Positions 1-64,000 of a DNA stretch of 64,000 nt are shown here, one piece after another. Below the pieces are notes generated by a model, which was not told where the DNA came from, made no database searches, and worked only from the letters and a program-made list of their open reading frames with translations. A program made the position numbers and the translations under genes. Source of the DNA: Aeromicrobium sp. (lineage in GTDB: Bacteria > Actinomycetota > Actinomycetes > Propionibacteriales > Nocardioidaceae); the NCBI GenBank assembly GCA_025965435.1, contig JAOPWZ010000020.1, forward strand, positions 960 to 64,959. The letters run 5' to 3'. Numbering within the stretch: the first letter of the stretch is position 1; each line of letters starts with the position of its first letter.

Positions 1-1595
1 CGCGCCTCGGCATCGCCGACCGGACGGCCGCCGGGCAGCAGGGCCGGGAGGCAGCCGGTCTCGACCGCTCCCCGGTCACCCGCACGTCGCGGCACCCAGG
101 CGAGCCGGGCACCTGACCGGTCGGCGGCGGCGAGTGCCGCACTGAATCCGCCGGGCACGGCGGCCAGGCGTTCGCCGACGAGGATGACCGCCCCGGCCGG
201 CAGCTCGAGCGCCGCCAGCGCGGCCGGCTCGTCACCGGGCACGGTCTGCACCAGCTCGCCGGACATCTTGGCCAGTCCGCGGGTCACGTGGCTCGCGATC
301 GCGACGACCTTGACGCCGTTCTTCTTGGCTCCCTTGCGCAGGCGCAGGAAGATGCTGCCGTTCTCGTCCTCGGGCTCGAGGCCGACCAGCACCACCGTGG
401 ACGCCTTCTCCAGGTCGGTGAAGCTGACGGCGAGCTGGGTCGCGGCGACGTGCGAGGCGAGGAAGGCGGCCTCCTCGGCAGAGTGCTCCCGGGCCCGGAA
501 GTCGATGTCGTTGGTCTGCAGCACGGTACGGGCGAACTTGCTGTAGGCGAAGGCGTCCTCGGCCGTCAGGCGTCCACCGGTCAGCACGCCGACCTTGCCG
601 GCCGCGGCGGCCAGGCCCCTGGCGGCGATGGCCAGCGCTGCCGGCCACGAGACGGGCTCGAGCATGCCGGTCTCGGCGTTGCGGGCCAGGGGCGTCGTGA
701 GGCGATCGGGCTGGCTCGCATACGCGAAGGCGAACCGGTCCTTGTCGGTGATCCACTCCTCGTTGACCTGCGGGTCGTCGCCGGCCAGGCGGCGCATGAC
801 CTTGCCGCGACGGTGGTCGACGCGGATGGCCGAGCCGCTGGCGTCGTGCTCCGCGATCGACGGCGTCGACACCAGGTCGAACGGCCGGGAGCGGAAGCGG
901 TAGTCGGCGCTGGTCAGGGCGCCGACGGGGCAGATCTGGATCGTGTTGCCCGAGAAGTAGGAGCTGAACGGCTCCTCCTCGTAGATGCCGACCTGCTGGT
1001 AGGCCCCGCGCTCGATCAGGGCGATGAACGGGTCGCCGGCGATCTGCTCGGAGAAGCGGGTGCACCGGGCGCACAGCACGCAGCGCTCGCGGTCGAGCAG
1101 CACCTGCTCCGACACCTTGACCGGCTTGGGGAACGTCCGCTTGGTCTCGGTGTACCGCGTCTCGCCCTGGCCGTGGGTCATGGCCTGGTTCTGCAGCGGG
1201 CACTCGCCGCCCTTGTCGCACACGGGGCAGTCGAGCGGGTGGTTGATGAGGAGGAACTCCATGTTGCCGCGCTGAGCCTTCTCGGCGACCGGCGACGTGA
1301 CCTGGGTCCTGACGACCATGCCGCCCGCGACCTCGATCGTGCAGGACGCCTGCGGCTTGGGGAACCCGCGACCGTTGCCGGCATCGGTGATCTCCACGAG
1401 GCACTGACGGCACGCGCCGACGGGGTCGAGCAGCGGGTGGTCGCAGAAGCGCGGGATCTCGGTGCCGATCAGCTCGGCGGCCCGGATCAGGAGCGTGCCC
1501 TTGGGGACGCTGACCTCGATGTCGTCGATCGTCAGCGTGACGAGCTCGACCGGAGCCTCGCCGGTCGAGCCTGTCGAGACCTCGTGGATGGTCAT
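1..1595 (-). CDS. nuoG: NADH-quinone oxidoreductase subunit G (5' part; runs off window start)
   Basis: Not in the ORF track. ATG at 1595 overlaps the nuoF stop (ATGA) and reads [55 protein letters not shown], with [17 protein letters not shown] Fe-S motifs. Confidence 0.96.
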
Positions 1596-2974
1596 GCGGG
1601 TCCTTTCGACAAGCTCAAGGAGCCATCTGCGCTCGAGGAGCCATCTGCGCTCGAGGAGCCGTCTGCGCTCGAGAAACGATCCGGAAAGAGCGTCGAGGCG
1701 ACCGGCGGGAACATCTCGCGCGACGGGGTGTGCATCCCGGCCTCGAACTCGTCGCGGAAGTGCTGGATCGCCGAGGTGATCGGGCTCGTGGCACCGTCGC
1801 CGAGCGCGCAGAACGAGCGTCCGAGGATGTTCTCGCACAGGTCCAGGAGCAGCTCGATGTCGCCTGGCTTGCCGTGCCCCTCATCGAGGCGCTGGAGGGT
1901 CTGCGCGAGCCACCACGTGCCCTCGCGGCACGGGGTGCACTTGCCGCACGACTCGTGCTTGTAGAACTCGGTCCACCGCAGCACGCATCGCACGACCGAC
2001 GTCGTCTGGTCGAAGACCTGCAGGGCCTTGGTGCCGAGCATCGAGCCGGCGGCGCTGACGCCCTCGTAGTCGAGGGGGATGTCGAGGTGCTCCGCGGTCA
2101 GGATCGGGGTCGACGAGCCGCCGGGGGTCCAGAACTTGAGCTCGCTGCCGTCGCGCATGCCGCCGCCCAGCTCGAGCAGCTCGCGCAGCGTGATGCCGAG
2201 CGGCGCCTCGTACTGGCCGGGACGCTTGACGTGGCCCGAGAGCGAGTAGAGCGTGAAGCCCTTCGACTTCTCGGTGCCCATCGAGCCGAACCAGTCGACG
2301 CCGTTCTTCACGATCGCCGGGACCGACGCGATCGACTCGACGTTGTTGACCACGGTCGGCGAGGCGTACAGGCCGGCGACCGCGGGGAACGGGGGCCGCA
2401 GGCGGGGCTGACCGCGACGTCCTTCGAGCGAGTCGAGCAGCGCGGTCTCCTCGCCACAGATGTAGGCACCGGCGCCGGCGTGGATGACCAGGTCGAGGTC
2501 GACGCCGGAGCCGTGGATGTCGGTGCCGAGGTGACCGGCCTCGTAGGCCTCGCGCGCGGCGGCGCGGAGCCGCCGGACGACGTGCAGCACTTCGCCGCGG
2601 ACGTAGATGAAGGCGGTCTTGGCGCGGATCGCGTGCGCGGCGATGATGACGCCCTCGATGAGGGTGTGCGGCGTCGCCATCATGAGCGGGATGTCCTTGC
2701 AGGTGCCCGGCTCGGACTCGTCGGCGTTGACCACGAGGTACTTGGGGTTGGGGTTGTCCTGGGGGATGAAGCTCCACTTCATCCCCGTCGGGAAGCCCGC
2801 TCCACCACGTCCGCGCAGACCCGATTCCTTGACCAGCGCGATGACGTCGTCGGGCGCCATCGTGAGCGCCGTCCGCAGGGCCTCGTAGCCGCCGGTCTGC
2901 TCGTACGCGGCGAGCGTCCACGCACGGTCGTTGCCCCAGTCGGCGCTGAGCACCGGGGTGAGCATGTCAGTCAT
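1592..2974 (-). CDS. nuoF: NADH-quinone oxidoreductase subunit F
   Basis: [36 protein letters not shown] and [12 protein letters not shown] motifs. Confidence 0.98.
1620..1673. repeat. 3 x 18-bp tandem repeat GAGCC(A/G)TCTGCGCTCGAG in the nuoF 3' end
   Basis: Units at 1620-1637, 1638-1655 and 1656-1673; encodes repeated SSADGS. Confidence 0.95.
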
Positions 2975-3758
2975 CCTTGCCCTCCTTCGTCGTCTCCTCG
3001 GAGGTCTTCGCGGGCGACTGCTCGATCACCGTCTCGGACTCGGCACGTGAGGTGTCGGCCTGCTCGGCCGCGCCCTTCTTGGTGTCGGCGACGGCGTCGG
3101 GCTCGGGGTGCGTCTCGTCGACCGACGGTGCCCGCCAGCCGCGCTCGGCGGCGATCTCCAGGCCCGCGAGCGACGGACCGGCAGCCGCCGGACCCTCGTC
3201 CGCGCGACCGTCCTCGAAGCCCGCGAGCACCCGCTCGGCCTCGCGCCAGGAGGTGATCGTCGCCCCGCGGGTCGCCTGCACGGTCTCGCCGGCGCGAAGC
3301 TTGTCGACGACCTCGATCGCCGACTCGGGGGTCTGCTGGTCGAAGAACTCCCAGTTGACCGTCATGACCGGGGCGAAGTCGCACGCGGCGTTGCACTCGA
3401 TGTGCTCGAGGGTGACCTTGCCGTCCTCGGTGGTCTCGTCGTTGCCCACGTCGAGGTGGCCCTTGAGCCGCTCGAAGATCAGGTCGCCGCCCATCACGGC
3501 GCACAGCGTGTTGGTGCAGATGCCGACATGGTGCTCGCCCATGGGGCGGCGCTTGTACATCGTGTAGAACGTCGCGACGCCCGACACCTCGGCGGCACTG
3601 ATGCCCAGGATCTGCGCGCAGACCTCGATGCCCTCGTTGGTGACACTGCCCTCGGCCGACTGGACGAGGTGCAGCATCGGCAGCAGCGCGCTGCGCGGCT
3701 GCGGGTACCGACCCGCCAGCTCCACAAGCTCAGCCTTCGTAACATCAGAAAGCGTCAT
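2967..3758 (-). CDS. nuoE: NADH-quinone oxidoreductase subunit E
   Basis: VATFYTMY, CTNTLC and ECNAACD 2Fe-2S motifs; start moved to ATG 3758 (MTLSDVTK). Confidence 0.96.
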   Translation of the reverse strand: MTLSDVTKAELVELAGRYPQPRSALLPMLHLVQSAEGSVTNEGIEVCAQILGISAAEVSGVATFYTMYKRRPMGEHHVGICTNTLCAVMGGDLIFERLKGHLDVGNDETTEDGKVTLEHIECNAACDFAPVMTVNWEFFDQQTPESAIEVVDKLRAGETVQATRGATITSWREAERVLAGFEDGRADEGPAAAGPSLAGLEIAAERGWRAPSVDETHPEPDAVADTKKGAAEQADTSRAESETVIEQSPAKTSEETTKEGKDD

Positions 3759-3817
3759 CGAACACCCCACCGTCGAAAGTAACCATGGTCCGAGCGAGCG
3801 AAGCGAGCAAGACTCAT
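3755..3817 (-). other. 20-aa bridging mini-ORF between nuoD and nuoE
   Basis: [20 protein letters not shown]; ATGA overlaps at both ends; TCATCGA at both borders. Confidence 0.6.
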
Positions 3818-5142
3818 CGATCCACACCCCCCATGACGGGATCGAGACTCGCAACCGCGACGATGACGTCCGAGAGCATCCCGCCCTCGCTCATGACCGA
3901 GGTGGCCTGCAGGTTGACGAAGGACGGATCGCGGAAGTGGGCGCGGTACGGGCGGGTGCCGCCGTCGGACACCAGGTGGCAGTCGATCTCGCCGCGCGGC
4001 GCCTCGATCGAGGCGAAGGCCTGGCCGGCCGGGACCCGGAAGCCCTCGGTCACGATCTTGAAGTGGTGGATCAACGCCTCCATCGACTCACCCATGATGT
4101 GCTTGATGTGCTCGGCGGAGTTGCCCTGACCATCGGCGCCGACGCTGAGCTGTGAGGGCCAGGCGATCTTCTTGTCGGCCACCATGACGGGCTGGCCGTC
4201 CATCTTCTCGAGCCGGTCGGTGGCCTGCTCGACGATCCTCAGGGACTGCCACATCTCGTCGAGCCGCACCCGGAAACGTCCGTAGGCGTCGGGCTCGTCG
4301 CGGGTGACGACGTCGAAGTCGTACGTCTCGTAGCCCCAGTAGGGCTGCTTCTTGCGCAGGTCCCAGTCGTAGCCCGTCGCGCGCAGCACCGGGCCGGTGA
4401 GGCCGAGCGCCAGGCATCCGGCGAGCTCGAGGTGGCCGACACCTTTCAGGCGTCCCTTGAAGATCGGGTTGGCGTTGCACAGTGCGGCGTACTCGGGCAG
4501 CCGCTTCTTGAGCAGCGCGACGGTCGAGCGGAGCTGCTCGATCGCACCCTCGGGCAGGTCCTGCGCGACGCCGCCGGGGCGGAAGAAAGCGTGGTTCATC
4601 CGCAGGCCCGTGATCATCTCGAACAGGTCGAGGATCAGCTCGCGGTCACGGAAGCCGCAGGTCATGACCGTCAGCGCCCCGAGCTCCATGCCGCCGGTCG
4701 CGATGCAGATGAGGTGTGAGGAGATGCGGTTGAGCTCGAGCAGGAGCACGCGCATCGCCTGGGCCTTCTCGGGCGCCTCGATGCCGAGCAGCTTCTCGAC
4801 CGCCATGACGTAGGCGGCTTCGTTGGAGAACGGAGCCACGTAGTCCATGCGGGTGCAGAAGGTCACGCCCTGCGTCCAGGTGCGGTACTCCATGTTCTTC
4901 TCGATGCCGGTGTGCAGGTAGCCGACGCCGGCGCGCGCATCGCGGACGGTCTCGCCGTCGATCTCGAGGACGAGGCGGAGCACGCCGTGCGTCGACGGGT
5001 GCTGCGGGCCCATGTTGATGACCAGGTGGTCGCCCTCGACCGCGGAGGCGTCGATCGTGTCCCAGTCCTGACCGGTGACGGTGAAGACCGGTCCCTCGCG
5101 GGAGTCGGTCGTGCTCGCGTACGGGTCGTTGATGGTGCTCAC
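3814..5142 (-). CDS. nuoD: NADH-quinone oxidoreductase subunit D
   Basis: [25 protein letters not shown]-terminal DPVMGGVDR; GTG 5142 overlaps the nuoC stop. Confidence 0.97.
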
Positions 5143-5888
5143 GAGTAGCTCCTCCACTCGTCCGGTGGCGGCACGGTTCCACCCTTGTACTCGACGGGGA
5201 TGCCGCCGAGGGGATAATCCTTGCGCTGCGGGTGGCCTGGCCAGTCGTCCGGCATCAGGACGCGGGTCAGTGCGGGGTGGCCGTCGAAGATGATCCCGAA
5301 CATGTCCCAGGTCTCCCGCTCCTGCCAGTCCGCCGTCGGGTAGATCGAGACGACGCTGGGGAGGTGCGGATCACCGTCGGGGGTCGCGACCTCGAGGCGG
5401 ATCCGGCGGTTGTGGGTCATCGAGAGCAGGTGATAGGCCACGTGCAGCTCGCGGCCGGTCTCGTGCGGGAAGTGGACCCCGCTGACGCTCGAGCAGAACT
5501 CGAAGCGGAGCACCGGGTCGTTGCGCAGGTGCGTCACGGTCTCCAGCAGCAGCTGACGGCGGATGTAGAACGTGATCTCGCCACGGTCGACGACGACCTT
5601 CTCGATGGCGTCGCCCAGCCCCGGGCCGGCGGCCAGCCGGTCGGCGACCTCGTCGTACCAACCACCGAACGGCCGCTGGCTGGCGCCGGGCATCATGACG
5701 GGCCGGGTCAGGCCACCGAAGCCACTGGTGTCGCCCGTGCCGGGGGCGCCGAAGGCACCTTCACGGATCTCGACGACCTCGAGCTGCGTCGTGTCCGAAC
5801 GGAGCAGCTCGGACCGGGTCTCGTGCGAGGCGTCCTGGGTGCGGGTGCCCGCGTCGCGAGCGTCCCGGTTGCCCTTTTCATCCGTCAT
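5139..5888 (-). CDS. nuoC: NADH-quinone oxidoreductase subunit C
   Basis: [16 protein letters not shown] and [10 protein letters not shown] motifs. Confidence 0.97.
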
Positions 5889-6439
5889 CGCATGAGGCCC
5901 TTCATGGCGGAGGTCGGCGTCGCGAGCAGCGCGACCTTCTCCTCGGCCTTGATCTCAGCGAGCCGGTGGGCGCCGAGCTTCTCGTGCTGGATCTGGTCGT
6001 GCAGCTTGAGGATCGCGTCGATCAGCATCTCCGGACGCGGCGGGCAGCCGGGGAGGTACATGTCGACGGGCACGATGTGGTCGACGCCCTGGACGATCGC
6101 GTAGTTGTTGAACATCCCGCCCGAGCTGGCGCAGACGCCCATCGCCAGGACGTACTTGGGGCCGGGCATCTGGTCGTAGATCTGGCGCAGGACGGGGGCC
6201 ATCTTGTTGCTCACCCGGCCGGCGACGATCATCAGGTCGGCCTGGCGCGGCGAGGGACGGAAGACCTCCATGCCGAAGCGGGACGAGTCGAACCGCGGGG
6301 CGCCGAACGTCATCATCTCGATCGCGCAGCAGGCCAGGCCGAAGGTCGCGGGCCAGAACGAGGCCTTGCGCATGTAGCCGGCGAGTCCTTCGACCGTCGA
6401 GAGCAGGACTCCCGAGGGCAGCTTCTCTTCAATTCCCAC
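5885..6439 (-). CDS. nuoB: NADH-quinone oxidoreductase subunit B
   Basis: [15 protein letters not shown] and PGCPPRPE motifs. Confidence 0.98.
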
Positions 6440-6472
6440 GGTGTACGTCTCCCATCGGGTCCAGCGCTGTGC

Positions 6473-6832
6473 TCAGTCCCATTCCAGGCCCCCACGCCGC
6501 CACACGTAGGCGTACGCGATGAACACCGTCAGCATGAAGATGAACATCTCGATCAGCCCGAACCAGCCGAGCGCGTCGAAGGCGATGGCGAACGGGTAGA
6601 GAAAGATGATCTCGATGTCGAAGACGATGAAGAGCATCGCGATGATGAAGTAGCGGATCGAGATCCTGCCGCCGCCGTCGGGCAGCGGGCTGGGCTCGAT
6701 GCCCGACTCGTAGCGGTCCATCTTGGCGCGGTTGTAGCGTCTCGGACCCGTGAACGGCGCGATGGTCACGGAGAACACCGCAAAGGCGGCCGCGAGCGCT
6801 CCCAGCACCAGGATCGGCGTGTAGACCGTCAC
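6473..6832 (-). CDS. nuoA: NADH-quinone oxidoreductase subunit A
   Basis: YESGIEP, FIVFDIEIIFLYP, GGLEWD; first gene of the nuo operon. Confidence 0.97.
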   Translation of the reverse strand: MTVYTPILVLGALAAAFAVFSVTIAPFTGPRRYNRAKMDRYESGIEPSPLPDGGGRISIRYFIIAMLFIVFDIEIIFLYPFAIAFDALGWFGLIEMFIFMLTVFIAYAYVWRRGGLEWD

Positions 6833-6884
6833 AGCACCTCCCGAGTCTTGTCCGACGAAGCGTGGAACCTGCGTGATCGTGCGC

Positions 6885-6902
6885 TTGTGAATTCGTTCAC
6901 AA
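6885..6902. promoter_or_regulatory. Rex operator upstream of nuoA
   Basis: TTGTGAATTCGTTCACAA is a perfect TTGTGAA-N4-TTCACAA. Confidence 0.9.
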
Positions 6903-7002
6903 CATGACCACGCTCACACCCTACGCCCGCCCGGGGTCGCTTGTAACTTAGGTCACACTAAGTGCCGGCGCCGCCCTGAGCGGCGCCTGCGGGACGTCAG
7001 GA

Positions 7003-7695
7003 TCAGGGCTTGACGGAGTGGTGCAGCGCCACGATGCCGGCCGACAGGTTGTGCCACTCGACCTTGCCCCAACCGGCCTCGACCATGCGCATCGCCAGAC
7101 CCTTCTGGTCGGGCCACGCGCGGATCGACTCGGCCAGGTAGACGTACGACTCGGGGTTGGACGAGACCGCGCGCGCCACCGGCGGAAGGGCGCGCATCAG
7201 GTAGTTGGTGTAGATCGCGTCGAACGGCGCCCACGTCGGCGTGCTGAACTCGCAGACCACGATGCGTCCGCCCGGCCGGGTGACCCGCAGCAGCTCACGC
7301 AGGCCCTCGATCGGATCGACGATGTTGCGCAGGCCGAAGGAGATCGTGACGGCGTCGAAGGTGTCGTCGCCGAAGGGCAGGAGCATCCCGTCGCCGGCCG
7401 TGAACGGCAGATCGGGCAGGGCTCGCTTGCCGACCTCGAGCATGCCGATCGAGAAGTCGCAGGGCACCACGGTGGCGCCGGCGTCGGCGAAGGGCTGGCT
7501 GGACGTGCCGGTGCCGGCGGCGAGGTCGAGGATGACCTCACCCGGCTGCGGGGCCACGAGGTCGACGACGCGCTTGCGCCAGCGCCGGTCCTGTCCGAGG
7601 GAGAGCACGTCATTCGTGAGGTCGTACCTCTCGGCGACCTTGTCGAACATCGACGCAACGTCGTGGGGCTGCTTGTCCAGACCGGCTCGGCTCAC
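7003..7695 (-). CDS. menG: Demethylmenaquinone methyltransferase (MenG/UbiE)
   Basis: [40 protein letters not shown]. Confidence 0.95.
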
Positions 7696-7728
7696 CGCCC
7701 CACCTTGCCACGAGTAGGCTCATCGATT

Positions 7729-9000
7729 GTGAGCAACCCTGTCCTCGCCGACGCCTTGGGCCCCCTGGTGGTCCGGTCGGCGCCGATCGACGATCCCGGT
7801 GCCCTGCTCTCGCTCCTGCCCGACGACGACGCGTTCGCGTGGGTGCACGGCGGGGACGGACTGGTCGGCTGGGGACGGGTCACCGAGCTTCCCACCGCCG
7901 GTGCCGGCCGTTTCGACGAGGCAGCCCAGTGGTGGGGTGATCTGTGCGCGCACGCGGTGATCCGCGATGACGTCCAGACCCCCGGTTCCGGATTGGTGGC
8001 CTTCGGGTCGTTCACCTTCGCCGACGACACCGGTGGCAGCGTGCTGGTGGTGCCCGAGGTCGTGGTGGGACGCCGCGACGGCATCGCCTGGGTCACCGTG
8101 ATCGGTACCGGCATCTCGGCACCCCCCGACGTCTCCCCCACGTCACCGCCACGACAGCCGAGCGGCGTGCGGTTCGCCGACGGTCCGGTCGACAGCTTCA
8201 CGTGGCAGGGACTCGTCGCCGAGGCCGTGGCCCGCATCGTCCGCGACGATCTCGACAAGGTGGTGCTGGCGCGCGATCTCGTCGCCATGCTCGACGAGCC
8301 GATCGACGTCCGCGCGCCGCTGGCCCGGTTGGCCGGCGAGTACCCCAGCTGCTGGACGTTCCACGTCGACGGGTTCTTCGGCTCGACACCGGAGATGCTG
8401 GTGCGGCTCGAGCGGGGACTCGTGACGTCCCGGGTGCTGGCGGGCACGATCCGTCGCACCGGCGACGACAAGCACGACCTCGCGCTCGCCGGCTCGCTCG
8501 CACGCTCGAGCAAGGACCTGGAGGAGCACGAGTACGCCGAGCGGTCCGTGGCCGACGCGCTGGCACCGCACTGCACGAACATGTTCGTGCCCGAGACGCC
8601 GTTCGTGCTCCACCTGCCCAATGTCATGCACCTGGCCACCGACGTCACCGGCGTCATGAGGAACGGCGCCAGCGCCCTGACCCTGGCGGCATCGCTGCAC
8701 CCGTCGGCAGCCGTCGGCGGCACGCCGACCGCGGAGGCCGTCCGGCTGATCAGCGAGATCGAGCAGCTCGACCGTGGACGCTACGCCGGTCCCGTCGGCT
8801 GGATCGACGGCCACGGCGACGGCGAGTGGGGCATCGGCCTGCGGTCGGCGCAGATCGAGGAGGACGGCCGCATCGTCCGCCTGTTCGCGGGCTGCGGCAT
8901 CGTGGCCGACTCGGTGCCGGCCGACGAGCTGGCGGAGTCCGAGGCCAAGCTCATCCCCGTCCGCGACGCGCTCTCCCCCGCCCCCCTCACCGACCGCTGA
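7729..9000 (+). CDS. menF: Isochorismate synthase
   Basis: KVVLAR, LAGT, KDLEEH, LHPSAAVGGTP, RGRYAGPVGW, FAGCGIV; start GTG 7729; men gene context. Confidence 0.9.
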   Translation: MSNPVLADALGPLVVRSAPIDDPGALLSLLPDDDAFAWVHGGDGLVGWGRVTELPTAGAGRFDEAAQWWGDLCAHAVIRDDVQTPGSGLVAFGSFTFADDTGGSVLVVPEVVVGRRDGIAWVTVIGTGISAPPDVSPTSPPRQPSGVRFADGPVDSFTWQGLVAEAVARIVRDDLDKVVLARDLVAMLDEPIDVRAPLARLAGEYPSCWTFHVDGFFGSTPEMLVRLERGLVTSRVLAGTIRRTGDDKHDLALAGSLARSSKDLEEHEYAERSVADALAPHCTNMFVPETPFVLHLPNVMHLATDVTGVMRNGASALTLAASLHPSAAVGGTPTAEAVRLISEIEQLDRGRYAGPVGWIDGHGDGEWGIGLRSAQIEEDGRIVRLFAGCGIVADSVPADELAESEAKLIPVRDALSPAPLTDR

Positions 9001-9098
9001 GCCGTTCGTTCCCGCTGAGCCGTTCGTTCCCGCTGAGTGTGACGTTTCGGCGCCTGACCGCGCTCGTGGTGGCGCGGAAACGTCACACTCAGCGGGAA
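8994..9098. repeat. REP-like hairpin (22-bp perfect IR) preceded by an 18-bp tandem duplication
   Basis: TTCCCGCTGAGTGTGACGTTTC (9027-9048) / GAAACGTCACACTCAGCGGGAA (9077-9098); CCGCTGAGCCGTTCGTTC at 8994 and 9012. Confidence 0.9.
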
Positions 9099-9122
9099 GG
9101 TGGGCCAGGGGGACGGTGGGGG

Positions 9123-9551
9123 TCAGCGGTAGATCTTGGCCTCGAGTGGCTGGCCGAGGATGCGGGCGGCGAGCAGGCGGTGCAGCCCGTCGAGGTGCCA
9201 CCAGCCGTGGCCGTCCTGGACCTCGTAGATCTTCGCCGGCTTGATCGAGTCACCCGCCTCGAGCCGGGTCAGGTAGTAGTTGACCTTCGCGACGCCGACG
9301 TGCTCCTGCGGCGTCATCACGACGGTGTGCGGGCTCAACATGATCGACTCGCCCGCCGACTTCGGCGACCGGTCCTCCTTGAGCCGCAGGGGCCCGGCGA
9401 ACACGACGGCCAGCCAGAGCAGTCGCCGCGTGCTGACGACCTTCTGGTCACCGGTCATGCGGACGAACTCGCCGAGCCGCTCCATCGAGTTGTCGTCCAG
9501 GTCCGTCGGGGTGTCGGCCAGCTTGGGGCCCAGCTTGGGCAGACGGACCAT
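9123..9551 (-). CDS. Small hypothetical protein with a ParB/sulfiredoxin-like DGxHR motif
   Basis: High-GC3 codon usage; WWHLDGLHRLLAAR near the C-terminus. Confidence 0.7.
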   Translation of the reverse strand: MVRLPKLGPKLADTPTDLDDNSMERLGEFVRMTGDQKVVSTRRLLWLAVVFAGPLRLKEDRSPKSAGESIMLSPHTVVMTPQEHVGVAKVNYYLTRLEAGDSIKPAKIYEVQDGHGWWHLDGLHRLLAARILGQPLEAKIYR

Positions 9552-9558
9552 GACCGGG

Positions 9559-10320
9559 TCAGCTCACAGGGGCGGGAGCCAGGACCGGCCACCGGGGATC
9601 GAGGCTGTCACCGGACGACGCGCCGGTCAGGCGGCGCTTGACCCACGGGGCGGCGTGGGCCCGGGCCCACTCGAGGTTGGCGGCCCGGCGCTCCTTGGCC
9701 GACAGGACCGGACGCTCGGCGAGCTCCAGTGGAACCAGGGCGTGCGCGATGCCCAGCGCGTCGAGGAACGCGATCGCCATGCGCTGGTGACCGGCCGCCG
9801 ACATGTGCATGCGATCGATGTCCCACAGCCGGTCGTCGCGGTAGTCGTCGAGGCGCCAGAAGTCGACCACCGTCGCACCGTGCTTCTCGGCGACCTCGCG
9901 GACCAGCTCGTTGTAGATCGCGAAGCGTCCGCGCAGGGCGCCGAACACCGGTGAGCCTCCCGGGTCGTAGGCCGTGAACATCACGACGTGCGCGCCCGAC
10001 GCGGTGAGGCGGCCGATCGCGACGTCGTACGCCTCGATCAGACGGTCGATGTCGACCCGCGGGCGCAGCACGTCGTTGGCGCCGGCGTAGATGCTCACCA
10101 GATCGGGCATCATCTCGATCGCCGGATCGATCTGCTCGCCGACGATCTGCACCAGCTTGCGGCCACGGATCGCGAGATTGGCGTAGGTGAAGTCATCGTC
10201 CGCGAGCACGGCCGCCGCCCGGTCGGCCCAGCCCCGCACGCGGTTGGGGCGGGTCTCGTCGGGATCGCCGACACCTTCGGTGAACGAGTCGCCGAGGGCG
10301 ATGAAACGATGGAAAGTCAC
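9559..10320 (-). CDS. SGNH/GDSL hydrolase
   Basis: ALGDSFTEG, GAND and DRMH blocks. Confidence 0.92.
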   Translation of the reverse strand: MTFHRFIALGDSFTEGVGDPDETRPNRVRGWADRAAAVLADDDFTYANLAIRGRKLVQIVGEQIDPAIEMMPDLVSIYAGANDVLRPRVDIDRLIEAYDVAIGRLTASGAHVVMFTAYDPGGSPVFGALRGRFAIYNELVREVAEKHGATVVDFWRLDDYRDDRLWDIDRMHMSAAGHQRMAIAFLDALGIAHALVPLELAERPVLSAKERRAANLEWARAHAAPWVKRRLTGASSGDSLDPRWPVLAPAPVS

Positions 10321-10337
10321 TCGCCCACCCTAGCGAA

Positions 10338-13214
10338 TCAGTCCTCGAGCAACCCCTTGCGACGGGCGATCGCGGCCGCCTCCGTGCGGCCCGAGGCGCC
10401 GAGCTTGGCCAGGATGTTGGACACGTGGACCGAGACGGTCTTGGTGCTGATGAACAACCGCTTGCCGATCTCACCGTTGCTGCGACCGGCGGCCACGTGC
10501 TGCAGCACCTCCCGCTCGCGCGGCGTCAGGTCGATGTCGGCGCGCATCGGCCGGGGAGCGAGCAGGTCGAGCTCGGCGAGCAGCGGTCGGGCGCCGAGCA
10601 TCTCGGCGATCGACCGCGCGTCGGCCAGCAGCGCCCGGCCGGTCTGCTCGTCGCCCACCGCCAGGAGAACCGCCGCGAGCCGTGCCGCGGAGCGCGCTGA
10701 CTCGTACGGGTCGCCGAGCCCCACGAAGGCCTCATGGGTGGTGCGCCACAGCGCGGCGAGCTCGTCGGCGGAGGGGGCGTCGACCCCGCTCTGCCACCGC
10801 AGCCGGGCGATCTCGGCCTGCGCACGGATCCGCCACGCCTCTCCCTCGGGGCCGAAGGGCCGGGTGGCCGCGACGGTTCGCTCGACGTCGTCGGCCAGCT
10901 CCGGGACCTCGTCGAGGAGTGCGGCCTGCTCCGCCGCGTCGAGCGAGCCGATGGCCGACGCGTACTGACCCAGCACCAGCGCCGCGAGCCTGATCCGCGC
11001 CGGGAAGTCGGGCACGTCCCAGGCACGGGCCAGCAGGTCGGACACGTCGTCGTACGTGCGGCGGGCGGCAGTGAGGTCTCCGGCGACGCCGTGCAGCTCG
11101 ATGAGCGCGGAGCTGCTGTGGATCGACGCGGCCTCCTCATGACGCCACAGCGACCGCAGCGAGAGGGTGCGCTCGATCTGCCCCACGTCACCCCGGGCGG
11201 CATGCACCAGCAGCGCGATGGCCTCGAGGTTGGCGGTGAGGATGGCAGGAGCCCCGGCCTCGGTCTCGCACAGCTCGAGGACTCGGTCCCACCGTCCGCG
11301 CATGTAGGCGACGAGGGCGCCGAAGAAGCGTCCGTCGAAGCCGTAGGGCCCGCGCGACCAGCCGGTCTCCTCGGCGCGGCGCATGCCCTCGGCGAAGGCC
11401 CACTCGGCTTCGTCGAGCTCGCCGGCGTTGAAGTGGATGAACGCCATCTGGTGCAGCCCCCGCAGCTCACCGAGCACGTGCCCTGACGCCCGTGAGCTGT
11501 CGACGAGCTCACGGAAGGCCTGCTTGGCCTTCTCCGGATCGTCGCCCGTGCGCACCATCAACCGGGTCAAGGTGGCCTTGGCGTCGGAGATGACCTGGTC
11601 GGACTCGAGCTGCTCGCCGATCGCGAGGGCGCGCTCGCCCCATCGGATCGCCTCCTCGTCGCGTCGTTTGTTGGCCAGCACCCGGGCGCGCAGCGCCGCC
11701 ACCTCACCCCGCAGCACGGTCGGCTCGTCGGGCACGACCCGTTCGGCGTCGAGGCTGGCCTGCTCGGCCTCCACGTCGAGGCTGGCGTAGTAGCTGGTGT
11801 TGCCGATCGCGACGAGCAGGCGTCCGTGACAGTCGCGGCCCAGGTCGGGCGGCAGCTGGTGAAGGTGGTCACGGAGCAGGTCCATGGCCCGCATGAGCTG
11901 GCCCGACATCACCAGGGCGTTGGAGGCGTCGATCACCAGATCGATCACGTCGGTGCCCTCGGACGCCGCATCGACCATCCCCAGCGCCTGCTCGTAGTGC
12001 ATCGCGGCCTCGTCGTAGCCGGCGACCCGGCTCGCCGCCTCCGCGGCCTGCACCGTCGCCCGGAAGGCGATCTCCCGCTCGCCCGCGGCGGACGCGTGTC
12101 GGGCGACGGTCGCGGGCGGCGCGTCGGGGCCGAGGGCTGCGAGGAAGGCCGCATGGATGCGACGCCGTTCGCCGGGCAGCAGGTCGTCGCGCAGGGCCTC
12201 GCCGAGCAGGGCGTGGCGGAAGGTGTAGTCGTTGGACCCGCTCCGTCGCAGCACCTTGTGGTCGATCGCCGTGACGAGGGCGTCGTCGAGCTCGGCATCG
12301 CTCAGGTCTGCAGCGGCCGCAAGCGCCGCAAAGCCCTCGCGTCCGTCGGTGACCGACGCTGCCCGCACCAGCCGGCGGGCGGGGTCGTCGAGCCGGTCGA
12401 GCCGGACCAGCAGCAGGTCGCTGAGCGTCTCGGGGAGCACCGAGGTGTGGTGGGCCAGGCCCGCGTCGAGCAGCTCCTCGACGTAGAAGGCGTTGCCTCC
12501 GGCCCTCTGCACGACGGCGCGCACCTCGTCGGGCGGCAGGTCGCCCTCGGCCCGTGCTCGCACCAGGTCGACGACCTGGGCGTCGGCCAAGGGCTCCAGC
12601 TCGATGCGACGCACGTGCGGCAGCCGGACCCACTCGGTGAGGGCCTCGCGAAGCGGGTGCCGTCGGTGCAGGTCGTCGGAGCGGTAGCTGACCACGACGT
12701 GCACCGAGCCGTGGAATCCCTGGGCCAGGACGTAACGGATCAGGTGCCGGGTGGAGGCATCTGCCCAGTGGGCGTCCTCGATGACCAGCAGCACCGGTTG
12801 CTCGTCGGACAGCGAGTCGAGGGCAGCGACGACCGACGCGAACAGCTCGGCCCGTTCGACGCCCGGCCCGGGTGCCGGCGAGGGCCAGGGCAGGAGCGGC
12901 TTGAGGGCGGGGAAACGCTCGGCGAGCTGGTCGCGCTCGGCGTCCGCGAGATCGGAGAAGGCCTCGCCGAAGGGCTGGTAGGGCCGCGCGCTGTCGCCGA
13001 GGTCGAGGCAGTGGCCGGCCATGACCCGGTGCCCTGCGCCGCGGGCCCGGATGCCGAGCTCGCGCAGCAACCGGGTCTTGCCGATGCCGGCGTCGCCGCC
13101 CAGCAGGACGACGTCGCGTGCGTCGTCGTCCGTGACGCCGGCGTACTCCAGCAGCAGGTCGAGCTCGCCGCGCCGCCCGACCAGCGGCGTCGAGGGAGAC
13201 CGGTGGTTCGCCAT
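10338..13214 (-). CDS. Large ATP-binding LuxR-family transcriptional regulator
   Basis: LVGRRGEL, Walker A GDAGIGKT, IEDAHWAD, GGNAFYVEEL, C-terminal LuxR HTH; alternative start GTG 13271 overlaps the upstream ORF stop. Confidence 0.92.
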   Translation of the reverse strand: MANHRSPSTPLVGRRGELDLLLEYAGVTDDDARDVVLLGGDAGIGKTRLLRELGIRARGAGHRVMAGHCLDLGDSARPYQPFGEAFSDLADAERDQLAERFPALKPLLPWPSPAPGPGVERAELFASVVAALDSLSDEQPVLLVIEDAHWADASTRHLIRYVLAQGFHGSVHVVVSYRSDDLHRRHPLREALTEWVRLPHVRRIELEPLADAQVVDLVRARAEGDLPPDEVRAVVQRAGGNAFYVEELLDAGLAHHTSVLPETLSDLLLVRLDRLDDPARRLVRAASVTDGREGFAALAAAADLSDAELDDALVTAIDHKVLRRSGSNDYTFRHALLGEALRDDLLPGERRRIHAAFLAALGPDAPPATVARHASAAGEREIAFRATVQAAEAASRVAGYDEAAMHYEQALGMVDAASEGTDVIDLVIDASNALVMSGQLMRAMDLLRDHLHQLPPDLGRDCHGRLLVAIGNTSYYASLDVEAEQASLDAERVVPDEPTVLRGEVAALRARVLANKRRDEEAIRWGERALAIGEQLESDQVISDAKATLTRLMVRTGDDPEKAKQAFRELVDSSRASGHVLGELRGLHQMAFIHFNAGELDEAEWAFAEGMRRAEETGWSRGPYGFDGRFFGALVAYMRGRWDRVLELCETEAGAPAILTANLEAIALLVHAARGDVGQIERTLSLRSLWRHEEAASIHSSSALIELHGVAGDLTAARRTYDDVSDLLARAWDVPDFPARIRLAALVLGQYASAIGSLDAAEQAALLDEVPELADDVERTVAATRPFGPEGEAWRIRAQAEIARLRWQSGVDAPSADELAALWRTTHEAFVGLGDPYESARSAARLAAVLLAVGDEQTGRALLADARSIAEMLGARPLLAELDLLAPRPMRADIDLTPREREVLQHVAAGRSNGEIGKRLFISTKTVSVHVSNILAKLGASGRTEAAAIARRKGLLED

Positions 13215-13267
13215 GACGTCCATCATGGCCGACGGGTCGGACGTTACGGCAGTGCTGGTGCCGGTGC

Positions 13268-13444
13268 TCACGCTTGAACGGCCCGGCCTGTCGCCCAGCT
13301 GGCCAGGCGCAGCGCCAGGCTGCGTCTCGGCCGCCGGCGCCGCGCAGGCCTGCCCACCGCGGCCCGGGCCGCCCGGGCGGCTTCGGCGGCAGCCAGGTGC
13401 CGGTCCATCTCGACGGCGATGAAGGTCTGCGGATCGATGATCAT
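13268..13444 (-). CDS. 58-aa Ala/Arg-rich hypothetical protein
   Basis: MIIDPQTFIAVEMDRHLAAAEAAR...; directly upstream of the LuxR ATPase gene. Confidence 0.6.
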   Translation of the reverse strand: MIIDPQTFIAVEMDRHLAAAEAARAARAAVGRPARRRRPRRSLALRLASWATGRAVQA

Positions 13445-13526
13445 GACTCGATCGTGCGCGCATGAGGTAGGCCCCCACATCGGGCGAGATGCCTAGATGT
13501 GGGGGCCGGTTACCTCAGTTCGGGGC

Positions 13527-15044
13527 TCACTTCAGCGTCTGCTTCCCGCCGTGCAGCACCGTGATGAGCTGGGCGACCCGGCTGTCGGTCTTGGCGTCGC
13601 GCGTGAACGAGGTGAGCATCATGACGGGGCGGAACTTCTGCCGCGTGATCGCCTTGGCGTAGGTGAACTCCTTGAGCCCGTCCGGCCCGTGGATGCGCCC
13701 GAAGCCCGACTGGCCCACGCCGCCGAACGGAAGGGTCGGCACACCGGCGAACGCGATGACCGAGTTGACCGACGTCATGCCCGAGCGGATCTGCTGGGCG
13801 ATCTCCATGCCCCGCTTCTTGGAGAACACCGCTCCGGCCAGACCGTACGAGGTGCCGTTGGTCAGCTTGACGGCCTCCTCCATGCTCCTGACCGGGTTGA
13901 CCGCCAGCGTGGGACCGAACGTCTCCTCGGTCATCTCGGTGGAGGTCTCGGGCACGTGGGTCAGGATCGTGGGCTGCACGAAGCGCTCCCCCACGGCGTC
14001 GGACCCGCCGAGCGCCACGTGGGCGCCCTTCGCGATGGCGTCGTCGATGTGGCTCCGGATGACGTCGATCTGCGACGGCATCGTGATCGGGCCGATCTTG
14101 GCACCCGCGTCGGCGCCGGCCCGAAGCCCCTCCGCCTGCTGCAGGATCTCGGTCATGAACGAGTCGAAGACGTTCTCGTGCACGTAGACGCGCTCGGTGC
14201 CGATGCAGGTCTGGCCGGCGTTCGACATGCCGCCCCACAGCGCGGCCTCGGCGGCCTTGGCGATGTCGGCGTCCTCGTCGACGATCAGCGAGTCCTTGCC
14301 GCCGGCCTCGATGATGACGGGCGTGAGGTTCTCGGCGCACGCGGCCATGACCTTCTTGCCGGTCCGCCCCGAGCCGGTGAACGCCAGCTTGTCGACGTCG
14401 GCGGTGCACAGCGCGTTGCCGGTCTCACCCAGACCTGTGACGACCTGCAGCACCGGACGTCCGTGGACGACCTCGGTGAATGTGTCGGCGAGCCACTGGC
14501 CCACGCCGGGCGTGTACTCGCTGGGCTTGAACACGACGGTGTTGCCGGCGGCCAGCGCGTAGGCGATCGAGCCCATCGGCGTGAACACCGGGTAGTTCCA
14601 CGGGCCGATGACGCCGACGACGCCCAGCGGCCGGTACTCCACGGTCGACGCCTGGTTCGCCATGAGCAGCCCCGACGAGACCTTGTGCGGGCCGAGCACC
14701 TTCTTGGCGTGCTTGGCCGCCCACGCGATGTGGTCGATGGCCAGGACGATCTCGAGCTGCGCGTCGCCGTGCGGCTTGCCGGTCTCGCGGTGCGAGAGGT
14801 GGGCGAGCTGCGCGATGCGCCGCGTGATGACGCTGCGCCACGTCAGGAGGTACTCGCCGCGCTCGGCGAAGCTCAGCGCGCCCCACCATCCGGCCGCCTC
14901 GCGGGAGCGGGCCACGGCCGCGTCGACCCCGGCCCGGTCGACGACGGGGTGGGTGCCGACGAGATCGCCCGAGGCCGGGTCGAGCGAGTCGAAGGTCTTG
15001 ACCGGCGCGTCCGTGCCGGTGGTCGGGTCGAGCGTGGCGGTCAT
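13527..15044 (-). CDS. Aldehyde dehydrogenase
   Basis: PWNYP, FTGS, EAGGKD, NAGQTC, EETFGP, PFGGVGQSGFGR. Confidence 0.95.
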   Translation of the reverse strand: MTATLDPTTGTDAPVKTFDSLDPASGDLVGTHPVVDRAGVDAAVARSREAAGWWGALSFAERGEYLLTWRSVITRRIAQLAHLSHRETGKPHGDAQLEIVLAIDHIAWAAKHAKKVLGPHKVSSGLLMANQASTVEYRPLGVVGVIGPWNYPVFTPMGSIAYALAAGNTVVFKPSEYTPGVGQWLADTFTEVVHGRPVLQVVTGLGETGNALCTADVDKLAFTGSGRTGKKVMAACAENLTPVIIEAGGKDSLIVDEDADIAKAAEAALWGGMSNAGQTCIGTERVYVHENVFDSFMTEILQQAEGLRAGADAGAKIGPITMPSQIDVIRSHIDDAIAKGAHVALGGSDAVGERFVQPTILTHVPETSTEMTEETFGPTLAVNPVRSMEEAVKLTNGTSYGLAGAVFSKKRGMEIAQQIRSGMTSVNSVIAFAGVPTLPFGGVGQSGFGRIHGPDGLKEFTYAKAITRQKFRPVMMLTSFTRDAKTDSRVAQLITVLHGGKQTLK

Positions 15045-15106
15045 GCGGGGTCCCCGCCTTTCTGTGGAAGGAGCTTGCGACTGGAGCAGGAAGGTGGGGT
15101 GCTCAT
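15041..15106 (-). other. 21-aa bridging mini-ORF in a hairpin-forming intergenic unit
   Basis: MSTPPSCSSRKLLPQKGGDPA*; ATGA overlaps with the GMC stop and the ALDH start. Confidence 0.65.
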
Positions 15107-16686
15107 GCGGACTCCTTGATGAGATCGGCGCACTTCTCGCCGATCATGATGGTGGGTGCATTGGTGTTGCCGCGAGGGACCCGCGGCATGACGGAGGCGT
15201 CGGCGACCCGCAGGCCCTCGACGCCGTGGACCTTGAGCTCCGGATCGACGACGCTTCCCTCGACCGTGCCCATCGCGCAGGTCGCGACGGGGTGGTAGAG
15301 CGTCTGGCCGTAGGCGCCGATCGCCTCGATGATCTGGTCGTCGGTGGGATCGGACGTCGCGGGGATCCACGGGCCGTCGATGTACGCGGCGACCGGGCCG
15401 GTGCGCAGGATGTCGTAGGCGCGGCGGAAGCCGGCGATCATGGCTTCCAGATCTGCCCGGTCGTCGAAGTAGCCCGGCTCGATCTCGGGCGCCCACGTCG
15501 GGTCGGCGGAGCGGAGCTTGAGGTGTCCCTTGCTCTGGACGTTGACCAGGGTCACCGCCGTCGTCTGGGCACGCCGCACGGGCTCGTGCATGCCGTTGTC
15601 GACGAAGCCCGTCGGCGCGACGTGCAGCTGGATGTCCGGCAGGGGCAGGTCGTCGCGGGAGGCGAAGAAGGCACCGGTGTCGGCGACGTTGGAGCTCAGC
15701 GGGCCCTTGCCCGTCGCGCGCCACCTGAGCAGGTTGCCGATGCCCAGCATCTCCGCGACGTCCGTCGTGCCCTTGGTGTGGCTGATGATGCCTGACACCG
15801 GGTGGTCCTGGAGATTCTGGCCGACGCCCGACGACTCGACGGCGACGTCGATGCCCATGTCACGCAGGTGCGCACCGGGGCCGATTCCCGACAGCATCAG
15901 CAGCTGGGGGCTGTTGATCGCGCCGCCGCTGAGGACGACCTCCGCCTCGGCCCGGGCGACCAGGCTCTGGCCATGGCGACGGTAGGCGACGCCGGTCGCG
16001 CGGTTGCCGTCGAGAAGGATCTTCGTCACGAACGCCTCGGTGCGCACCGTGAGGTTGGGACGATCCAGCGCGGGGCGGATGAACGCGTCGGCCACCGACC
16101 AACGACGGCCCTTCTTGGTGGTGAGCTGATAGGCCCCGATGCCCTCCTGCTCGGCACCGTTGAAGTCGTCCGTGCGCTTGAGGCCTGCGGCCACGCCCGA
16201 CTCGAGGAACGCGGCGCTCAGCGGGTGGACGTACGTGCGGTCCTCGACGTTCAGCGGGCCGTCCGTGCCGTGGAACCGGTCGGCGAGGCGCGTGTTGCCC
16301 TCGGACTTCGTGAAGTACGGCAGGACGTCGTCGAACCCCCAGCCGGTCGCGCCGTAGACGTCGCGCCACTCGTCGTAGTCGGCATGGTTGCCGCGGATGT
16401 AGATCATCGCGTTCATCGACGAGCATCCGCCGAGCGCCTTCATGCGCGGCCAGTAGGCGCGGCGGCCGGCGAGGTGCTTCTGGGGGGTCGTCTCGTAGTT
16501 CCAGTCCCACTTGGTCTTGAACAGCGTCGAGAAGCCGAGCGGCATCTTGATCATCTCGTCGTCGTCGTCGGGCCCGGCCTCCAGCAGGAGCACGCTGACC
16601 TGCGGATCCTCGGTCAACCGGGTGGCGACGACACCACCCGCGCTGCCCGAGCCGATGACGATGTAGTCGAAGTTCTCGTCGGCCAT
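15103..16686 (-). CDS. GMC-family oxidoreductase (choline dehydrogenase-like)
   Basis: DYIVIGSGSAG, LGGCSSMNAMIYIRG, GQNLQDH, YHPVATCAMG, GNTNAPTIMIGEK. Confidence 0.95.
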   Translation of the reverse strand: MADENFDYIVIGSGSAGGVVATRLTEDPQVSVLLLEAGPDDDDEMIKMPLGFSTLFKTKWDWNYETTPQKHLAGRRAYWPRMKALGGCSSMNAMIYIRGNHADYDEWRDVYGATGWGFDDVLPYFTKSEGNTRLADRFHGTDGPLNVEDRTYVHPLSAAFLESGVAAGLKRTDDFNGAEQEGIGAYQLTTKKGRRWSVADAFIRPALDRPNLTVRTEAFVTKILLDGNRATGVAYRRHGQSLVARAEAEVVLSGGAINSPQLLMLSGIGPGAHLRDMGIDVAVESSGVGQNLQDHPVSGIISHTKGTTDVAEMLGIGNLLRWRATGKGPLSSNVADTGAFFASRDDLPLPDIQLHVAPTGFVDNGMHEPVRRAQTTAVTLVNVQSKGHLKLRSADPTWAPEIEPGYFDDRADLEAMIAGFRRAYDILRTGPVAAYIDGPWIPATSDPTDDQIIEAIGAYGQTLYHPVATCAMGTVEGSVVDPELKVHGVEGLRVADASVMPRVPRGNTNAPTIMIGEKCADLIKESA

Positions 16687-16756
16687 GGTTCCCTCTCGGC
16701 GATGCAGTGATCTGGGCCACAAACCTACTGCGAGTATGTCCGTGACACAACCGGTG

Positions 16757-18316
16757 TCAGCGTGCGAGGGCGGCGCCCACCGCGTCGGCGATGCGAGCCT
16801 CGAGCTCGCGACGACCTGTCCGGTCGACCGGCACCTCGAGCACACGGATCCCGGCGACGTCCTCGTCGAGCGCGGCGGAGAGATCTGCCGTATCCAGACA
16901 CCGGTACGGAACGCCGTATCCCGCACACAGGGCGCCGATGTCGGCGCCGGTCGGTGTGGCGAAGGCGCGCTCGAACGAAGCCGCGTACTCCGGCGCACCC
17001 TGCTCGAGGGTCGAGAAGATGCTGCCGCCGTCGTCGGAGGCCACCACGATCGTCAGGTCGGGACGCGGCTCGCCGGGGCCGATCAGCAGCCCGTTGCTGC
17101 CGTGCAGGAACGTGAGGTCGCCGACGTACGCGATCGCCCGGCTCGACGATCGAGCCAGCGCGGCGCCGATCGCGGTCGAGAGGACGCCATCGATGCCCGC
17201 CAGCCCACGGTTGGCGATGATCAGCCGCTTCTCCCCGACCCGATAGGGACGGGCGACGAGGTCGAGGTCGCGGATCGGGCTGGACGACCCGACGAACAAC
17301 AGGCCTCCGGGCGGGACGGCCGCGTTGACGGTGCGCGCCACGTCGTAGGGCGTGCCCGCCACCAGCTCGTCGATCGCGGCCGTGGCGCGGGCATCGGCGT
17401 CGTGCCAGGACCGGAGCCATCCCGGTTCGTCCGTGCCGTCGACCCGGACGGCGGTGGTAAACCTGACGTTGTCTCCTGCCACCACCGGGAACGTCGACTG
17501 GTCACCGACGTGGATGATCTCGAGGTCGGTACGGGCGAGCAGCCGCGTGACCGGACGACTGAGGGTCGCGTGGCCGAAGCTCACGACCCGCTCGATCTGC
17601 TCGGCGAGCGGCGAGTGCGCCAGCAGCTGCCGGTAGGAGACGAGCGCCTCGCCGTTGCGCGAGCCCGACGACGGCTCGGCCAGCAGCGGCCAACCGGCGT
17701 CGCGAGCCAGGATGCGGGCGGGCTGCTGGGCGTCGTCACCCGCGACGACGACGGTTCGCGGACCGATCTCGAGGCCGGCCGTGGGCGCGGCCTCGTAGGA
17801 GCCTTCGAACTCGCCCGACGGAGACCCGCTGAAGTCCCAGTCGATCGACTCGATCAACGGTTCGTCGAGCTCGAGGTTGAGGTGCACCGGCCCGAGGAAG
17901 GACACGACGTCGATCGGTGCGGCAGCGACGTCGACGCCCGGGAAGACCCCGCGCTGCTCGGTCGTCTGGTTGGCGCCGGTACCGCGCAGACGGCCGGGGC
18001 GGTCGGCCGTGATCGCGATCAGCGGTATGCCCGCGTGCAGCGCCTCGAGCATCGCGGGGTGGAGATTGGCCACGGCAGTACCGGACGTCGTGACGACCGG
18101 CACGGGAGCCCGGGACGCCTTCGCGAGCCCAAGGGCCAGGAAGGCTGCCTCACGCTCGTCGACCCGGACGTGCAGCCGGATGAGTCCCTGCTCGTCGGCG
18201 GCGACGAGGGCCAGGGCCAGCGGGCCCGAGCGCGATCCCGGTGCCAAGACAGCCTCGCGCACGCCACCGGCGACGAGCTCGCGCACCACCGCCTCGACCG
18301 TCTGCACCGCACTCAT
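16757..18316 (-). CDS. menD: SEPHCHC synthase
   Basis: PGSRSGPL, VRVDEREAAFLALG, TTSGTAVANL, NRGLAGIDG, GDLTFLH; ATG overlaps the menC stop. Confidence 0.93.
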   Translation of the reverse strand: MSAVQTVEAVVRELVAGGVREAVLAPGSRSGPLALALVAADEQGLIRLHVRVDEREAAFLALGLAKASRAPVPVVTTSGTAVANLHPAMLEALHAGIPLIAITADRPGRLRGTGANQTTEQRGVFPGVDVAAAPIDVVSFLGPVHLNLELDEPLIESIDWDFSGSPSGEFEGSYEAAPTAGLEIGPRTVVVAGDDAQQPARILARDAGWPLLAEPSSGSRNGEALVSYRQLLAHSPLAEQIERVVSFGHATLSRPVTRLLARTDLEIIHVGDQSTFPVVAGDNVRFTTAVRVDGTDEPGWLRSWHDADARATAAIDELVAGTPYDVARTVNAAVPPGGLLFVGSSSPIRDLDLVARPYRVGEKRLIIANRGLAGIDGVLSTAIGAALARSSSRAIAYVGDLTFLHGSNGLLIGPGEPRPDLTIVVASDDGGSIFSTLEQGAPEYAASFERAFATPTGADIGALCAGYGVPYRCLDTADLSAALDEDVAGIRVLEVPVDRTGRRELEARIADAVGAALAR

Positions 18317-19257
18317 GCCAGCACCGCGCGGACGGCCGACAGCCGGGCCTGCCACCGGGCGTCCGTCTCGCCGTCGGCGGCCACGGCGCCGTAGGCGGCC
18401 GGATCGAGCCCCTGCCGTCCGACCGGAAGAAGGCCGTCGACCGGCACGAGCGGAGAGGCGACGACGTCGCCGTCGAGCAGGGACGTCGTGGCCAGGCCGC
18501 ACGCGTAGGGCAGCTCGGGCAGCGCACCGGCGAGCGCGAGACCAGCCGCCAGGCCGATCGAGGTGTCGACCGCGCTGGACACGACGACGGGCAGACCGAT
18601 CTGCTCGGCGATGCGGAGGCACGCATGGACGCCGCCGAGCGGGGCGACCTTCAGCACCGCGATGTCGGCCGCCTCCAGCCGGGCGACGCGGAACGGGTCG
18701 TCGGCCCGACGGATCGACTCGTCGGCGGCGATCGGCACCCCGACCCGGCGACGCACGGCCGCGAGGTCCTCGACCGAGGCGCACGGCTGCTCGACGTACT
18801 CGAGGCCGTGGGCGGCCAGGTCGAGCGCGGCGATCGCGCGGACGGCATCGTCGACGGACCAGCCGCCGTTGGCGTCGACCCGGATCTTGCCGCGAGGCCC
18901 GATGGCACCACGGACGGCCTCGACCCGGGCGAGGTCGTCGGCCAGGCTCTGGCCTCGCTCGGCCACCTTGACCTTGGCGGTGCCGCAACCGCTGCGGCGC
19001 ACGATCGCGGCGCCCTGGTCGGGGCCCACCGCAGGCACGGTGCAGTTGACCGCGACATGGGTGCGGACCGGCGCCGGCCACTGCTTCTGCGCCGACTCGA
19101 TCGCGGCCGCGAGCCACGGGGCGCTCTCGCGGGCGTCGTAGTCCAGGAAGGGGCTGAACTCCGCCCATCCCGCCGGGCCCTCGAACACCATGCCCTCGCG
19201 CCGGGTGATGCCGCGGAACGGCGTCGGCATCGGGATCGAGAAGGTACGCGGCTGCAC
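18313..19257 (-). CDS. menC: o-succinylbenzoate synthase
   Basis: FRGITRREG, EFSPF, KVKV, RVDANGGW, EQP, ADESIR. Confidence 0.93.
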   Translation of the reverse strand: MQPRTFSIPMPTPFRGITRREGMVFEGPAGWAEFSPFLDYDARESAPWLAAAIESAQKQWPAPVRTHVAVNCTVPAVGPDQGAAIVRRSGCGTAKVKVAERGQSLADDLARVEAVRGAIGPRGKIRVDANGGWSVDDAVRAIAALDLAAHGLEYVEQPCASVEDLAAVRRRVGVPIAADESIRRADDPFRVARLEAADIAVLKVAPLGGVHACLRIAEQIGLPVVVSSAVDTSIGLAAGLALAGALPELPYACGLATTSLLDGDVVASPLVPVDGLLPVGRQGLDPAAYGAVAADGETDARWQARLSAVRAVLA

Positions 19258-19295
19258 GACTGGCAACTTACCGGCACCGACCTACGGTGGACGGT

Positions 19296-19955
19296 ATGAC
19301 CCGAATCGCCATTGTCGGAGGCCACGGCAACATCGCCCGCCTCCTCATCCCCATCCTCGTGGACGGCGGCCACCAGCCCGTCGCCCTCGTCCGCAACCCC
19401 GATCACACCGCAGAGCTCGAGGGCCTCGGTGCCGAGGTCGTCTTCCTCGACATCGAGCAGTCCGACGAAGCCGACTTCGCCAAGGCCTTCATCGGCACCG
19501 ACGCCGTGGTGTTCGCAGCCGGCGGCGGCGCGGACGGCAACGCCGAGCGCAAGAAGACCGTCGATCTCGGTGGCTCGCTGAAGTCGATCGCCGGCGCGAA
19601 GACCGCCGGTGTGCACCGGTTCGTGCAGATCTCCGCGATCGGCGTCGACGAGCCGCTCGACGATGACGTCGACGGCGGCTGGCAGGCCTATGTCGCTGCC
19701 AAGCGGGACGCCGACATCGCCCTGCGGGCGAGCGACCTCGACTGGACGATCATCCGTCCGGGCGGGCTGACCGACGACGACCCCACCGGTGAGATCGTGC
19801 TGGCCGACAAGGTCGACCGTGCACAGGTCCCTCGCGCGGACGTCGCCGCCGTGATCGCCGCAGTGATCGACGACCCCCGGACCCACCGCAAGCAGTGGGA
19901 GCTCATCAGCGGCACGACGCCCATCGCCGACGCCATCGCGGCGGCGGTCGCCTGA
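19296..19955 (+). CDS. NAD(P)H-binding oxidoreductase (atypical SDR)
   Basis: IVGGHGNIA, VVFAAG, YVAAK, WTIIRPGGL. Confidence 0.9.
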   Translation: MTRIAIVGGHGNIARLLIPILVDGGHQPVALVRNPDHTAELEGLGAEVVFLDIEQSDEADFAKAFIGTDAVVFAAGGGADGNAERKKTVDLGGSLKSIAGAKTAGVHRFVQISAIGVDEPLDDDVDGGWQAYVAAKRDADIALRASDLDWTIIRPGGLTDDDPTGEIVLADKVDRAQVPRADVAAVIAAVIDDPRTHRKQWELISGTTPIADAIAAAVA

Positions 19956-19971
19956 CGCTCCGGACGAGCGC

Positions 19972-21000
19972 TCAGCCTCCTTGAAGCGCCCGGCGGTCGA
20001 TCTTGCCGCCGGGCAGCAGCGGCAGCGCGTCGACGAGCACGACCTCGCGGGGGGCCCAGGTGCGTGACAGGCCCGAGGCCTCGACCGCGTCGCGCACCTC
20101 GTCGAGCCGCAGCCCGTCGAGGCACACCGCGTCGGCGGGCACGAGGTAGGCCACGACCCGGGTGCCCCACTCGGCGTCCGGCGCTCCCAGCGCCACGGCG
20201 TCGCGGACGCCCTCCAGCCGCCGGAGCACCTGCGTCACGGCGGGGAGCGGGACGTTGACCCCGCCACTGATGACGACGTCGTCGGATCGCCCGGTGACCC
20301 GCAGTCGTCCGGCGGCGTCGATCTCACCCAGGTCCGAGGTGGCGAACCACCCGCCGCGCAGCACGCGGGCCGTCGCCTCGGGGTCGGCGTAGCCGTCGAA
20401 CAGCACCGGCCCGCTGACCAGCACCTGTCCCTTGTCGTCCAGCGCCAGCTCGACGTCGTCGAGCGGGACGCCGTCGTAGACGCAGCCGCCGCTCGTCTCG
20501 CTCATGCCGTAGGTCCGCACGACGGCGACGCCCGACACGGCCTCCAGCAGGTCGGGTGGGACGGCCGCTCCGCCGATCAGCAGGGCGTCGAGCGAGCGCA
20601 GGACGTCGACCTCGCCGGCCTCGACCAGCCGATGCACCTGCGTCGGGACGAGTGAGGCGTACCGCCGTGGTCCCGGGATCGCCTCGATCGCCTCGCCGAG
20701 CGACGTGTGCTCCGCCGCGATCACCGGCCGCAGACCGGCCAGGGCCGACCGCACGAGCACCTGCAGACCGCCCACACCCGTGACGGGCATGGCCAGCAGC
20801 CAGCCCCCCGGTCCGCCCAGCCGGTCAAGGCTCGCGCGGGCCGATGCGACGACGGCCGCGTGGGACAAGATGACGTCCTTCGGCTCGCCGGTGCTGCCCG
20901 AGGTGCGCACGACGATCGGCTCCCCCCCGTCGCGCACCCAGGCCTCGACGAGCGCGAACACCTCGCGCGCATCGCCGGCCACCGGCCGCAGCGAGGTCAT
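19972..21000 (-). CDS. menE: o-succinylbenzoate-CoA ligase
   Basis: TSGSTGEPK, SLVPTQ, TYGMSET, GRSDDVVISGGVNV; men gene context. Confidence 0.88.
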   Translation of the reverse strand: MTSLRPVAGDAREVFALVEAWVRDGGEPIVVRTSGSTGEPKDVILSHAAVVASARASLDRLGGPGGWLLAMPVTGVGGLQVLVRSALAGLRPVIAAEHTSLGEAIEAIPGPRRYASLVPTQVHRLVEAGEVDVLRSLDALLIGGAAVPPDLLEAVSGVAVVRTYGMSETSGGCVYDGVPLDDVELALDDKGQVLVSGPVLFDGYADPEATARVLRGGWFATSDLGEIDAAGRLRVTGRSDDVVISGGVNVPLPAVTQVLRRLEGVRDAVALGAPDAEWGTRVVAYLVPADAVCLDGLRLDEVRDAVEASGLSRTWAPREVVLVDALPLLPGGKIDRRALQGG

Positions 21001-21557
21001 CCGGGCTCTCCCGGCACCGCCGCCAGGGTCAGCGGGCGCTTGAAGTAGACCCACGGGAACCACATCGAGCCGATCCGCTCCCAGCCGTCCGTCTCGAGGT
21101 CGCGGGCCCTGCGGCTGCCGACCACGGCGCGGGTGTGCTCCCACTGGGTCGGCGAGTTCTCGACGTCGTGGAACCGGGGACCGCAGCCGATCGAGTGCCA
21201 GCCGTGCCGGCCCCACTCGTTGAGCTGGTCGATCTCGGTGAACGCCGACAGGCCGACGAGCTGCCGGTGCTCCGTCGTGCCCGGGGTCACGGTGGGCTTG
21301 TGGCCGAAGCGCTGCTGGGCCGCCTGGCGCGACATGCCCAGCGCCGAGCCGATCGACTCCCAGCTCCACCCGGCGGCACGAGCCGACGACACCGCGGCGC
21401 GCAGCAGCCGGTTGGTCTCGTCGTGGGCCCGGTTGGTCAGGAGCACCAGGTCGAGGTGCGCCTGCGGCTCGGTGTCGAGCCGCCGCTCCAGCGACGGGTC
21501 GAGCCGGGCGACGGCGTGCGCGATGAGATCGGCGAACTCGGCGTCATCGACGGACAT
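20997..21557 (-). CDS. HTH-containing hypothetical protein
   Basis: ARAAGWSWESIGSALGMSRQAAQQRF HTH; stop overlaps the menE start. Confidence 0.8.
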   Translation of the reverse strand: MSVDDAEFADLIAHAVARLDPSLERRLDTEPQAHLDLVLLTNRAHDETNRLLRAAVSSARAAGWSWESIGSALGMSRQAAQQRFGHKPTVTPGTTEHRQLVGLSAFTEIDQLNEWGRHGWHSIGCGPRFHDVENSPTQWEHTRAVVGSRRARDLETDGWERIGSMWFPWVYFKRPLTLAAVPGEPG

Positions 21558-21560
21558 GTC

Positions 21561-21577
21561 GTCAACGCTAGCTTGAC
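21561..21577. promoter_or_regulatory. Palindrome GTCAA-N7-TTGAC, probable operator
   Basis: GTCAACGCTAGCTTGAC lies 3 nt upstream of the HTH gene start. Confidence 0.55.
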
Positions 21578-21633
21578 GTCCCAACCAGCGCCAACCGCAG
21601 ATGGCGATGCTCCGGGTGGCAGACTGATCAGTC

Positions 21634-22518
21634 ATGAGCACCTCCCTGTCCCCCGCCCGGCTCTGGGTCGCCGGCGCCCGACCCCGCACCCTGCCGGCAG
21701 CCGTCGCGCCGGTGCTGGCCGGCACCGGAGTCGCGGCCTACGCCGACTCCGTCGTGTGGTGGAAGGCCCTGCTCGCGCTCGGCGTCTCGCTGGCCCTGCA
21801 GATCGGCGTCAACTACGCCAACGACTACTCCGACGGCATCAAGGGCACCGACGACGACCGGGTCGGACCCCTGCGGCTCGTCGGCTCCGGGCTCGTCCCG
21901 GCCCGCTCGGTCAAGCTCGCGGCCTTGGGCTTCCTCGGCCTCGGCGCCGTCCTCGGGTTCGCCCTCGCAGCGACCACGACGTGGTGGCTGCTGCTGGTCG
22001 GGGTGGCGGCCCTGGGCGCGGCGTGGACGTACACAGGTGGGCCGTCGCCGTACGGCTACCGTGCGCTCGGCGAGGTCAGCGTGTTCATCTTCTTCGGCCT
22101 CGTGGCCGTGCTCGGCACGGCGTACGTCCAGACCGAGGAGATCACGCAGGTCGCGGTGGCGGCGTCGATCGGGGTCGGCTCCCTGGCGTGCGCGATCCTC
22201 GTGGCCAACAACCTGCGCGACATCCCGACCGACTCGGTCACCGGCAAGCGGACGCTCGCCGTGGTGCTGGGCGACGCCAACACCCGCCGCCTCTTCACCC
22301 TGCTGGTGCTCGTCGCCGTGGCGACGCTGGTGTGGGCATCGGTCGCGACACCGTGGGCCCTGCTGGGCCTGGCCATGGTGCCCCTCGCGGTGCGCGCCCG
22401 CCAGGTCGTGGCGTCCGGCGCGGGCGGCATGGCGCTGATCCCCGTCCTGCGTGACATCGGCCTGGCCGAGCTCGTCTACGCCGCAGGGCTCGCGATCGGC
22501 CTGGCGATCGGCGCCTGA
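21634..22518 (+). CDS. menA: 1,4-dihydroxy-2-naphthoate polyprenyltransferase
   Basis: GARPRTLPAA, NYANDYSDGIKGTD, NNLRDIPTD..GKRTLAV. Confidence 0.96.
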   Translation: MSTSLSPARLWVAGARPRTLPAAVAPVLAGTGVAAYADSVVWWKALLALGVSLALQIGVNYANDYSDGIKGTDDDRVGPLRLVGSGLVPARSVKLAALGFLGLGAVLGFALAATTTWWLLLVGVAALGAAWTYTGGPSPYGYRALGEVSVFIFFGLVAVLGTAYVQTEEITQVAVAASIGVGSLACAILVANNLRDIPTDSVTGKRTLAVVLGDANTRRLFTLLVLVAVATLVWASVATPWALLGLAMVPLAVRARQVVASGAGGMALIPVLRDIGLAELVYAAGLAIGLAIGA

Positions 22519-22522
22519 CCCC

Positions 22523-23017
22523 GTGCTGCGCATCGCCATCGTCTCCGACACCCACGCTCCGCGGTTCTGGAAGGCCATGCCGCCGGCCGTCGCCGCGCAG
22601 CTCGAGGACGTCGACGTGATCCTGCACGCCGGCGACGTCTGCGTGCCGTCGGTGCTCGACGAGCTCGCCGCGCACGCGCCGGTGCACGTCGTGCGGGGCA
22701 ACAACGACGGTCCCGACGTCGCCGCGTGGGGCGCCCCTGCGACGCTCGAGCTGGACCTCGACGGCGTCCGGATCGCGATGATCCACGACTCCGGCGCCAA
22801 GCAGGGCCGGGCTGCCCGGATGCGGCGGCTCTTCCCGGACGCCGACCTCGTCGTGTTCGGCCACTCGCACATCCCATGGGACACCGAGGACGCCGGTCAG
22901 CGCCTGTTCAACCCCGGCTCACCGACCGACAAGCGCCGCCAGCCCCGCGGCACGATGGGCCGCCTGGTGGTCGACGCAGGCCGGATCGTGTCGCTGGAGA
23001 TCGTCCCCACCACTTGA
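22523..23017 (+). CDS. Metallophosphoesterase (YfcE-like)
   Basis: SDTH, HAGD, VRGNND, FGHSH, NPGS. Confidence 0.92.
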   Translation: MLRIAIVSDTHAPRFWKAMPPAVAAQLEDVDVILHAGDVCVPSVLDELAAHAPVHVVRGNNDGPDVAAWGAPATLELDLDGVRIAMIHDSGAKQGRAARMRRLFPDADLVVFGHSHIPWDTEDAGQRLFNPGSPTDKRRQPRGTMGRLVVDAGRIVSLEIVPTT

Positions 23018-23036
23018 CCCCCGGTCCCCGGGGTTG

Positions 23037-23130
23037 GTCGGTTTCCCATGAGGCCCAGGGCCTGGGGCACGCACCAAGCGTTACAACACTGGGTGCGTGG
23101 CGAGAACGCGAGGCCTCATGGGAAACCGAC
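23037..23130. mobile_element. 94-bp MITE/REPIN-like element (gene-less copy)
   Basis: 19-bp perfect IR GTCGGTTTCCCATGAGGCC (23037-23055) / GGCCTCATGGGAAACCGAC (23112-23130) around a 32-bp hairpin core (23068-23099). Confidence 0.75.
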
Positions 23131-24207
23131 AGCCGGGAGGACGCCGGTCTCGGAGAACGTCGTGAGGGCCGCCGCGTACGGCGCGATGTCGATGCCCTTG
23201 GCTGCCAGCCACGCGTCGTCGTAGTAGGTGTGCTCGTACCGCTCGCCGCCGTCGCACAGCAGCGTCACGACGCTGCCCTGCTCGCCGTCGGCGCTCATCC
23301 GGCCGATCATCTCCAGCGACGCCCACACGTTGGTGCCGGTCGAGCCGCCCACCGGACGTCCGAGGATGCCCGAGACCCAGCGCATCGTGGCGATCGACGC
23401 GGCGTCCGGCACCTGCACCATGTCGTCGATGACACCGCCGACGAACGACGGCTCGACGCGCATGCGACCGATGCCCTCGATGCGTGAAGGGCGGCTGGTC
23501 GTGACATCGGACCGGTCGGCCTCCCAGCCGCCGTGGAACGCTGAGTTCTCCGGATCGGCCACGGCGATACGGGTCGCGAAACGGCGGTACCGGACGAAGC
23601 GGCCGATCGTCGCGGACGTCCCGCCCGTACCGGCACTCACGACGATCCAGGTGGGGCACGGGTGCGGCTCGGCCGACATCTGCTCGAAGATCGACTCGGC
23701 GATGTTGTTGTTGCCCCGCCAGTCGGTTGCGCGCTCCGCGTACGTGAACTGGTCCATGTAGTGGCCGTCGGTCTCGGCCGCCAGGTGGCGGGCGACGTCG
23801 TACACGGTGCCGGGGTCGTCCACCAGGTGGCAACGGCCGCCGTAGAACTCGATGAGGGCGATCTTCTCGCGGCTCGTCGACGACGGCATGACGGCCACGA
23901 ACGGCAGGCCGATCAGCCGGGCGAAGTACGCCTCGCTGACGGCCGTCGACCCGCTCGACGCCTCGATCACGGTCGTGCCGGGGCCGATCCAGCCGTTGCA
24001 GAGCGCGTAGAGGAACAGCGACCGCGCCAGACGGTGCTTGAGGCTTCCGGTCGGATGGACCGACTCGTCCTTCAGGTACAGGTCGATGCCCGGAACCGGG
24101 ATCGGCAGGACGTGCAGGTGCGTGTCGGCACTGCGGTTCGCATCGGCGTCGACCCGGCGGATCGCCTCGGCGATCCAGGCGCGGCTCTCAGTCGATGTCT
24201 TCGGCAC
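23116..24207 (-). CDS. PLP-dependent cysteine synthase family protein, Cds1-like cysteine desulfhydrase
   Basis: [36 protein letters not shown]. Confidence 0.85.
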
Positions 24208-24454
24208 GCCGGGACTCCTCGATGCGCGCCGACATGCGTGCGGCCCGGTCGTGGACGTTCATCGCGAGCCGGTTGCGCAGCCCTCCGAGCAGGAACACCG
24301 AGATGACCGACGACAGCACCAGCGCGATCAGCAGCACCCAGATGTTCACGATCGTCGTCGAGTCGAGCCAGATCTGCGCAAGGCCCCACACGATGACGAA
24401 GCACACCCCGAACACAGCCAGCCGCGCGAGGGTGTAGGTCCAGAAAGCCTTCAT
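24188..24454 (-). CDS. DUF4229-like small membrane protein
   Basis: YTLARL start, two TM helices; usual neighbour of menA. Confidence 0.8.
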
Positions 24455-24523
24455 GTCGCAACCCTAATCGGTGCGGCCCACTGTCGACTCGCCCGGTTGC
24501 GACTCGCCAGTACGGTGGAGGGC

Positions 24524-24796
24524 ATGGGCAAGGCACTTCTCCTCGTGGTCGGCGTCGTGCTGGTCGTCTACGCGGTCTTCGATCTGATCGCGACACCCAA
24601 GCACCAGGTCCGGGTGCTGCCCAAGGCCGTCTGGATCCTGGTGGTGTTCATCCCCTTCGCCGGCGCCCTGCTGTGGATCTTCGTCGGCCACGGCAAGCAG
24701 GCCCCGCCGCCCCAGCCCCGCAACACCGGCGGCTGGACCCCACCGCCCGGCCCCAAGGGCCCCGACGACGATCCCGACTACCTGCGCAACCTCTGA
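24524..24796 (+). CDS. PLDc_N-domain membrane protein
   Basis: LPKAVWILVVFIPFAGALLW, C-terminal GPDDDPDYL. Confidence 0.85.
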   Translation: MGKALLLVVGVVLVVYAVFDLIATPKHQVRVLPKAVWILVVFIPFAGALLWIFVGHGKQAPPPQPRNTGGWTPPPGPKGPDDDPDYLRNL

Positions 24797-24805
24797 CTCC
24801 CTGGC

Positions 24806-25864
24806 TCAGTCGCCCCAGCGGAACAGCCGGCTCGCGATCGCCGTCACCACGACCGCGAAGCCCAGCAGGACGGCCATCGGGACGAGCGCCGACGACGGCC
24901 CCTCCCCGCGGACCATGGTGTCGAGCATCCCGTCGTTGAGGTGCTTGAGCGGCAGGACCTTGCTGATCGCCGTCACGTAGCCGGGCGCACCGTCGAGCGG
25001 GAAGAACGACCCGGACAGGAAGGCCATCGGCAGCACCACGAAGTTCGAGATGCCGACGGCCGCCTCCTCACTCTTGGCCACGGCCCCGGCCAGCAGGCCG
25101 ATCGCCATGAACGCGAGGGTCCCGCACACGAGCAGCGGGATGATCATGGGCCACGAGCCCGTGAGCCTGAGGCCGAACAGGGCGATGCCGACCCCCAGGA
25201 AGATCGTCGCCTGCACGAGGGCGATCGCGATCGAGACGGCGACCCTGGCCAGCACGACGGAACGGGTCGGGATCGGCGCCAGCCGCAGGCGCCGCAGCAA
25301 CCCGTTCTTGCGCCACACCACGAGGTTCGTGGCAGCGCCGAAGGTCGCGCCGGAGGCGATGGCCCAGCCCATCAGGCCGGGCGTGTAGTACTGGATCGAC
25401 TCGAGCGAGTCGTCCTCGACCTGGTCGGTCGTGAGGCTGAACCGGGGCGGCTGGCCCGTCGCAGCGATGTTGGCCGACTGCACGATGGCCTGGAAGGTGC
25501 CCTGCACCGTCGCCGCCTTGACCTGGTCGGCCCGCGAGTAGCGGACGACGAGCTGGTCGCCGCGCTGGGTGATCATCGCGTCGGCGTCGCCCTTGCGGAC
25601 CTGCTCGAGAGCGTCCTTCTCGTCGGACGACGTGGTGATCTCCAGGCTGTCCTTGAAGTAGGCCGCCGCCTCCTTCGGGATGTCGTCGAGCACCGCGACC
25701 GGGCCCACCTGGATGATCTCCGCCTTCGAGACGCCCTGGTTGGTGAAGATGCCGCCGAACAGGACGAGGAACATCAGCGGGAAGATCACGGCGAAGAAGA
25801 ACGCCATCCTGTCGCGGAAGAACCCCTTGAGCATGGCCCGGGCGAGGGCCCGGAACGCGGTCAC
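24806..25864 (-). CDS. ABC-2 type exporter permease
   Basis: FFRDRMAFFF, LRRLRLAP, FLSGSFFP; multiple TM helices. Confidence 0.92.
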   Translation of the reverse strand: MTAFRALARAMLKGFFRDRMAFFFAVIFPLMFLVLFGGIFTNQGVSKAEIIQVGPVAVLDDIPKEAAAYFKDSLEITTSSDEKDALEQVRKGDADAMITQRGDQLVVRYSRADQVKAATVQGTFQAIVQSANIAATGQPPRFSLTTDQVEDDSLESIQYYTPGLMGWAIASGATFGAATNLVVWRKNGLLRRLRLAPIPTRSVVLARVAVSIAIALVQATIFLGVGIALFGLRLTGSWPMIIPLLVCGTLAFMAIGLLAGAVAKSEEAAVGISNFVVLPMAFLSGSFFPLDGAPGYVTAISKVLPLKHLNDGMLDTMVRGEGPSSALVPMAVLLGFAVVVTAIASRLFRWGD

Positions 25865-25950
25865 TCGGGGCCCCCGCGGAAGCGTGAGCGGACGTCGGCA
25901 AGTGCTGGCGCGAGCACCGTGCAGCGAGTGGTTCCGTGGGGTGAGGTCAT
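25861..25950 (-). other. 29-aa bridging mini-ORF in a hairpin-forming intergenic unit
   Basis: MTSPHGTTRCTVLAPALADVRSRFRGGPE*; ATGA overlap with the ATPase stop and GTGA overlap with the permease start. Confidence 0.65.
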
Positions 25951-26849
25951 GCCCGGTACTCCCGTCCGGTCAGCTCGAGGAAGACGTCCTCCAGCGAGGC
26001 GCCCTTGACGCTCAGGCCTGCGAGGGCATCGCGTCCGGCCAGCGCCGTGAGGATGCGGGACGGGTCACGGGTCGTGATGGTCAGGGACGACTCGGTGTCG
26101 TCGATCGGGTCGTCGCCGGCGATCTCCCGCGCGGCGTCCAGCGACAGCGTCCCCGGCGCGAGGCTGATGCGCACGGGGGCGTCGAGCCCGCGTACGAGCG
26201 CGGCCGGGGTGTCCAGCACGAGGATGCGGCCGGAGTCCATGATCGCGACGCGGTCGCAGAGCGCCTCGGCCTCGTCCATGTGGTGGGTCGTCAGGATGAC
26301 GGTGCGTCCCGACTCGTTGATCTGGCGCAGGACGTCCCACAGGTTGCGCCGGGCCTGCGGGTCGAGCGCGGCGGTGGGCTCGTCGAGGAACACGATCTCG
26401 GGGTCGTGGATCAGCGCACAGGCGATCGACAACCGCTGCTTCTGCCCGCCTGACAGGTCCTCGGTGCGGACACCCGCCTTGTCGACGAGACCGACCTGCT
26501 CGAGCATCTCGTCGGTGCGCCCGGCCGCGACGCCGTAGAGCGCGCCGAAGGTGTCGAGCTGCTCGCGGGCGGTCAGGCGCTCGAAGAACGAGGACGACTG
26601 CAGCTGCACGCCCATGCGGCGCTGGAGCTCCGGCTCACGCTTCCACGGCTCGTGCTCGCCGACCCGCACGGTGCCCGCCATGGGCTGGCGCAGGCCCTCG
26701 ATCATCTCCAGCGTCGTGGTCTTGCCGGCGCCGTTGGGACCCAGCAGGCCGAAGAACTCCCCCGGCGCCACGCTGAACGTGACCCCGTCGACGGCCCGAA
26801 CGTCCCCGTACGTCATGACCAGCCCGTCGGCCCGAATCTCGATCCCCAC
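25947..26849 (-). CDS. ABC transporter ATP-binding protein
   Basis: GPNGAGKTT, LSGGQ, FLDEPT, TTHHM. Confidence 0.95.
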   Translation of the reverse strand: MGIEIRADGLVMTYGDVRAVDGVTFSVAPGEFFGLLGPNGAGKTTTLEMIEGLRQPMAGTVRVGEHEPWKREPELQRRMGVQLQSSSFFERLTAREQLDTFGALYGVAAGRTDEMLEQVGLVDKAGVRTEDLSGGQKQRLSIACALIHDPEIVFLDEPTAALDPQARRNLWDVLRQINESGRTVILTTHHMDEAEALCDRVAIMDSGRILVLDTPAALVRGLDAPVRISLAPGTLSLDAAREIAGDDPIDDTESSLTITTRDPSRILTALAGRDALAGLSVKGASLEDVFLELTGREYRA

Positions 26850-26871
26850 GCCCCGACCCTATGCGCCAGGG

Positions 26872-28125
26872 TGTCGGTTTCCCATGAGGCCTCGTGGTTT
26901 GTGCGCGCACCAAGCGTTGCGGCACGGGGTGGGTGCCGAACTCGCTAGGTCGGAGGGCGCCGTCCACAGCCGCGCGCCGCCGGGCAGTTGCCCACAGGCC
27001 AGCATTGGCAGGACACCGCCGGATGTGGGCCTCCGCAGGATGGGGCCATGTCCTCGTTCGCCGACCTCATCCAGTCGCCCCGGCGATACACGACGCGCGG
27101 CCAGTTCATCGACAGCGGCTACAACGACCGCGACCTGCGAGCGGCCGTCCGGACCGGCCTGCTGACCCGCGTGCGGCACGGCATCTACGTCTTCACCGCC
27201 GAGTACGCCCCGCTCACGCGCGAGCAGAAGCACGTCATCGTCGCCCAGTCCGTCGCCGACCGCCTAGGCCCGGCCGTCGCGATCAGCCACCAGTCGGCGT
27301 GTGCCCTCCACGGGATCGCGATGTACGGCCACGACCTCTCCAAGGTGCACGTCACACGACTGGATGGTTCGGCCGGACGCACCGAGCACGGGATCGTCCA
27401 CCATGTCGGGCAGATCGTGAGAGACGACGAGGTGCAGGAGCTCGACGGGGTGCTGGTCGTGAGGCCAAGCCGTGCCGTCTTCGAGGCCGCCACCGTGGGA
27501 TCCGTCGAGTCGGCCATCGTCACGATGGACTCCGCGCTGCACCTTGGCGCCGTCACCGGCGAGGAGCTCGCCGAGACGGTCGGTCGCAGGGCAGATTGGC
27601 AAGGCGCCCGGCGTGCCCGGTACGCGTTGTCCTTGGCCGACGGCCGGGCCGAGTCGCCCGGCGAGTCGCGGTCACGCTACCTGTTCCGCCGCGCGGGGCT
27701 GCCCGTTCCCGACTTGCAGGTGCCCGTGTACGACGCCTACGGCAGGATCATCGGCTACAGCGACTTCGGTTGGATCGAGCACTGCCACCTCGGCGAGTTC
27801 GACGGCCTGGTCAAGTACGGCGGCATCCCCGACGACCGTCGCACGCCTCAGCGGATCGTCACGGCTGAGAAGATCCGCGAGGACCGGATGCGCTCCCAGC
27901 GACTCGGCATGAGTCGGTGGACCTGGAGCGACATCGATCCGGCCCGCGGGATGAGGACCGCGGAGCGGGTGCGGGCCGAGATGGATGAGTCTCGCCGGCT
28001 CTACACGCGCGGACGCGTCAACATCCCGCTGGTCTGAGCGCCGCCCACCGAGCGTCCTTGTCACGCACCCAGCGTTGAAGCACGCGGTGCGCGACAACAA
28101 CACGAGGCCTCATGGGAAACCGACA
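26872..28125. mobile_element. Putative IR-bounded element carrying one AbiEi-N/DUF559-like gene
   Basis: Perfect 25-bp IR TGTCGGTTTCCCATGAGGCCTCGTG (26872-26896) / CACGAGGCCTCATGGGAAACCGACA (28101-28125); same arms as 23037-23130. Confidence 0.6.
27048..28037 (+). CDS. AbiEi-like wHTH plus DUF559/Vsr-like putative endonuclease domain protein
   Basis: GLLTRVRHGIYV, ISHQSACALHG, AESPGESRSR, PDLQVPV, YSDFGW, GEFDGLVKY, EKIREDRMR; family assignment from motif recognition only. Confidence 0.75.
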   Translation: MSSFADLIQSPRRYTTRGQFIDSGYNDRDLRAAVRTGLLTRVRHGIYVFTAEYAPLTREQKHVIVAQSVADRLGPAVAISHQSACALHGIAMYGHDLSKVHVTRLDGSAGRTEHGIVHHVGQIVRDDEVQELDGVLVVRPSRAVFEAATVGSVESAIVTMDSALHLGAVTGEELAETVGRRADWQGARRARYALSLADGRAESPGESRSRYLFRRAGLPVPDLQVPVYDAYGRIIGYSDFGWIEHCHLGEFDGLVKYGGIPDDRRTPQRIVTAEKIREDRMRSQRLGMSRWTWSDIDPARGMRTAERVRAEMDESRRLYTRGRVNIPLV

Positions 28126-28141
28126 ACCCCAACCGCGCGCC

Positions 28142-29077
28142 TTATTTGGCGTACGAGTGCATCCCGCCGACCCACAGGTTGACGCCGACGAAGTTGAAGA
28201 CGAAGGTCGCGAAGCCGACCAGGGCGAGGATCGCGGCGGCCTTGCCCTTCCACCCGGCGGTCGCGCGGGCGTGCAGGTAGCCGGCGTAGACGACCCAGGT
28301 GATGAACGCCCAGACCTCCTTGGGGTCCCAGCCCCAGTAGCGGCCCCACGCGTACTGCGCCCAGATCGGGCCGGCGATGAGGGCCGCGAACGTCCAGATC
28401 GGGAACGCGAAGGCGTGCACGCGGTAGGCGACCTGGTCGATCTTGGCCGAGGCGGGGATGCGCCACAGGAAGCCGACCCGCTTGTCCTCGGGGGTGTTGC
28501 GCTCGGCGCGCGACTTGATCAGGTAGAGCACCGACGCGGCGGCACCGATGAAGAACGCGGATCCGGAGATGATCGCGCCGAAGACGTGGATGACGAGCCA
28601 GTACGAGTGCAGGGCGGGGACGAGTGGACCGGCGGGGACGTAGACCATCGCGGAGGCGCCCAGCACGACCGTGCCGAAGGCGGTGATGATGGGGCCGACC
28701 CAGTCGATCTCCCACACCCGCACCAGGGCGAGGTACACCAGCAGCGCGGCCACCGTCGCGGCGCAGCCGAACTCGTACATGTTGCCCCACGGGGCCCGCT
28801 CGGCGGCCAGACCACGCGTCACGACGCCCACGAGCAGGACGATCGTCGCCAGTGTCGTCAGCGACAGGCCGATGCCGCCGGCCATGTTGCTGCGCTCGAC
28901 CGGGACGGACGCCTGCGGGAGCTCGTCCGCGGAACCGGCGGTGACCCGTTCGCGCTCGGGCGCCACGTTGCGGGCGAAGCCCCACTGGGCGACGTACGCG
29001 ACGAAGGCCAGCGCGAGGATGCCCGTCGCGGACGCGACGGCGTAGTTGGAGACCTGCGCCAGGTTCTCGAGCGTCAT
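28142..29077 (-). CDS. ccsB: Cytochrome c biogenesis protein (system II, CcsA/ResC type)
   Basis: PWGNMYEF, LHSYWLVIH, WGRYWGWDPKE WWD domain, HSYA. Confidence 0.95.
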   Translation of the reverse strand: MTLENLAQVSNYAVASATGILALAFVAYVAQWGFARNVAPERERVTAGSADELPQASVPVERSNMAGGIGLSLTTLATIVLLVGVVTRGLAAERAPWGNMYEFGCAATVAALLVYLALVRVWEIDWVGPIITAFGTVVLGASAMVYVPAGPLVPALHSYWLVIHVFGAIISGSAFFIGAAASVLYLIKSRAERNTPEDKRVGFLWRIPASAKIDQVAYRVHAFAFPIWTFAALIAGPIWAQYAWGRYWGWDPKEVWAFITWVVYAGYLHARATAGWKGKAAAILALVGFATFVFNFVGVNLWVGGMHSYAK

Positions 29078-30639
29078 GTCGTTGCCTTCTCTTCGGTCTC
29101 ACCGAGCGCGTCCTTGAACCGCTCGAGGAAGTCGTCCAGGTCGGCCGGCAGGTCGTCCCGGGGCACGCGGTCCAGCACGGCGACGTCCACCACGGTACGC
29201 GAGCCGTCCTGACGGGCACGGATCCAGGTCCTGCGCGGCTTGATCGTCAGCGAGGTCATGAGCCCGATGAGTCCGGCGATGATGCCGAACAGCGGCACCT
29301 TGACCAACGGTGCCGAGCCGATCTGGAAGCGCGCGAACTGCCGCAGCTCGGTGAACTCGATCGACCCGCCGTCGGGGAGGTCGGCCGCCATGCCGGGCTG
29401 CAGGCTGACGCGGAAGGCCTTGGCGCCGTCCTGGTACTGCTCCATCTTGGTCTTGTCCAGGATGAAGACCGACTGGCCGGTCCCCTCGTCGAGCCCGAGG
29501 TCGCCGCGCCAGACGTTGAGCCCGACGAGCGGGTTGGCGGCGGCGGGGTGGGCGGATGTCGACAGCTCCTTGCCGCCCTGGCTCACCGCCGTCGGCAGGA
29601 AGAAGCCCTGGAAGCCGAGCTGCTCGGGCTGGGCGTCGGGGACCTTGATGATGCCGTTGGACGTGTAGGTCGCGTCGGCGGGCAGGAAGGGGACGGCGTC
29701 GTTGTACACCACGTTGCCCTGCGCATCGGTGATCTTGAAGACCGGCGCATAGCCCTGACCGAGCAGGTAGACCGAGGTGCTGCCGATCGCGAGCGGATGG
29801 TTGACCGTGATGTCGAAGGGCTTGTCGTCCTCGCCCGGCGAGGCGGCATAGGTGCCCTTCGCGCGGAACTCGCGCGGGGCGCCGGCCTGCGGGCTCCCGA
29901 ACGGCTGGAACCGTGCGGTGACCTTGTCCAGGGTGAGGGCGAACGGCGGCAGGTCGTCGGTGTCGAACAACGTCCCGGAGCTGAACTCGTCGTACTGGGG
30001 CAGGGAGTTGGCGAATTGTCCTCCGCCGTCGGTCACGATGACGGAACCGCGATAGCCGAACAGTGTCCCGACCGCCACACCGATCAGCACCACGACGATG
30101 CTGATGTGGAAGACCAGGTTGCCAGCCTCACGTAGGAAGCCCTTCTCGGCGCTGACCTCGCGCACGCCCTCGCGGTCCGCGACGTCGATCCTGGACCGCC
30201 CGAGAGCCTTGCGCGCGGCTGCCACGACGTCGTCCGGGGAGGCGTCGGTCTCGAACGAGGCGGACGCCGGGAGGCGGGAGAAGTTGCGCGGTGCCTTGGG
30301 CGGACGGGCGCGGGCGGCGCGGAGGTAGACGAACGAGCGGGGCAGGATGCAGCCGATCAGCGACACCATCAGCAGCAGGTAGACGGCGCTGAACCACGGC
30401 GAGCTGTAGACGCTGAAGAAGCCGAGGTCGTCCAGGATCGGCGCCGACTTCGGATGATCGAGGAAGTACGTCTCGACGGCCCGGGCATCGACACCGCGCT
30501 GCGGCACCAGCGAGCCCGGCACCGCGGCGATCGCCAGCAGCAGCAGGAGCATCAGCGCGGTGCGCATCGACGTCAGCTGGCGCCAGAACCACCGCGTGAG
30601 CTCGCGACGTCCCAGCTCGCTGACCGCATTCTCACTCAT
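29074..30639 (-). CDS. resB: Cytochrome c biogenesis protein ResB
   Basis: WRQLTSMRTAL, PGSLVPQ, YSSPWF, GNLVFH, VNHPL. Confidence 0.93.
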   Translation of the reverse strand: MSENAVSELGRRELTRWFWRQLTSMRTALMLLLLLAIAAVPGSLVPQRGVDARAVETYFLDHPKSAPILDDLGFFSVYSSPWFSAVYLLLMVSLIGCILPRSFVYLRAARARPPKAPRNFSRLPASASFETDASPDDVVAAARKALGRSRIDVADREGVREVSAEKGFLREAGNLVFHISIVVVLIGVAVGTLFGYRGSVIVTDGGGQFANSLPQYDEFSSGTLFDTDDLPPFALTLDKVTARFQPFGSPQAGAPREFRAKGTYAASPGEDDKPFDITVNHPLAIGSTSVYLLGQGYAPVFKITDAQGNVVYNDAVPFLPADATYTSNGIIKVPDAQPEQLGFQGFFLPTAVSQGGKELSTSAHPAAANPLVGLNVWRGDLGLDEGTGQSVFILDKTKMEQYQDGAKAFRVSLQPGMAADLPDGGSIEFTELRQFARFQIGSAPLVKVPLFGIIAGLIGLMTSLTIKPRRTWIRARQDGSRTVVDVAVLDRVPRDDLPADLDDFLERFKDALGETEEKATT

Positions 30640-30659
30640 GAAGCCCTCTGCTCACTCAT
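30636..30659 (-). other. 7-aa bridging mini-ORF between ccdA and resB
   Basis: MSEQRAS*; ATGA at both ends; CTCACTCAT duplicated at 30631 and 30651. Confidence 0.55.
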
Positions 30660-31408
30660 ACCGGCGGCTCGAAGCCCGAGACCCACGTCTGCATGTCGCC
30701 GACCAGGCTGTCCCACAGCCCTGTCACCAGCAGGACGCCGACCACGATGAGCAGCGAGCCGCCCACGATCGAGACCGCCCGTTGGTGCCGGCGGAACCAC
30801 GAGACGGCGTGCATGAACCGGCCGAACCCGAGGGCCGCCAGCACGAACGGGATGCCGAGGCCCAGGCAGTAGACGAAGGTCAGAAAGGCCCCGCGCGCGG
30901 CGGAGGGGTCGTCGGTCGCGAACGAGAGCGTCAGCACGGCCGACAGGGTCGGACCGATGCAGGGCACCCAGCCGAGGCCGAAGAAGACCCCCAGCACGGG
31001 GGCGATCGCGAGCCCGACCGCGGGCACGGCGTGCACCCGCACCTCGCGCTGCATGAACGGGACGAATCCGATGAAGACCAGCCCGAGGATGATCACCAGG
31101 ATGCCGGTCACGATCGAGAGGGTGTCCTGGTAGCGCTGCAGCTTCAGCCCGGCCGAGCCGAACAGGGCGCCCCCGAGCACGAACACCGTCGAGAAGCCGA
31201 GCACGAACAGCAACGCCCCGGCGAGCAGGCGTCCCCGGCGGGCGGACTCCAGGTCCTGGGCCGCGACCCCCGAGACGTACGAGAGGTAGCCCGGCAGCAG
31301 CGGCAGGACGCACGGGGAGAAGAACGACACCAGACCGGCGATGGCTGCCACCGGCACGGCGAGCAGGAGATTGCCCGAGTAGACGGTGTCCTGGAACCAG
31401 TCCGTCAC
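30656..31408 (-). CDS. ccdA: Cytochrome c biogenesis protein CcdA
   Basis: SFFSPCVLPL and GWVPCIGP motifs; GTG overlaps the TlpA stop. Confidence 0.93.
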   Translation of the reverse strand: MTDWFQDTVYSGNLLLAVPVAAIAGLVSFFSPCVLPLLPGYLSYVSGVAAQDLESARRGRLLAGALLFVLGFSTVFVLGGALFGSAGLKLQRYQDTLSIVTGILVIILGLVFIGFVPFMQREVRVHAVPAVGLAIAPVLGVFFGLGWVPCIGPTLSAVLTLSFATDDPSAARGAFLTFVYCLGLGIPFVLAALGFGRFMHAVSWFRRHQRAVSIVGGSLLIVVGVLLVTGLWDSLVGDMQTWVSGFEPPV

Positions 31409-31980
31409 GCGGTGCTCTTCTGCACGTCTTCGATCAGGTTCGCGAGCGTCGAGGCGGTCACCTTGTCGACGATCCGCACGGCGACGCGTCCCTTGGCGTC
31501 GATGATCCACGTCGTGGGGATGGCCGTGGTCGGGAGGCTGTCGATGAAGCCGAGCTCGAGGCGTCCGCCCTGGTCGGCGAAGCTGGGATAGGTGACACCG
31601 AAATTGCGGTTGAACGCGATCGCAGATGCCGGGTCCTTGGTGCGCGTCAGCACCCCGACGAACTGCACGTCCTTGCCCGCGTACTGCTTCGCGACCTCGT
31701 CGAGGGCCGGAGCCTCGGCCCGGCACGGCGCGCACCACGGCCCCCACAGGTTGACGACGATGGTCTTGCCGGCGAAGTCAGCGGTCGACAACGGGCGTCC
31801 GTCGAGGCCCTCGCCCTCGAGCACCGGGGCGTCCTCGCGATCGGCCGCGTCGACGCGGGTGATGGAGCCGTCACCGGAGACGAAGCCGTTGGTCGTCCCG
31901 CGGTTGCCGGCACCGCTGCACGCAGCGAGCAGGGCGATGGCCCCGATCGCCGCAACGGTCCGGGCGCGGAAGGAGGACAA
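31405..31980 (-). CDS. TlpA/ResA-family thiol-disulfide reductase lipoprotein
   Basis: Lipobox LAAC, WGPWCAPC, IPTT; start uncertain (31980 or 32013). Confidence 0.9.
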   Translation of the reverse strand: MSSFRARTVAAIGAIALLAACSGAGNRGTTNGFVSGDGSITRVDAADREDAPVLEGEGLDGRPLSTADFAGKTIVVNLWGPWCAPCRAEAPALDEVAKQYAGKDVQFVGVLTRTKDPASAIAFNRNFGVTYPSFADQGGRLELGFIDSLPTTAIPTTWIIDAKGRVAVRIVDKVTASTLANLIEDVQKSTA

Positions 31981-31984
31981 GGCT

Positions 31985-32638
31985 CTAGGCTCCGGCGACG
32001 AACTTCTTGCCACCGAGAACCGTGGGCAGCAGATCGCCGGCCGGCTCGCTGTAGGTGACGCCGATGAACTTGTCGCCGTCGAAGTACAGGCTGGTCAGGC
32101 TCGCGAGCGTGCACTGACGCTTGCGCGGATCGTGCACGAAGCTCTTCTGCTCGTGCGCCCGGCGGGCGATCCAGACCGGCAGCTGGTGCGACACGATGAC
32201 CGCCTCGTGACCACGGGCCGTCTCACGGGCGTCGTCGACGGCGAGCTTCATCCGGGCCGCGATGTCCTTGTAGGGCTCGCCCCACGAAGGCCGGATCGGG
32301 TTGCGCAGCATCCACCAGTTGCGGGGGTTCGAGAAGGCGCCGTTGCCGACGCCGACCGTCTTGCCCTCGAAGAGGTTGTCGGCCTCGATGACCCGGTCAT
32401 CGGTCGTGACCGGCACCTCGAGCAGCGTCGACAGCGGTTCAGCAGTCTGCTGCGCCCGCTCCAGCGGCGAGGCGACCATGTGCACGATCTCGTTCTTGGA
32501 CAGGAACTCCGCGGTGCGCTTCGCCATCTGGTGACCGAGCTCGGACAGCACGAACTCCGGCAGCCGGCCGTAGAGGACGCCTTCGGGGTTGTGGACCTCG
32601 CCGTGCCGCATCAGGTGCACGATGGTTCGTTCGGACAT
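31985..32638 (-). CDS. Histidine phosphatase family protein
   Basis: MRHGEVHNP, SPLERAQQTA, VSHQ; conserved position after hemL. Confidence 0.92.
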   Translation of the reverse strand: MSERTIVHLMRHGEVHNPEGVLYGRLPEFVLSELGHQMAKRTAEFLSKNEIVHMVASPLERAQQTAEPLSTLLEVPVTTDDRVIEADNLFEGKTVGVGNGAFSNPRNWWMLRNPIRPSWGEPYKDIAARMKLAVDDARETARGHEAVIVSHQLPVWIARRAHEQKSFVHDPRKRQCTLASLTSLYFDGDKFIGVTYSEPAGDLLPTVLGGKKFVAGA

Positions 32639-32661
32639 GCTGCACTCTCGTTTCGGGTGGT

Positions 32662-33978
32662 CTAGTTCTCGGGGGTGGCTCGGGCAGCGGCACGCGCGGC
32701 GCCCGGCAGCGCCTCGGCAATTCTAGAGAGTGCCTCCTCGCCGTGCGCAGCCGAGACGAACCAGCACTCGAATGCGCTCGGCGGAAGGTAGACACCGGCG
32801 TCCAGCATCGCGTGGAAGAAGGGCTTGTAGCGCCACGCCTCCTGCGCCTGCGCGCCGGCGAAGTCGGTCACCGGAGCGTCCGTGCCCCAGAAGACGCTGA
32901 ACATGTTGCCGGCGTTCTGCAGGGTGTACTGAGCTCCGGCGGCGTCGAGCGCATCGGCGACGAGGCCCTGCAGCTGCGCGGAGGCGGCATCGAGGCGGGC
33001 ATAGGCATCGGCGTCGGCCAGCCGCAGCGTCGTGAGCCCGGCGGTCGTCGCGATCGGGTTTCCCGACAGCGTGCCCGCCTGGTAGACGGGACCGGACGGC
33101 GCGAGCTGCTCCATGACGTCCTGGCGTCCGCCGAACGCGGCGGCCGGGAAGCCGCCGCCCATGACCTTGCCGAAGGTGACGAGGTCGGGCGCCCAGCCCT
33201 CGGGCTCGCCGTCGAGACCCCAGTGCCCCGAGCGGGTCACCCGGAAGCCGGTCATGACCTCGTCACTGATGAACAGGGCACCGCGGCGCGCGCAGATCTC
33301 GGACAGGAACTGGTTGAACCCCGGCTCCGGCGGCACGACGCCCATGTTGCCGGCCGCGGCCTCGGTGATCAGGCAGGCGATCTGGTCGCCGTACTGCTCG
33401 AAGGCCGCCTCGACCGCTGCCCGGTCGTTGTACGGGAGCACGATCGTGTCGGCGGTGACGTGGGCGGGCACGCCGGGCGTCTCGGGCAGGCCGAGCGTCA
33501 CGACGCCCGAGCCGGCCTCGGCCAGGAGCGCGTCGACGTGGCCGTGGTAGCAGCCGGCGAACTTGACGACCTTGTCGCGACCGGTGAATCCGCGCGCCAG
33601 GCGGATCGCCGACATCGTCGCCTCGGTGCCCGACGACACCATCCGGACCATCTCGGCGGACGTGCGTCCCACGATCTCCTCGGCCAGCAGCACCTCGGGC
33701 TCGCTGGGCGTGCCGAACGACGTCCCCCGTGCCACGGCGGCGCCGACGGCTGCGATCACCTCGGGATGCGCATGGCCCAGCAGCATCGGGCCCCACGAGC
33801 CGACGAGGTCGACGTAGCGGTTCCCGTCGACGTCGGTGAGCCACGCCCCCTCGGCGGACGCCATGAAGATCGGCGTGCCCCCGACGGCCCTGAAGGCGCG
33901 GACGGGCGAGTTGACGCCGCCCGGCGACACGGCGCGCGCGCGGTCGAACAGCTGCTGCGATGAGGTGGATGCGGTCAC
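32662..33978 (-). CDS. hemL: Glutamate-1-semialdehyde 2,1-aminomutase
   Basis: [42 protein letters not shown]. Confidence 0.97.
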
Positions 33979-34029
33979 CCGACCATTGTCGCGCCTGGCG
34001 ACAAGGCCCGATCATCGGCGTCGCCCGTC

Positions 34030-34056
34030 CGTAACCTCAGGACCCCTGTCTCGTTG
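34030..34056 (+). promoter_or_regulatory. BldN-type ECF sigma promoter CGTAAC-N16-CGTTG
   Basis: CGTAAC at 34030-34035 and CGTTG at 34052-34056, upstream of the lytic transglycosylase gene. Confidence 0.6.
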
Positions 34057-34163
34057 GGGATGTGTCCTGCGCCACTGCCGGGCTGGCGGCCCCCGGGGCC
34101 CTCAAGTAACATCGGTTTACGCATACGGCGCAGTCACTGCACCGGTCTGGGAGGGTATGACAC

Positions 34164-35384
34164 ATGGGAGCTCGACAGCTCACGCGTTGGCAGAAGGCCA
34201 GCGCCCTGGTGCCGATGGCCTTGCTGGTCGGCGCGTGGGGCGCCGCACTCGGCAACTCCGGCCTGGCCACCGCCTCTGACGGCATCTCCGACTCCGACAT
34301 TCCCGATGTGCCCGCCACGGCCTTCGAGCAGCCCGCCAGCGTCCAGCAGTCACCCAGCGGCGTCGACCCGAAGGCCGGTGCCGCCGGAACGGTGTCCACG
34401 CTGTCGACCAACGGCATCCCGACGTCGGCCCTGTACGCCTACCGCCGCGCCGAGACCCTGCTCGGCAAGGCCGACGAGGGCTGTCACCTGCCGTGGACGA
34501 TCGTCGCCGCGATCGGCCGGGTCGAGTCCAACCACGGCCGCACCAACGGCAACGCGCTCGACGCCGACGGCATCGCGCAGCCGGGCATCTACGGTGTGCC
34601 GCTCGACGGCAAGGACGGCCGGGCCCGGATCGCCGACACCGACAGCGGGACGCTGGACAAGAACTCGGTCCTCGACGTCGCGGTCGGCCCGATGCAATTC
34701 ATCCCCGGCACCTGGCAGACCGTCGGCGTCGACGCCGACAACGACGGCAGCAAGAACCCGCAGAGCATCAACGACGCGGCGACATCGGCCGGCATCTACC
34801 TGTGCGCCGGTGAGGGTGATCTGTCCAGCCCGTCCGATGCGGCCGTTGCGCTCAAGCGCTACAACAACTCCGACGCCTACGTCGACCTGGTCCTGAAGAT
34901 CGCCGCCGCCTACGCCAACGGCGACTTCACGCAGTCGCCCAACGGTGTCTCGACGGCGCCCGTCCTGACCTCCTCGTCGAACGACCAGACCCTGACGCCC
35001 AAGCAGCGCGCCAAGGCCGACAAGGCTCAGCGCGACGCCGAGAGGAAGCCCGTCACCGGCAAGCCCAAGGCCGGCGCACCCGGTGGCGGAGGTGGAGCGG
35101 GCACCGCTCCCGGTTCGAGCCCGGGTGCCGGTGGTTCCAGCGGCGACGGTGGCGGCGGCACCCCCGACGTCCCGAAGCCCACGGTTCCCAAGACTCCCGG
35201 GACGCTGGGCGGCGGAACTCAGAAGCTCGTCGAGGACACCCCCCTGGCGCCGCTCGCGCCCGTCACGAAGCCCGTCACTGGGCTGCTGTCCGGGGTCGAG
35301 GCCAACCTGCAGTGCCTGGTCAAGTACCCGTTCGGCCTGCCGAAGGTCGAGTTCGACAAGTGCGTGTACGACCTGACTCACTGA
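34164..35384 (+). CDS. Secreted lytic transglycosylase (SLT_2-like)
   Basis: N-terminal hydrophobic segment, AAIGRVESNHG, GPMQFIPGTW, RYNNSDAYV; Gly/Pro-rich tail. Confidence 0.9.
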   Translation: MGARQLTRWQKASALVPMALLVGAWGAALGNSGLATASDGISDSDIPDVPATAFEQPASVQQSPSGVDPKAGAAGTVSTLSTNGIPTSALYAYRRAETLLGKADEGCHLPWTIVAAIGRVESNHGRTNGNALDADGIAQPGIYGVPLDGKDGRARIADTDSGTLDKNSVLDVAVGPMQFIPGTWQTVGVDADNDGSKNPQSINDAATSAGIYLCAGEGDLSSPSDAAVALKRYNNSDAYVDLVLKIAAAYANGDFTQSPNGVSTAPVLTSSSNDQTLTPKQRAKADKAQRDAERKPVTGKPKAGAPGGGGGAGTAPGSSPGAGGSSGDGGGGTPDVPKPTVPKTPGTLGGGTQKLVEDTPLAPLAPVTKPVTGLLSGVEANLQCLVKYPFGLPKVEFDKCVYDLTH

Positions 35385-35400
35385 TCCACGACGTGAGCAC

Positions 35401-35433
35401 AGGGCCCCTCTCCGCCGGAGAGGGGCCCTTTCT
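35401..35433 (+). terminator. Intrinsic terminator
   Basis: AGGGCCCCTCTCC-GCC-GGAGAGGGGCCCT followed by TTCT, between convergent genes. Confidence 0.8.
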
Positions 35434-35570
35434 CGTGTCCGCCCGGTTCAGGTCCGCCGGCGCAGCGCATCAGCTGCTGTCCGCTCGGTGCGGCGCACCG
35501 CCAGCAGGACGGCCAGCCGACGCTTGGCCAGCAGGCGGCGTCGTCTCAGCGCGCCCCGGTCCCCGGTCAT

Positions 35571-37499
35571 CTACGCACGCCGGATCAGCTCGGCCCGGAT
35601 GCGCGGCGCGCACGCGGCCACCGTCAGGCCCGCCACGCCCACGGCAGCAGCCGAGCTGACCGCGAGCAGGAGCCCGATCGATGCCCACGGAGGTCCGGGC
35701 GTCCCGGCCGTGGCCGCGTAGCCGTATCCGACGGCCGACCCGGCGCCGATCGCCATGACCACCCCGACCACGAGCGGCACCGCCGCCTCCCACCACTGCG
35801 CGGCGCGGATCACTCCCCGTCCGGTGCCGAGCAGCTGGAGGCTGACCATCTCGGCACGGCGGGAGACCGCCCGGTCGATCGTGGCGATCGTAAAGCCGAG
35901 CAGACCGATGGACAGGACCAGCGCGGCGACGCTCCAGGTCAGGGCGCGCAGCCCTGACACGAAGTCATATGACCCGTCCTCCCACGGGTCGTAGGCCTGC
36001 GCGGTCGGCGCCAGGGCAGTCGCGGCCTCCTGGAGACCTTCCTCGCTCAGGACGCGCGGGTCCACCTGCGCAGCCAGCGGGACGACGGAGTCGACCGGGG
36101 CCGTGTTCAGGACGTCCGAGACACCAGGGGTGCTGATCGGGATGAACAGCTGGGCCTGCATGCCGTCGCTGACCGCGTGCCGCGAGGTCGACGTGATGAC
36201 CCGATCCGGCGCCGGGGTGTCGAGGGTGACGGCAGGCCCCTGGAGCGCAGCGGTCGGATCCTGGTTGCTCGACGACCAGGTGATCGTGGCTCCCAGGTCC
36301 ATGACGTCGGGCGGGACGTCGTCGAGCCAGGCCGGCCGGTCGTCCCGGCATCCGAGGGCGTCGGGCACTGCGGCCTCGAGGTCCGCGCACCGACCCACGA
36401 ACGCGTTCAGGCACGGCTGGCCCGTGCGGCAGCCGCTGATCACCGTCCATTGCGGGTAGGCGGCGATCACGCCGCCGACGGACTCGAGCCTGGTCGCGAG
36501 GTCCTGGACGTCCACGTCGGGGGCCACGACCTCGTAGGCGGCCGGGCCGCCGTTGGCCGTGCGGTCGGCGGCGCGGTACTGGGTCGAGTCCTCGAAGACG
36601 GTGAGCACCACGCGGGAGCCGGCGACGACGAACAGGGCGACGAGCAGCCCGGCGACGATGCGGGACACGCCGGCCGGCTGCGCCTCCAGCCGGCGGCCGG
36701 CGATCCGAAGGCTCGGCCGCCCCGGCACACGGACCACGACGGCGGCGACCACGCGGGTGAAGACCGGGATCACGACGATGAGCCCCACGGCACTCAGCAC
36801 CCCGCCGGCCACGAGGATCGCGAACCGGCCGTACCCGAGCTGCCCGTCCGCGCCGATGGTGCTGCCCGCGGTGAGGGCCAGGCCCGCCGGCAGAGGCAGA
36901 GCGCGCCATCCACGGTGCGTCCCGGACGGCACGAGCCTCGCCTCGGCGGTGAGGGTGCCGGCGCGACGTGCGCCGGGCAGCAGTGCCACGGCGACTGCGA
37001 CCAGGGGCAGAGCGACGACCATCAGGCCGACGCTCCATGGCCACGGCGCGAACTCCGCCGACGACCAGTCCCGGCCGGCGACGTCCAGCCCGCGCAGCGC
37101 CGGACGGGTCGCCCAGAACGCGAGCACCCCCAGGACACCGCCCACCGCGGCTCCCGCCCCCGCCTCGACGGCCGCCACCACGCGCGTGCGCCCCGGCGAG
37201 ACCCCCAGCACGCGCAGGTTCGCCAGCCGTCGATCCCGCAACGCCGCCGACAGACGGGCGATCGTGGCCAGGAGCACCGCGACCGGCACCCCGACCGTGG
37301 CGACCACCGTCAGCACCAGGATCGGCAGGCCGTCACCGTCATAGCTCGGCAGTGCGATCTCCGCCCGGACGGCAGCGAGGACCAGCAGCATGATCCAGAC
37401 TCCGACGAGGTGGGCGGCGACGGTCGCCACGGCGCGGAGCCGTTCGCCCGGCGTGGCGCCGCGGGCGAGCCTGAGCCCGAGCCGGATCGCGCCGGTCAC
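35571..37499 (-). CDS. FtsX-like ABC permease
   Basis: RDRRLANLRVLG and RRAEMVSLQLLG repeated FtsX-type motifs, many TM helices. Confidence 0.85.
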   Translation of the reverse strand: MTGAIRLGLRLARGATPGERLRAVATVAAHLVGVWIMLLVLAAVRAEIALPSYDGDGLPILVLTVVATVGVPVAVLLATIARLSAALRDRRLANLRVLGVSPGRTRVVAAVEAGAGAAVGGVLGVLAFWATRPALRGLDVAGRDWSSAEFAPWPWSVGLMVVALPLVAVAVALLPGARRAGTLTAEARLVPSGTHRGWRALPLPAGLALTAGSTIGADGQLGYGRFAILVAGGVLSAVGLIVVIPVFTRVVAAVVVRVPGRPSLRIAGRRLEAQPAGVSRIVAGLLVALFVVAGSRVVLTVFEDSTQYRAADRTANGGPAAYEVVAPDVDVQDLATRLESVGGVIAAYPQWTVISGCRTGQPCLNAFVGRCADLEAAVPDALGCRDDRPAWLDDVPPDVMDLGATITWSSSNQDPTAALQGPAVTLDTPAPDRVITSTSRHAVSDGMQAQLFIPISTPGVSDVLNTAPVDSVVPLAAQVDPRVLSEEGLQEAATALAPTAQAYDPWEDGSYDFVSGLRALTWSVAALVLSIGLLGFTIATIDRAVSRRAEMVSLQLLGTGRGVIRAAQWWEAAVPLVVGVVMAIGAGSAVGYGYAATAGTPGPPWASIGLLLAVSSAAAVGVAGLTVAACAPRIRAELIRRA

Positions 37500-38191
37500 G
37501 GCTCGACCTCGCCCACCACCGTGCCGTCGCGCATCACCTGAAGCCGATCGGCGTGGGCCGCGACCCGGTGATCGTGGGTCACGAGCAGCACGCTCGCGCC
37601 CCGGGCCCGCGCCGACGTGAGCAGCAGCTCGAGCACCTGCTCGCCGTTGACCGTGTCGAGGGCGCCGGTGGGCTCGTCCGCGAACACGATCTCGGGCTCG
37701 TGGACCAGGGCACGCGCGACGGCAGCACGCTGCGCCTCTCCGCCCGACACCGCGCCCGTCCGGCGGTCTCCGGCCCCACCGAGGCCGACCGCGTCCAGCA
37801 TCGCGGCCGCCCGGCCCGCGGCCTCCCGGTGCGGCGTCCCGGTCAGCTGCAGCGGCAGGGCGACGTTCTCGGCCAAGGTCAGCTCAGGGATCAGCTCGCC
37901 ACCCTGGAGCACGAAGCCCATGCGGGCCAGCCGCAGCGCCGACCGCTGCCGCTCGGTCATCGTGCCCAGCTCCTGGCCCAGCACCCGCACCTGGCCGGCG
38001 TCGGGGCGCAGGATGCCGGCGAGGCAGTGGAGCAGCGTCGACTTGCCCGAGCCGGACGCGCCCATCAGGGCCAGCACCTCGCCTCGACGCAGCTCGATGG
38101 TCGCGCCGCGGAGCGCCCGTGTGGGGCCGAAGTCGAGGTGGAGGTCCTGCGCCGACACCGCGTGGTCGACGACCATGACGTCGCTGGTCAC
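37496..38191 (-). CDS. ABC transporter ATP-binding protein (LolD/MacB type)
   Basis: GASGSGKST, SGGEAQR, ADEPTGALD, VTHD. Confidence 0.94.
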   Translation of the reverse strand: MTSDVMVVDHAVSAQDLHLDFGPTRALRGATIELRRGEVLALMGASGSGKSTLLHCLAGILRPDAGQVRVLGQELGTMTERQRSALRLARMGFVLQGGELIPELTLAENVALPLQLTGTPHREAAGRAAAMLDAVGLGGAGDRRTGAVSGGEAQRAAVARALVHEPEIVFADEPTGALDTVNGEQVLELLLTSARARGASVLLVTHDHRVAAHADRLQVMRDGTVVGEVEP

Positions 38192-38721
38192 GCCCAGTCC
38201 CTCGTCAGCTCGTCACCGAGGGCGTCGATGCGTCCGCCCGCCTCCTCGATCCAGCGAAGATCGGCGTCGAGGTGCGCCAGCTCGTACGTCATCGCCAGCA
38301 CGTCGGGCGCCGCGGCGCTGCCCTTGGCTGCCGTCAGCTCCCGCATGCGCTCGACGTGCAGGACACGCTGCGCGTCGAGCACGGCGTCGGCATCACGTCC
38401 GGACATCAGGGCGAGCGTCACCTTGGTGAGCAGCGTGCTCGTCGCGTAGGTCGACGGCGGTTCGGGTGTGTACATCCAGGACTCCCATGCAGTCACTCCA
38501 TCCGGCGTGATGGCGTAGAGGATTCGGGACGGCCCGCCGCCGTCCTCCGTGCCCGTGACGGTCGCGAGACCGTCGCGCTCGAATCTCGACAGCGATGCGT
38601 ACACCTGACCTGCGGGCAGCGGCTTGACCGGGCTGAACCGTCGGTCGTATCGCTGCTTGAGGGTGTAGCCGTGCGCCGGTGCGGTCGCGAGCAGGCCCAG
38701 GAGGGTCTTCGATGCGGACAT
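38188..38721 (-). CDS. PadR-family transcriptional regulator
   Basis: LLGLL..HGYTLK, GQVYASLSR, YAITPDG, HLDADLRW. Confidence 0.92.
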   Translation of the reverse strand: MSASKTLLGLLATAPAHGYTLKQRYDRRFSPVKPLPAGQVYASLSRFERDGLATVTGTEDGGGPSRILYAITPDGVTAWESWMYTPEPPSTYATSTLLTKVTLALMSGRDADAVLDAQRVLHVERMRELTAAKGSAAAPDVLAMTYELAHLDADLRWIEEAGGRIDALGDELTRDWA

Positions 38722-38730
38722 GGCCGCAAC

Positions 38731-38747
38731 TATACACATAGTGTCTA
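38731..38747. promoter_or_regulatory. Probable PadR operator
   Basis: TATACAC-ATA-GTGTCTA imperfect AT-rich palindrome 9 nt upstream of the padR start. Confidence 0.6.
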
Positions 38748-38798
38748 CTTGAAGCGACTACCCAGGGACGGCGACGCCGAGTCCCCACCAGGGAGGAC

Positions 38799-39776
38799 TC
38801 AGCGCCTGAGGCGTGCGGCCAGCTCGGTCGCCCAGTAGGTCAGCACGATGTCGGCGCCGGCCCGGCGGATCGAGATGATGATCTCGTCGATCGCCCGGTC
38901 GCGGTCGATCCAGCCGTTGGCGGCGGCGGCCTCGACCATCGCGAGCTCACCGGAGATGTTGTACGCGGCGACGGGCACGTCGACCGCGGCCCGCACGTCG
39001 GCGATCAGGTCGAGGTAGGACAGGGCGGGCTTGACCATGACGATGTCGGCACCCTCCTCGATGTCCAGCAGCACCTCGCGGATCGCCTCACGGCCGTTCG
39101 CGGGATCCTGCTGGTAGGTCTTGCGATCGCCCTGCAGGGAGGAGTCGACGGCCTCGCGGAACGGGCCGTAGAACGCCGAGGAGTACTTCGCGGCGTAGGC
39201 CAGGATCACGGTGTCGTCGTGCCCGGCGTCGTCCAGCGCGGCCCGGATGACGCCGACCTGGCCGTCCATCATGCCGCTGGGGCCGACGACGTGCGCACCG
39301 GACTCGGCCTGCACGACACCCATCTGGGCGTAGATCTCCAGCGTCGCGTCGTTGTCGACCCGGCCGCGGGCGTCGAGCACACCGCAGTGCCCGTGGTCGG
39401 TGAACTCGTCGAGGCACAGGTCGGCCATCACCAGGAGGTCGTCACCGACCTCCGCGCGGGCGTCGGCGAGCGCCACGTTGAGGATGCCGTCCGGATCCAG
39501 CGCACCGGATCCCTGGGCGTCCTTGTGCTCGGGGAGCCCGAACAGCATGATCCCGCCGAGGCCCAGCTCGGCGGCCTCCGCGTAGGCCTTGCGGGCCGAG
39601 TCGCGGGAGTGCTGCACGACGCCGGGCATGCTCGAGATCGGCCTCGCCTCGTCGCGCCCCTCCGCGACGAACATCGGCAGCACGAGCTGCGACGGCTCGA
39701 CGTGGGTCTCCGCGACCAGCCGCCTCATCGCCGGCGACGAGCGCAGGCGACGAGGACGGTCAGCGGGAAACGTCAT
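38799..39776 (-). CDS. hemB: Porphobilinogen synthase
   Basis: RPRRLR, CLDEFTDHGHCG, SGMMDG, YGPFREA, MVKPA. Confidence 0.97.
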   Translation of the reverse strand: MTFPADRPRRLRSSPAMRRLVAETHVEPSQLVLPMFVAEGRDEARPISSMPGVVQHSRDSARKAYAEAAELGLGGIMLFGLPEHKDAQGSGALDPDGILNVALADARAEVGDDLLVMADLCLDEFTDHGHCGVLDARGRVDNDATLEIYAQMGVVQAESGAHVVGPSGMMDGQVGVIRAALDDAGHDDTVILAYAAKYSSAFYGPFREAVDSSLQGDRKTYQQDPANGREAIREVLLDIEEGADIVMVKPALSYLDLIADVRAAVDVPVAAYNISGELAMVEAAAANGWIDRDRAIDEIIISIRRAGADIVLTYWATELAARLRR

Positions 39777-41449
39777 ACCTTGCGTCGCGTCGAGGGACGC
39801 TTCTGCGAGGGCTTGGTGACCGGCTCGCCGGCCTCCAGGAAGCCGACCCGGCGCGTGGCACCGAACTCGGCCAGGGCATCGGCCAGCACCTCGACGGACG
39901 GGGACTCGGCCTGGACGTCGACCCGCAGGCCGTGCTCCTCGGCGGTCTTGGCCGTCGCGGGCCCGATGCAGGCGATGATCGTCGACGTGTGCGGCTTGCC
40001 GGCGATGCCGACGAGGTTGCGCACCGTGGACGACGAGGTGAACATGACCGCGTCGAACTTGCCGGTCTTGATCGCCTCGCGTGTCGGCGCCGGCGGCGGG
40101 GCGGCCCGGACGGTGCGGTAGGCCGTGACGTCGTCGACCTCCCAGCCCAGGTCGATCAGGCCCGCGACGAGGGTCTCGGTCGCGATGTCGGCGCGCGGCA
40201 GGAAGACCCGGTTGATCGGGTCGAGCAGCTCGTCGAACGGCGGCCAGTCGTCGAGCAGGCCGCGTGCGGACTGCTCGCCCGAGGGGATCAGGTCGGCCCG
40301 GATGCCCCAGGTGGCGATCGCCTCGGCGGTCTTGTCACCGACGGCGGCGATCTTCAGGCCCGAGAACGCGCGGGCGTCGAGTCCGTACTCCTCGAACTTC
40401 TCGCGGACGGCCTTGACGGCGTTGACGCTGGTGAAGGCGACCCACTCGTATCGTCCCTCGACCAGGCCGCGAACGGCCTTGTCCATCTGCTGCGGGTTGC
40501 GGGGCGGCTCGACCGAGATGGTCGGGACCTCCTCGGAGATCGCGCCGTAGCCGCGCAGGCGAGCGGCGAGCCCGGCAGACTGCTCCTTGGTGCGGGGCAC
40601 CAGGATGCGCCAGCCGTAGAGCGGCTTGTTCTCGAACCACGACAGCGCCTCGCGCATGGCGACGACCTCGCCCACGACCGTGATGGCCGGGGACGTCATG
40701 CCGGCCGCCTTGGCGTCGGCTGCGATCTCGGCCAGCGTCGACACGACCGTGGTCTGCTCGGTCGTCGTGCCCACACGGGTCATCGCGACCGGGGTGTCGG
40801 GCTTGCGTCCGGCGTCGACCAGACCGCGAGCGACCTCGTCGATGCGGGCCACGGCCGAGAGCAGCACCAGCGTGTCCTGACCGGCGTGGTCGCTCCAGCT
40901 GATCGTGGAGTCGCCGACGCTGACGACCGAGTACTCACGGTGCGTCTTGTTGGTCAGCGGCACACCGGCGTAGGCCGGGACCGCGGAGATCGACGAGATG
41001 CCGGGAACGATCTCGAAGCCGATGCCGGCCTTGCTGCACGCGGCGGCCTCCTCGGGCCCGGTGGCGTACGTGAAGGGATCGCCGGCGATCAGCCGCACGA
41101 CCTGGGCGCCGGTCTTGGCGTGCTTGACGACCAGGCGTCCGCGGGCGGCGTGGGTCAGCGGCTCGCCGTCCTCGCCGACGCCCCCGTCAACGATCTCGGC
41201 ACCGTTGGTGACGAGGGCGGCCTGCTCCGGCAGCTCCGTGATGACGATGTCGGCCTGGGCCAGCAGCTCGGCTGCGCGGATCGTCAACAGACTCGCGTCG
41301 CCCGGCCCGGCACCGACGAAGCTCACGTGGCCACGCGGGAGCTTGCGCTCGCTCGTGCTCGGTGTCGCCGGTGCTTCGCGCACCGCGGCTTCTGGAGATG
41401 CAGTGGTGATGGTCACTGTGTTCCTTTTCTGGTCTGTCAGGGGGGTCAC
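39773..41449 (-). CDS. hemD: Fused uroporphyrinogen-III C-methyltransferase / uroporphyrinogen-III synthase
   Basis: VGAGPGD, GDPF, VPGISS, then HemD domain with FTSVNAV and FTSSSTV; alternative start GTG 41416. Confidence 0.9.
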
Positions 41450-42399
41450 GAGGCGACGACCACTAGGGCGTCGGCGCCTTCGGCGAGCATCTCGACAGCA
41501 AGACGTTCACCGACCGCGGCGGCTTCTGAGGGGGAGCCGGTCGCGGACAGTCGGATGGTGGGCGAGCCGGAGACGTCTCCGACCACGGCACGAAGCCAGA
41601 GCTCGTCGCCGTCATCGCCGTCAGCGATCTCGGCGAGAGCTCCCACAGGGGCACTGCAACCTGCCTCAAGGGTGGAGAGGAGGCTTCGTTCTGCGGTGAC
41701 GGCAGCACGGGTGTCGCTGTCGTCGAGCCGCGCGAGCACACGAGCGGTCGCGTCGTCGTCGACGCGGCACTCGCAGGCCAGTGCTCCCTGCCCGGGGGCG
41801 GGAAGCATCTGGAGAGGATCGATCACTTCGGTGGCCTCGTCGGCGCGGCCGAGTCGCAGCAACCCGGCGCGGGCGAGCAGCACCGCGTCGTACTGGCCCG
41901 ACGCGATCTTGCCGATGCGCGTGTCGACATTGCCCCGGATCGGGACGATCTCGACACCCAGGCCCAAGGCGTTGAGCTGGGCCTCGCGACGCGGTGACCC
42001 GGTTCCGACGCGGGCGCCGGCCGGCAGCTCGCCGAGCGTCAGCCCGTCGCGGGCCACGAGGACGTCGCGGGGGTCGACCCGTTGCGGGATCGCGGCGAGG
42101 AGGAGTCGGGGGTCGGGAGCCGTCGGCAGGTCCTTGAGCGAGTGGACGGCGATGTCGACGTCACCGCGGACGAGCGCCTCGCGCAGGGCAGCGACGAACA
42201 CGCCCTGCCCACCCATCGAGGCGAGCGGGGCCGAGCTGCGGTCGCCCTCGGTCGAGACCATGACGAGCTCGACCTCGACGCCGCACTCGGCGCGCAGGCG
42301 GTCGGCGATCTGACCGGACTGGGTCACGGCCAGGGTGCTGGCGCGGGTGCCGAGACGCAGGACCGGGCGGTCGGAGCTGACCGGATCGGGGGTCGTCAT
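41446..42399 (-). CDS. hemC: Hydroxymethylbilane synthase
   Basis: [39 protein letters not shown]. Confidence 0.96.
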
Positions 42400-43688
42400 G
42401 ACTTGTCGCCCACCCGGGTCACGGCGTCGACCGCCGACTGGTCCAGGGCGAACAGATCGGCCAGCGCGTCAGCGTAGGTCAGGTCGTCCGGGCCGTCGAT
42501 GAGCTGCTGAACACGGACCGTCGGCGTGTGGATGAGCTTCTCGGCGACGCGGTGCAGCGCCTTGCGGATCGCGGCGCGGTCGTCCTCGGGCAGGTGGGAC
42601 AGCCGCGACTCCAGCCGGCTCATCTCGGACGCGACGACGTCGGTCGCCATCGTGCGCAGCGCGATGACGGTCGGGGTGATGTGCGAGGCGGCCTTGGCTG
42701 CCAGGAAGGTGCGCACCTCCGCCTCGACGATCTGCCGGACCTGGGCGACGTCGGCCGCGAGCTCGGCATTGGCCGCCAGCTGCGACAGCACCACGAGGTC
42801 GACGAGGTCGACACCGTCCAGCTCGCGCGCCTGGGGGTCGATGTCGCGCGGGAGGGCCAGGTCGATCAGCGACATCGGCCGACCGGCACTCGACTGCGCG
42901 ATGCGGTCGCGGTCGAAGACGACCCCGTTGGCGCCGGTGCAGCTGATGAGCACGTCGGCGGCCGAGAGCTCGACGTCCATGGCCTGCCACCGCACGGCGC
43001 TGACGCCGAAGGTCTCGACGAGCGCATGCGCACGCTGGTACGTACGGTTGGCGACCATGATGCGCACCGGGTCGACACCGCGGTCGACCAGCGTGCGCAC
43101 GGCCAGGCTCGCCATCGTGCCGGCGCCGGCCACGAGGAAACGAGTGTCGGGAGCATCGACGACAGGACCTGCGGCATCCAGGCCGGCCGTGACGATCGAC
43201 GGTGCGAGCCGGTCGATGCCGGTCTCGGCGTGGCCGCGCTTGCCGATGCGAAGGGCCTGCTGGAACAGGGCGTTGAGGGCCGACCCGACGGTCGATTCGG
43301 CCTGCGCGGAGTGCAGCGCCTCACGGACCTGGCCGAGGATCTGGCTCTCACCGAGGATCATCGAGTCCATGCCGGCGGCGACGCCGAAGAGGTGGGCGAC
43401 CGCAGCCTCGTCGAAGTGGACGTAGACATGACGGACGAACTCGTCACGATCGAGGCCCGACATCTCGGCGAGCAACCGGGACACCTCTTCGACGGCGCCG
43501 TGGAAGCGCTCCGCCTCGACGTAGATCTCGACCCGGTTGCAGGTCGAGATGACGACGGACTCGGTGACGCACGGCGTCTCGAGCACCAGGTGCGAGAGCT
43601 TGACCGCCTCCTCCACGTCCAGGGAGGCGCGCTCCAGGATGTCGATGGGGGCGGACTTGTGGGACATGCCCACGACCAACACGCTCAT
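42396..43688 (-). CDS. hemA: Glutamyl-tRNA reductase
   Basis: [40 protein letters not shown]; ATG overlaps the rex stop. Confidence 0.96.
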
Positions 43689-44410
43689 GCACTCACTACC
43701 TTGCTCGTTGTCTTGCTCGTTGCCTTGCTGGTCGCGGACGTGTCCGCGCTTGCCTTGCGCTGCTCGTGATAGGCGAGGATCTGCAGCTCGATCGACAGAT
43801 CGACCTTGCGGACGTCCACGCCCTCGGGCACCTGCACGATGGCGGGTGCGAAGTTGAGGATGCTCGTGATCCCGGCCGCGACGAGTCGATCGGCGACCTC
43901 CTGGGCCGCCGGCGCCGGCGTCGCGATGACGCCGATGGAGATCTGGCGCTCGGAGACGAGCGTGTCGAGCGTGTCGAGGGGGCTCACGACGATGCCGGAG
44001 ACCACCGTGCCCACCCGCTGGGGATCGGCGTCGACCAGGGCGGCGACGCGGATGCCGCGGGTGCTGAAGCCTTGGTAGGCCGACAGGGCCGACCCGAGGT
44101 TGCCGACGCCCACGATGACGACGTCCCAGTCCTGGGTCTGGCCCATCTCGCGCGCGATCTGGTAGCGCAGGTACTCCACGTCGTAGCCGACGCCGCGGGT
44201 GCCGTAGGAGCCCAGGTAGGACAGGTCCTTGCGGAGCTTGGCCGGGTTGACGCCTGCCTGCTCGGCGAGCTCGTTGGACGCGCACGAGAGCACGCCCTGC
44301 TCGGCCAGCGCGTTGAGTGCGCGCAGGTAGACCGGCAGACGGGCCACGGTGGCATCGGGGATGCCGCGGGCGGTGCCGTCCGCGAGCCGAGTGCTGCGAA
44401 GAATTGTCAC
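43685..44410 (-). CDS. rex: Redox-sensing transcriptional repressor Rex
   Basis: IPDATVARLPVY, LRKDLSYLGSYGTRGVGY, GVGNLG, ILNFAP. Confidence 0.97.
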   Translation of the reverse strand: MTILRSTRLADGTARGIPDATVARLPVYLRALNALAEQGVLSCASNELAEQAGVNPAKLRKDLSYLGSYGTRGVGYDVEYLRYQIAREMGQTQDWDVVIVGVGNLGSALSAYQGFSTRGIRVAALVDADPQRVGTVVSGIVVSPLDTLDTLVSERQISIGVIATPAPAAQEVADRLVAAGITSILNFAPAIVQVPEGVDVRKVDLSIELQILAYHEQRKASADTSATSKATSKTTSKVVSA

Positions 44411-44483
44411 GGTGCTCCTGCGCCGCGATGCTGGGGATTATCCCTATCGGGACGGGCATCGGGTGCCCCCACAGTTTAAGAGT

Positions 44484-44501
44484 TTGTGAACGTGTTAACA
44501 A
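44484..44501. promoter_or_regulatory. Rex operator upstream of rex-hemACD
   Basis: TTGTGAACGTGTTAACAA, one mismatch to the consensus. Confidence 0.85.
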
Positions 44502-44503
44502 AA

Positions 44504-44585
44504 TCGAGCGACCAAGCGAGCGCAGCGAGCGGCGTCGCGAAGAGGTCGAGCGCCACACGCCGCAGGCGTCGGACGAGTCGAGACC
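44504..44585. repeat. REP-like units
   Basis: GCGAGCGCAGCGAGC (cf. GCGAGCGAAGCGAGC at ~3794) and GGTCGAGC...GTCGAGACC (44544-44585; cf. 1563-1581). Confidence 0.55.
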
Positions 44586-44659
44586 ACGCAGGTGGAGTGA
44601 CCTACTTCACCCGCGAAGGTCGCTCCGAACCGGACGAAAATGGAGCCGGAACCGCAAAT

Positions 44660-44926
44660 TCAAGCCCGACGCCGCCCCAGCGCCGTCCGCAACCGCACCG
44701 GGTCGACCCGCCAGAAGTCGTGCTGCGCGCCGTCGACGAAGGTCACCGGCACCTGCTCGGTGAATCGCGCCCGCAGGTCGGGGTCGCCGTCGATGTCGAC
44801 CCGAGCCCAGGTGTCGCCGGTGTCGGCGCAGACCTGCGCCACCTGCTCCTCGGCCGCGGCACACAGGTGGCAGCCCTCACGGGTGTAGACGACGACCCGC
44901 GCGGAGTCCGCGTGCGGGATGCTCAT
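44660..44926 (-). CDS. Glutaredoxin-like protein (DUF836 type)
   Basis: YTREGCHLC, EQVPVTFVDG, FWRVD. Confidence 0.9.
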   Translation of the reverse strand: MSIPHADSARVVVYTREGCHLCAAAEEQVAQVCADTGDTWARVDIDGDPDLRARFTEQVPVTFVDGAQHDFWRVDPVRLRTALGRRRA

Positions 44927-46491
44927 GCGTCCAACCCCAGCGTCTCGCTGCGTCCCAGCGCCCGCAGCCGCCCCTTGGCGACCTTGCCGGTCGCGGAGTG
45001 CGGCAGCCCGGTCACGACGATCGTGCGGCGCGGCTGCTTGAAGCGCGCCAGCCGCGTGCGGCAATGGGCATCGATCGCCTCCCGCAGCGTCGTCTCGTCG
45101 GGTGCGTCCCTGGCCGGCACCACGAAGGCGACCACGGCTTCCCCCGTCTGCTCGTCGGGCAGCCCGACCACGGCCACCTGACCGACACCGTCGACCTCGG
45201 CGATGATGTCCTCGACCTCGAAGGGGTAGACGTTGAAGCCCGAGACGATCACCAGCTCGCGGAGCCGGTCGACCAGCGTCAGGTCGCCGTCGGCGTCGAG
45301 GTAGCCGATGTCACCGGTGGGGTACCAGCCGTCGGCGTCGGGGCCGTCGAGCCCGTCGGGCCAGTAGCCGGAGAAGAGGTTGTCGCCCCGCACCCAGATC
45401 TCAGCCGGATCGCCCGGAGCGGCATCGGCCCCGTTGGGCTCGACGATCCGCAGCTCGATGCCGGGCAGGGCGCGGCCGACCGAGCCGTGCTTGATGCGGT
45501 GGTCGGTGTCGGGCGGTGAACCGTGCGTCGTCGTGATGACGGGGGCCGTCTCGGTGAGGCCGTAGCCCTGCTGGATCTGGTGGCCGGACGACTCCTGGAA
45601 CGCCTCGGCCAGATCGGTGTCGAGGGCCGACGCGCCCGACAGGAGCGTCGTGACGTGCGCCAGCTGGTCACGCAGGTCGTCGCGTCCCGCCCAGGCCGCG
45701 ATGACGGGAGGAGCCACCGGCAGGTTGGTGATGCGCTCGGCGGCGATCAGGTCCAGCAAGCCGGAGGGGTCGAAACGATCGACGAGCACGACCGTCGCGC
45801 CCTGGCGAACGGCCTGGCCGAGCACGCAGTTGAGCCCGTAGATGTGGAACAGGGGCAGCAGCCCCAAGCAGATGTCGTCCGGCGTCATGGCCGGGGGCTC
45901 GAGGCGGGCGATCTGCTCGGTGTTGGCGATCAGCGCGCGGTGGGTGAGCATCGCGCCGCGGGGGCGGCCGCTCGTGCCGGACGTGTAGAGGATGACGGCC
46001 AGCGCCTCGGCGTCGGGCGGTGACACCGGGGCGGCGCCCGACGCATCGGCCAGGAACCGGTCGAAGGACGTCTCGTCGTCCTGCGGCGCGGCACCGTCCA
46101 CGACGATGTCGATGCGATGGCCCTCGGTGACGGCCTCGCGCACCTGGTCGATGCCGGTCTCGTCGCACAAGACGACGCGGGCGAGCGAGTCGGTCAGCAT
46201 CCGCCCGATCTCCCGGGTCGTGGACCGCGGGTTGACGGGGACGGCGACCATGCCGCCGCGCAGGATGCCGTAGTAGGCGATCGGCAGGTCGATGCGATTG
46301 GCCATGACGACGGCGACCCGCTGGCCGGCGACCAGGCCCCGGCCCGACAGCGCCCGCGCGATCGCGTCGGCCGATTCGTCGAGCTCACGCCACGTGATGT
46401 GGCGCCGATCAGGACGGTGCTCGAGGAGAGCCACGCCATCGGGATCATTCGCTGCGGCCGCTCGGAGGTACTCGCTGACATTGACTGTCAC
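44923..46491 (-). CDS. Long-chain fatty acid-CoA ligase / AMP-binding protein
   Basis: YTSGTSGRPRG, GYGLTET, TGDIG, SGFNVYP. Confidence 0.92.
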   Translation of the reverse strand: MTVNVSEYLRAAAANDPDGVALLEHRPDRRHITWRELDESADAIARALSGRGLVAGQRVAVVMANRIDLPIAYYGILRGGMVAVPVNPRSTTREIGRMLTDSLARVVLCDETGIDQVREAVTEGHRIDIVVDGAAPQDDETSFDRFLADASGAAPVSPPDAEALAVILYTSGTSGRPRGAMLTHRALIANTEQIARLEPPAMTPDDICLGLLPLFHIYGLNCVLGQAVRQGATVVLVDRFDPSGLLDLIAAERITNLPVAPPVIAAWAGRDDLRDQLAHVTTLLSGASALDTDLAEAFQESSGHQIQQGYGLTETAPVITTTHGSPPDTDHRIKHGSVGRALPGIELRIVEPNGADAAPGDPAEIWVRGDNLFSGYWPDGLDGPDADGWYPTGDIGYLDADGDLTLVDRLRELVIVSGFNVYPFEVEDIIAEVDGVGQVAVVGLPDEQTGEAVVAFVVPARDAPDETTLREAIDAHCRTRLARFKQPRRTIVVTGLPHSATGKVAKGRLRALGRSETLGLDA

Positions 46492-46543
46492 GCTCTGAGT
46501 CAACCACAGGCCCTGCACCCCCGAGGGGGTTAGGCTCGGTCCC

Positions 46544-47428
46544 ATGCCACGGGACGCAACACCCGATCGACATCGCAATCTGCAGGCACGGTCGGTCCTC
46601 GCCGGGCAGGCGTCCGCGGCCTCGGCGCAGATCGAGCAGGAGCTCTCGGCGGCTCCCGACCCCACGGCGGCGGCGTTCTTCGACGTCGACAACACGGTCA
46701 TGCAGGGCGCCTCGATCTTCCACCTGGCCCGCGGCCTCCACCGGCGCGACTTCTTCACGACCAGAGACCTGCTCAAGGCCACGTGGCAGCAGCTGTGGTT
46801 CCGGGTCGTCGGCAGCGAGGATGCCGACCACATCGCCAACGCGCGGGCCGTCGGGCTGGCCTTCATCGCCGGTCACACCGTCGCCGAGCTCGAGGACATC
46901 GGGGAGGAGATCTTCGACGAGCACATGGCCGCCAAGATCTGGCCCGGCACCCGGGCCCTCGCCCAGTGGCACCTCGATCGCGGTCACCGGGTGTGGCTCG
47001 TCACCGCCGCGCCGATCGAGATCGCCCAGGTCATCGCCCGACGCCTCGGCCTGACCGGCGCGCTCGGGACGGTCTCCGAGCACGTCGACGGCGTCTACAC
47101 CGGCCGGCTGGTCGGCGAGATGCTGCACGGCGAGAGCAAGGCCGCCGCAGTGCGCGAGATCGTCGCGCGGGAGGGCCTGGTGCTCGAGGAGTGCTACGCG
47201 TACTCCGACTCCAGCAACGACCTGCCGATGCTCTCGCTGGTGGGTCATCCGTGCGCCGTCAACCCCGACTACGCCCTGCGGGCCCACGCCAAGGCCCAAG
47301 GGTGGCGCGTGCGTGACTACCGCACCGGTCGCAAGGTGGCGCTCGTCGGCGGCAAGGGCGCCGTGGCCGCCCTGGCGACCGCCGGGACGTGGCACGTGAT
47401 GCGCCGAAGGATCAAGCAAAGCCGCTGA
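46544..47428 (+). CDS. HAD-IB family hydrolase (SerB1-like)
   Basis: FFDVDNT, LVTAAP, AYSDSSNDLPML, AVNPD. Confidence 0.92.
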   Translation: MPRDATPDRHRNLQARSVLAGQASAASAQIEQELSAAPDPTAAAFFDVDNTVMQGASIFHLARGLHRRDFFTTRDLLKATWQQLWFRVVGSEDADHIANARAVGLAFIAGHTVAELEDIGEEIFDEHMAAKIWPGTRALAQWHLDRGHRVWLVTAAPIEIAQVIARRLGLTGALGTVSEHVDGVYTGRLVGEMLHGESKAAAVREIVAREGLVLEECYAYSDSSNDLPMLSLVGHPCAVNPDYALRAHAKAQGWRVRDYRTGRKVALVGGKGAVAALATAGTWHVMRRRIKQSR

Positions 47429-47474
47429 CTCCTGCGCGGCCCGGGGGTACGATCGCAAGGATCAGGGAGGGCCT

Positions 47475-48176
47475 GTGAGATCACGGTGGGATTCGCTGCG
47501 CGGTGCGCTGGCACTTGCCCTGGCCACCCCTGACGACCGTTCCCTGCAGATCGCGCTCGCGCTGGCCGACTCCCCCGCCTACGCACCCTCCTCGGGCGGT
47601 CAGTCACCGCACGACGACCACGATCCCGCGGCCACCCGCCTGCGCGCCCTCGTCGACCTGGCGAAGCAGGGAGACGCCGAGGCCTTCGGTCAGCTCTACG
47701 ACCACTACGTCACCGGGGTGTTCCGCTTCATCTACTACCGCGTCGGCTCGCGGCAGCTCGCCGAGGACCTCACCAGCGAGACGTTCGTCCGCGGGCTGCG
47801 CGCCATCCAGCGGTTCAACTGGCAGGGCAAGGACTTCGGGGCCTGGCTGACGACGATCGCGCGCAACCTGGTCGCCGACCACTTCAAGTCCAGCCGCTCG
47901 CGGCTCGAGATCGTGACCGACACGATCCCCGAGGGCAGGACGCACGCGGGCAGCCCCGAGCAAGAGGTGCTCGCGCTCATCTCCAACGAGATGCTCTTCG
48001 ACGCCGTCAGGTCGCTGCCCCCCGAGCAGCGCGACTGCATCCTGATGCGTTTCATCCAGGGCCTCTCGATCGCCCAGACGGCGGCCGCTCTCGGCCGCAG
48101 CGAGGGCGCGATCAAGCAGCTCCAGCTGCGCGCCGTGCGCAGCCTGGCCAAGTCCGTGCCGGAAGATGCTCGATGA
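47475..48176 (+). CDS. ECF sigma factor, BldN-like
   Basis: GDAEAFGQLYDHY, AEDLTSETF, WQGKDFGAWLTTIARNL, EGAIKQLQ; N-terminal extension. Confidence 0.9.
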   Translation: MRSRWDSLRGALALALATPDDRSLQIALALADSPAYAPSSGGQSPHDDHDPAATRLRALVDLAKQGDAEAFGQLYDHYVTGVFRFIYYRVGSRQLAEDLTSETFVRGLRAIQRFNWQGKDFGAWLTTIARNLVADHFKSSRSRLEIVTDTIPEGRTHAGSPEQEVLALISNEMLFDAVRSLPPEQRDCILMRFIQGLSIAQTAAALGRSEGAIKQLQLRAVRSLAKSVPEDAR

Positions 48177-48211
48177 GCTCGCCCGCCTCGACGGTCCTCC
48201 CGTCGTCTCCA

Positions 48212-48239
48212 CGTAACCTCGACGGTTCGGGACTCGTTG
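48212..48239 (+). promoter_or_regulatory. BldN-type promoter CGTAAC-N17-CGTTG upstream of the anti-sigma gene
   Basis: CGTAAC at 48212-48217 and CGTTG at 48235-48239. Confidence 0.6.
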
Positions 48240-48282
48240 TCCCTGACAGCACCCGAGCACGTCCAGCAGTCAGGAACCCATC

Positions 48283-49380
48283 ATGATCGGCCGTCGCTCC
48301 CACGACGATGCGCAGTCCTTCGAGGAGGCCTGCAACGGCGGCGCGCCCCGCAACGAGCACATCGCCAACCTGATCCGCGTCGCAGAGGAGCTGTGCGCCG
48401 ACGCCGCGGCCGTCCAGCCGTCGACGCAGTTCCGCAACTCGCTACGCGCCCAGCTGATGACGGAGGCCTCCTCCGTCCTGGTCGCGATGCCGGCGACGGC
48501 ACGCCCGGCGGTCACCCCGCCGGCAGCCAGACGGCCCGTCCGTCGCCGCGTCGCCATCCTGACGGCGGCCGTCGTGGCCTCGGCCGGGACCGTGGGCCTC
48601 GTCTCGTCCAGCGCATCGGCCCTGCCCGGCGAGATGCTCTATCCCGTCAAGCGCACCGTCGAGACGGTCGAGCTCCAGCTGCACCGTGACGACGCCTCCC
48701 GTGGCGCCTTCCAGCTGACCCGGGCCTCCGAGCGGCTCTCCGAGGCGCGGCAGCTCAGCGCCGACGGACGCTCGACCGATCTCATCGCCGACACGCTCGA
48801 CGACTTCTCCACCGCGGCGGCCGACGGCTCGCGCAACCTGTTCAGCGACTATGCGGCGCGCGGTGCGGAGAAGTCGATCCGCCAGGTCAACGACTTCGCG
48901 GCCATGTCCAGCCTTGATCTCTCCAAGCTCTCGGCCCGGCTGCCCGACAGCGCCGCCGCATCGTTCGCCGCGGCGACCGACGCCGTGACCGACCTGGCCT
49001 CGGAGGCGTCGACGCTGTGCGACAGCTGCACGCCCGCCGACGTGCGGGTGCTCGCGTCCACGGTCGAGCAGCCGAAGGCCTCCAACCCGCCGGCCGCCGA
49101 CCCGACCAAGACCTCACCGCGTCCCGCCGACAAGCCCACGACACCGGTGGCCAAGACGCCTGCACCGGCCACCAGCCCGCCGACCTCGCCGCTCAAGCCG
49201 CCCGCCACCCCCACCACGCCCGCGGTGCCGGCCGTGCCGTCACCCACCCCGAGACCGACCGAGGTCCCGCCGCTGCTGTCGGGTCTCACCGATCCGCTGC
49301 TGGGCGGACTGCTCGGCGACGAGGAGCAGGAGGGGCTGGTGCCCGGTCTGGTGGACGGGCTGCTCGGTGGTCCGCAGTAG
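48283..49380 (+). CDS. Probable anti-sigma factor (DUF5667, RsbN-like)
   Basis: FRNSLRAQL, one TM helix, ALPGEMLYPVKR, Pro-rich tail; follows the ECF sigma. Confidence 0.8.
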   Translation: MIGRRSHDDAQSFEEACNGGAPRNEHIANLIRVAEELCADAAAVQPSTQFRNSLRAQLMTEASSVLVAMPATARPAVTPPAARRPVRRRVAILTAAVVASAGTVGLVSSSASALPGEMLYPVKRTVETVELQLHRDDASRGAFQLTRASERLSEARQLSADGRSTDLIADTLDDFSTAAADGSRNLFSDYAARGAEKSIRQVNDFAAMSSLDLSKLSARLPDSAAASFAAATDAVTDLASEASTLCDSCTPADVRVLASTVEQPKASNPPAADPTKTSPRPADKPTTPVAKTPAPATSPPTSPLKPPATPTTPAVPAVPSPTPRPTEVPPLLSGLTDPLLGGLLGDEEQEGLVPGLVDGLLGGPQ

Positions 49381-49392
49381 GACCGCTGCCCA

Positions 49393-50634
49393 TCAGAAGA
49401 ACGCGTTGCCCCGGTCCACCAGGAGCTGGTAGAGCGTCTGCTGGATCGTCTCTCGCACCTGGTCGGTGACGTTGAACAGCAGCATCGGATCGTCCGCTGC
49501 CTCGGGCTCGTAGGCGTCGGTGCGCACCGGCTCGCCGAACTCGATGATCCACTTGCTCGGCAGCGGGATCAGGCCCAGCGGTCCGAGCAGCGGGAAGAAC
49601 GGCGTGATCGGCAGATAGGGCAGTCCGAGCAGCCGTGCGAGCGACGGCACGTTGCCGACGAGCGGGTAGATCTCCTCGGCGCCGACGATCGACACCGGCA
49701 CGATCGGGACCTGCGCGCGCATCGCCGCGGAGACGAAGCCGCCGCGGCCGAACCGCTGGAGCTTGTAGCGCTCGGCGAACGGCTTGCCGATGCCCTTGAA
49801 CCCCTCGGGCCAGACCCCGGCGAGCTCGCCGCTGGTCAGCAGGCGCTCGGCGTCCTCCTGGCAGGCCAGGGTCGCACCGACCTTGCGGGCGACCTGTCCG
49901 ACGACCGGCAGCGAGAACACCAGATCGGCGCCCAGGGGCCGCAGGTTGCGGCCGGCGTACTTCTTGACCGCGTAGCCCGTGATGAGGCCGTCGAGCGGCA
50001 CGGTGCCCGAGTGGTTGGCGACCAGCAGCGCACCGCCCTCCTCGGGGATGTTCTCGACACCGCGGACCTCGAGGCGGAACCACTTCTCGGCGATCGGCTC
50101 GATGGCCAGCGACAGCAGCTCGGCGATCTGGGGGTCGAAGCCGAAGTCGTCGACCTGGTAGTCACCGCCCAGACGCTTGCGCACCGTCGCCAGCAGGGTG
50201 GCGATGCGCACCTCCCAGTCGGTGCCGAGCACACGCTGTGCCGCCTCGATCAGCGCCGTCACGATCTCGTCGAGCGGGATCCCGGCCGACAGCGGGGCCG
50301 CACCGGCGGTGCGCGTGCGCCGCGCGGCCTCCTCGGCCGCGGCGGCCATCGCCTCCGCGGCGTCTTCGTCGGTCACGGCGCGCAACCGCGGCTTCTGCGG
50401 CTTGCCGGTCGATCCGGTACCGCCCGGCGCGGACGCCTGGGGGCCGGGGGCGGTCTTCTTGGTCGGCGCGGCCTTCTTCGCCGGCGGCTCCTGGACCTTC
50501 TTGACCTTGCTCACGGGCTTGCGCGACGGGGCGCCGCCGGCGAGCGAACGCGCTGCCGCGGACGGTGACGTCTCACGGTTGCCCCGTCCCGGCGTGCCGG
50601 TGGCGCCAATGGTCTTGCGCTCGTCCTCGTTCAC
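49393..50634 (-). CDS. Lysophospholipid acyltransferase family protein
   Basis: ANHSG, WPEGFKG, FGRGGF. Confidence 0.9.
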   Translation of the reverse strand: MNEDERKTIGATGTPGRGNRETSPSAAARSLAGGAPSRKPVSKVKKVQEPPAKKAAPTKKTAPGPQASAPGGTGSTGKPQKPRLRAVTDEDAAEAMAAAAEEAARRTRTAGAAPLSAGIPLDEIVTALIEAAQRVLGTDWEVRIATLLATVRKRLGGDYQVDDFGFDPQIAELLSLAIEPIAEKWFRLEVRGVENIPEEGGALLVANHSGTVPLDGLITGYAVKKYAGRNLRPLGADLVFSLPVVGQVARKVGATLACQEDAERLLTSGELAGVWPEGFKGIGKPFAERYKLQRFGRGGFVSAAMRAQVPIVPVSIVGAEEIYPLVGNVPSLARLLGLPYLPITPFFPLLGPLGLIPLPSKWIIEFGEPVRTDAYEPEAADDPMLLFNVTDQVRETIQQTLYQLLVDRGNAFF

Positions 50635-51611
50635 GGCCGTACCCCCATGGCGGCCATGATGCCCGGTCGCAGCGACCTGCGGAAGTCGTCGAACGTCTGC
50701 TCCGACGTCTGGGTCAGCTCGTAGCCGAAGATCTCTCGCAGCGCCGTGGTGTCGATGGCCCGGCCGAAGGTCAGCAGCCGATGCAGGTCGGGCGGGATGT
50801 CCGAGCCCATCGCCCGGATGAACCGGCGCGCCGCGGCGGCGAAGCCGAAGGGCGGGAGGGGAACCGTGGGACGACCGAGCCGGCGCGCGGCCTGGCTGAG
50901 GAGCACGACCCCGTCGCCGGCGGCGTTGAACGTGCCGGGACGGTCGCGCACGACCGCCTGACCGAAGATCTCCAGGGCGTCGTCGAGCGACAGGAACTGC
51001 AGGCGCGGGTCGAAGCCCAGCACCGACGGGAGGATCGGGTTGTCGAAGTAGTTGCGCAGCGGTGTCTCGACGTCCGGGTGCAGCACCTGGGCAGCGCGGA
51101 TCGTCGTGATGAGGACCTCGGGACGCCGCCGGGCGAAGCCACGGACGTACGACTCGACCTCGACGACGTCCTTCGGGAACCCCGAGCGCACGCCGTTGCG
51201 GGCCAGCATCGACTCGCGGAACATGACCGGGTCGCGCGGCGAGGAGCCGTAGACCGCCGCCGAAGAGCCCAGCACGAACTTGCTGACCGTGGCCGACCGC
51301 TGACAGGCGGCCAGGAGCTGCATCGTCCCGATGACGTTGAGCTCCTTGCCGCCTGCGCGGCCCCGCTGAGGCGGGTTGACGTCGAGGTGGACGACGGTGT
51401 CGACGTCCTCGACCGCGATGACCTTGCCGATCACCGGCGTGCGGATGTCCGCACGGACGAACTTGATGCCGTCCAGATCGGTGTCGGGGAGGATCGTGTC
51501 GATCCCGACGACCTTGTCGATGCCGGCGTCCTCGCCGAGCTCGGCGAGCCGTCGCGCCACCATGGACGCGAGTGAGCCAGCCACGCCTGTGACAAGGACG
51601 ACCCGGCTCAT
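50631..51611 (-). CDS. NAD-dependent epimerase/dehydratase
   Basis: VLVTG, KELNVIGTMQLLAAC, GFDPRLQF. Confidence 0.9.
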   Translation of the reverse strand: MSRVVLVTGVAGSLASMVARRLAELGEDAGIDKVVGIDTILPDTDLDGIKFVRADIRTPVIGKVIAVEDVDTVVHLDVNPPQRGRAGGKELNVIGTMQLLAACQRSATVSKFVLGSSAAVYGSSPRDPVMFRESMLARNGVRSGFPKDVVEVESYVRGFARRRPEVLITTIRAAQVLHPDVETPLRNYFDNPILPSVLGFDPRLQFLSLDDALEIFGQAVVRDRPGTFNAAGDGVVLLSQAARRLGRPTVPLPPFGFAAAARRFIRAMGSDIPPDLHRLLTFGRAIDTTALREIFGYELTQTSEQTFDDFRRSLRPGIMAAMGVRP

Positions 51612-51621
51612 GTGTGGGGGC

Positions 51622-51723
51622 TTACTTGCCCAGACGACGACGCTGCACTCGTGTGCGCTTCAGCATCTTGCGGTGCTTCTTCTTCGACATCCGCTTGCGA
51701 CGCTTCTTGATGACTGAACCCAC
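51622..51723 (-). CDS. 30S ribosomal protein bS22 (AURKAIP1/COX24 family), 33 aa
   Basis: Not in the ORF track; [33 protein letters not shown]. Confidence 0.95.
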
Positions 51724-51929
51724 GGGTCACAACTCAATTCTTGTTGGCCACGCGCGCGCGGCTGCTGTTCATTCGAGACTGGTTGCCACCACGACGGAGA
51801 GGTCGCGAAACGACCTCCGCCCTCGGTGACGGCTGCCTGTCAGCCTACACGGGACCTGCGGTCGGCAACGAGGCCGACCATGGTGACGGCGCCCGGGTGC
51901 GGAGGGCGCCGGGCGTGGACGCCCGCTCG

Positions 51930-52115
51930 TCAACCGGCCTGGAAGTACGACTTGCCCAGGAACTCCTGGACGGCATGCTCGGGGACACGGAACGACCGGC
52001 CGACACGGACGGCCTCCAGCTCACCGGAGTGGACCAGACGGTAGACCGTCATCTTCGAGACCCGCATCTGACCTGCCACTTCGGCGACGGTCAAGAACGT
52101 CGGTCCGGATGCCAT
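51930..52115 (-). CDS. Excisionase-like HTH DNA-binding protein (Rv0500A-like)
   Basis: FLTVAEVAGQMRVSKMTVYRLVHSGELEAVRVGRSFRV. Confidence 0.92.
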   Translation of the reverse strand: MASGPTFLTVAEVAGQMRVSKMTVYRLVHSGELEAVRVGRSFRVPEHAVQEFLGKSYFQAG

Positions 52116-52258
52116 GTCACCACCTGCTTCCTGAGGGGCACGCGCGCTCTCTGGCTTCCCCACCAGAGAACATGCGCGCGTGCCTTGGTTGACACTAGTG
52201 CCTCCCGAGGCGTCCGGGACAGTGGTTTTCGAAAATGGAGGGTCCTGGGTTTCCGGCG

Positions 52259-53479
52259 TCAGGGCATCGGGTCGAGCCCGTTGAGCGGGAAGGCCGCCTC
52301 ACGGGTCGCGTGGATCGACCGGTCGAGCCAGCTCGCGGGGTCATAACCCTGCTCCCAGGCCCGGTAGCCCACCGCCCGGCCGTCGGTCATGCGCTGCGGT
52401 CCGGCCATGCCGCGCATCTCGGCGATGCGCTCGCGCCACCGCTCGGGGGTGAGCAGCTGGGGGTCCAGCGGCTTGCCGGACACGATCGCCATGAGGTGCG
52501 CCCAGGCTCGCGGGACGACGTCCATCACGGCGTAGCCGCCACCGCCCGTCGCGACCCACTTGCCGTCGCAGACCTCGTCGGCCAGGGCCTTCAGCGCCAG
52601 GTACGACGCCCGCTGCCCGTCGACGCTCAGCATCAGGTTGGTCAGTGGGTCGTCCATGTGCGAGTCGCAGCCCTGCTGCGTGACGAGGATGTCCGGGCCG
52701 AACTCGCGCACGAGCGGTGGGACGACCGCGTGGAAGCCCCGGAGCCAGCCGGCGTCCGAGGTGCCGGGCGGCAGCGGGACGTTGACGGCCGAGCCCTCGG
52801 CGCCTGCTCCACCGGTCTCGGTCGAGAAGCCTGTGCCCGGGAACAACGTCTGCGGACCCTCGTGGATCGAGATGGTCAGCACGCGCGGGTCATCCCAGAA
52901 CATCCGCTGCACGCCGTCGCCGTGATGGGCGTCGACGTCGATGTAGACGATCTTCTGAGCGCCGTTGTCGAGCAGCCACCGGATCGCGAGGGCGACGTCG
53001 TTGTAGATGCAGAAGCCGCTGGCGGTGTCCGGCATCGCGTGGTGCAGGCCGCCGGCGATGTTGATGGCCCGGGGGGCCGCCCCGGTCCAGACCCGGCGCG
53101 CGGCCTCGACACTGGCCCCCGCGATGAGCGCGCTCGCCTCGTGCATGTGCGCGAAGACGGGGTTGTCGTCGCCACCGAGGCCGATCGACAGGTCGGTGTA
53201 CGTCGGGTGGGCGCTGAGCTTCTGCACGCGCTCGATGTAGGACGCCGAGTGGATCAGGTTGAGCTCGTCCTCGGTGGCCGGCACGGCACCCACGACCTCG
53301 AGGCCGTCGACGATGCCCAGCTCGCCCGCGAGCTCCATCGTCAGCTCGATGCGGACGGGGGCCATCGGGTGCGACTGGCCGAAGTTGTACTGCGTCAGCT
53401 GCTCGTCATGGACGATGCAGGCGCGTCCGGTGGCGACATCGCTGTCGTCCACCTGCCGCCCCTCTGTGGCCTCGGTCAT
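52259..53479 (-). CDS. acuC: AcuC / histone deacetylase family protein
   Basis: HPMAPVR, GGLHHA, GFCIYND, DAHHGDG, GCDSH..DPL, GGGGY. Confidence 0.9.
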   Translation of the reverse strand: MTEATEGRQVDDSDVATGRACIVHDEQLTQYNFGQSHPMAPVRIELTMELAGELGIVDGLEVVGAVPATEDELNLIHSASYIERVQKLSAHPTYTDLSIGLGGDDNPVFAHMHEASALIAGASVEAARRVWTGAAPRAINIAGGLHHAMPDTASGFCIYNDVALAIRWLLDNGAQKIVYIDVDAHHGDGVQRMFWDDPRVLTISIHEGPQTLFPGTGFSTETGGAGAEGSAVNVPLPPGTSDAGWLRGFHAVVPPLVREFGPDILVTQQGCDSHMDDPLTNLMLSVDGQRASYLALKALADEVCDGKWVATGGGGYAVMDVVPRAWAHLMAIVSGKPLDPQLLTPERWRERIAEMRGMAGPQRMTDGRAVGYRAWEQGYDPASWLDRSIHATREAAFPLNGLDPMP

Positions 53480-53489
53480 ACGGCCCAGC

Positions 53490-54296
53490 CTATTGCGATC
53501 CCGAAAGCTCAGCCGACCGGGCGGCCGCGGCGGCCACTCCGGCGACCAGGCCGACGGCGACGCCTCGCTCGTCGAACGTCGTGATCGCGGCATGCGTCGT
53601 GCCGTTGGGCGACGTGACGCGCCGGCGCAGCTCCTCTGCCGTCTCGGGCGATTCCGCGAGCAGCTTGGCGGCGCCCACGAGCGTCTGCTGCGTCAGGGCG
53701 CGGGCCGTCTCGGGGTCGAGGCCTTCGGCGACACCGCCGGCGATCATCGCCTCGGCGAGGTAGAAGACGTAGGCCGGACCGGATCCGGACACGGCGGTGA
53801 CGGCATCCTGACGCGCCTCGTCCACGACGACGACCCGGCCGCCGGACTCCAGCAACGTCACGACGGTCGCGAGCTGCTCGTCGCGCACCGACGAGCCGGG
53901 CGAGATGCCGAACATCCCCTCCCCCACCAGCGCCGGCGTGTTGGGCATGGCACGGACGACAGCCACCCCGTCGGGCAGCGCCGCCTCGAGCGTGGAGATC
54001 AGGATGCCCGCGGCCAGCGACACCACGGTGGCACCGGGCGCGACCGACTCGGCGATCTCACCCAGCAGCGACGAGACGTCCTGGGGCTTGACCACCAGCA
54101 GGATGACGTCGGCGCCTGCCGCAGCCTCGGCATTGCCGGTCACCTCGACCCCGTAGGCCTGCCGCAGCTCGTCGGCCCGCTCGCTGCGGCGCTCGCTGAT
54201 GACGACGTGGTCGAGGGGGTGACCGGAAGAGAGGATGGCCGACAGGAGCGTCTCGCCCATCACGCCCGCACCGAGGATCGCGATCCGTTGAGTCAT
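53490..54296 (-). CDS. proC: Pyrroline-5-carboxylate reductase
   Basis: GAGVMG, VKPQ, RAMPNTP, SGSGPAY, VTSPNGTT. Confidence 0.96.
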   Translation of the reverse strand: MTQRIAILGAGVMGETLLSAILSSGHPLDHVVISERRSERADELRQAYGVEVTGNAEAAAGADVILLVVKPQDVSSLLGEIAESVAPGATVVSLAAGILISTLEAALPDGVAVVRAMPNTPALVGEGMFGISPGSSVRDEQLATVVTLLESGGRVVVVDEARQDAVTAVSGSGPAYVFYLAEAMIAGGVAEGLDPETARALTQQTLVGAAKLLAESPETAEELRRRVTSPNGTTHAAITTFDERGVAVGLVAGVAAAAARSAELSGSQ

Positions 54297-54319
54297 GGGT
54301 CTCAGACTAGGGTGCGGGG

Positions 54320-55270
54320 GTGCGCCTGCGACCGGACCCGTTCATCGTGGCGCTGCTGGCTGCCGCGGTCATCGCGTCCTTCGTGCCCGCCACGGGCACC
54401 GCGCTCGAGGTGCTCAAGCAAGCCGCCGTGGTCGCGATCGGCCTGCTCTTCTTCCTCTACGGGGCCCGGCTCTCGACCGCCGAGACCATCGCGGGACTGA
54501 CCAGATGGCGACTGCACCTCCTGATCCTCTCGACGACGTTCGTGGTGTTCCCGCTGCTGGGACTCGCGACCCGGCTGCTGGAGGGCAACCTGCTCAAGCC
54601 GTCGCTCGCGGCCGGGGTGCTGCTGCTCTGCCTGGTGCCGTCGACCGTCCAGTCGTGCGTGGTCTACACCCGGATCGCCGGCGGCAACGTCGCCGGTGCC
54701 GTCGTCAGCGCGTCGATGTCGAACCTGATCGGCGTCTTCCTGACCCCGGCCCTCGTCGCGCTGCTCATGGCGGGCGACGCCCGCGTCGACGCCGGCGCGA
54801 TCGTGCGGATCGTCCTGCAGCTGTTCGCGCCGTTCGTGCTGGGACAGCTGCTGCGCCCGCTCATCGGGAGGTTCGTGGCGCGGCACGACGCGCAGCTCAA
54901 GCGCTTCGACCGCAGCAGCATCGTGCTGGTCGTGTTCGTCGCGTTCAGCGAGGGCGCCGAGGCGCACATCTGGTCGGAGCAGAGCGTGTGGTCGGTGCTC
55001 GCGGTCGCGCTCGTGTGCGCTGTCCTGCTCGCGGTCGCGATGGGCTGGACCGTCCTGATCGGCAGGGTGGCCGGGCTCCCCCGCGCCGATCGCATCGCCC
55101 TGCTGTTCTGCGGATCCAACAAGTCCTTGGCCAGTGGCCTGCCGATCGCCTCGGTGCTGTTCGCCGGCGACGACGTCGCGCTGATCGTCCTGCCGCTCAT
55201 GCTCTACCACCAGCTGCAGATCATCACCGGCGCCGTCCTCGCCAAGCGCCTGACGCCGGCCGCGGACTAG
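54320..55270 (+). CDS. Bile acid:sodium symporter family protein (YfeH-like)
   Basis: [32 protein letters not shown]. Confidence 0.9.
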
Positions 55271-56052
55271 ACGGTCGCGTGGAGGCGCGTGAAGGCCAGC
55301 GCCTCCAGGAGGTCGGCCTCCCGCTCGGACTGGTCCTTGGCCTTGCGGGTGTTGATCTCGACGACGATCTCGCCGCCGAAGCCCGACTCCGCGACCTCCT
55401 CGAGGAACTCCCGGCACGGCTGCGTGCCGCGTCCGGGGACCATGTGCTCGTCCTTCGCCGATCCCGAGCCGTCCGCGATGTGCACGTGCGCCAACCGGTC
55501 GCCGAGCGTCCGGGCCATCTCGACCGGGTCGTCGTTGGCGGTCGAGCTGTGCGAGAGATCGAGCGTCACGTGCGCGAAGTCGTGCTCGACGGGGTTCCAT
55601 CCCGGCGCATACGCCTGGAACTCCCGCTTGCCCGTGCGCCACGGGTACATGTTCTCGACGGCGTACGCGATGCCGTGCTCGGCCTCGAGCTCGGCGATGC
55701 CCTCGACGAAGGTGCGCGCGTAGTCGCGCTGCCACCGGAACGGCGGGTGCACGACGACGACGGACGCGCCCACCTCCTGCGCCATCTCGGCGCTGCGGTG
55801 CAGCTTGCCCCACGGATCGGATCCCCAGACGCGCTGCGTCACGAGCAGGCACGGCGCGTGCACCGACACCACGGGCAGCTCGTGGAACTCGCTCAGCGCC
55901 TTGACCGCGGTGATGTCGGCGCTGACGTCGTCGATGCCGACCATGACCTCGACACCGTCGTAGCCGAGGCGAGCCGCCGACTCGAATCCACTGGCCGTCG
56001 ACCCCGGGTACACCGAGGACGTCGACAGCGAGACGCGAATGGGATCGGGCAC
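55267..56052 (-). CDS. Sugar phosphate isomerase/epimerase family protein
   Basis: [33 protein letters not shown]. Confidence 0.88.
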
Positions 56053-56077
56053 GTGTCCAAGAGTAGGACGCGCGACC

Positions 56078-56989
56078 TCAGAGGGCGTCGAGATGCTCGA
56101 GGAGGACACCCTCGCGCAGCGCCCACGGGCAGATCTCCAGCTCGCTGAGGTCGAACAGGTCCATCGTGGCCTCGGCGACGATCGACCCGGCCTGGATCTG
56201 GTGGGCCCGGTCGAGCGACACCCCCGGCAGGCGGCTGACGTCCTCGGTCGACATGGTGCGCAGCTCCGCGACCAGTGCCGACAGATCGTCCCGCCGCAGC
56301 ACGCGGCGGACGTACTGGCCCTCCGACGAGGGGGCCGCCCCGCAGATGCGCGCCAACGAGCGGAACGTCTTGCTCGTGGCGACGGCGCGGTCGAACGATC
56401 CACCGCGCCGGATCGTGCCGGCCTCGCCGGCGATCGTCGTGCGGACGTGCAGCCGCAGCTCGGAGGCGCTCTTGCCGGCGCGGAGCCACTCACGGGTCAG
56501 CCGCCCGGCCCCGAGCGGCATCGACTGTGCGACGTCCGGGCTCTCGTCGGCGCCGGCGGCGATCTCCAGCGATCCACCGCCGATGTCGAACACCCCCAAG
56601 CGTCCGGCCGACCAGCCGAACCAGCGTCGCACGGCGAGGAACGTCAGCCGGGCCTCGTCCGGCCCGGCGAGCACCTGCAGGTCCAGGCCGCTGCCCTGCT
56701 GGACGCTCGCGATGACGTCCTGCACGTTGACCGCGTCGCGCACGGCCGACGTGGCGAACGCCAGGATCGTCGTGCAGCCCTTGTCCTCGGCCTCCGAGCG
56801 CGCCTCGGTGGCGAACTTCACCAGTCGGCTGATGCCCTCGGGCGTGACGGCCTGGTCGGCGTCGAGATGCTCGGCGAGCCGCAGCGGCTCCTTGTACGAG
56901 TGGGCCGCCACCGGCGGACCACCACGGAAGGCGTCAACGACCAGGAGGTGCCCGGTGTTGGACCCGATGTCCAGGACGCCCATTCGCAT
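56078..56989 (-). CDS. ppx: Ppx/GppA exopolyphosphatase
   Basis: [27 protein letters not shown]. Confidence 0.92.
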
Positions 56990-57054
56990 GACGTCCATTC
57001 TCGCATCCCGCCATCGCCGTGGCGCAGGAGGCGAGGCCGCGTAAACTCGGGGCG

Positions 57055-57798
57055 ATGCCTGAAGTCCAGCTCGGATTCCCGCGGACGTACGTCGAGTTCG
57101 CCAATCCCACCGATCCCGACGAGGTCTTCCGCTGCGACCTGACGTGGCTGACCTCGCGCTGGACCTGCATCTTCGGGCAGGGCTGCCCCGGCATCTACGC
57201 GACCAGCCCCGAGGCCGGCTGCTGTACGCTCGGCGCCCACTTCAGCGACGATGACGACGCCGAGCGCACCCGGCTGGTCATGGAGCAGCTGACGCCGGAC
57301 CAGTGGGAGCACCACGACGAGGGCCACCGCGGCGGATGGACCGAGACCGACGACGAGGGCGAGCTCAAGACCCGCGCCTACGAGGGCGCGTGCATCTTCC
57401 ACAACTCCCGCGACTTCGCCGGTGGCTACGGCTGCGCCCTGCACGGCTACGCGATCGCGAACGACCTCATGCCGCACACCACCAAGCCCGACGTCTGCTG
57501 GCAGCTCCCGCTGCGCCGGCAGTTCCGCGACGTCGACCGCGGTGACGGCACGACCTACACCGAGACCCAGATCGGCGAGTACACCCGGCAGGGCTGGGGC
57601 CCCGGCGGCGCCGACCTGGACTGGTACTGCTCGTCCAACACCGAGGCGCATGTCGCGCCCGAGCCGGTCTACGTCACCAACCGCGACGAGCTGACGGCGC
57701 TCATGGGCGCGGCAGGATATGCCGAGCTCGCCCGGTATTGCAGGCAGCACGAGCTGGGCGGCGCCAATACACCACACCCCGCCGACCGCCTGCGCTGA
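57055..57798 (+). CDS. Conserved Cys-rich hypothetical protein (probably metal binding)
   Basis: CIFGQGC, GCC, ACIF, GCALH, KPDVCWQLP; divergent from ppx. Confidence 0.8.
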   Translation: MPEVQLGFPRTYVEFANPTDPDEVFRCDLTWLTSRWTCIFGQGCPGIYATSPEAGCCTLGAHFSDDDDAERTRLVMEQLTPDQWEHHDEGHRGGWTETDDEGELKTRAYEGACIFHNSRDFAGGYGCALHGYAIANDLMPHTTKPDVCWQLPLRRQFRDVDRGDGTTYTETQIGEYTRQGWGPGGADLDWYCSSNTEAHVAPEPVYVTNRDELTALMGAAGYAELARYCRQHELGGANTPHPADRLR

Positions 57799-57839
57799 CC
57801 CACTCACCGGGACCGCCAACGGTTGGGTCAGAATGCGGT

Positions 57840-58478
57840 ATGCATCTCGATCACGTCTCGTTCGCCGTCGGTCCCAACGGTCTGGCGGGCACCACCGCAG
57901 ACCTGGGCCAGCTGCTCGGTGCCACGTTCCTCGACGGTGGCGCCCACCCCAGGTTCGGCACCCGCAACATGATCCTGCCGCTCAAGAACCGCCAGTACCT
58001 CGAGGTCGTCGAGGTGCTCGACCACCCGGCATCCGACAAGGCAGCGTTCGGCAAGGCCGTCCGGGAGCGGTCCGAGGCCGGCGGAGGCTGGATGGCCTGG
58101 TGCGTGTCGGTCGACGACATGGCCGAGGTCGAGCGTCGCATCGGACGCCACGCCGTGCCCGGCAACCGTCGTCGTCCCGACGGCTTCAACCTGCAGTGGC
58201 GCCAGATCGGCACGAGCAGCATGCGCGCCGATCCGCAGCTCCCGTACGTCACGAGCTGGGACATCGACCCCGCCGAGCACCCGTCGCAGATGGCCGACTC
58301 GGAGATCGAGCTCGTCGCGCTCGACATCGCCGGATCTCCGCAGCGCCTGATGGACTGGCTCGGCGAGACGGCCGTGGACGCGCTCGAGCAGATCGACGTC
58401 AACTGGACCGCACCGCACGGCCTGCCGGGCATCATGGCCGCGACGTTCCGCACCCCCACGGGCGACGTCCGGATCTAG
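57840..58478 (+). CDS. VOC/glyoxalase-like protein
   Basis: LDHV, GGAHPRFGTRN, YLEV. Confidence 0.88.
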   Translation: MHLDHVSFAVGPNGLAGTTADLGQLLGATFLDGGAHPRFGTRNMILPLKNRQYLEVVEVLDHPASDKAAFGKAVRERSEAGGGWMAWCVSVDDMAEVERRIGRHAVPGNRRRPDGFNLQWRQIGTSSMRADPQLPYVTSWDIDPAEHPSQMADSEIELVALDIAGSPQRLMDWLGETAVDALEQIDVNWTAPHGLPGIMAATFRTPTGDVRI

Positions 58479-58484
58479 CGGGAC

Positions 58485-59165
58485 CTAGGGCGTCGGCCCG
58501 ACCGAGCCCTGGAGTCGTCCGGAGCTGCTCTGGTGGGCCAGCTCGAGCTGCGGCGCGACCTCCGTCAGATGTCCGCGGCGCCACAGGGCGTGCACCCAGA
58601 ACGCGGCGAGAACCGACCCCAACGCGCCGAGCGCCATGTCGCTCAACGTGTCGGCGTACGCGCCGAGCCGTTCCGGCGACCAGCGCAGGAAGGCGAAGTA
58701 CTCGGCGATCTCCCACACGAGGGCGGCGCTGACCCCGAACGCGAGCGCTCGCTCGACGACGAAGCGCAGCGGGGTGGAGCGATGGAGCGTCAGCAGGATG
58801 ACCGCCGCGGTGAGCAGGCCCGTGTTGATGAGGTGCATCAGGTTGTCGAACGACTCCATGGAGTCGTAGAGGTTCAGGTAGTTGCCGAACATGTCGCTGA
58901 AGCAGACGAAGGTGATGAGGAAGTCGACCGTCCACGGGAACGACGCCCGCTGGCGCCACCACGTGAACCAGATGAACGGGACCGCGAACGCGGCGAGCGG
59001 ATAGCCGATCGCGCGCGGGACGAGTCCCTTCCCGTCCAGGTTGCCGAAGCCCGGCACGAGCAGGGCCAGCGTCACGAGCAGGACGAGACCGGTCTTGGCG
59101 GCGATGTCAGCGGACTTCAGGACGGGCGGCGCGGGGTACCGGGTGGCCACGGCGACGGACGTCAT
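58485..59165 (-). CDS. Membrane protein (DUF2238-like)
   Basis: Multiple TM helices; FDNLMH, WEIAEY, DTLSDM. Confidence 0.7.
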   Translation of the reverse strand: MTSVAVATRYPAPPVLKSADIAAKTGLVLLVTLALLVPGFGNLDGKGLVPRAIGYPLAAFAVPFIWFTWWRQRASFPWTVDFLITFVCFSDMFGNYLNLYDSMESFDNLMHLINTGLLTAAVILLTLHRSTPLRFVVERALAFGVSAALVWEIAEYFAFLRWSPERLGAYADTLSDMALGALGSVLAAFWVHALWRRGHLTEVAPQLELAHQSSSGRLQGSVGPTP

Positions 59166-59297
59166 GTCACGAGTTTAGAGGTGCGCGGCCTCCATTCCGG
59201 GAGCGGACGCGGGAATCGGCCACGTCGCCGGCTGCGCGGCGGTGCAGGTGCGCACTCGACCACCGGGAATGTCGGGGGGCTCGCCTAGGCTGGCGCC

Positions 59298-60689
59298 ATG
59301 GCCAGCACCAAGAGTGTCCGACCGGCGTACGTCTGTGCCGAGTGCGGCTGGACGACCAGCAAATGGGTCGGACGGTGTGGCGAGTGCCAGGCCTGGGGAA
59401 CGGTCGACGTGGCGGCTCCCGCCCGCGCCGGTCGCACCCAGGCGGCGCCGGTGTCCTCCCCGGCCGTGCCGATCAGCCAGGTGCAGGTCGAGTCCGCCAG
59501 GTCGGTCGGATCGGGCATCGGTGAGCTCGACCGGGTGCTGGGCGGCGGCGTCGTGCCGGGCGGGGTGCTGCTGCTCGCCGGCGAGCCCGGTGTCGGCAAG
59601 TCGACCCTGCTGCTCGAGGTCGCGGCCCGGTGGGCCAGGGCGGGACGACGGACGCTCTACGTCTCCGGCGAGGAGTCCGCAGCCCAGGTCCGCCTGCGGG
59701 CCGAGCGCACGGGCGCCGTCGACGACCACCTCTACCTCGCGGCCGAGACCGATCTCGGCGGCGTGCTGACCCACATCGAGTCGGTCGCGCCGACACTGCT
59801 GATCATCGACTCGGTCCAGACCATCGGCTCGGCCGACATCGAGGGCGTCCCGGGCGGGGTGACCCAGGTGCGCGAGGTCGCGTCCACGCTGATCCAGCGC
59901 GCCAAGCGCGACAACATCGCGACGCTGCTGGTCGGCCACGTCACCAAGGACGGCTCCGTCGCCGGACCGCGGGCGCTCGAGCACCTCGTCGACGTCGTCC
60001 TGCAGTTCGAGGGCGACCGCAGCTCCCGCCTGCGGCTGCTCCGGGCGGTCAAGAACCGGTTCGGGCCGGTCGACGAGATCGGCTGCTTCGACCTGGTCGA
60101 CGACGGCATCGTCGAGGTGCCCGATCCGACCGGGCTGTTCGTCTCCCGGCACGAGAAGCCCGTGTCGGGCACCTGCGTGACCGTCACGATGGAGGGCCGG
60201 CGTCCGCTCCTCGCCGAGGTGCAGGCGCTGAGTGTCGCCTCCTCGACGCCGTCGCCGCGCCGGACGTCCAGCGGCCTCGACTCCTCGCGGGTGGCGATGA
60301 TCCTCGCGGTGCTGACCAAGCACTGCCAGGTCAACCTCGGCCAGCTCGACGTCTACACGGCCTCGGTCGGCGGGGCGCGTCTCGTCGAGCCGTCGGTCGA
60401 CCTCGCAGTGGCGGTCGCGACGCTCTCGGCGGTGTCCGAGCGCGTCGCCCCGACCGATCTCGTCGCGATCGGCGAGGTCGGGCTGGCCGGCGAGGTGCGC
60501 AAGGTCAGCAATCTCGCGGCACGCCTGCGCGAGGCCGAGCGCATCGGTTTCAAGCGCGCCGTGGTGCCGGCGGGGTCCGAAGGGCTGGCCTCGTTCACCG
60601 GGGCGATGTCGATCTCGGCCGTCCACACGATCGGAGAGGCGATGCTCTGTCTCGATGCGTCACCGCGGCTGCTGCGACCCGTAGACTGA
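59298..60689 (+). CDS. radA: DNA repair protein RadA
   Basis: CAECG..CGEC zinc finger, GEPGVGKSTL, KNRFG. Confidence 0.97.
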   Translation: MASTKSVRPAYVCAECGWTTSKWVGRCGECQAWGTVDVAAPARAGRTQAAPVSSPAVPISQVQVESARSVGSGIGELDRVLGGGVVPGGVLLLAGEPGVGKSTLLLEVAARWARAGRRTLYVSGEESAAQVRLRAERTGAVDDHLYLAAETDLGGVLTHIESVAPTLLIIDSVQTIGSADIEGVPGGVTQVREVASTLIQRAKRDNIATLLVGHVTKDGSVAGPRALEHLVDVVLQFEGDRSSRLRLLRAVKNRFGPVDEIGCFDLVDDGIVEVPDPTGLFVSRHEKPVSGTCVTVTMEGRRPLLAEVQALSVASSTPSPRRTSSGLDSSRVAMILAVLTKHCQVNLGQLDVYTASVGGARLVEPSVDLAVAVATLSAVSERVAPTDLVAIGEVGLAGEVRKVSNLAARLREAERIGFKRAVVPAGSEGLASFTGAMSISAVHTIGEAMLCLDASPRLLRPVD

Positions 60690-60714
60690 CCCGGACCACA
60701 CTAAGGGGACCTGC

Positions 60715-61815
60715 ATGCCACCACCGGGTGATCGTCAGACGGCGAACGTCGACGCATCTGTTCGCCTGCGCGCGACCCTGTCGTCCGTCGCACCCGGTAC
60801 CGCGCTGCGAGAAGGCCTCGAGCGCATCCTGCGCGGCCGCACCGGTGCCTTGATCGTCGTCGGCAACGACAAGAGCGTCGAGGCGATCTCCACCGGCGGC
60901 TTCCGACTCGACGTGCCCTTCACGGCGACAGGCCTGCGCGAGCTGGCCAAGATGGACGGCGCGATCGTGCTCGACAAGGATGCGAGCCGCATCCTGATGG
61001 CCGGCGTCCACCTGATGCCCGATCCGTCGATCCCGACGCAGGAGACCGGTACCCGGCACCGCACCGCCGACCGGGTCGCGCGGCAGACCGGAGTCCCGGT
61101 CATCTCGGTCTCGGCGTCGATGCACATCATCGCGCTGTACCTGGAGAACCTGCGTCACGTGCTCGAGGACACCGCCGCCGTGCTCGGCCGCGCCAACCAG
61201 GCGCTCCAGACCCTCGAGCGCTACCGCAACCGGCTCGACGAGGTCTCCGACGCGCTGTCGGCCCTCGAGATCGAGGACCTCGTGACCGTCCGCGACGTCT
61301 CGGCGGTCGCCCAGCGCCTCGAGATGGTCAGCCGCATCGCCGGCGAGATCGACACGTACGTCCTCGAGCTCGGCACGGACGGACGACTCCTGGCGCTCCA
61401 GCACGAAGAGCTCATCGCCGGCGTCGACGCCGAGCGGGAGCTCATCGTCCGCGACTACATGCCGACCGGACGCCGCGGGCGTCCACTCGAGGCCGTGCTC
61501 GCCGAGCTGGCCGCGATCGAGGCCACCCATCTCGTCGACCTCGGCGCGGTCGCGCGGGCCCTGCGCATCGGCACCGCCGAGACCCTCGACGGCCCGCTCG
61601 CACCACGCGGCTACCGCCTCCTGGCGCGTATCCCCCGCCTGCCGATCCCGGTGGTCGAGGGCCTCGTCCAGCACTTCGGCTCGTTGCAGAAGCTGCTCGC
61701 GGCCAGCATCGAGGACCTGCAGACCGTCGACGGCGTCGGCGACCTGCGGGCCCGTGGCGTCCGCGAGGGACTGTCGCGGCTCGCCGAGTCCAGCATCCTC
61801 GAGCGGTACGTCTAG
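60715..61815 (+). CDS. disA: DNA integrity scanning diadenylate cyclase
   Basis: APGT, KMDGA, GTRHRTA, C-terminal HhH. Confidence 0.96.
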   Translation: MPPPGDRQTANVDASVRLRATLSSVAPGTALREGLERILRGRTGALIVVGNDKSVEAISTGGFRLDVPFTATGLRELAKMDGAIVLDKDASRILMAGVHLMPDPSIPTQETGTRHRTADRVARQTGVPVISVSASMHIIALYLENLRHVLEDTAAVLGRANQALQTLERYRNRLDEVSDALSALEIEDLVTVRDVSAVAQRLEMVSRIAGEIDTYVLELGTDGRLLALQHEELIAGVDAERELIVRDYMPTGRRGRPLEAVLAELAAIEATHLVDLGAVARALRIGTAETLDGPLAPRGYRLLARIPRLPIPVVEGLVQHFGSLQKLLAASIEDLQTVDGVGDLRARGVREGLSRLAESSILERYV

Positions 61816-61825
61816 CTCGCTGCCC

Positions 61826-62563
61826 CTAGGGCGGCGGTGCGGGTGCCTCGGTGGTCGGCACCGGAACGGGAGCCGGCGTCGCCGCGGGATCGGGTGTCGC
61901 TGCCGGTGCAGGTGTCGTCGGCGCCGGCGCCGGATCGAGGCTGAACGTCGTCTTGCCCGGCTCGCCCCCCAGCGTGCCGATCTGCAGGGTGTACTTGCCC
62001 GGGGTGGCGTAGCCCTCGTTGCTGGTGCAGTTCGAGCCGGAGCCACGCCCCGTCCACTGCACGGTCGTCAGCGTGGCCCACTGCGGCGAGAGCTCCACGG
62101 GGGCGTTCAGCAGGGACGACTTGCAGACCGTCGAGTCCCAGATGGCCGTGCCGTTGGCGCTGATGACCGCGATGGTGTCGGCGTCCTCGGGCTGCAACGT
62201 GCACGCCTTGGTCTCGGCCGAGCTCACGACCAGGCCGATGTCGACGGGCCCCTTGGTGGGCTGGCCGGAACGGACGGACGGCGTGATGCGCACCTTCTCG
62301 GGGTCGCAGGCCTTCGGTGCGGTCACCAGCGCCACGTCGACGAGCCCGTCGACCGTCACCTCCGGCACCGGCGGAGCGGTCGTGGTCGCTGCGGGCGACG
62401 CCGCGGTCTTGGTGGGGTCCGGCACAGCCTTGCCCTCGGCGTTGTCACCGTCGGATCCCGTCACCTGCAGGACACCCCACACCACGGCGATCACGACAGC
62501 CAGCAGCAGGAGTCGACGACGCCAGTAGATCTCGGCTGGCACCCTGCGCTGACTCACGGTCAC
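61826..62563 (-). CDS. Conserved membrane-anchored hypothetical protein
   Basis: IYWRRR followed by a TM helix, WDSTVC; start approximate. Confidence 0.75.
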   Translation of the reverse strand: MTVSQRRVPAEIYWRRRLLLLAVVIAVVWGVLQVTGSDGDNAEGKAVPDPTKTAASPAATTTAPPVPEVTVDGLVDVALVTAPKACDPEKVRITPSVRSGQPTKGPVDIGLVVSSAETKACTLQPEDADTIAVISANGTAIWDSTVCKSSLLNAPVELSPQWATLTTVQWTGRGSGSNCTSNEGYATPGKYTLQIGTLGGEPGKTTFSLDPAPAPTTPAPAATPDPAATPAPVPVPTTEAPAPPP

Positions 62564-62603
62564 ACGATATGCGGCCGCGGCCGCATGGGAAGATCGACGC
62601 GCC

Positions 62604-63500
62604 ATGTCGTCGCCCGCCCCGCTTCCGTTCGGGGACCTCGCGCGCCTGCACACCGACGTGACCGACTGGTTCGGGCGCGCCGCCCGTGACCTGCCGTGGC
62701 GCCGCGACGCGTCACCGTGGGCCGTCATGATCTCGGAGTTCATGCTCCAGCAGACCCCCGTGGCCCGGGTGCTCCCCGTCTACGCAGCATGGGTCGAGCG
62801 CTGGCCCACCCCCGCCGACCTCGCGGCGGAGCCGGCCGGGGAGGCCGTGCGGGCCTGGGGGCGTCTGGGCTATCCGCGGCGGGCGCTGCGGCTGCATGCG
62901 GCCGCCGGCGCGATCGTGCAGCGGCACGCCGGTGAGGTGCCGACGTCGAGGGAGGACCTGCTCGCCCTGCCGGGTGTCGGCGAGTACACGGCCGCCGCCA
63001 TCACCTCGTTCGCCCACGGCGGTCGCGCCGTCGTCATGGACACCAACATCCGCCGCGTCTTCGCCCGGGTCGTGTCGGGCGTCGAGTTCCCGGCCACCGC
63101 CGTGACGGCCGCCGAACGTCAGCTCGCGACGGCCCTGCTGCCGCACGAGGACGCCCACGTGTGGGCCGCGGCCACGATGGAGCTCGGAGCACTCGTCTGC
63201 ACGGCCCGCTCACCGCAGTGCCAGGTGTGCCCGGTTGCCGCCTTGTGCCGCTGGCGGGCGGACGGCTACCCGGCCCACGACGGACCGGCCCGGCGCGGCC
63301 AGTCGTGGGAGGGCACCGACCGTCAGTGCCGGGGCCGGCTCCTGGCCGTCCTGAGGGACGCGAGCGGCCCGGTGCCCAAGGCGGCCCTCGACGCCGTGTG
63401 GCCCGAGGCGTCACAGCGCGAACGCGCCCTGGACGGTCTGGTCGCCGACGGGCTGGTGGAGCCCGTCGGGGCCGGCATCTTCTCGTTGCCGGGGACATGA
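62604..63500 (+). CDS. mutY: A/G-specific adenine glycosylase
   Basis: RDLPWR, SEFMLQQT, LPGVGEYTA, DTN, Fe-S CTARSPQCQVCP..C. Confidence 0.95.
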   Translation: MSSPAPLPFGDLARLHTDVTDWFGRAARDLPWRRDASPWAVMISEFMLQQTPVARVLPVYAAWVERWPTPADLAAEPAGEAVRAWGRLGYPRRALRLHAAAGAIVQRHAGEVPTSREDLLALPGVGEYTAAAITSFAHGGRAVVMDTNIRRVFARVVSGVEFPATAVTAAERQLATALLPHEDAHVWAAATMELGALVCTARSPQCQVCPVAALCRWRADGYPAHDGPARRGQSWEGTDRQCRGRLLAVLRDASGPVPKAALDAVWPEASQRERALDGLVADGLVEPVGAGIFSLPGT

Positions 63501-63532
63501 CGAAGCCCCGCAGCCGGGGCTGCGGGGCTTCG
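63501..63532. terminator. Probable bidirectional terminator
   Basis: CGAAGCCCCGCAGCC / GGCTGCGGGGCTTCG between convergent mutY and clpC. Confidence 0.8.
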
Positions 63533-63548
63533 CCAGTGCTGGGTCAGC

Positions 63549-64000
63549 TCAGTCGACGCTGGGAGCGCCGGCCTCGACCGCCGGGGGCACGTCGGGCATC
63601 TCGAGCTCGAGCTCGGCCTTGTCGCGTCCCTCGAAGGTGAACACCGCCTCGGCGCCCACCCCCTCGACACCGACCAGGACGATCTGGCCCGGGTGGAGCT
63701 CGCCGTAGAGCAGCTTCTCGGCCATGACGTCCTCGATCTCGCGCTGCACGGTGCGGCGCAGCGGACGGGCACCGAGCACAGGGTCGAAGCCACGCTTGGA
63801 CAACAGGTCCTTGGCATCCATCGTGAGCTCGATGTTCATGTCCTTCTCGGCCAGACGCTTCTCCAGCGAGGAGATCATCATGTCGACCATCTGCAGGATC
63901 TCCTCCTGCGTCAACGGCGGGAAGACGATGATCTCGTCGACACGGTTGAGGAACTCAGGCCGGAAGTGCTGCTTGAGCTCGATCGACACGCGCTCCTTCA
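63549..64000 (-). CDS. clpC: ATP-dependent Clp protease ATP-binding subunit (3' end)
   Basis: FRPEFLNRVD, GARPLRR; begins outside the window. Confidence 0.93.
   Translation of the reverse strand, partial: KERVSIELKQHFRPEFLNRVDEIIVFPPLTQEEILQMVDMMISSLEKRLAEKDMNIELTMDAKDLLSKRGFDPVLGARPLRRTVQREIEDVMAEKLLYGELHPGQIVLVGVEGVGAEAVFTFEGRDKAELELEMPDVPPAVEAGAPSVD

Follow-up and report, generated by a model that had tools for sequence, protein, structure and literature searches.

The window analyzed here, a stretch of 64,000 nucleotides from an Aeromicrobium genome (G000), contains five short open reading frames (mini-ORFs) that bridge the gaps between co-directional genes. Four are on the reverse strand: one of 20 aa at 3755-3817, between nuoD (3814-5142) and nuoE (2967-3758); one of 21 aa at 15041-15106, between genes for a GMC oxidoreductase and an aldehyde dehydrogenase (ALDH); one of 29 aa at 25861-25950, between the genes for an ABC ATPase and an ABC-2 permease; and one of 7 aa at 30636-30659, between a ccdA-like gene (30656-31408) and resB (29074-30639). 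The fifth, on the forward strand (48173-48286, 37 aa), covers the entire 106-nt spacer between the genes of a probable BldN-family sigma factor and its presumed anti-sigma factor. The preliminary description of this DNA had these gaps exactly spanned, and re-reading the sequence gave the same picture at all five sites: the ATG that opens each mini-ORF shares its TG with the TGA stop of the upstream gene, no stop interrupts the frame, and its closing TGA lies within the RTGA start of the downstream gene. An RTGA tetranucleotide, shared by stop and start, marks both ends of every mini-ORF, and relatives keep it at the two ends as well. Gene calls and starts came from a simple in-house caller, which missed the GTG start of the permease (at 25864, in the GTGA that ends the mini-ORF); the downstream starts are backed by conserved N-termini in relatives in all five cases. 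Every downstream gene has its own G-rich motif resembling a Shine-Dalgarno (SD) sequence, located within the 3′ end of the mini-ORF.

Six truly gapped co-directional junctions in the window have an RTG over the upstream stop, and the earlier count of five bridged and one not holds. The exception is the ALDH stop (13510-13530, reverse strand), where a GTG over the stop opens a 6-aa ORF that ends with TAA, followed by a 312-nt gap; three more RTGA cases are direct overlaps. The five peptides, compared with one another, have no similarity, and the frame is usually kept, in agreement with the earlier view that frame and not product is constrained.

Inserts and empty sites at four junctions

Searching relatives for “empty sites” (a check proposed at the outset) revealed direct ATGA or GTGA overlaps in most of them at four of the five junctions: nuoD-nuoE, GMC-ALDH, ABC ATPase-permease, and ccdA-resB. 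Because most relatives have the direct overlap there, the comparison supports reading these four gaps as insertions into ancestral RTGA overlaps. The 59-nt insert between nuoD and nuoE carries part of a REP-like repeat family (family A, motif CTCGCTTCGCTCGG); relatives have empty ATGA, GTGA, or TTGA sites, and among five genomes having the repeat insert the bridge is kept in four (20, 43, 50, and 66 codons). The GMC-ALDH insert is 62 nt long with CCGCATGA on either flank, and a legacy AAGGAG SD precedes the ATG of its mini-ORF; 14 relatives have the direct overlap AAGGAGTCCCGATGACC, and bridges are also present in two others (G006, 58 nt; G008, 88 nt), so that RTGA inserts at this junction bridge in three out of three cases. 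Between ccdA and resB the insert is only 20 nt long, with ATGAGTGAG at each end (a 9-nt duplication); the overlap is direct in 17 relatives, and seven of nine gapped RTGA relatives bridge. The ABC junction has a direct RTGA overlap in 11 relatives, with the same permease N-terminus (MTAF), and the insert was found in this genome alone among the relatives compared, which leaves this bridge without comparative support. Short ends are all that the GMC and ABC inserts have in common. Where inserts are present, they usually retain the bridge.

The sigma and anti-sigma junction

The upstream gene (47475-48176, forward strand) encodes an ECF sigma factor, probably of the BldN family (TIGR02952, 183.5 bits, E 3e-54, just below the curated cutoff of 206); among solved structures, BldN (6DXO chain A, E 1e-55) is by a wide margin the best relative. 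The downstream gene (48283-49380, forward strand) encodes a 365-aa protein with no family match in NCBIfam and PDB sequence searches; it is presumed to be an RsbN-like anti-sigma factor from its position, the promoter motif, and the literature, which describes RsbN proteins as diverging to an unusual degree (PMC4255298). The motif is a BldN-type promoter motif, GTAAC-N17-CGTT, inside the mini-ORF (48213-48238, forward strand; in-frame reading CGT AAC), with two matches in the window versus 0.11 expected; every Aeromicrobium spacer has it, and the distance between its two halves does not vary. The anti-sigma gene has, in this spacer, its own putative sigma-dependent promoter; rsbN of Streptomyces venezuelae has its own BldN-dependent promoter (PMC4255298, PMC6101532).

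No empty site was found at this junction in about 100 loci, and the spacer is an old one, not an insertion, that would have to hold the promoter. The earlier proposal that different small elements enter RTGA overlaps and persist if the frame is kept therefore agrees with the four insert junctions, where the frame is usually kept, but does not extend to the sigma spacer. The bridge is kept here in 17 of 19 Aeromicrobium genomes, with varying sequence and length: the 17 loci have 10 gap lengths between 82 and 145 nt, each of them 1 mod 3, and the distances from ATG to GTAAC and from CGTT to the end each take eight distinct values, every one also 1 mod 3, with the length changes on either side of the promoter all multiples of three. 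These spacers avoid the frame in which GTAAC would supply a TAA stop. The final sense codon of the sigma gene is CGA in 14 of the 17 loci (the long, high-GC3 training ORFs of the genome have 91% third-position GC), and the second anti-sigma codon is any of eight different codons, A-initial in all. Among 80 BldN-family loci across Actinomycetes, an exact bridge to a long ORF is present in 32 of the 50 with ATG, GTG, or TTG over the stop, versus 5 of the 30 without.

Genome-wide counts

We enumerated gapped co-directional junctions in G000 and in 2.4 Mb from a congener with a complete genome (G017), and used junctions without a start over the stop (CTGA, and TAA/TAG) as controls. Exact bridges are present at 32 of 122 junctions with ATG or GTG over a TGA stop in G000 and 42 of 135 in G017 (26-31%), compared with 51 of 392 and 62 of 466 CTGA controls (13%), and 16 of 207 and 16 of 213 TAA/TAG controls (8%). 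The pooled odds ratio is 2.7 (p 2e-8) against CTGA and 4.9 (p 6e-13) against TAA/TAG, with p-values that are overstated since the two genomes share ancestry. Openness is weakly above interior shuffles (32 of 38, versus 25.0 ± 2.6, in G000; 42 of 56, versus 38.7 ± 2.7, in G017). Enumeration against a null, another check suggested at the start, gave an excess over both start-less controls and a weak one over shuffles; from the control rates, a third to half of the genome-wide bridges are expected by chance. The two genomes share eight bridges, six of them of different length, and nine junctions switch between bridge and direct overlap.

From a real start, 13% of frames continue out of frame for over 30 nt within the downstream gene; the figures for the two controls are 36 and 48% (odds ratio 0.22, p 8e-16). 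Such strong depletion of invading frames is what one would expect if selection only avoided interference: the legacy start is used and out-of-frame invaders are purged, but no ribosome is handed on, and docking on RTGA has no meaning in itself, since RTGA starts are numerous and no stop is commoner than TGA. In the phases out of frame with the downstream gene, to which the comparison of invasion and docking was limited, exact docking reaches 34% with a start versus 19 and 11% in controls; but once invading frames are set aside, docking in phase 1 is little commoner with a start (74 of 140) than without (145 of 311), so interference avoidance, together with an unexplained phase bias, could make up much of the genome-wide signal. 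The SD-like motifs of the downstream genes would also allow initiation free of any relay. On the other hand, phase 1 is enriched beyond what removal of invaders predicts (phase 0 to phase 1 is 64:156 with a start and 449:448 in controls), and any stop in the spacer would suffice for avoidance, yet the sigma spacer changes length by threes, avoids the GTAAC-TAA frame, and keeps the A after the anti-sigma ATG through eight codons. We regard avoidance by itself as rather unlikely to be the whole account.

Repeat families and remaining alternatives

When the five inserts were compared by BLAST with G000 and the 2.4 Mb of G017, other copies were found for the nuo insert only, and none for the GMC, ABC, and ccdA inserts or the sigma spacer; none of the window inserts has tandem units. 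Family A is in convergent gaps in 14 of 26 cases, in either orientation. A second family in G000 (family B, six copies found, about 78-87 nt) has five copies between co-directional genes, oriented as the genes are; three of these form bridges, and one copy consists of two tandem units. A family B element is also found between ccdA and resB in G022. Flanking direct repeats of 5-9 nt are above a permutation null in G000 and weak in G017 (p 0.07).

These repeats bear on the possibility that bridging comes built into the element and is not due to host selection, i.e. that copies of a MIRU-like selfish repeat, with an ORF of its own, target start codons. Family A in the nuo insert, the placement of family B, and the flanking repeats in G000 are all in its favor, but four of the five window inserts are without another copy, family A mostly occupies convergent gaps in either orientation, the sigma spacer is without an empty site, and the flanking-repeat signal in G017 is weak; we consider this explanation unlikely. 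As summarized in PMC12548453, MIRUs are short inserts at start codons in operons, with an ORF -4-coupled to the flanking genes (Supply et al., 1997), and the little effect of their insertion on downstream expression is the proposed benefit. The window inserts resemble them as short inserts at operon start codons, with an ORF in operon direction and 4-nt overlaps to both flanking genes, at the upstream stop and the downstream start. MIRUs are, however, a dispersed family of 40-100 bp repeats, often in tandem, in Mycobacterium; here the host is Aeromicrobium (Propionibacteriales), four of five inserts are single-copy without tandem units, the sole insert that derives from a repeat comes from a REP-like family whose copies mostly follow convergent genes, and one bridge covers an ancient promoter-bearing spacer with no insert. 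Since only the nuoD-nuoE insert belongs to a repeat family, the label “MIRU-like”, under which the mini-ORFs were first described, fits the mechanism and not family membership, and none of the five can be filed as a MIRU.

Translation of the spacer may instead cover the mRNA and suppress Rho-dependent termination or decay, with a benefit for transcription or RNA stability and not through reinitiation. Suppression of Rho-dependent termination has been proposed for 1- and 4-nt overlaps in M. tuberculosis (10.1101/2022.06.01.494293), and selection on the frame of the whole sigma spacer fits this equally well. It leaves unexplained why the stop is exactly on the start, when ending a few codons earlier protects nearly as well, and why there are 2- to 8-codon bridges over gaps of 7-20 nt; it is improbable as the main benefit. 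Chance is less probable still: a genome of 70% GC has rare stops and many RTGA starts, start-less control frames bridge at 8-13%, 25 of 38 interiors stay open on shuffling, and the window was picked post hoc, having 5 of the genome's ~32 bridges; however, bridging in both genomes exceeds the internal controls two- to four-fold, and this, the conservation in 17 of 19 Aeromicrobium genomes with 10 spacer lengths, and the 32 of 50 versus 5 of 30 across Actinomycetes contradict chance as a general explanation. It may still account for individual bridges, for instance the ABC one, which is unique to this genome. Functional micropeptides can practically be dismissed: the ORFs are open and begin with start codons, and one of them keeps its position across the genus, but the five peptides are mutually unrelated, and the sigma-spacer peptide varies from 29 to 50 aa, the only recurring residues being those forced by the promoter and SD (the RN that GTAAC encodes, the V-V given by CGTT, and residues at the C-terminus that the SD encodes).

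A probable relay across gene gaps

Bridging stop-to-start mini-ORFs are thus real and selectively maintained in this genome. From the selection on their frame we infer that their most likely role is to carry ribosomes over spacers that were inserted or that hold a promoter, and such a relay from a legacy start is, on the sequence comparisons, probably the best explanation. Translation at ATGA and GTGA overlaps of adjacent genes is coupled by termination and reinitiation, and in this high-GC actinobacterium most operon genes would be joined this way, with the ribosome that ends one gene restarting on the next. When a junction gains inserted DNA, or a spacer is required to hold a promoter, the former start codon would remain atop the upstream stop, in many cases together with its SD, and still be used. 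Selection would then purge arrangements in which translation from it enters the next gene out of frame, and favor those in which it stops on the TGA inside the next RTGA start, where the ribosome may restart; the peptide would be irrelevant, and only end points and frame would count. Such a bridge would use the shared tetranucleotide twice, with two serial reinitiations and 7 to 50 or more throw-away codons in between; the simple form is found at the same junctions in relatives.

A short ORF delivering ribosomes, and the exploitation of -4 coupling by MIRUs, are in the literature (PMC12548453), and in M. tuberculosis NUGA overlaps are reported to be widespread, among uORFs too (10.1101/2022.06.01.494293). 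Those uORFs are likewise short and non-conserved, overlap a real gene start by 4 nt, and are thought only to deliver a ribosome (PMC12548453; 10.1101/2022.06.01.494293), but they are in 5′ leaders and self-starting, whereas the ORFs here are docked at both ends, which would chain the two flanking genes together in translation. The relay idea has so far only been proposed for the mycobacterial MIRU repeats; here it would be carried mostly by unique sequence.

At the sigma junction, the relay would tie anti-sigma synthesis to sigma synthesis on read-through transcripts, and the promoter in the spacer would give separate, sigma-dependent anti-sigma transcripts without the mini-ORF start. With a probable BldN-family sigma factor and a presumed anti-sigma gene, the junction is similar to the Sigma-BldN/RsbN module of S. 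venezuelae, where a BldN-family ECF sigma factor is followed by a fast-evolving anti-sigma factor with a BldN-type promoter in the spacer (PMC6101532, PMC4255298), but a relay ORF is not described for that module; in most Streptomyces loci examined, sigma ends with CGC TGA, a stop without an overlapping start, and the frame is usually not open. It is quite possible, and we put it forward tentatively, that starts overlapping stops are routinely used in high-GC Actinomycetes, that doubly docked relay ORFs are selected as a general chaining device, and that the bldN-rsbN relay is old and widely conserved (Aeromicrobium, Nocardioidaceae, Kitasatospora, Sporichthya, and others) and would hold sigma and anti-sigma at a fixed ratio on read-through transcripts. 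Most Streptomyces appear to lack it.

Discussion of translational coupling is usually limited to touching genes. If the relay is true, many “intergenic” spacers of operons would be translated, annotation of gapped junctions would overlook a functional layer, and insertions into operons would be tolerable as long as they obey a simple rule of end points and frame. Comparing junctions that have a start over the stop with those that lack one is a cheap test for any genome, and bldN-rsbN offers a concrete system: a ratio-sensitive sigma and anti-sigma pair with a spacer that would be undeletable because of the promoter inside it.

Anatomy of the five bridges and their junctions in relatives

The window (bases 960-64959 of contig C144) comes from G000, an Aeromicrobium assembly (Propionibacteriales, as judged from named relatives) of 2.15 Mb in 148 contigs, with 70% GC and 59% completeness. 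Five mini-ORFs had been described as spanning gene gaps in it, and the sequence at all five sites agrees: the ATG of each mini-ORF has its TG in common with the upstream gene's TGA stop, every frame is open, and the mini-ORF's own TGA sits in the ATGA start of the downstream gene (GTGA for the permease). Four of these bridges are on the minus strand (nuoD>nuoE, GMC>ALDH, ABC ATPase>permease, and ccdA>resB) and one on the plus strand (sigma>anti-sigma); their peptides (20, 21, 29, 7, and 37 aa) show no similarity among themselves, also as claimed. NCBIfam matches identify nuoD, nuoE, a GMC/choline dehydrogenase-type oxidoreductase, an aldehyde dehydrogenase (ALDH), an ABC ATPase and ABC-2 permease, a DsbD/CcdA-like membrane protein, and an ECF sigma factor, and all five downstream starts are backed by N-terminal alignment with relatives. 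Our own gene calls reproduce the earlier count, with five of six gapped co-directional junctions that have an ATG or GTG over the stop being bridged; the sixth is again the ALDH stop, where the overlapping start opens a 6-aa ORF and no bridge. Three other RTGA stops in the window are plain direct overlaps. Each insert, folded together with its flanks, gave no more stable a structure than dinucleotide-shuffled sequence (z = +1.0, +0.05, +0.5, +1.2, and -0.25), and we abandoned the view that bridges serve to unfold a hairpin masking the downstream Shine-Dalgarno (SD) sequence. The window has no Rfam match at or above the gathering threshold, and the best of the RNA runs screened for this DNA contain 4% of the sampled words.

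Among the 40 relatives compared (24 of the same genus), empty sites, i.e., direct overlaps, are present at four of the junctions. The nuoD>nuoE junction is a direct ATGA/GTGA/TTGA overlap in four congeners, where NuoE has the same N-terminus, and five genomes carry repeat-derived inserts (55, 124, 156, 145, and 193 nt); four of the five bridge exactly (20, 43, 50, and 66 codons), and the 156-nt insert, in the relative G006, is out of phase. An RFAR-like motif from the repeat (RFAR/RFAP/SFAR/RCAR) is found in all five insert peptides, the G006 frame included. Many congeners (loci L001-L030) begin NuoE at the overlapping ATG, with an in-frame, non-conserved N-terminal extension, the conserved core starting 8-89 nt beyond the nuoD stop. 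It looks as if one type of insertion can end either in such an extension or in a bridge. GMC>ALDH is a direct overlap (AAGGAGTCCCGATGACC) in 14 relatives, and all three inserts at this junction bridge (58 nt in G000 and in G006, 88 nt in G008); the complete congener G017 has a distinct 63-nt spacer behind a TAG stop, and no bridge. The ABC junction is a direct overlap in 11 relatives, with an insert in G000 only. At ccdA>resB, the two genes overlap by 4 or 1 nt in 17 relatives, and seven of nine gapped junctions with RTGA bridge, through unrelated sequences of 2 to 36 codons, the bridge of the relative G022 being a repeat element.

In these four insert cases the upstream stop has retained the legacy SD and start (AAGGAG-N6-ATG in the case of GMC), and direct repeats of 5-9 nt, (A)TGA included, border the inserts. 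Flank identity over all G000 bridges was 2.55 against a permutation null of 1.39, with none of 2,000 permutations as high; the signal in G017 bridges was weak (p = 0.07). A simple tandem duplication was rejected for the ccdA insert, in which just 9 of 20 nt repeat.

Repeat families and likeness to MIRUs

MIRUs of mycobacteria apparently insert at start codons and carry an internal ORF coupled with -4 spacing (PMC12548453, citing Supply et al., 1997). Unlike these, four of the five window inserts (GMC, ABC, ccdA, and sigma) have no second copy detectable by BLAST in G000 and the 2.4 Mb of G017. BLAST found other copies for the nuo insert alone, and by family membership the five mini-ORFs are not MIRUs; the preliminary description of small, MIRU-like elements holds in part. 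The nuo insert carries the 3′ part of a REP-like repeat (family A). Family A repeats are ∼100-135 nt long, consist of GC-rich palindromes (e.g., CCGTGCTTCGCACGG), and end in ...CTCGCTCGGCCCATGGTTGCGTC; we found 26 copies, 14 of them between convergent genes. In G000 they are at C14:258-393, C126:2017-2139, C71:30775-30890, C147:2426-2508, and C134:1172-1259 (the last inside a 1.6-kb stretch without a called gene), and G017 has 21 copies in 1-2400000.

A second family (B, ∼78-87 nt, ATGAGCGAGCGCCAGCGAGCGAACCATGA ... GGAGGTG..GCATGA) lies outside the window and is the much closer MIRU analogue in G000. Its copies are located at C103 5445-5528, C117 54611-54697, C79 5278-5445 (two tandem units), C100 14572-14655, and C25 22129-22206 in G000, and at ccdA>resB in G022 (locus L049); five of the six are at co-directional junctions, in gene orientation, and three of the five in G000 form an exact bridge.

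The GMC (15041-15106) and ABC (25861-25950) inserts, both on the minus strand, have in common a 5′ end (ATGA..CACCCCAC) and a 3′ end (GCGGGG[AG]CCCCG.RTGA), and in either insert an imperfect inverted repeat lies close to the ends; the cores differ. A search of G000 and G017 for this end pattern (CACCCCAC ... GGGG[AG]CCCCG) gave one more match, in coding-like sequence at no junction, and a second element family would be hypothetical.

Exact docking at stop-overlapping starts genome-wide

Genes and starts were called in G000 and the first 2.4 Mb of G017 with a home-made caller (a periodic dicodon model with SD and start-codon weights), which overlooked the GTG start of the permease. Where an ATG, GTG, or TTG over the upstream stop was open and in frame with the downstream gene, the junction was counted as a direct overlap; docking was counted at gapped junctions of 1-200 nt, in the frame starting one base before the upstream stop. 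With ATG or GTG over TGA, exact docking was found at 32/122 junctions in G000 and 42/135 in G017, against 51/392 and 62/466 for CTGA and 16/207 and 16/213 for TAA/TAG, the two controls that lack a start over the stop. The pooled odds ratios, to which both genomes contribute despite their common ancestry, are 2.7 against CTGA (p = 2e-8) and 4.9 against TAA/TAG (p = 6e-13). Bridges had been expected to exceed a null, and they do so by exact docking relative to these controls; openness alone is little above shuffles and adds little (32/38 vs. 25.0 ± 2.6; 42/56 vs. 38.7 ± 2.7).

A second count used only the two phases out of frame with the downstream gene, which keeps the overlap correction from biasing the comparison (220 real-start, 593 CTGA, and 304 TAA/TAG junctions). 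In that order, the frame ends before the downstream start in 46, 38, and 33% of cases, exactly on it in 34, 19, and 11%, 2-30 nt inside the downstream gene in 7, 7, and 9%, and more than 30 nt inside in 13, 36, and 48%. Thus, with a real start, invading frames are rarer (odds ratio 0.22, p = 8e-16) and exact docking is commoner (odds ratio 2.6, p = 3e-8), from which it follows that selection "sees" an ORF opened by a start codon over the stop; phase 0 and phase 1 stand at 64:156, vs. 449:448 in the controls. Together with the direct overlaps in relatives, the excess over controls bears out the earlier suggestion that inserts enter RTGA overlaps and that their frame is under selection. Avoidance of interference with the downstream gene, acting alone, would explain much of this docking table, and from the control rates about one third to half of the bridges are expected to be due to chance, which can account for individual bridges like the ABC one.

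CTGA junctions dock exactly at 13%, vs. 8% for TAA/TAG (G000 and G017 together), and show a phase-1 excess in front of RTGA starts. Decayed bridges, same-frame starts slightly further upstream, or some other cause may lie behind this. Length differences between G000 and G017 are multiples of three at 6 of 8 G000 bridges and 67 of 164 other gaps, a test of little power, its baseline inflated by start-call shifts.

The sigma>anti-sigma spacer and a proposed ribosome relay

The sigma>anti-sigma bridge is the strongest of the five cases, and unlike the other four. The sigma factor matches TIGR02952 at 183.5 bits, just below the curated cutoff of 206. Among solved structures its best match is Streptomyces venezuelae BldN (6DXO_A, E = 1e-55), and it is probably a member of the BldN family. 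The downstream 365-aa gene, presumed to encode an RsbN-like anti-sigma factor, has no match in NCBIfam or among PDB sequences, as expected since RsbN is fast-evolving (PMC4255298). In S. venezuelae, rsbN has a BldN-dependent promoter of its own (PMC4255298; PMC6101532), and the spacer here contains a motif, GTAAC-N17-CGTT, of invariant spacing. The window holds two matches to the GTAAC/CGTT motif, vs. 0.11 expected; the second (GTAAC-N16-CGTT, 34031-34055, plus strand), upstream of a plus-strand gene at ∼34164-35384, is likely a further, predicted BldN-type promoter.

Of 19 Aeromicrobium loci, 17 have an exact bridge in spite of diverged spacers of 10 different lengths (82-145 nt); at the other two, the sigma gene ends in TAA. 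Eight distinct values occur for the ATG-to-GTAAC distance and eight for the distance between CGTT and the end, and all 16 are 1 mod 3, so that at least 14 length changes must have occurred, every one a multiple of three (chance ∼(1/3)^14, assuming independence). Both RTGA ends are conserved as well. The sigma gene has CGA as its final codon at 14 of the 17 loci (CGG at two, GCG at one), and third-position GC is 91% in the long, high-GC3 ORFs of G000 that trained the gene caller; the second anti-sigma codon varies among eight codons (I, T, K, R, N, or M), all with A first. Most loci have an SD-like GAGGA 6 nt ahead of the mini-ORF ATG. A frameshifted C-terminal extension of the sigma factor was rejected as the reason for the conserved frame, the base before TGA always making ATG, GTG, or TTG. 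Functional peptides are a very unlikely explanation of the bridges. Interference avoidance leaves the strict conservation of frame and end-point in this spacer unexplained.

We examined 80 BldN-family loci, some perhaps from the same species as the genomes compared here. With ATG, GTG, or TTG over the stop, an exact bridge leads to an ORF of 90 aa or more at 32 of 50 loci (among them Nocardioidaceae, Solicola, Actinopolymorphaceae, Kitasatospora, Yinghuangia, Streptacidiphilus, and Sporichthya), vs. 5 of the 30 that lack an overlapping start, mostly from Streptomyces with a CGC TGA end. The bldN>rsbN spacers of A. endophyticum and A. panaciterrae are bridged too. Several non-bridging frames terminate at the TAA within GTAAC. 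Among the Streptomyces loci (L297-L337), most bldN genes end in CGC TGA and the bridging frame is usually not open; Kitasatospora loci (L312, L314, L315, and L325) have GTGA/ATGA and bridges of 90-105 codons over 265-310 nt.

The principle of ribosome delivery is already known, since a short ORF may act solely as a ribosome supplier to a coupled gene (review of 2025, PMC12548453), and NUGA overlaps, uORFs included, are abundant in Mycobacterium tuberculosis (10.1101/2022.06.01.494293). In the literature searched, we found no description of a non-mycobacterial genome with doubly docked, unique-sequence relay ORFs at several of its operon junctions, of an internal-control test of selection on where stop-overlapping starts lead, or of a conserved relay ORF over the bldN>rsbN promoter spacer. 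We propose that ribosomes, arriving from the end of the upstream gene or brought by the legacy SD, would initiate at the overlapping RTG, read the spacer, stop at the TGA within the downstream RTGA, and reinitiate there. Protection from Rho-dependent polarity is compatible with the observations; tight coupling has been proposed to suppress Rho-dependent termination in M. tuberculosis (10.1101/2022.06.01.494293). In the bldN>rsbN case, transcripts made from the internal promoter would have their 5′ end beyond the mini-ORF start and use the anti-sigma gene's own SD (AGGA); on transcripts reading through from the sigma promoter, the relay would couple anti-sigma output to sigma output.
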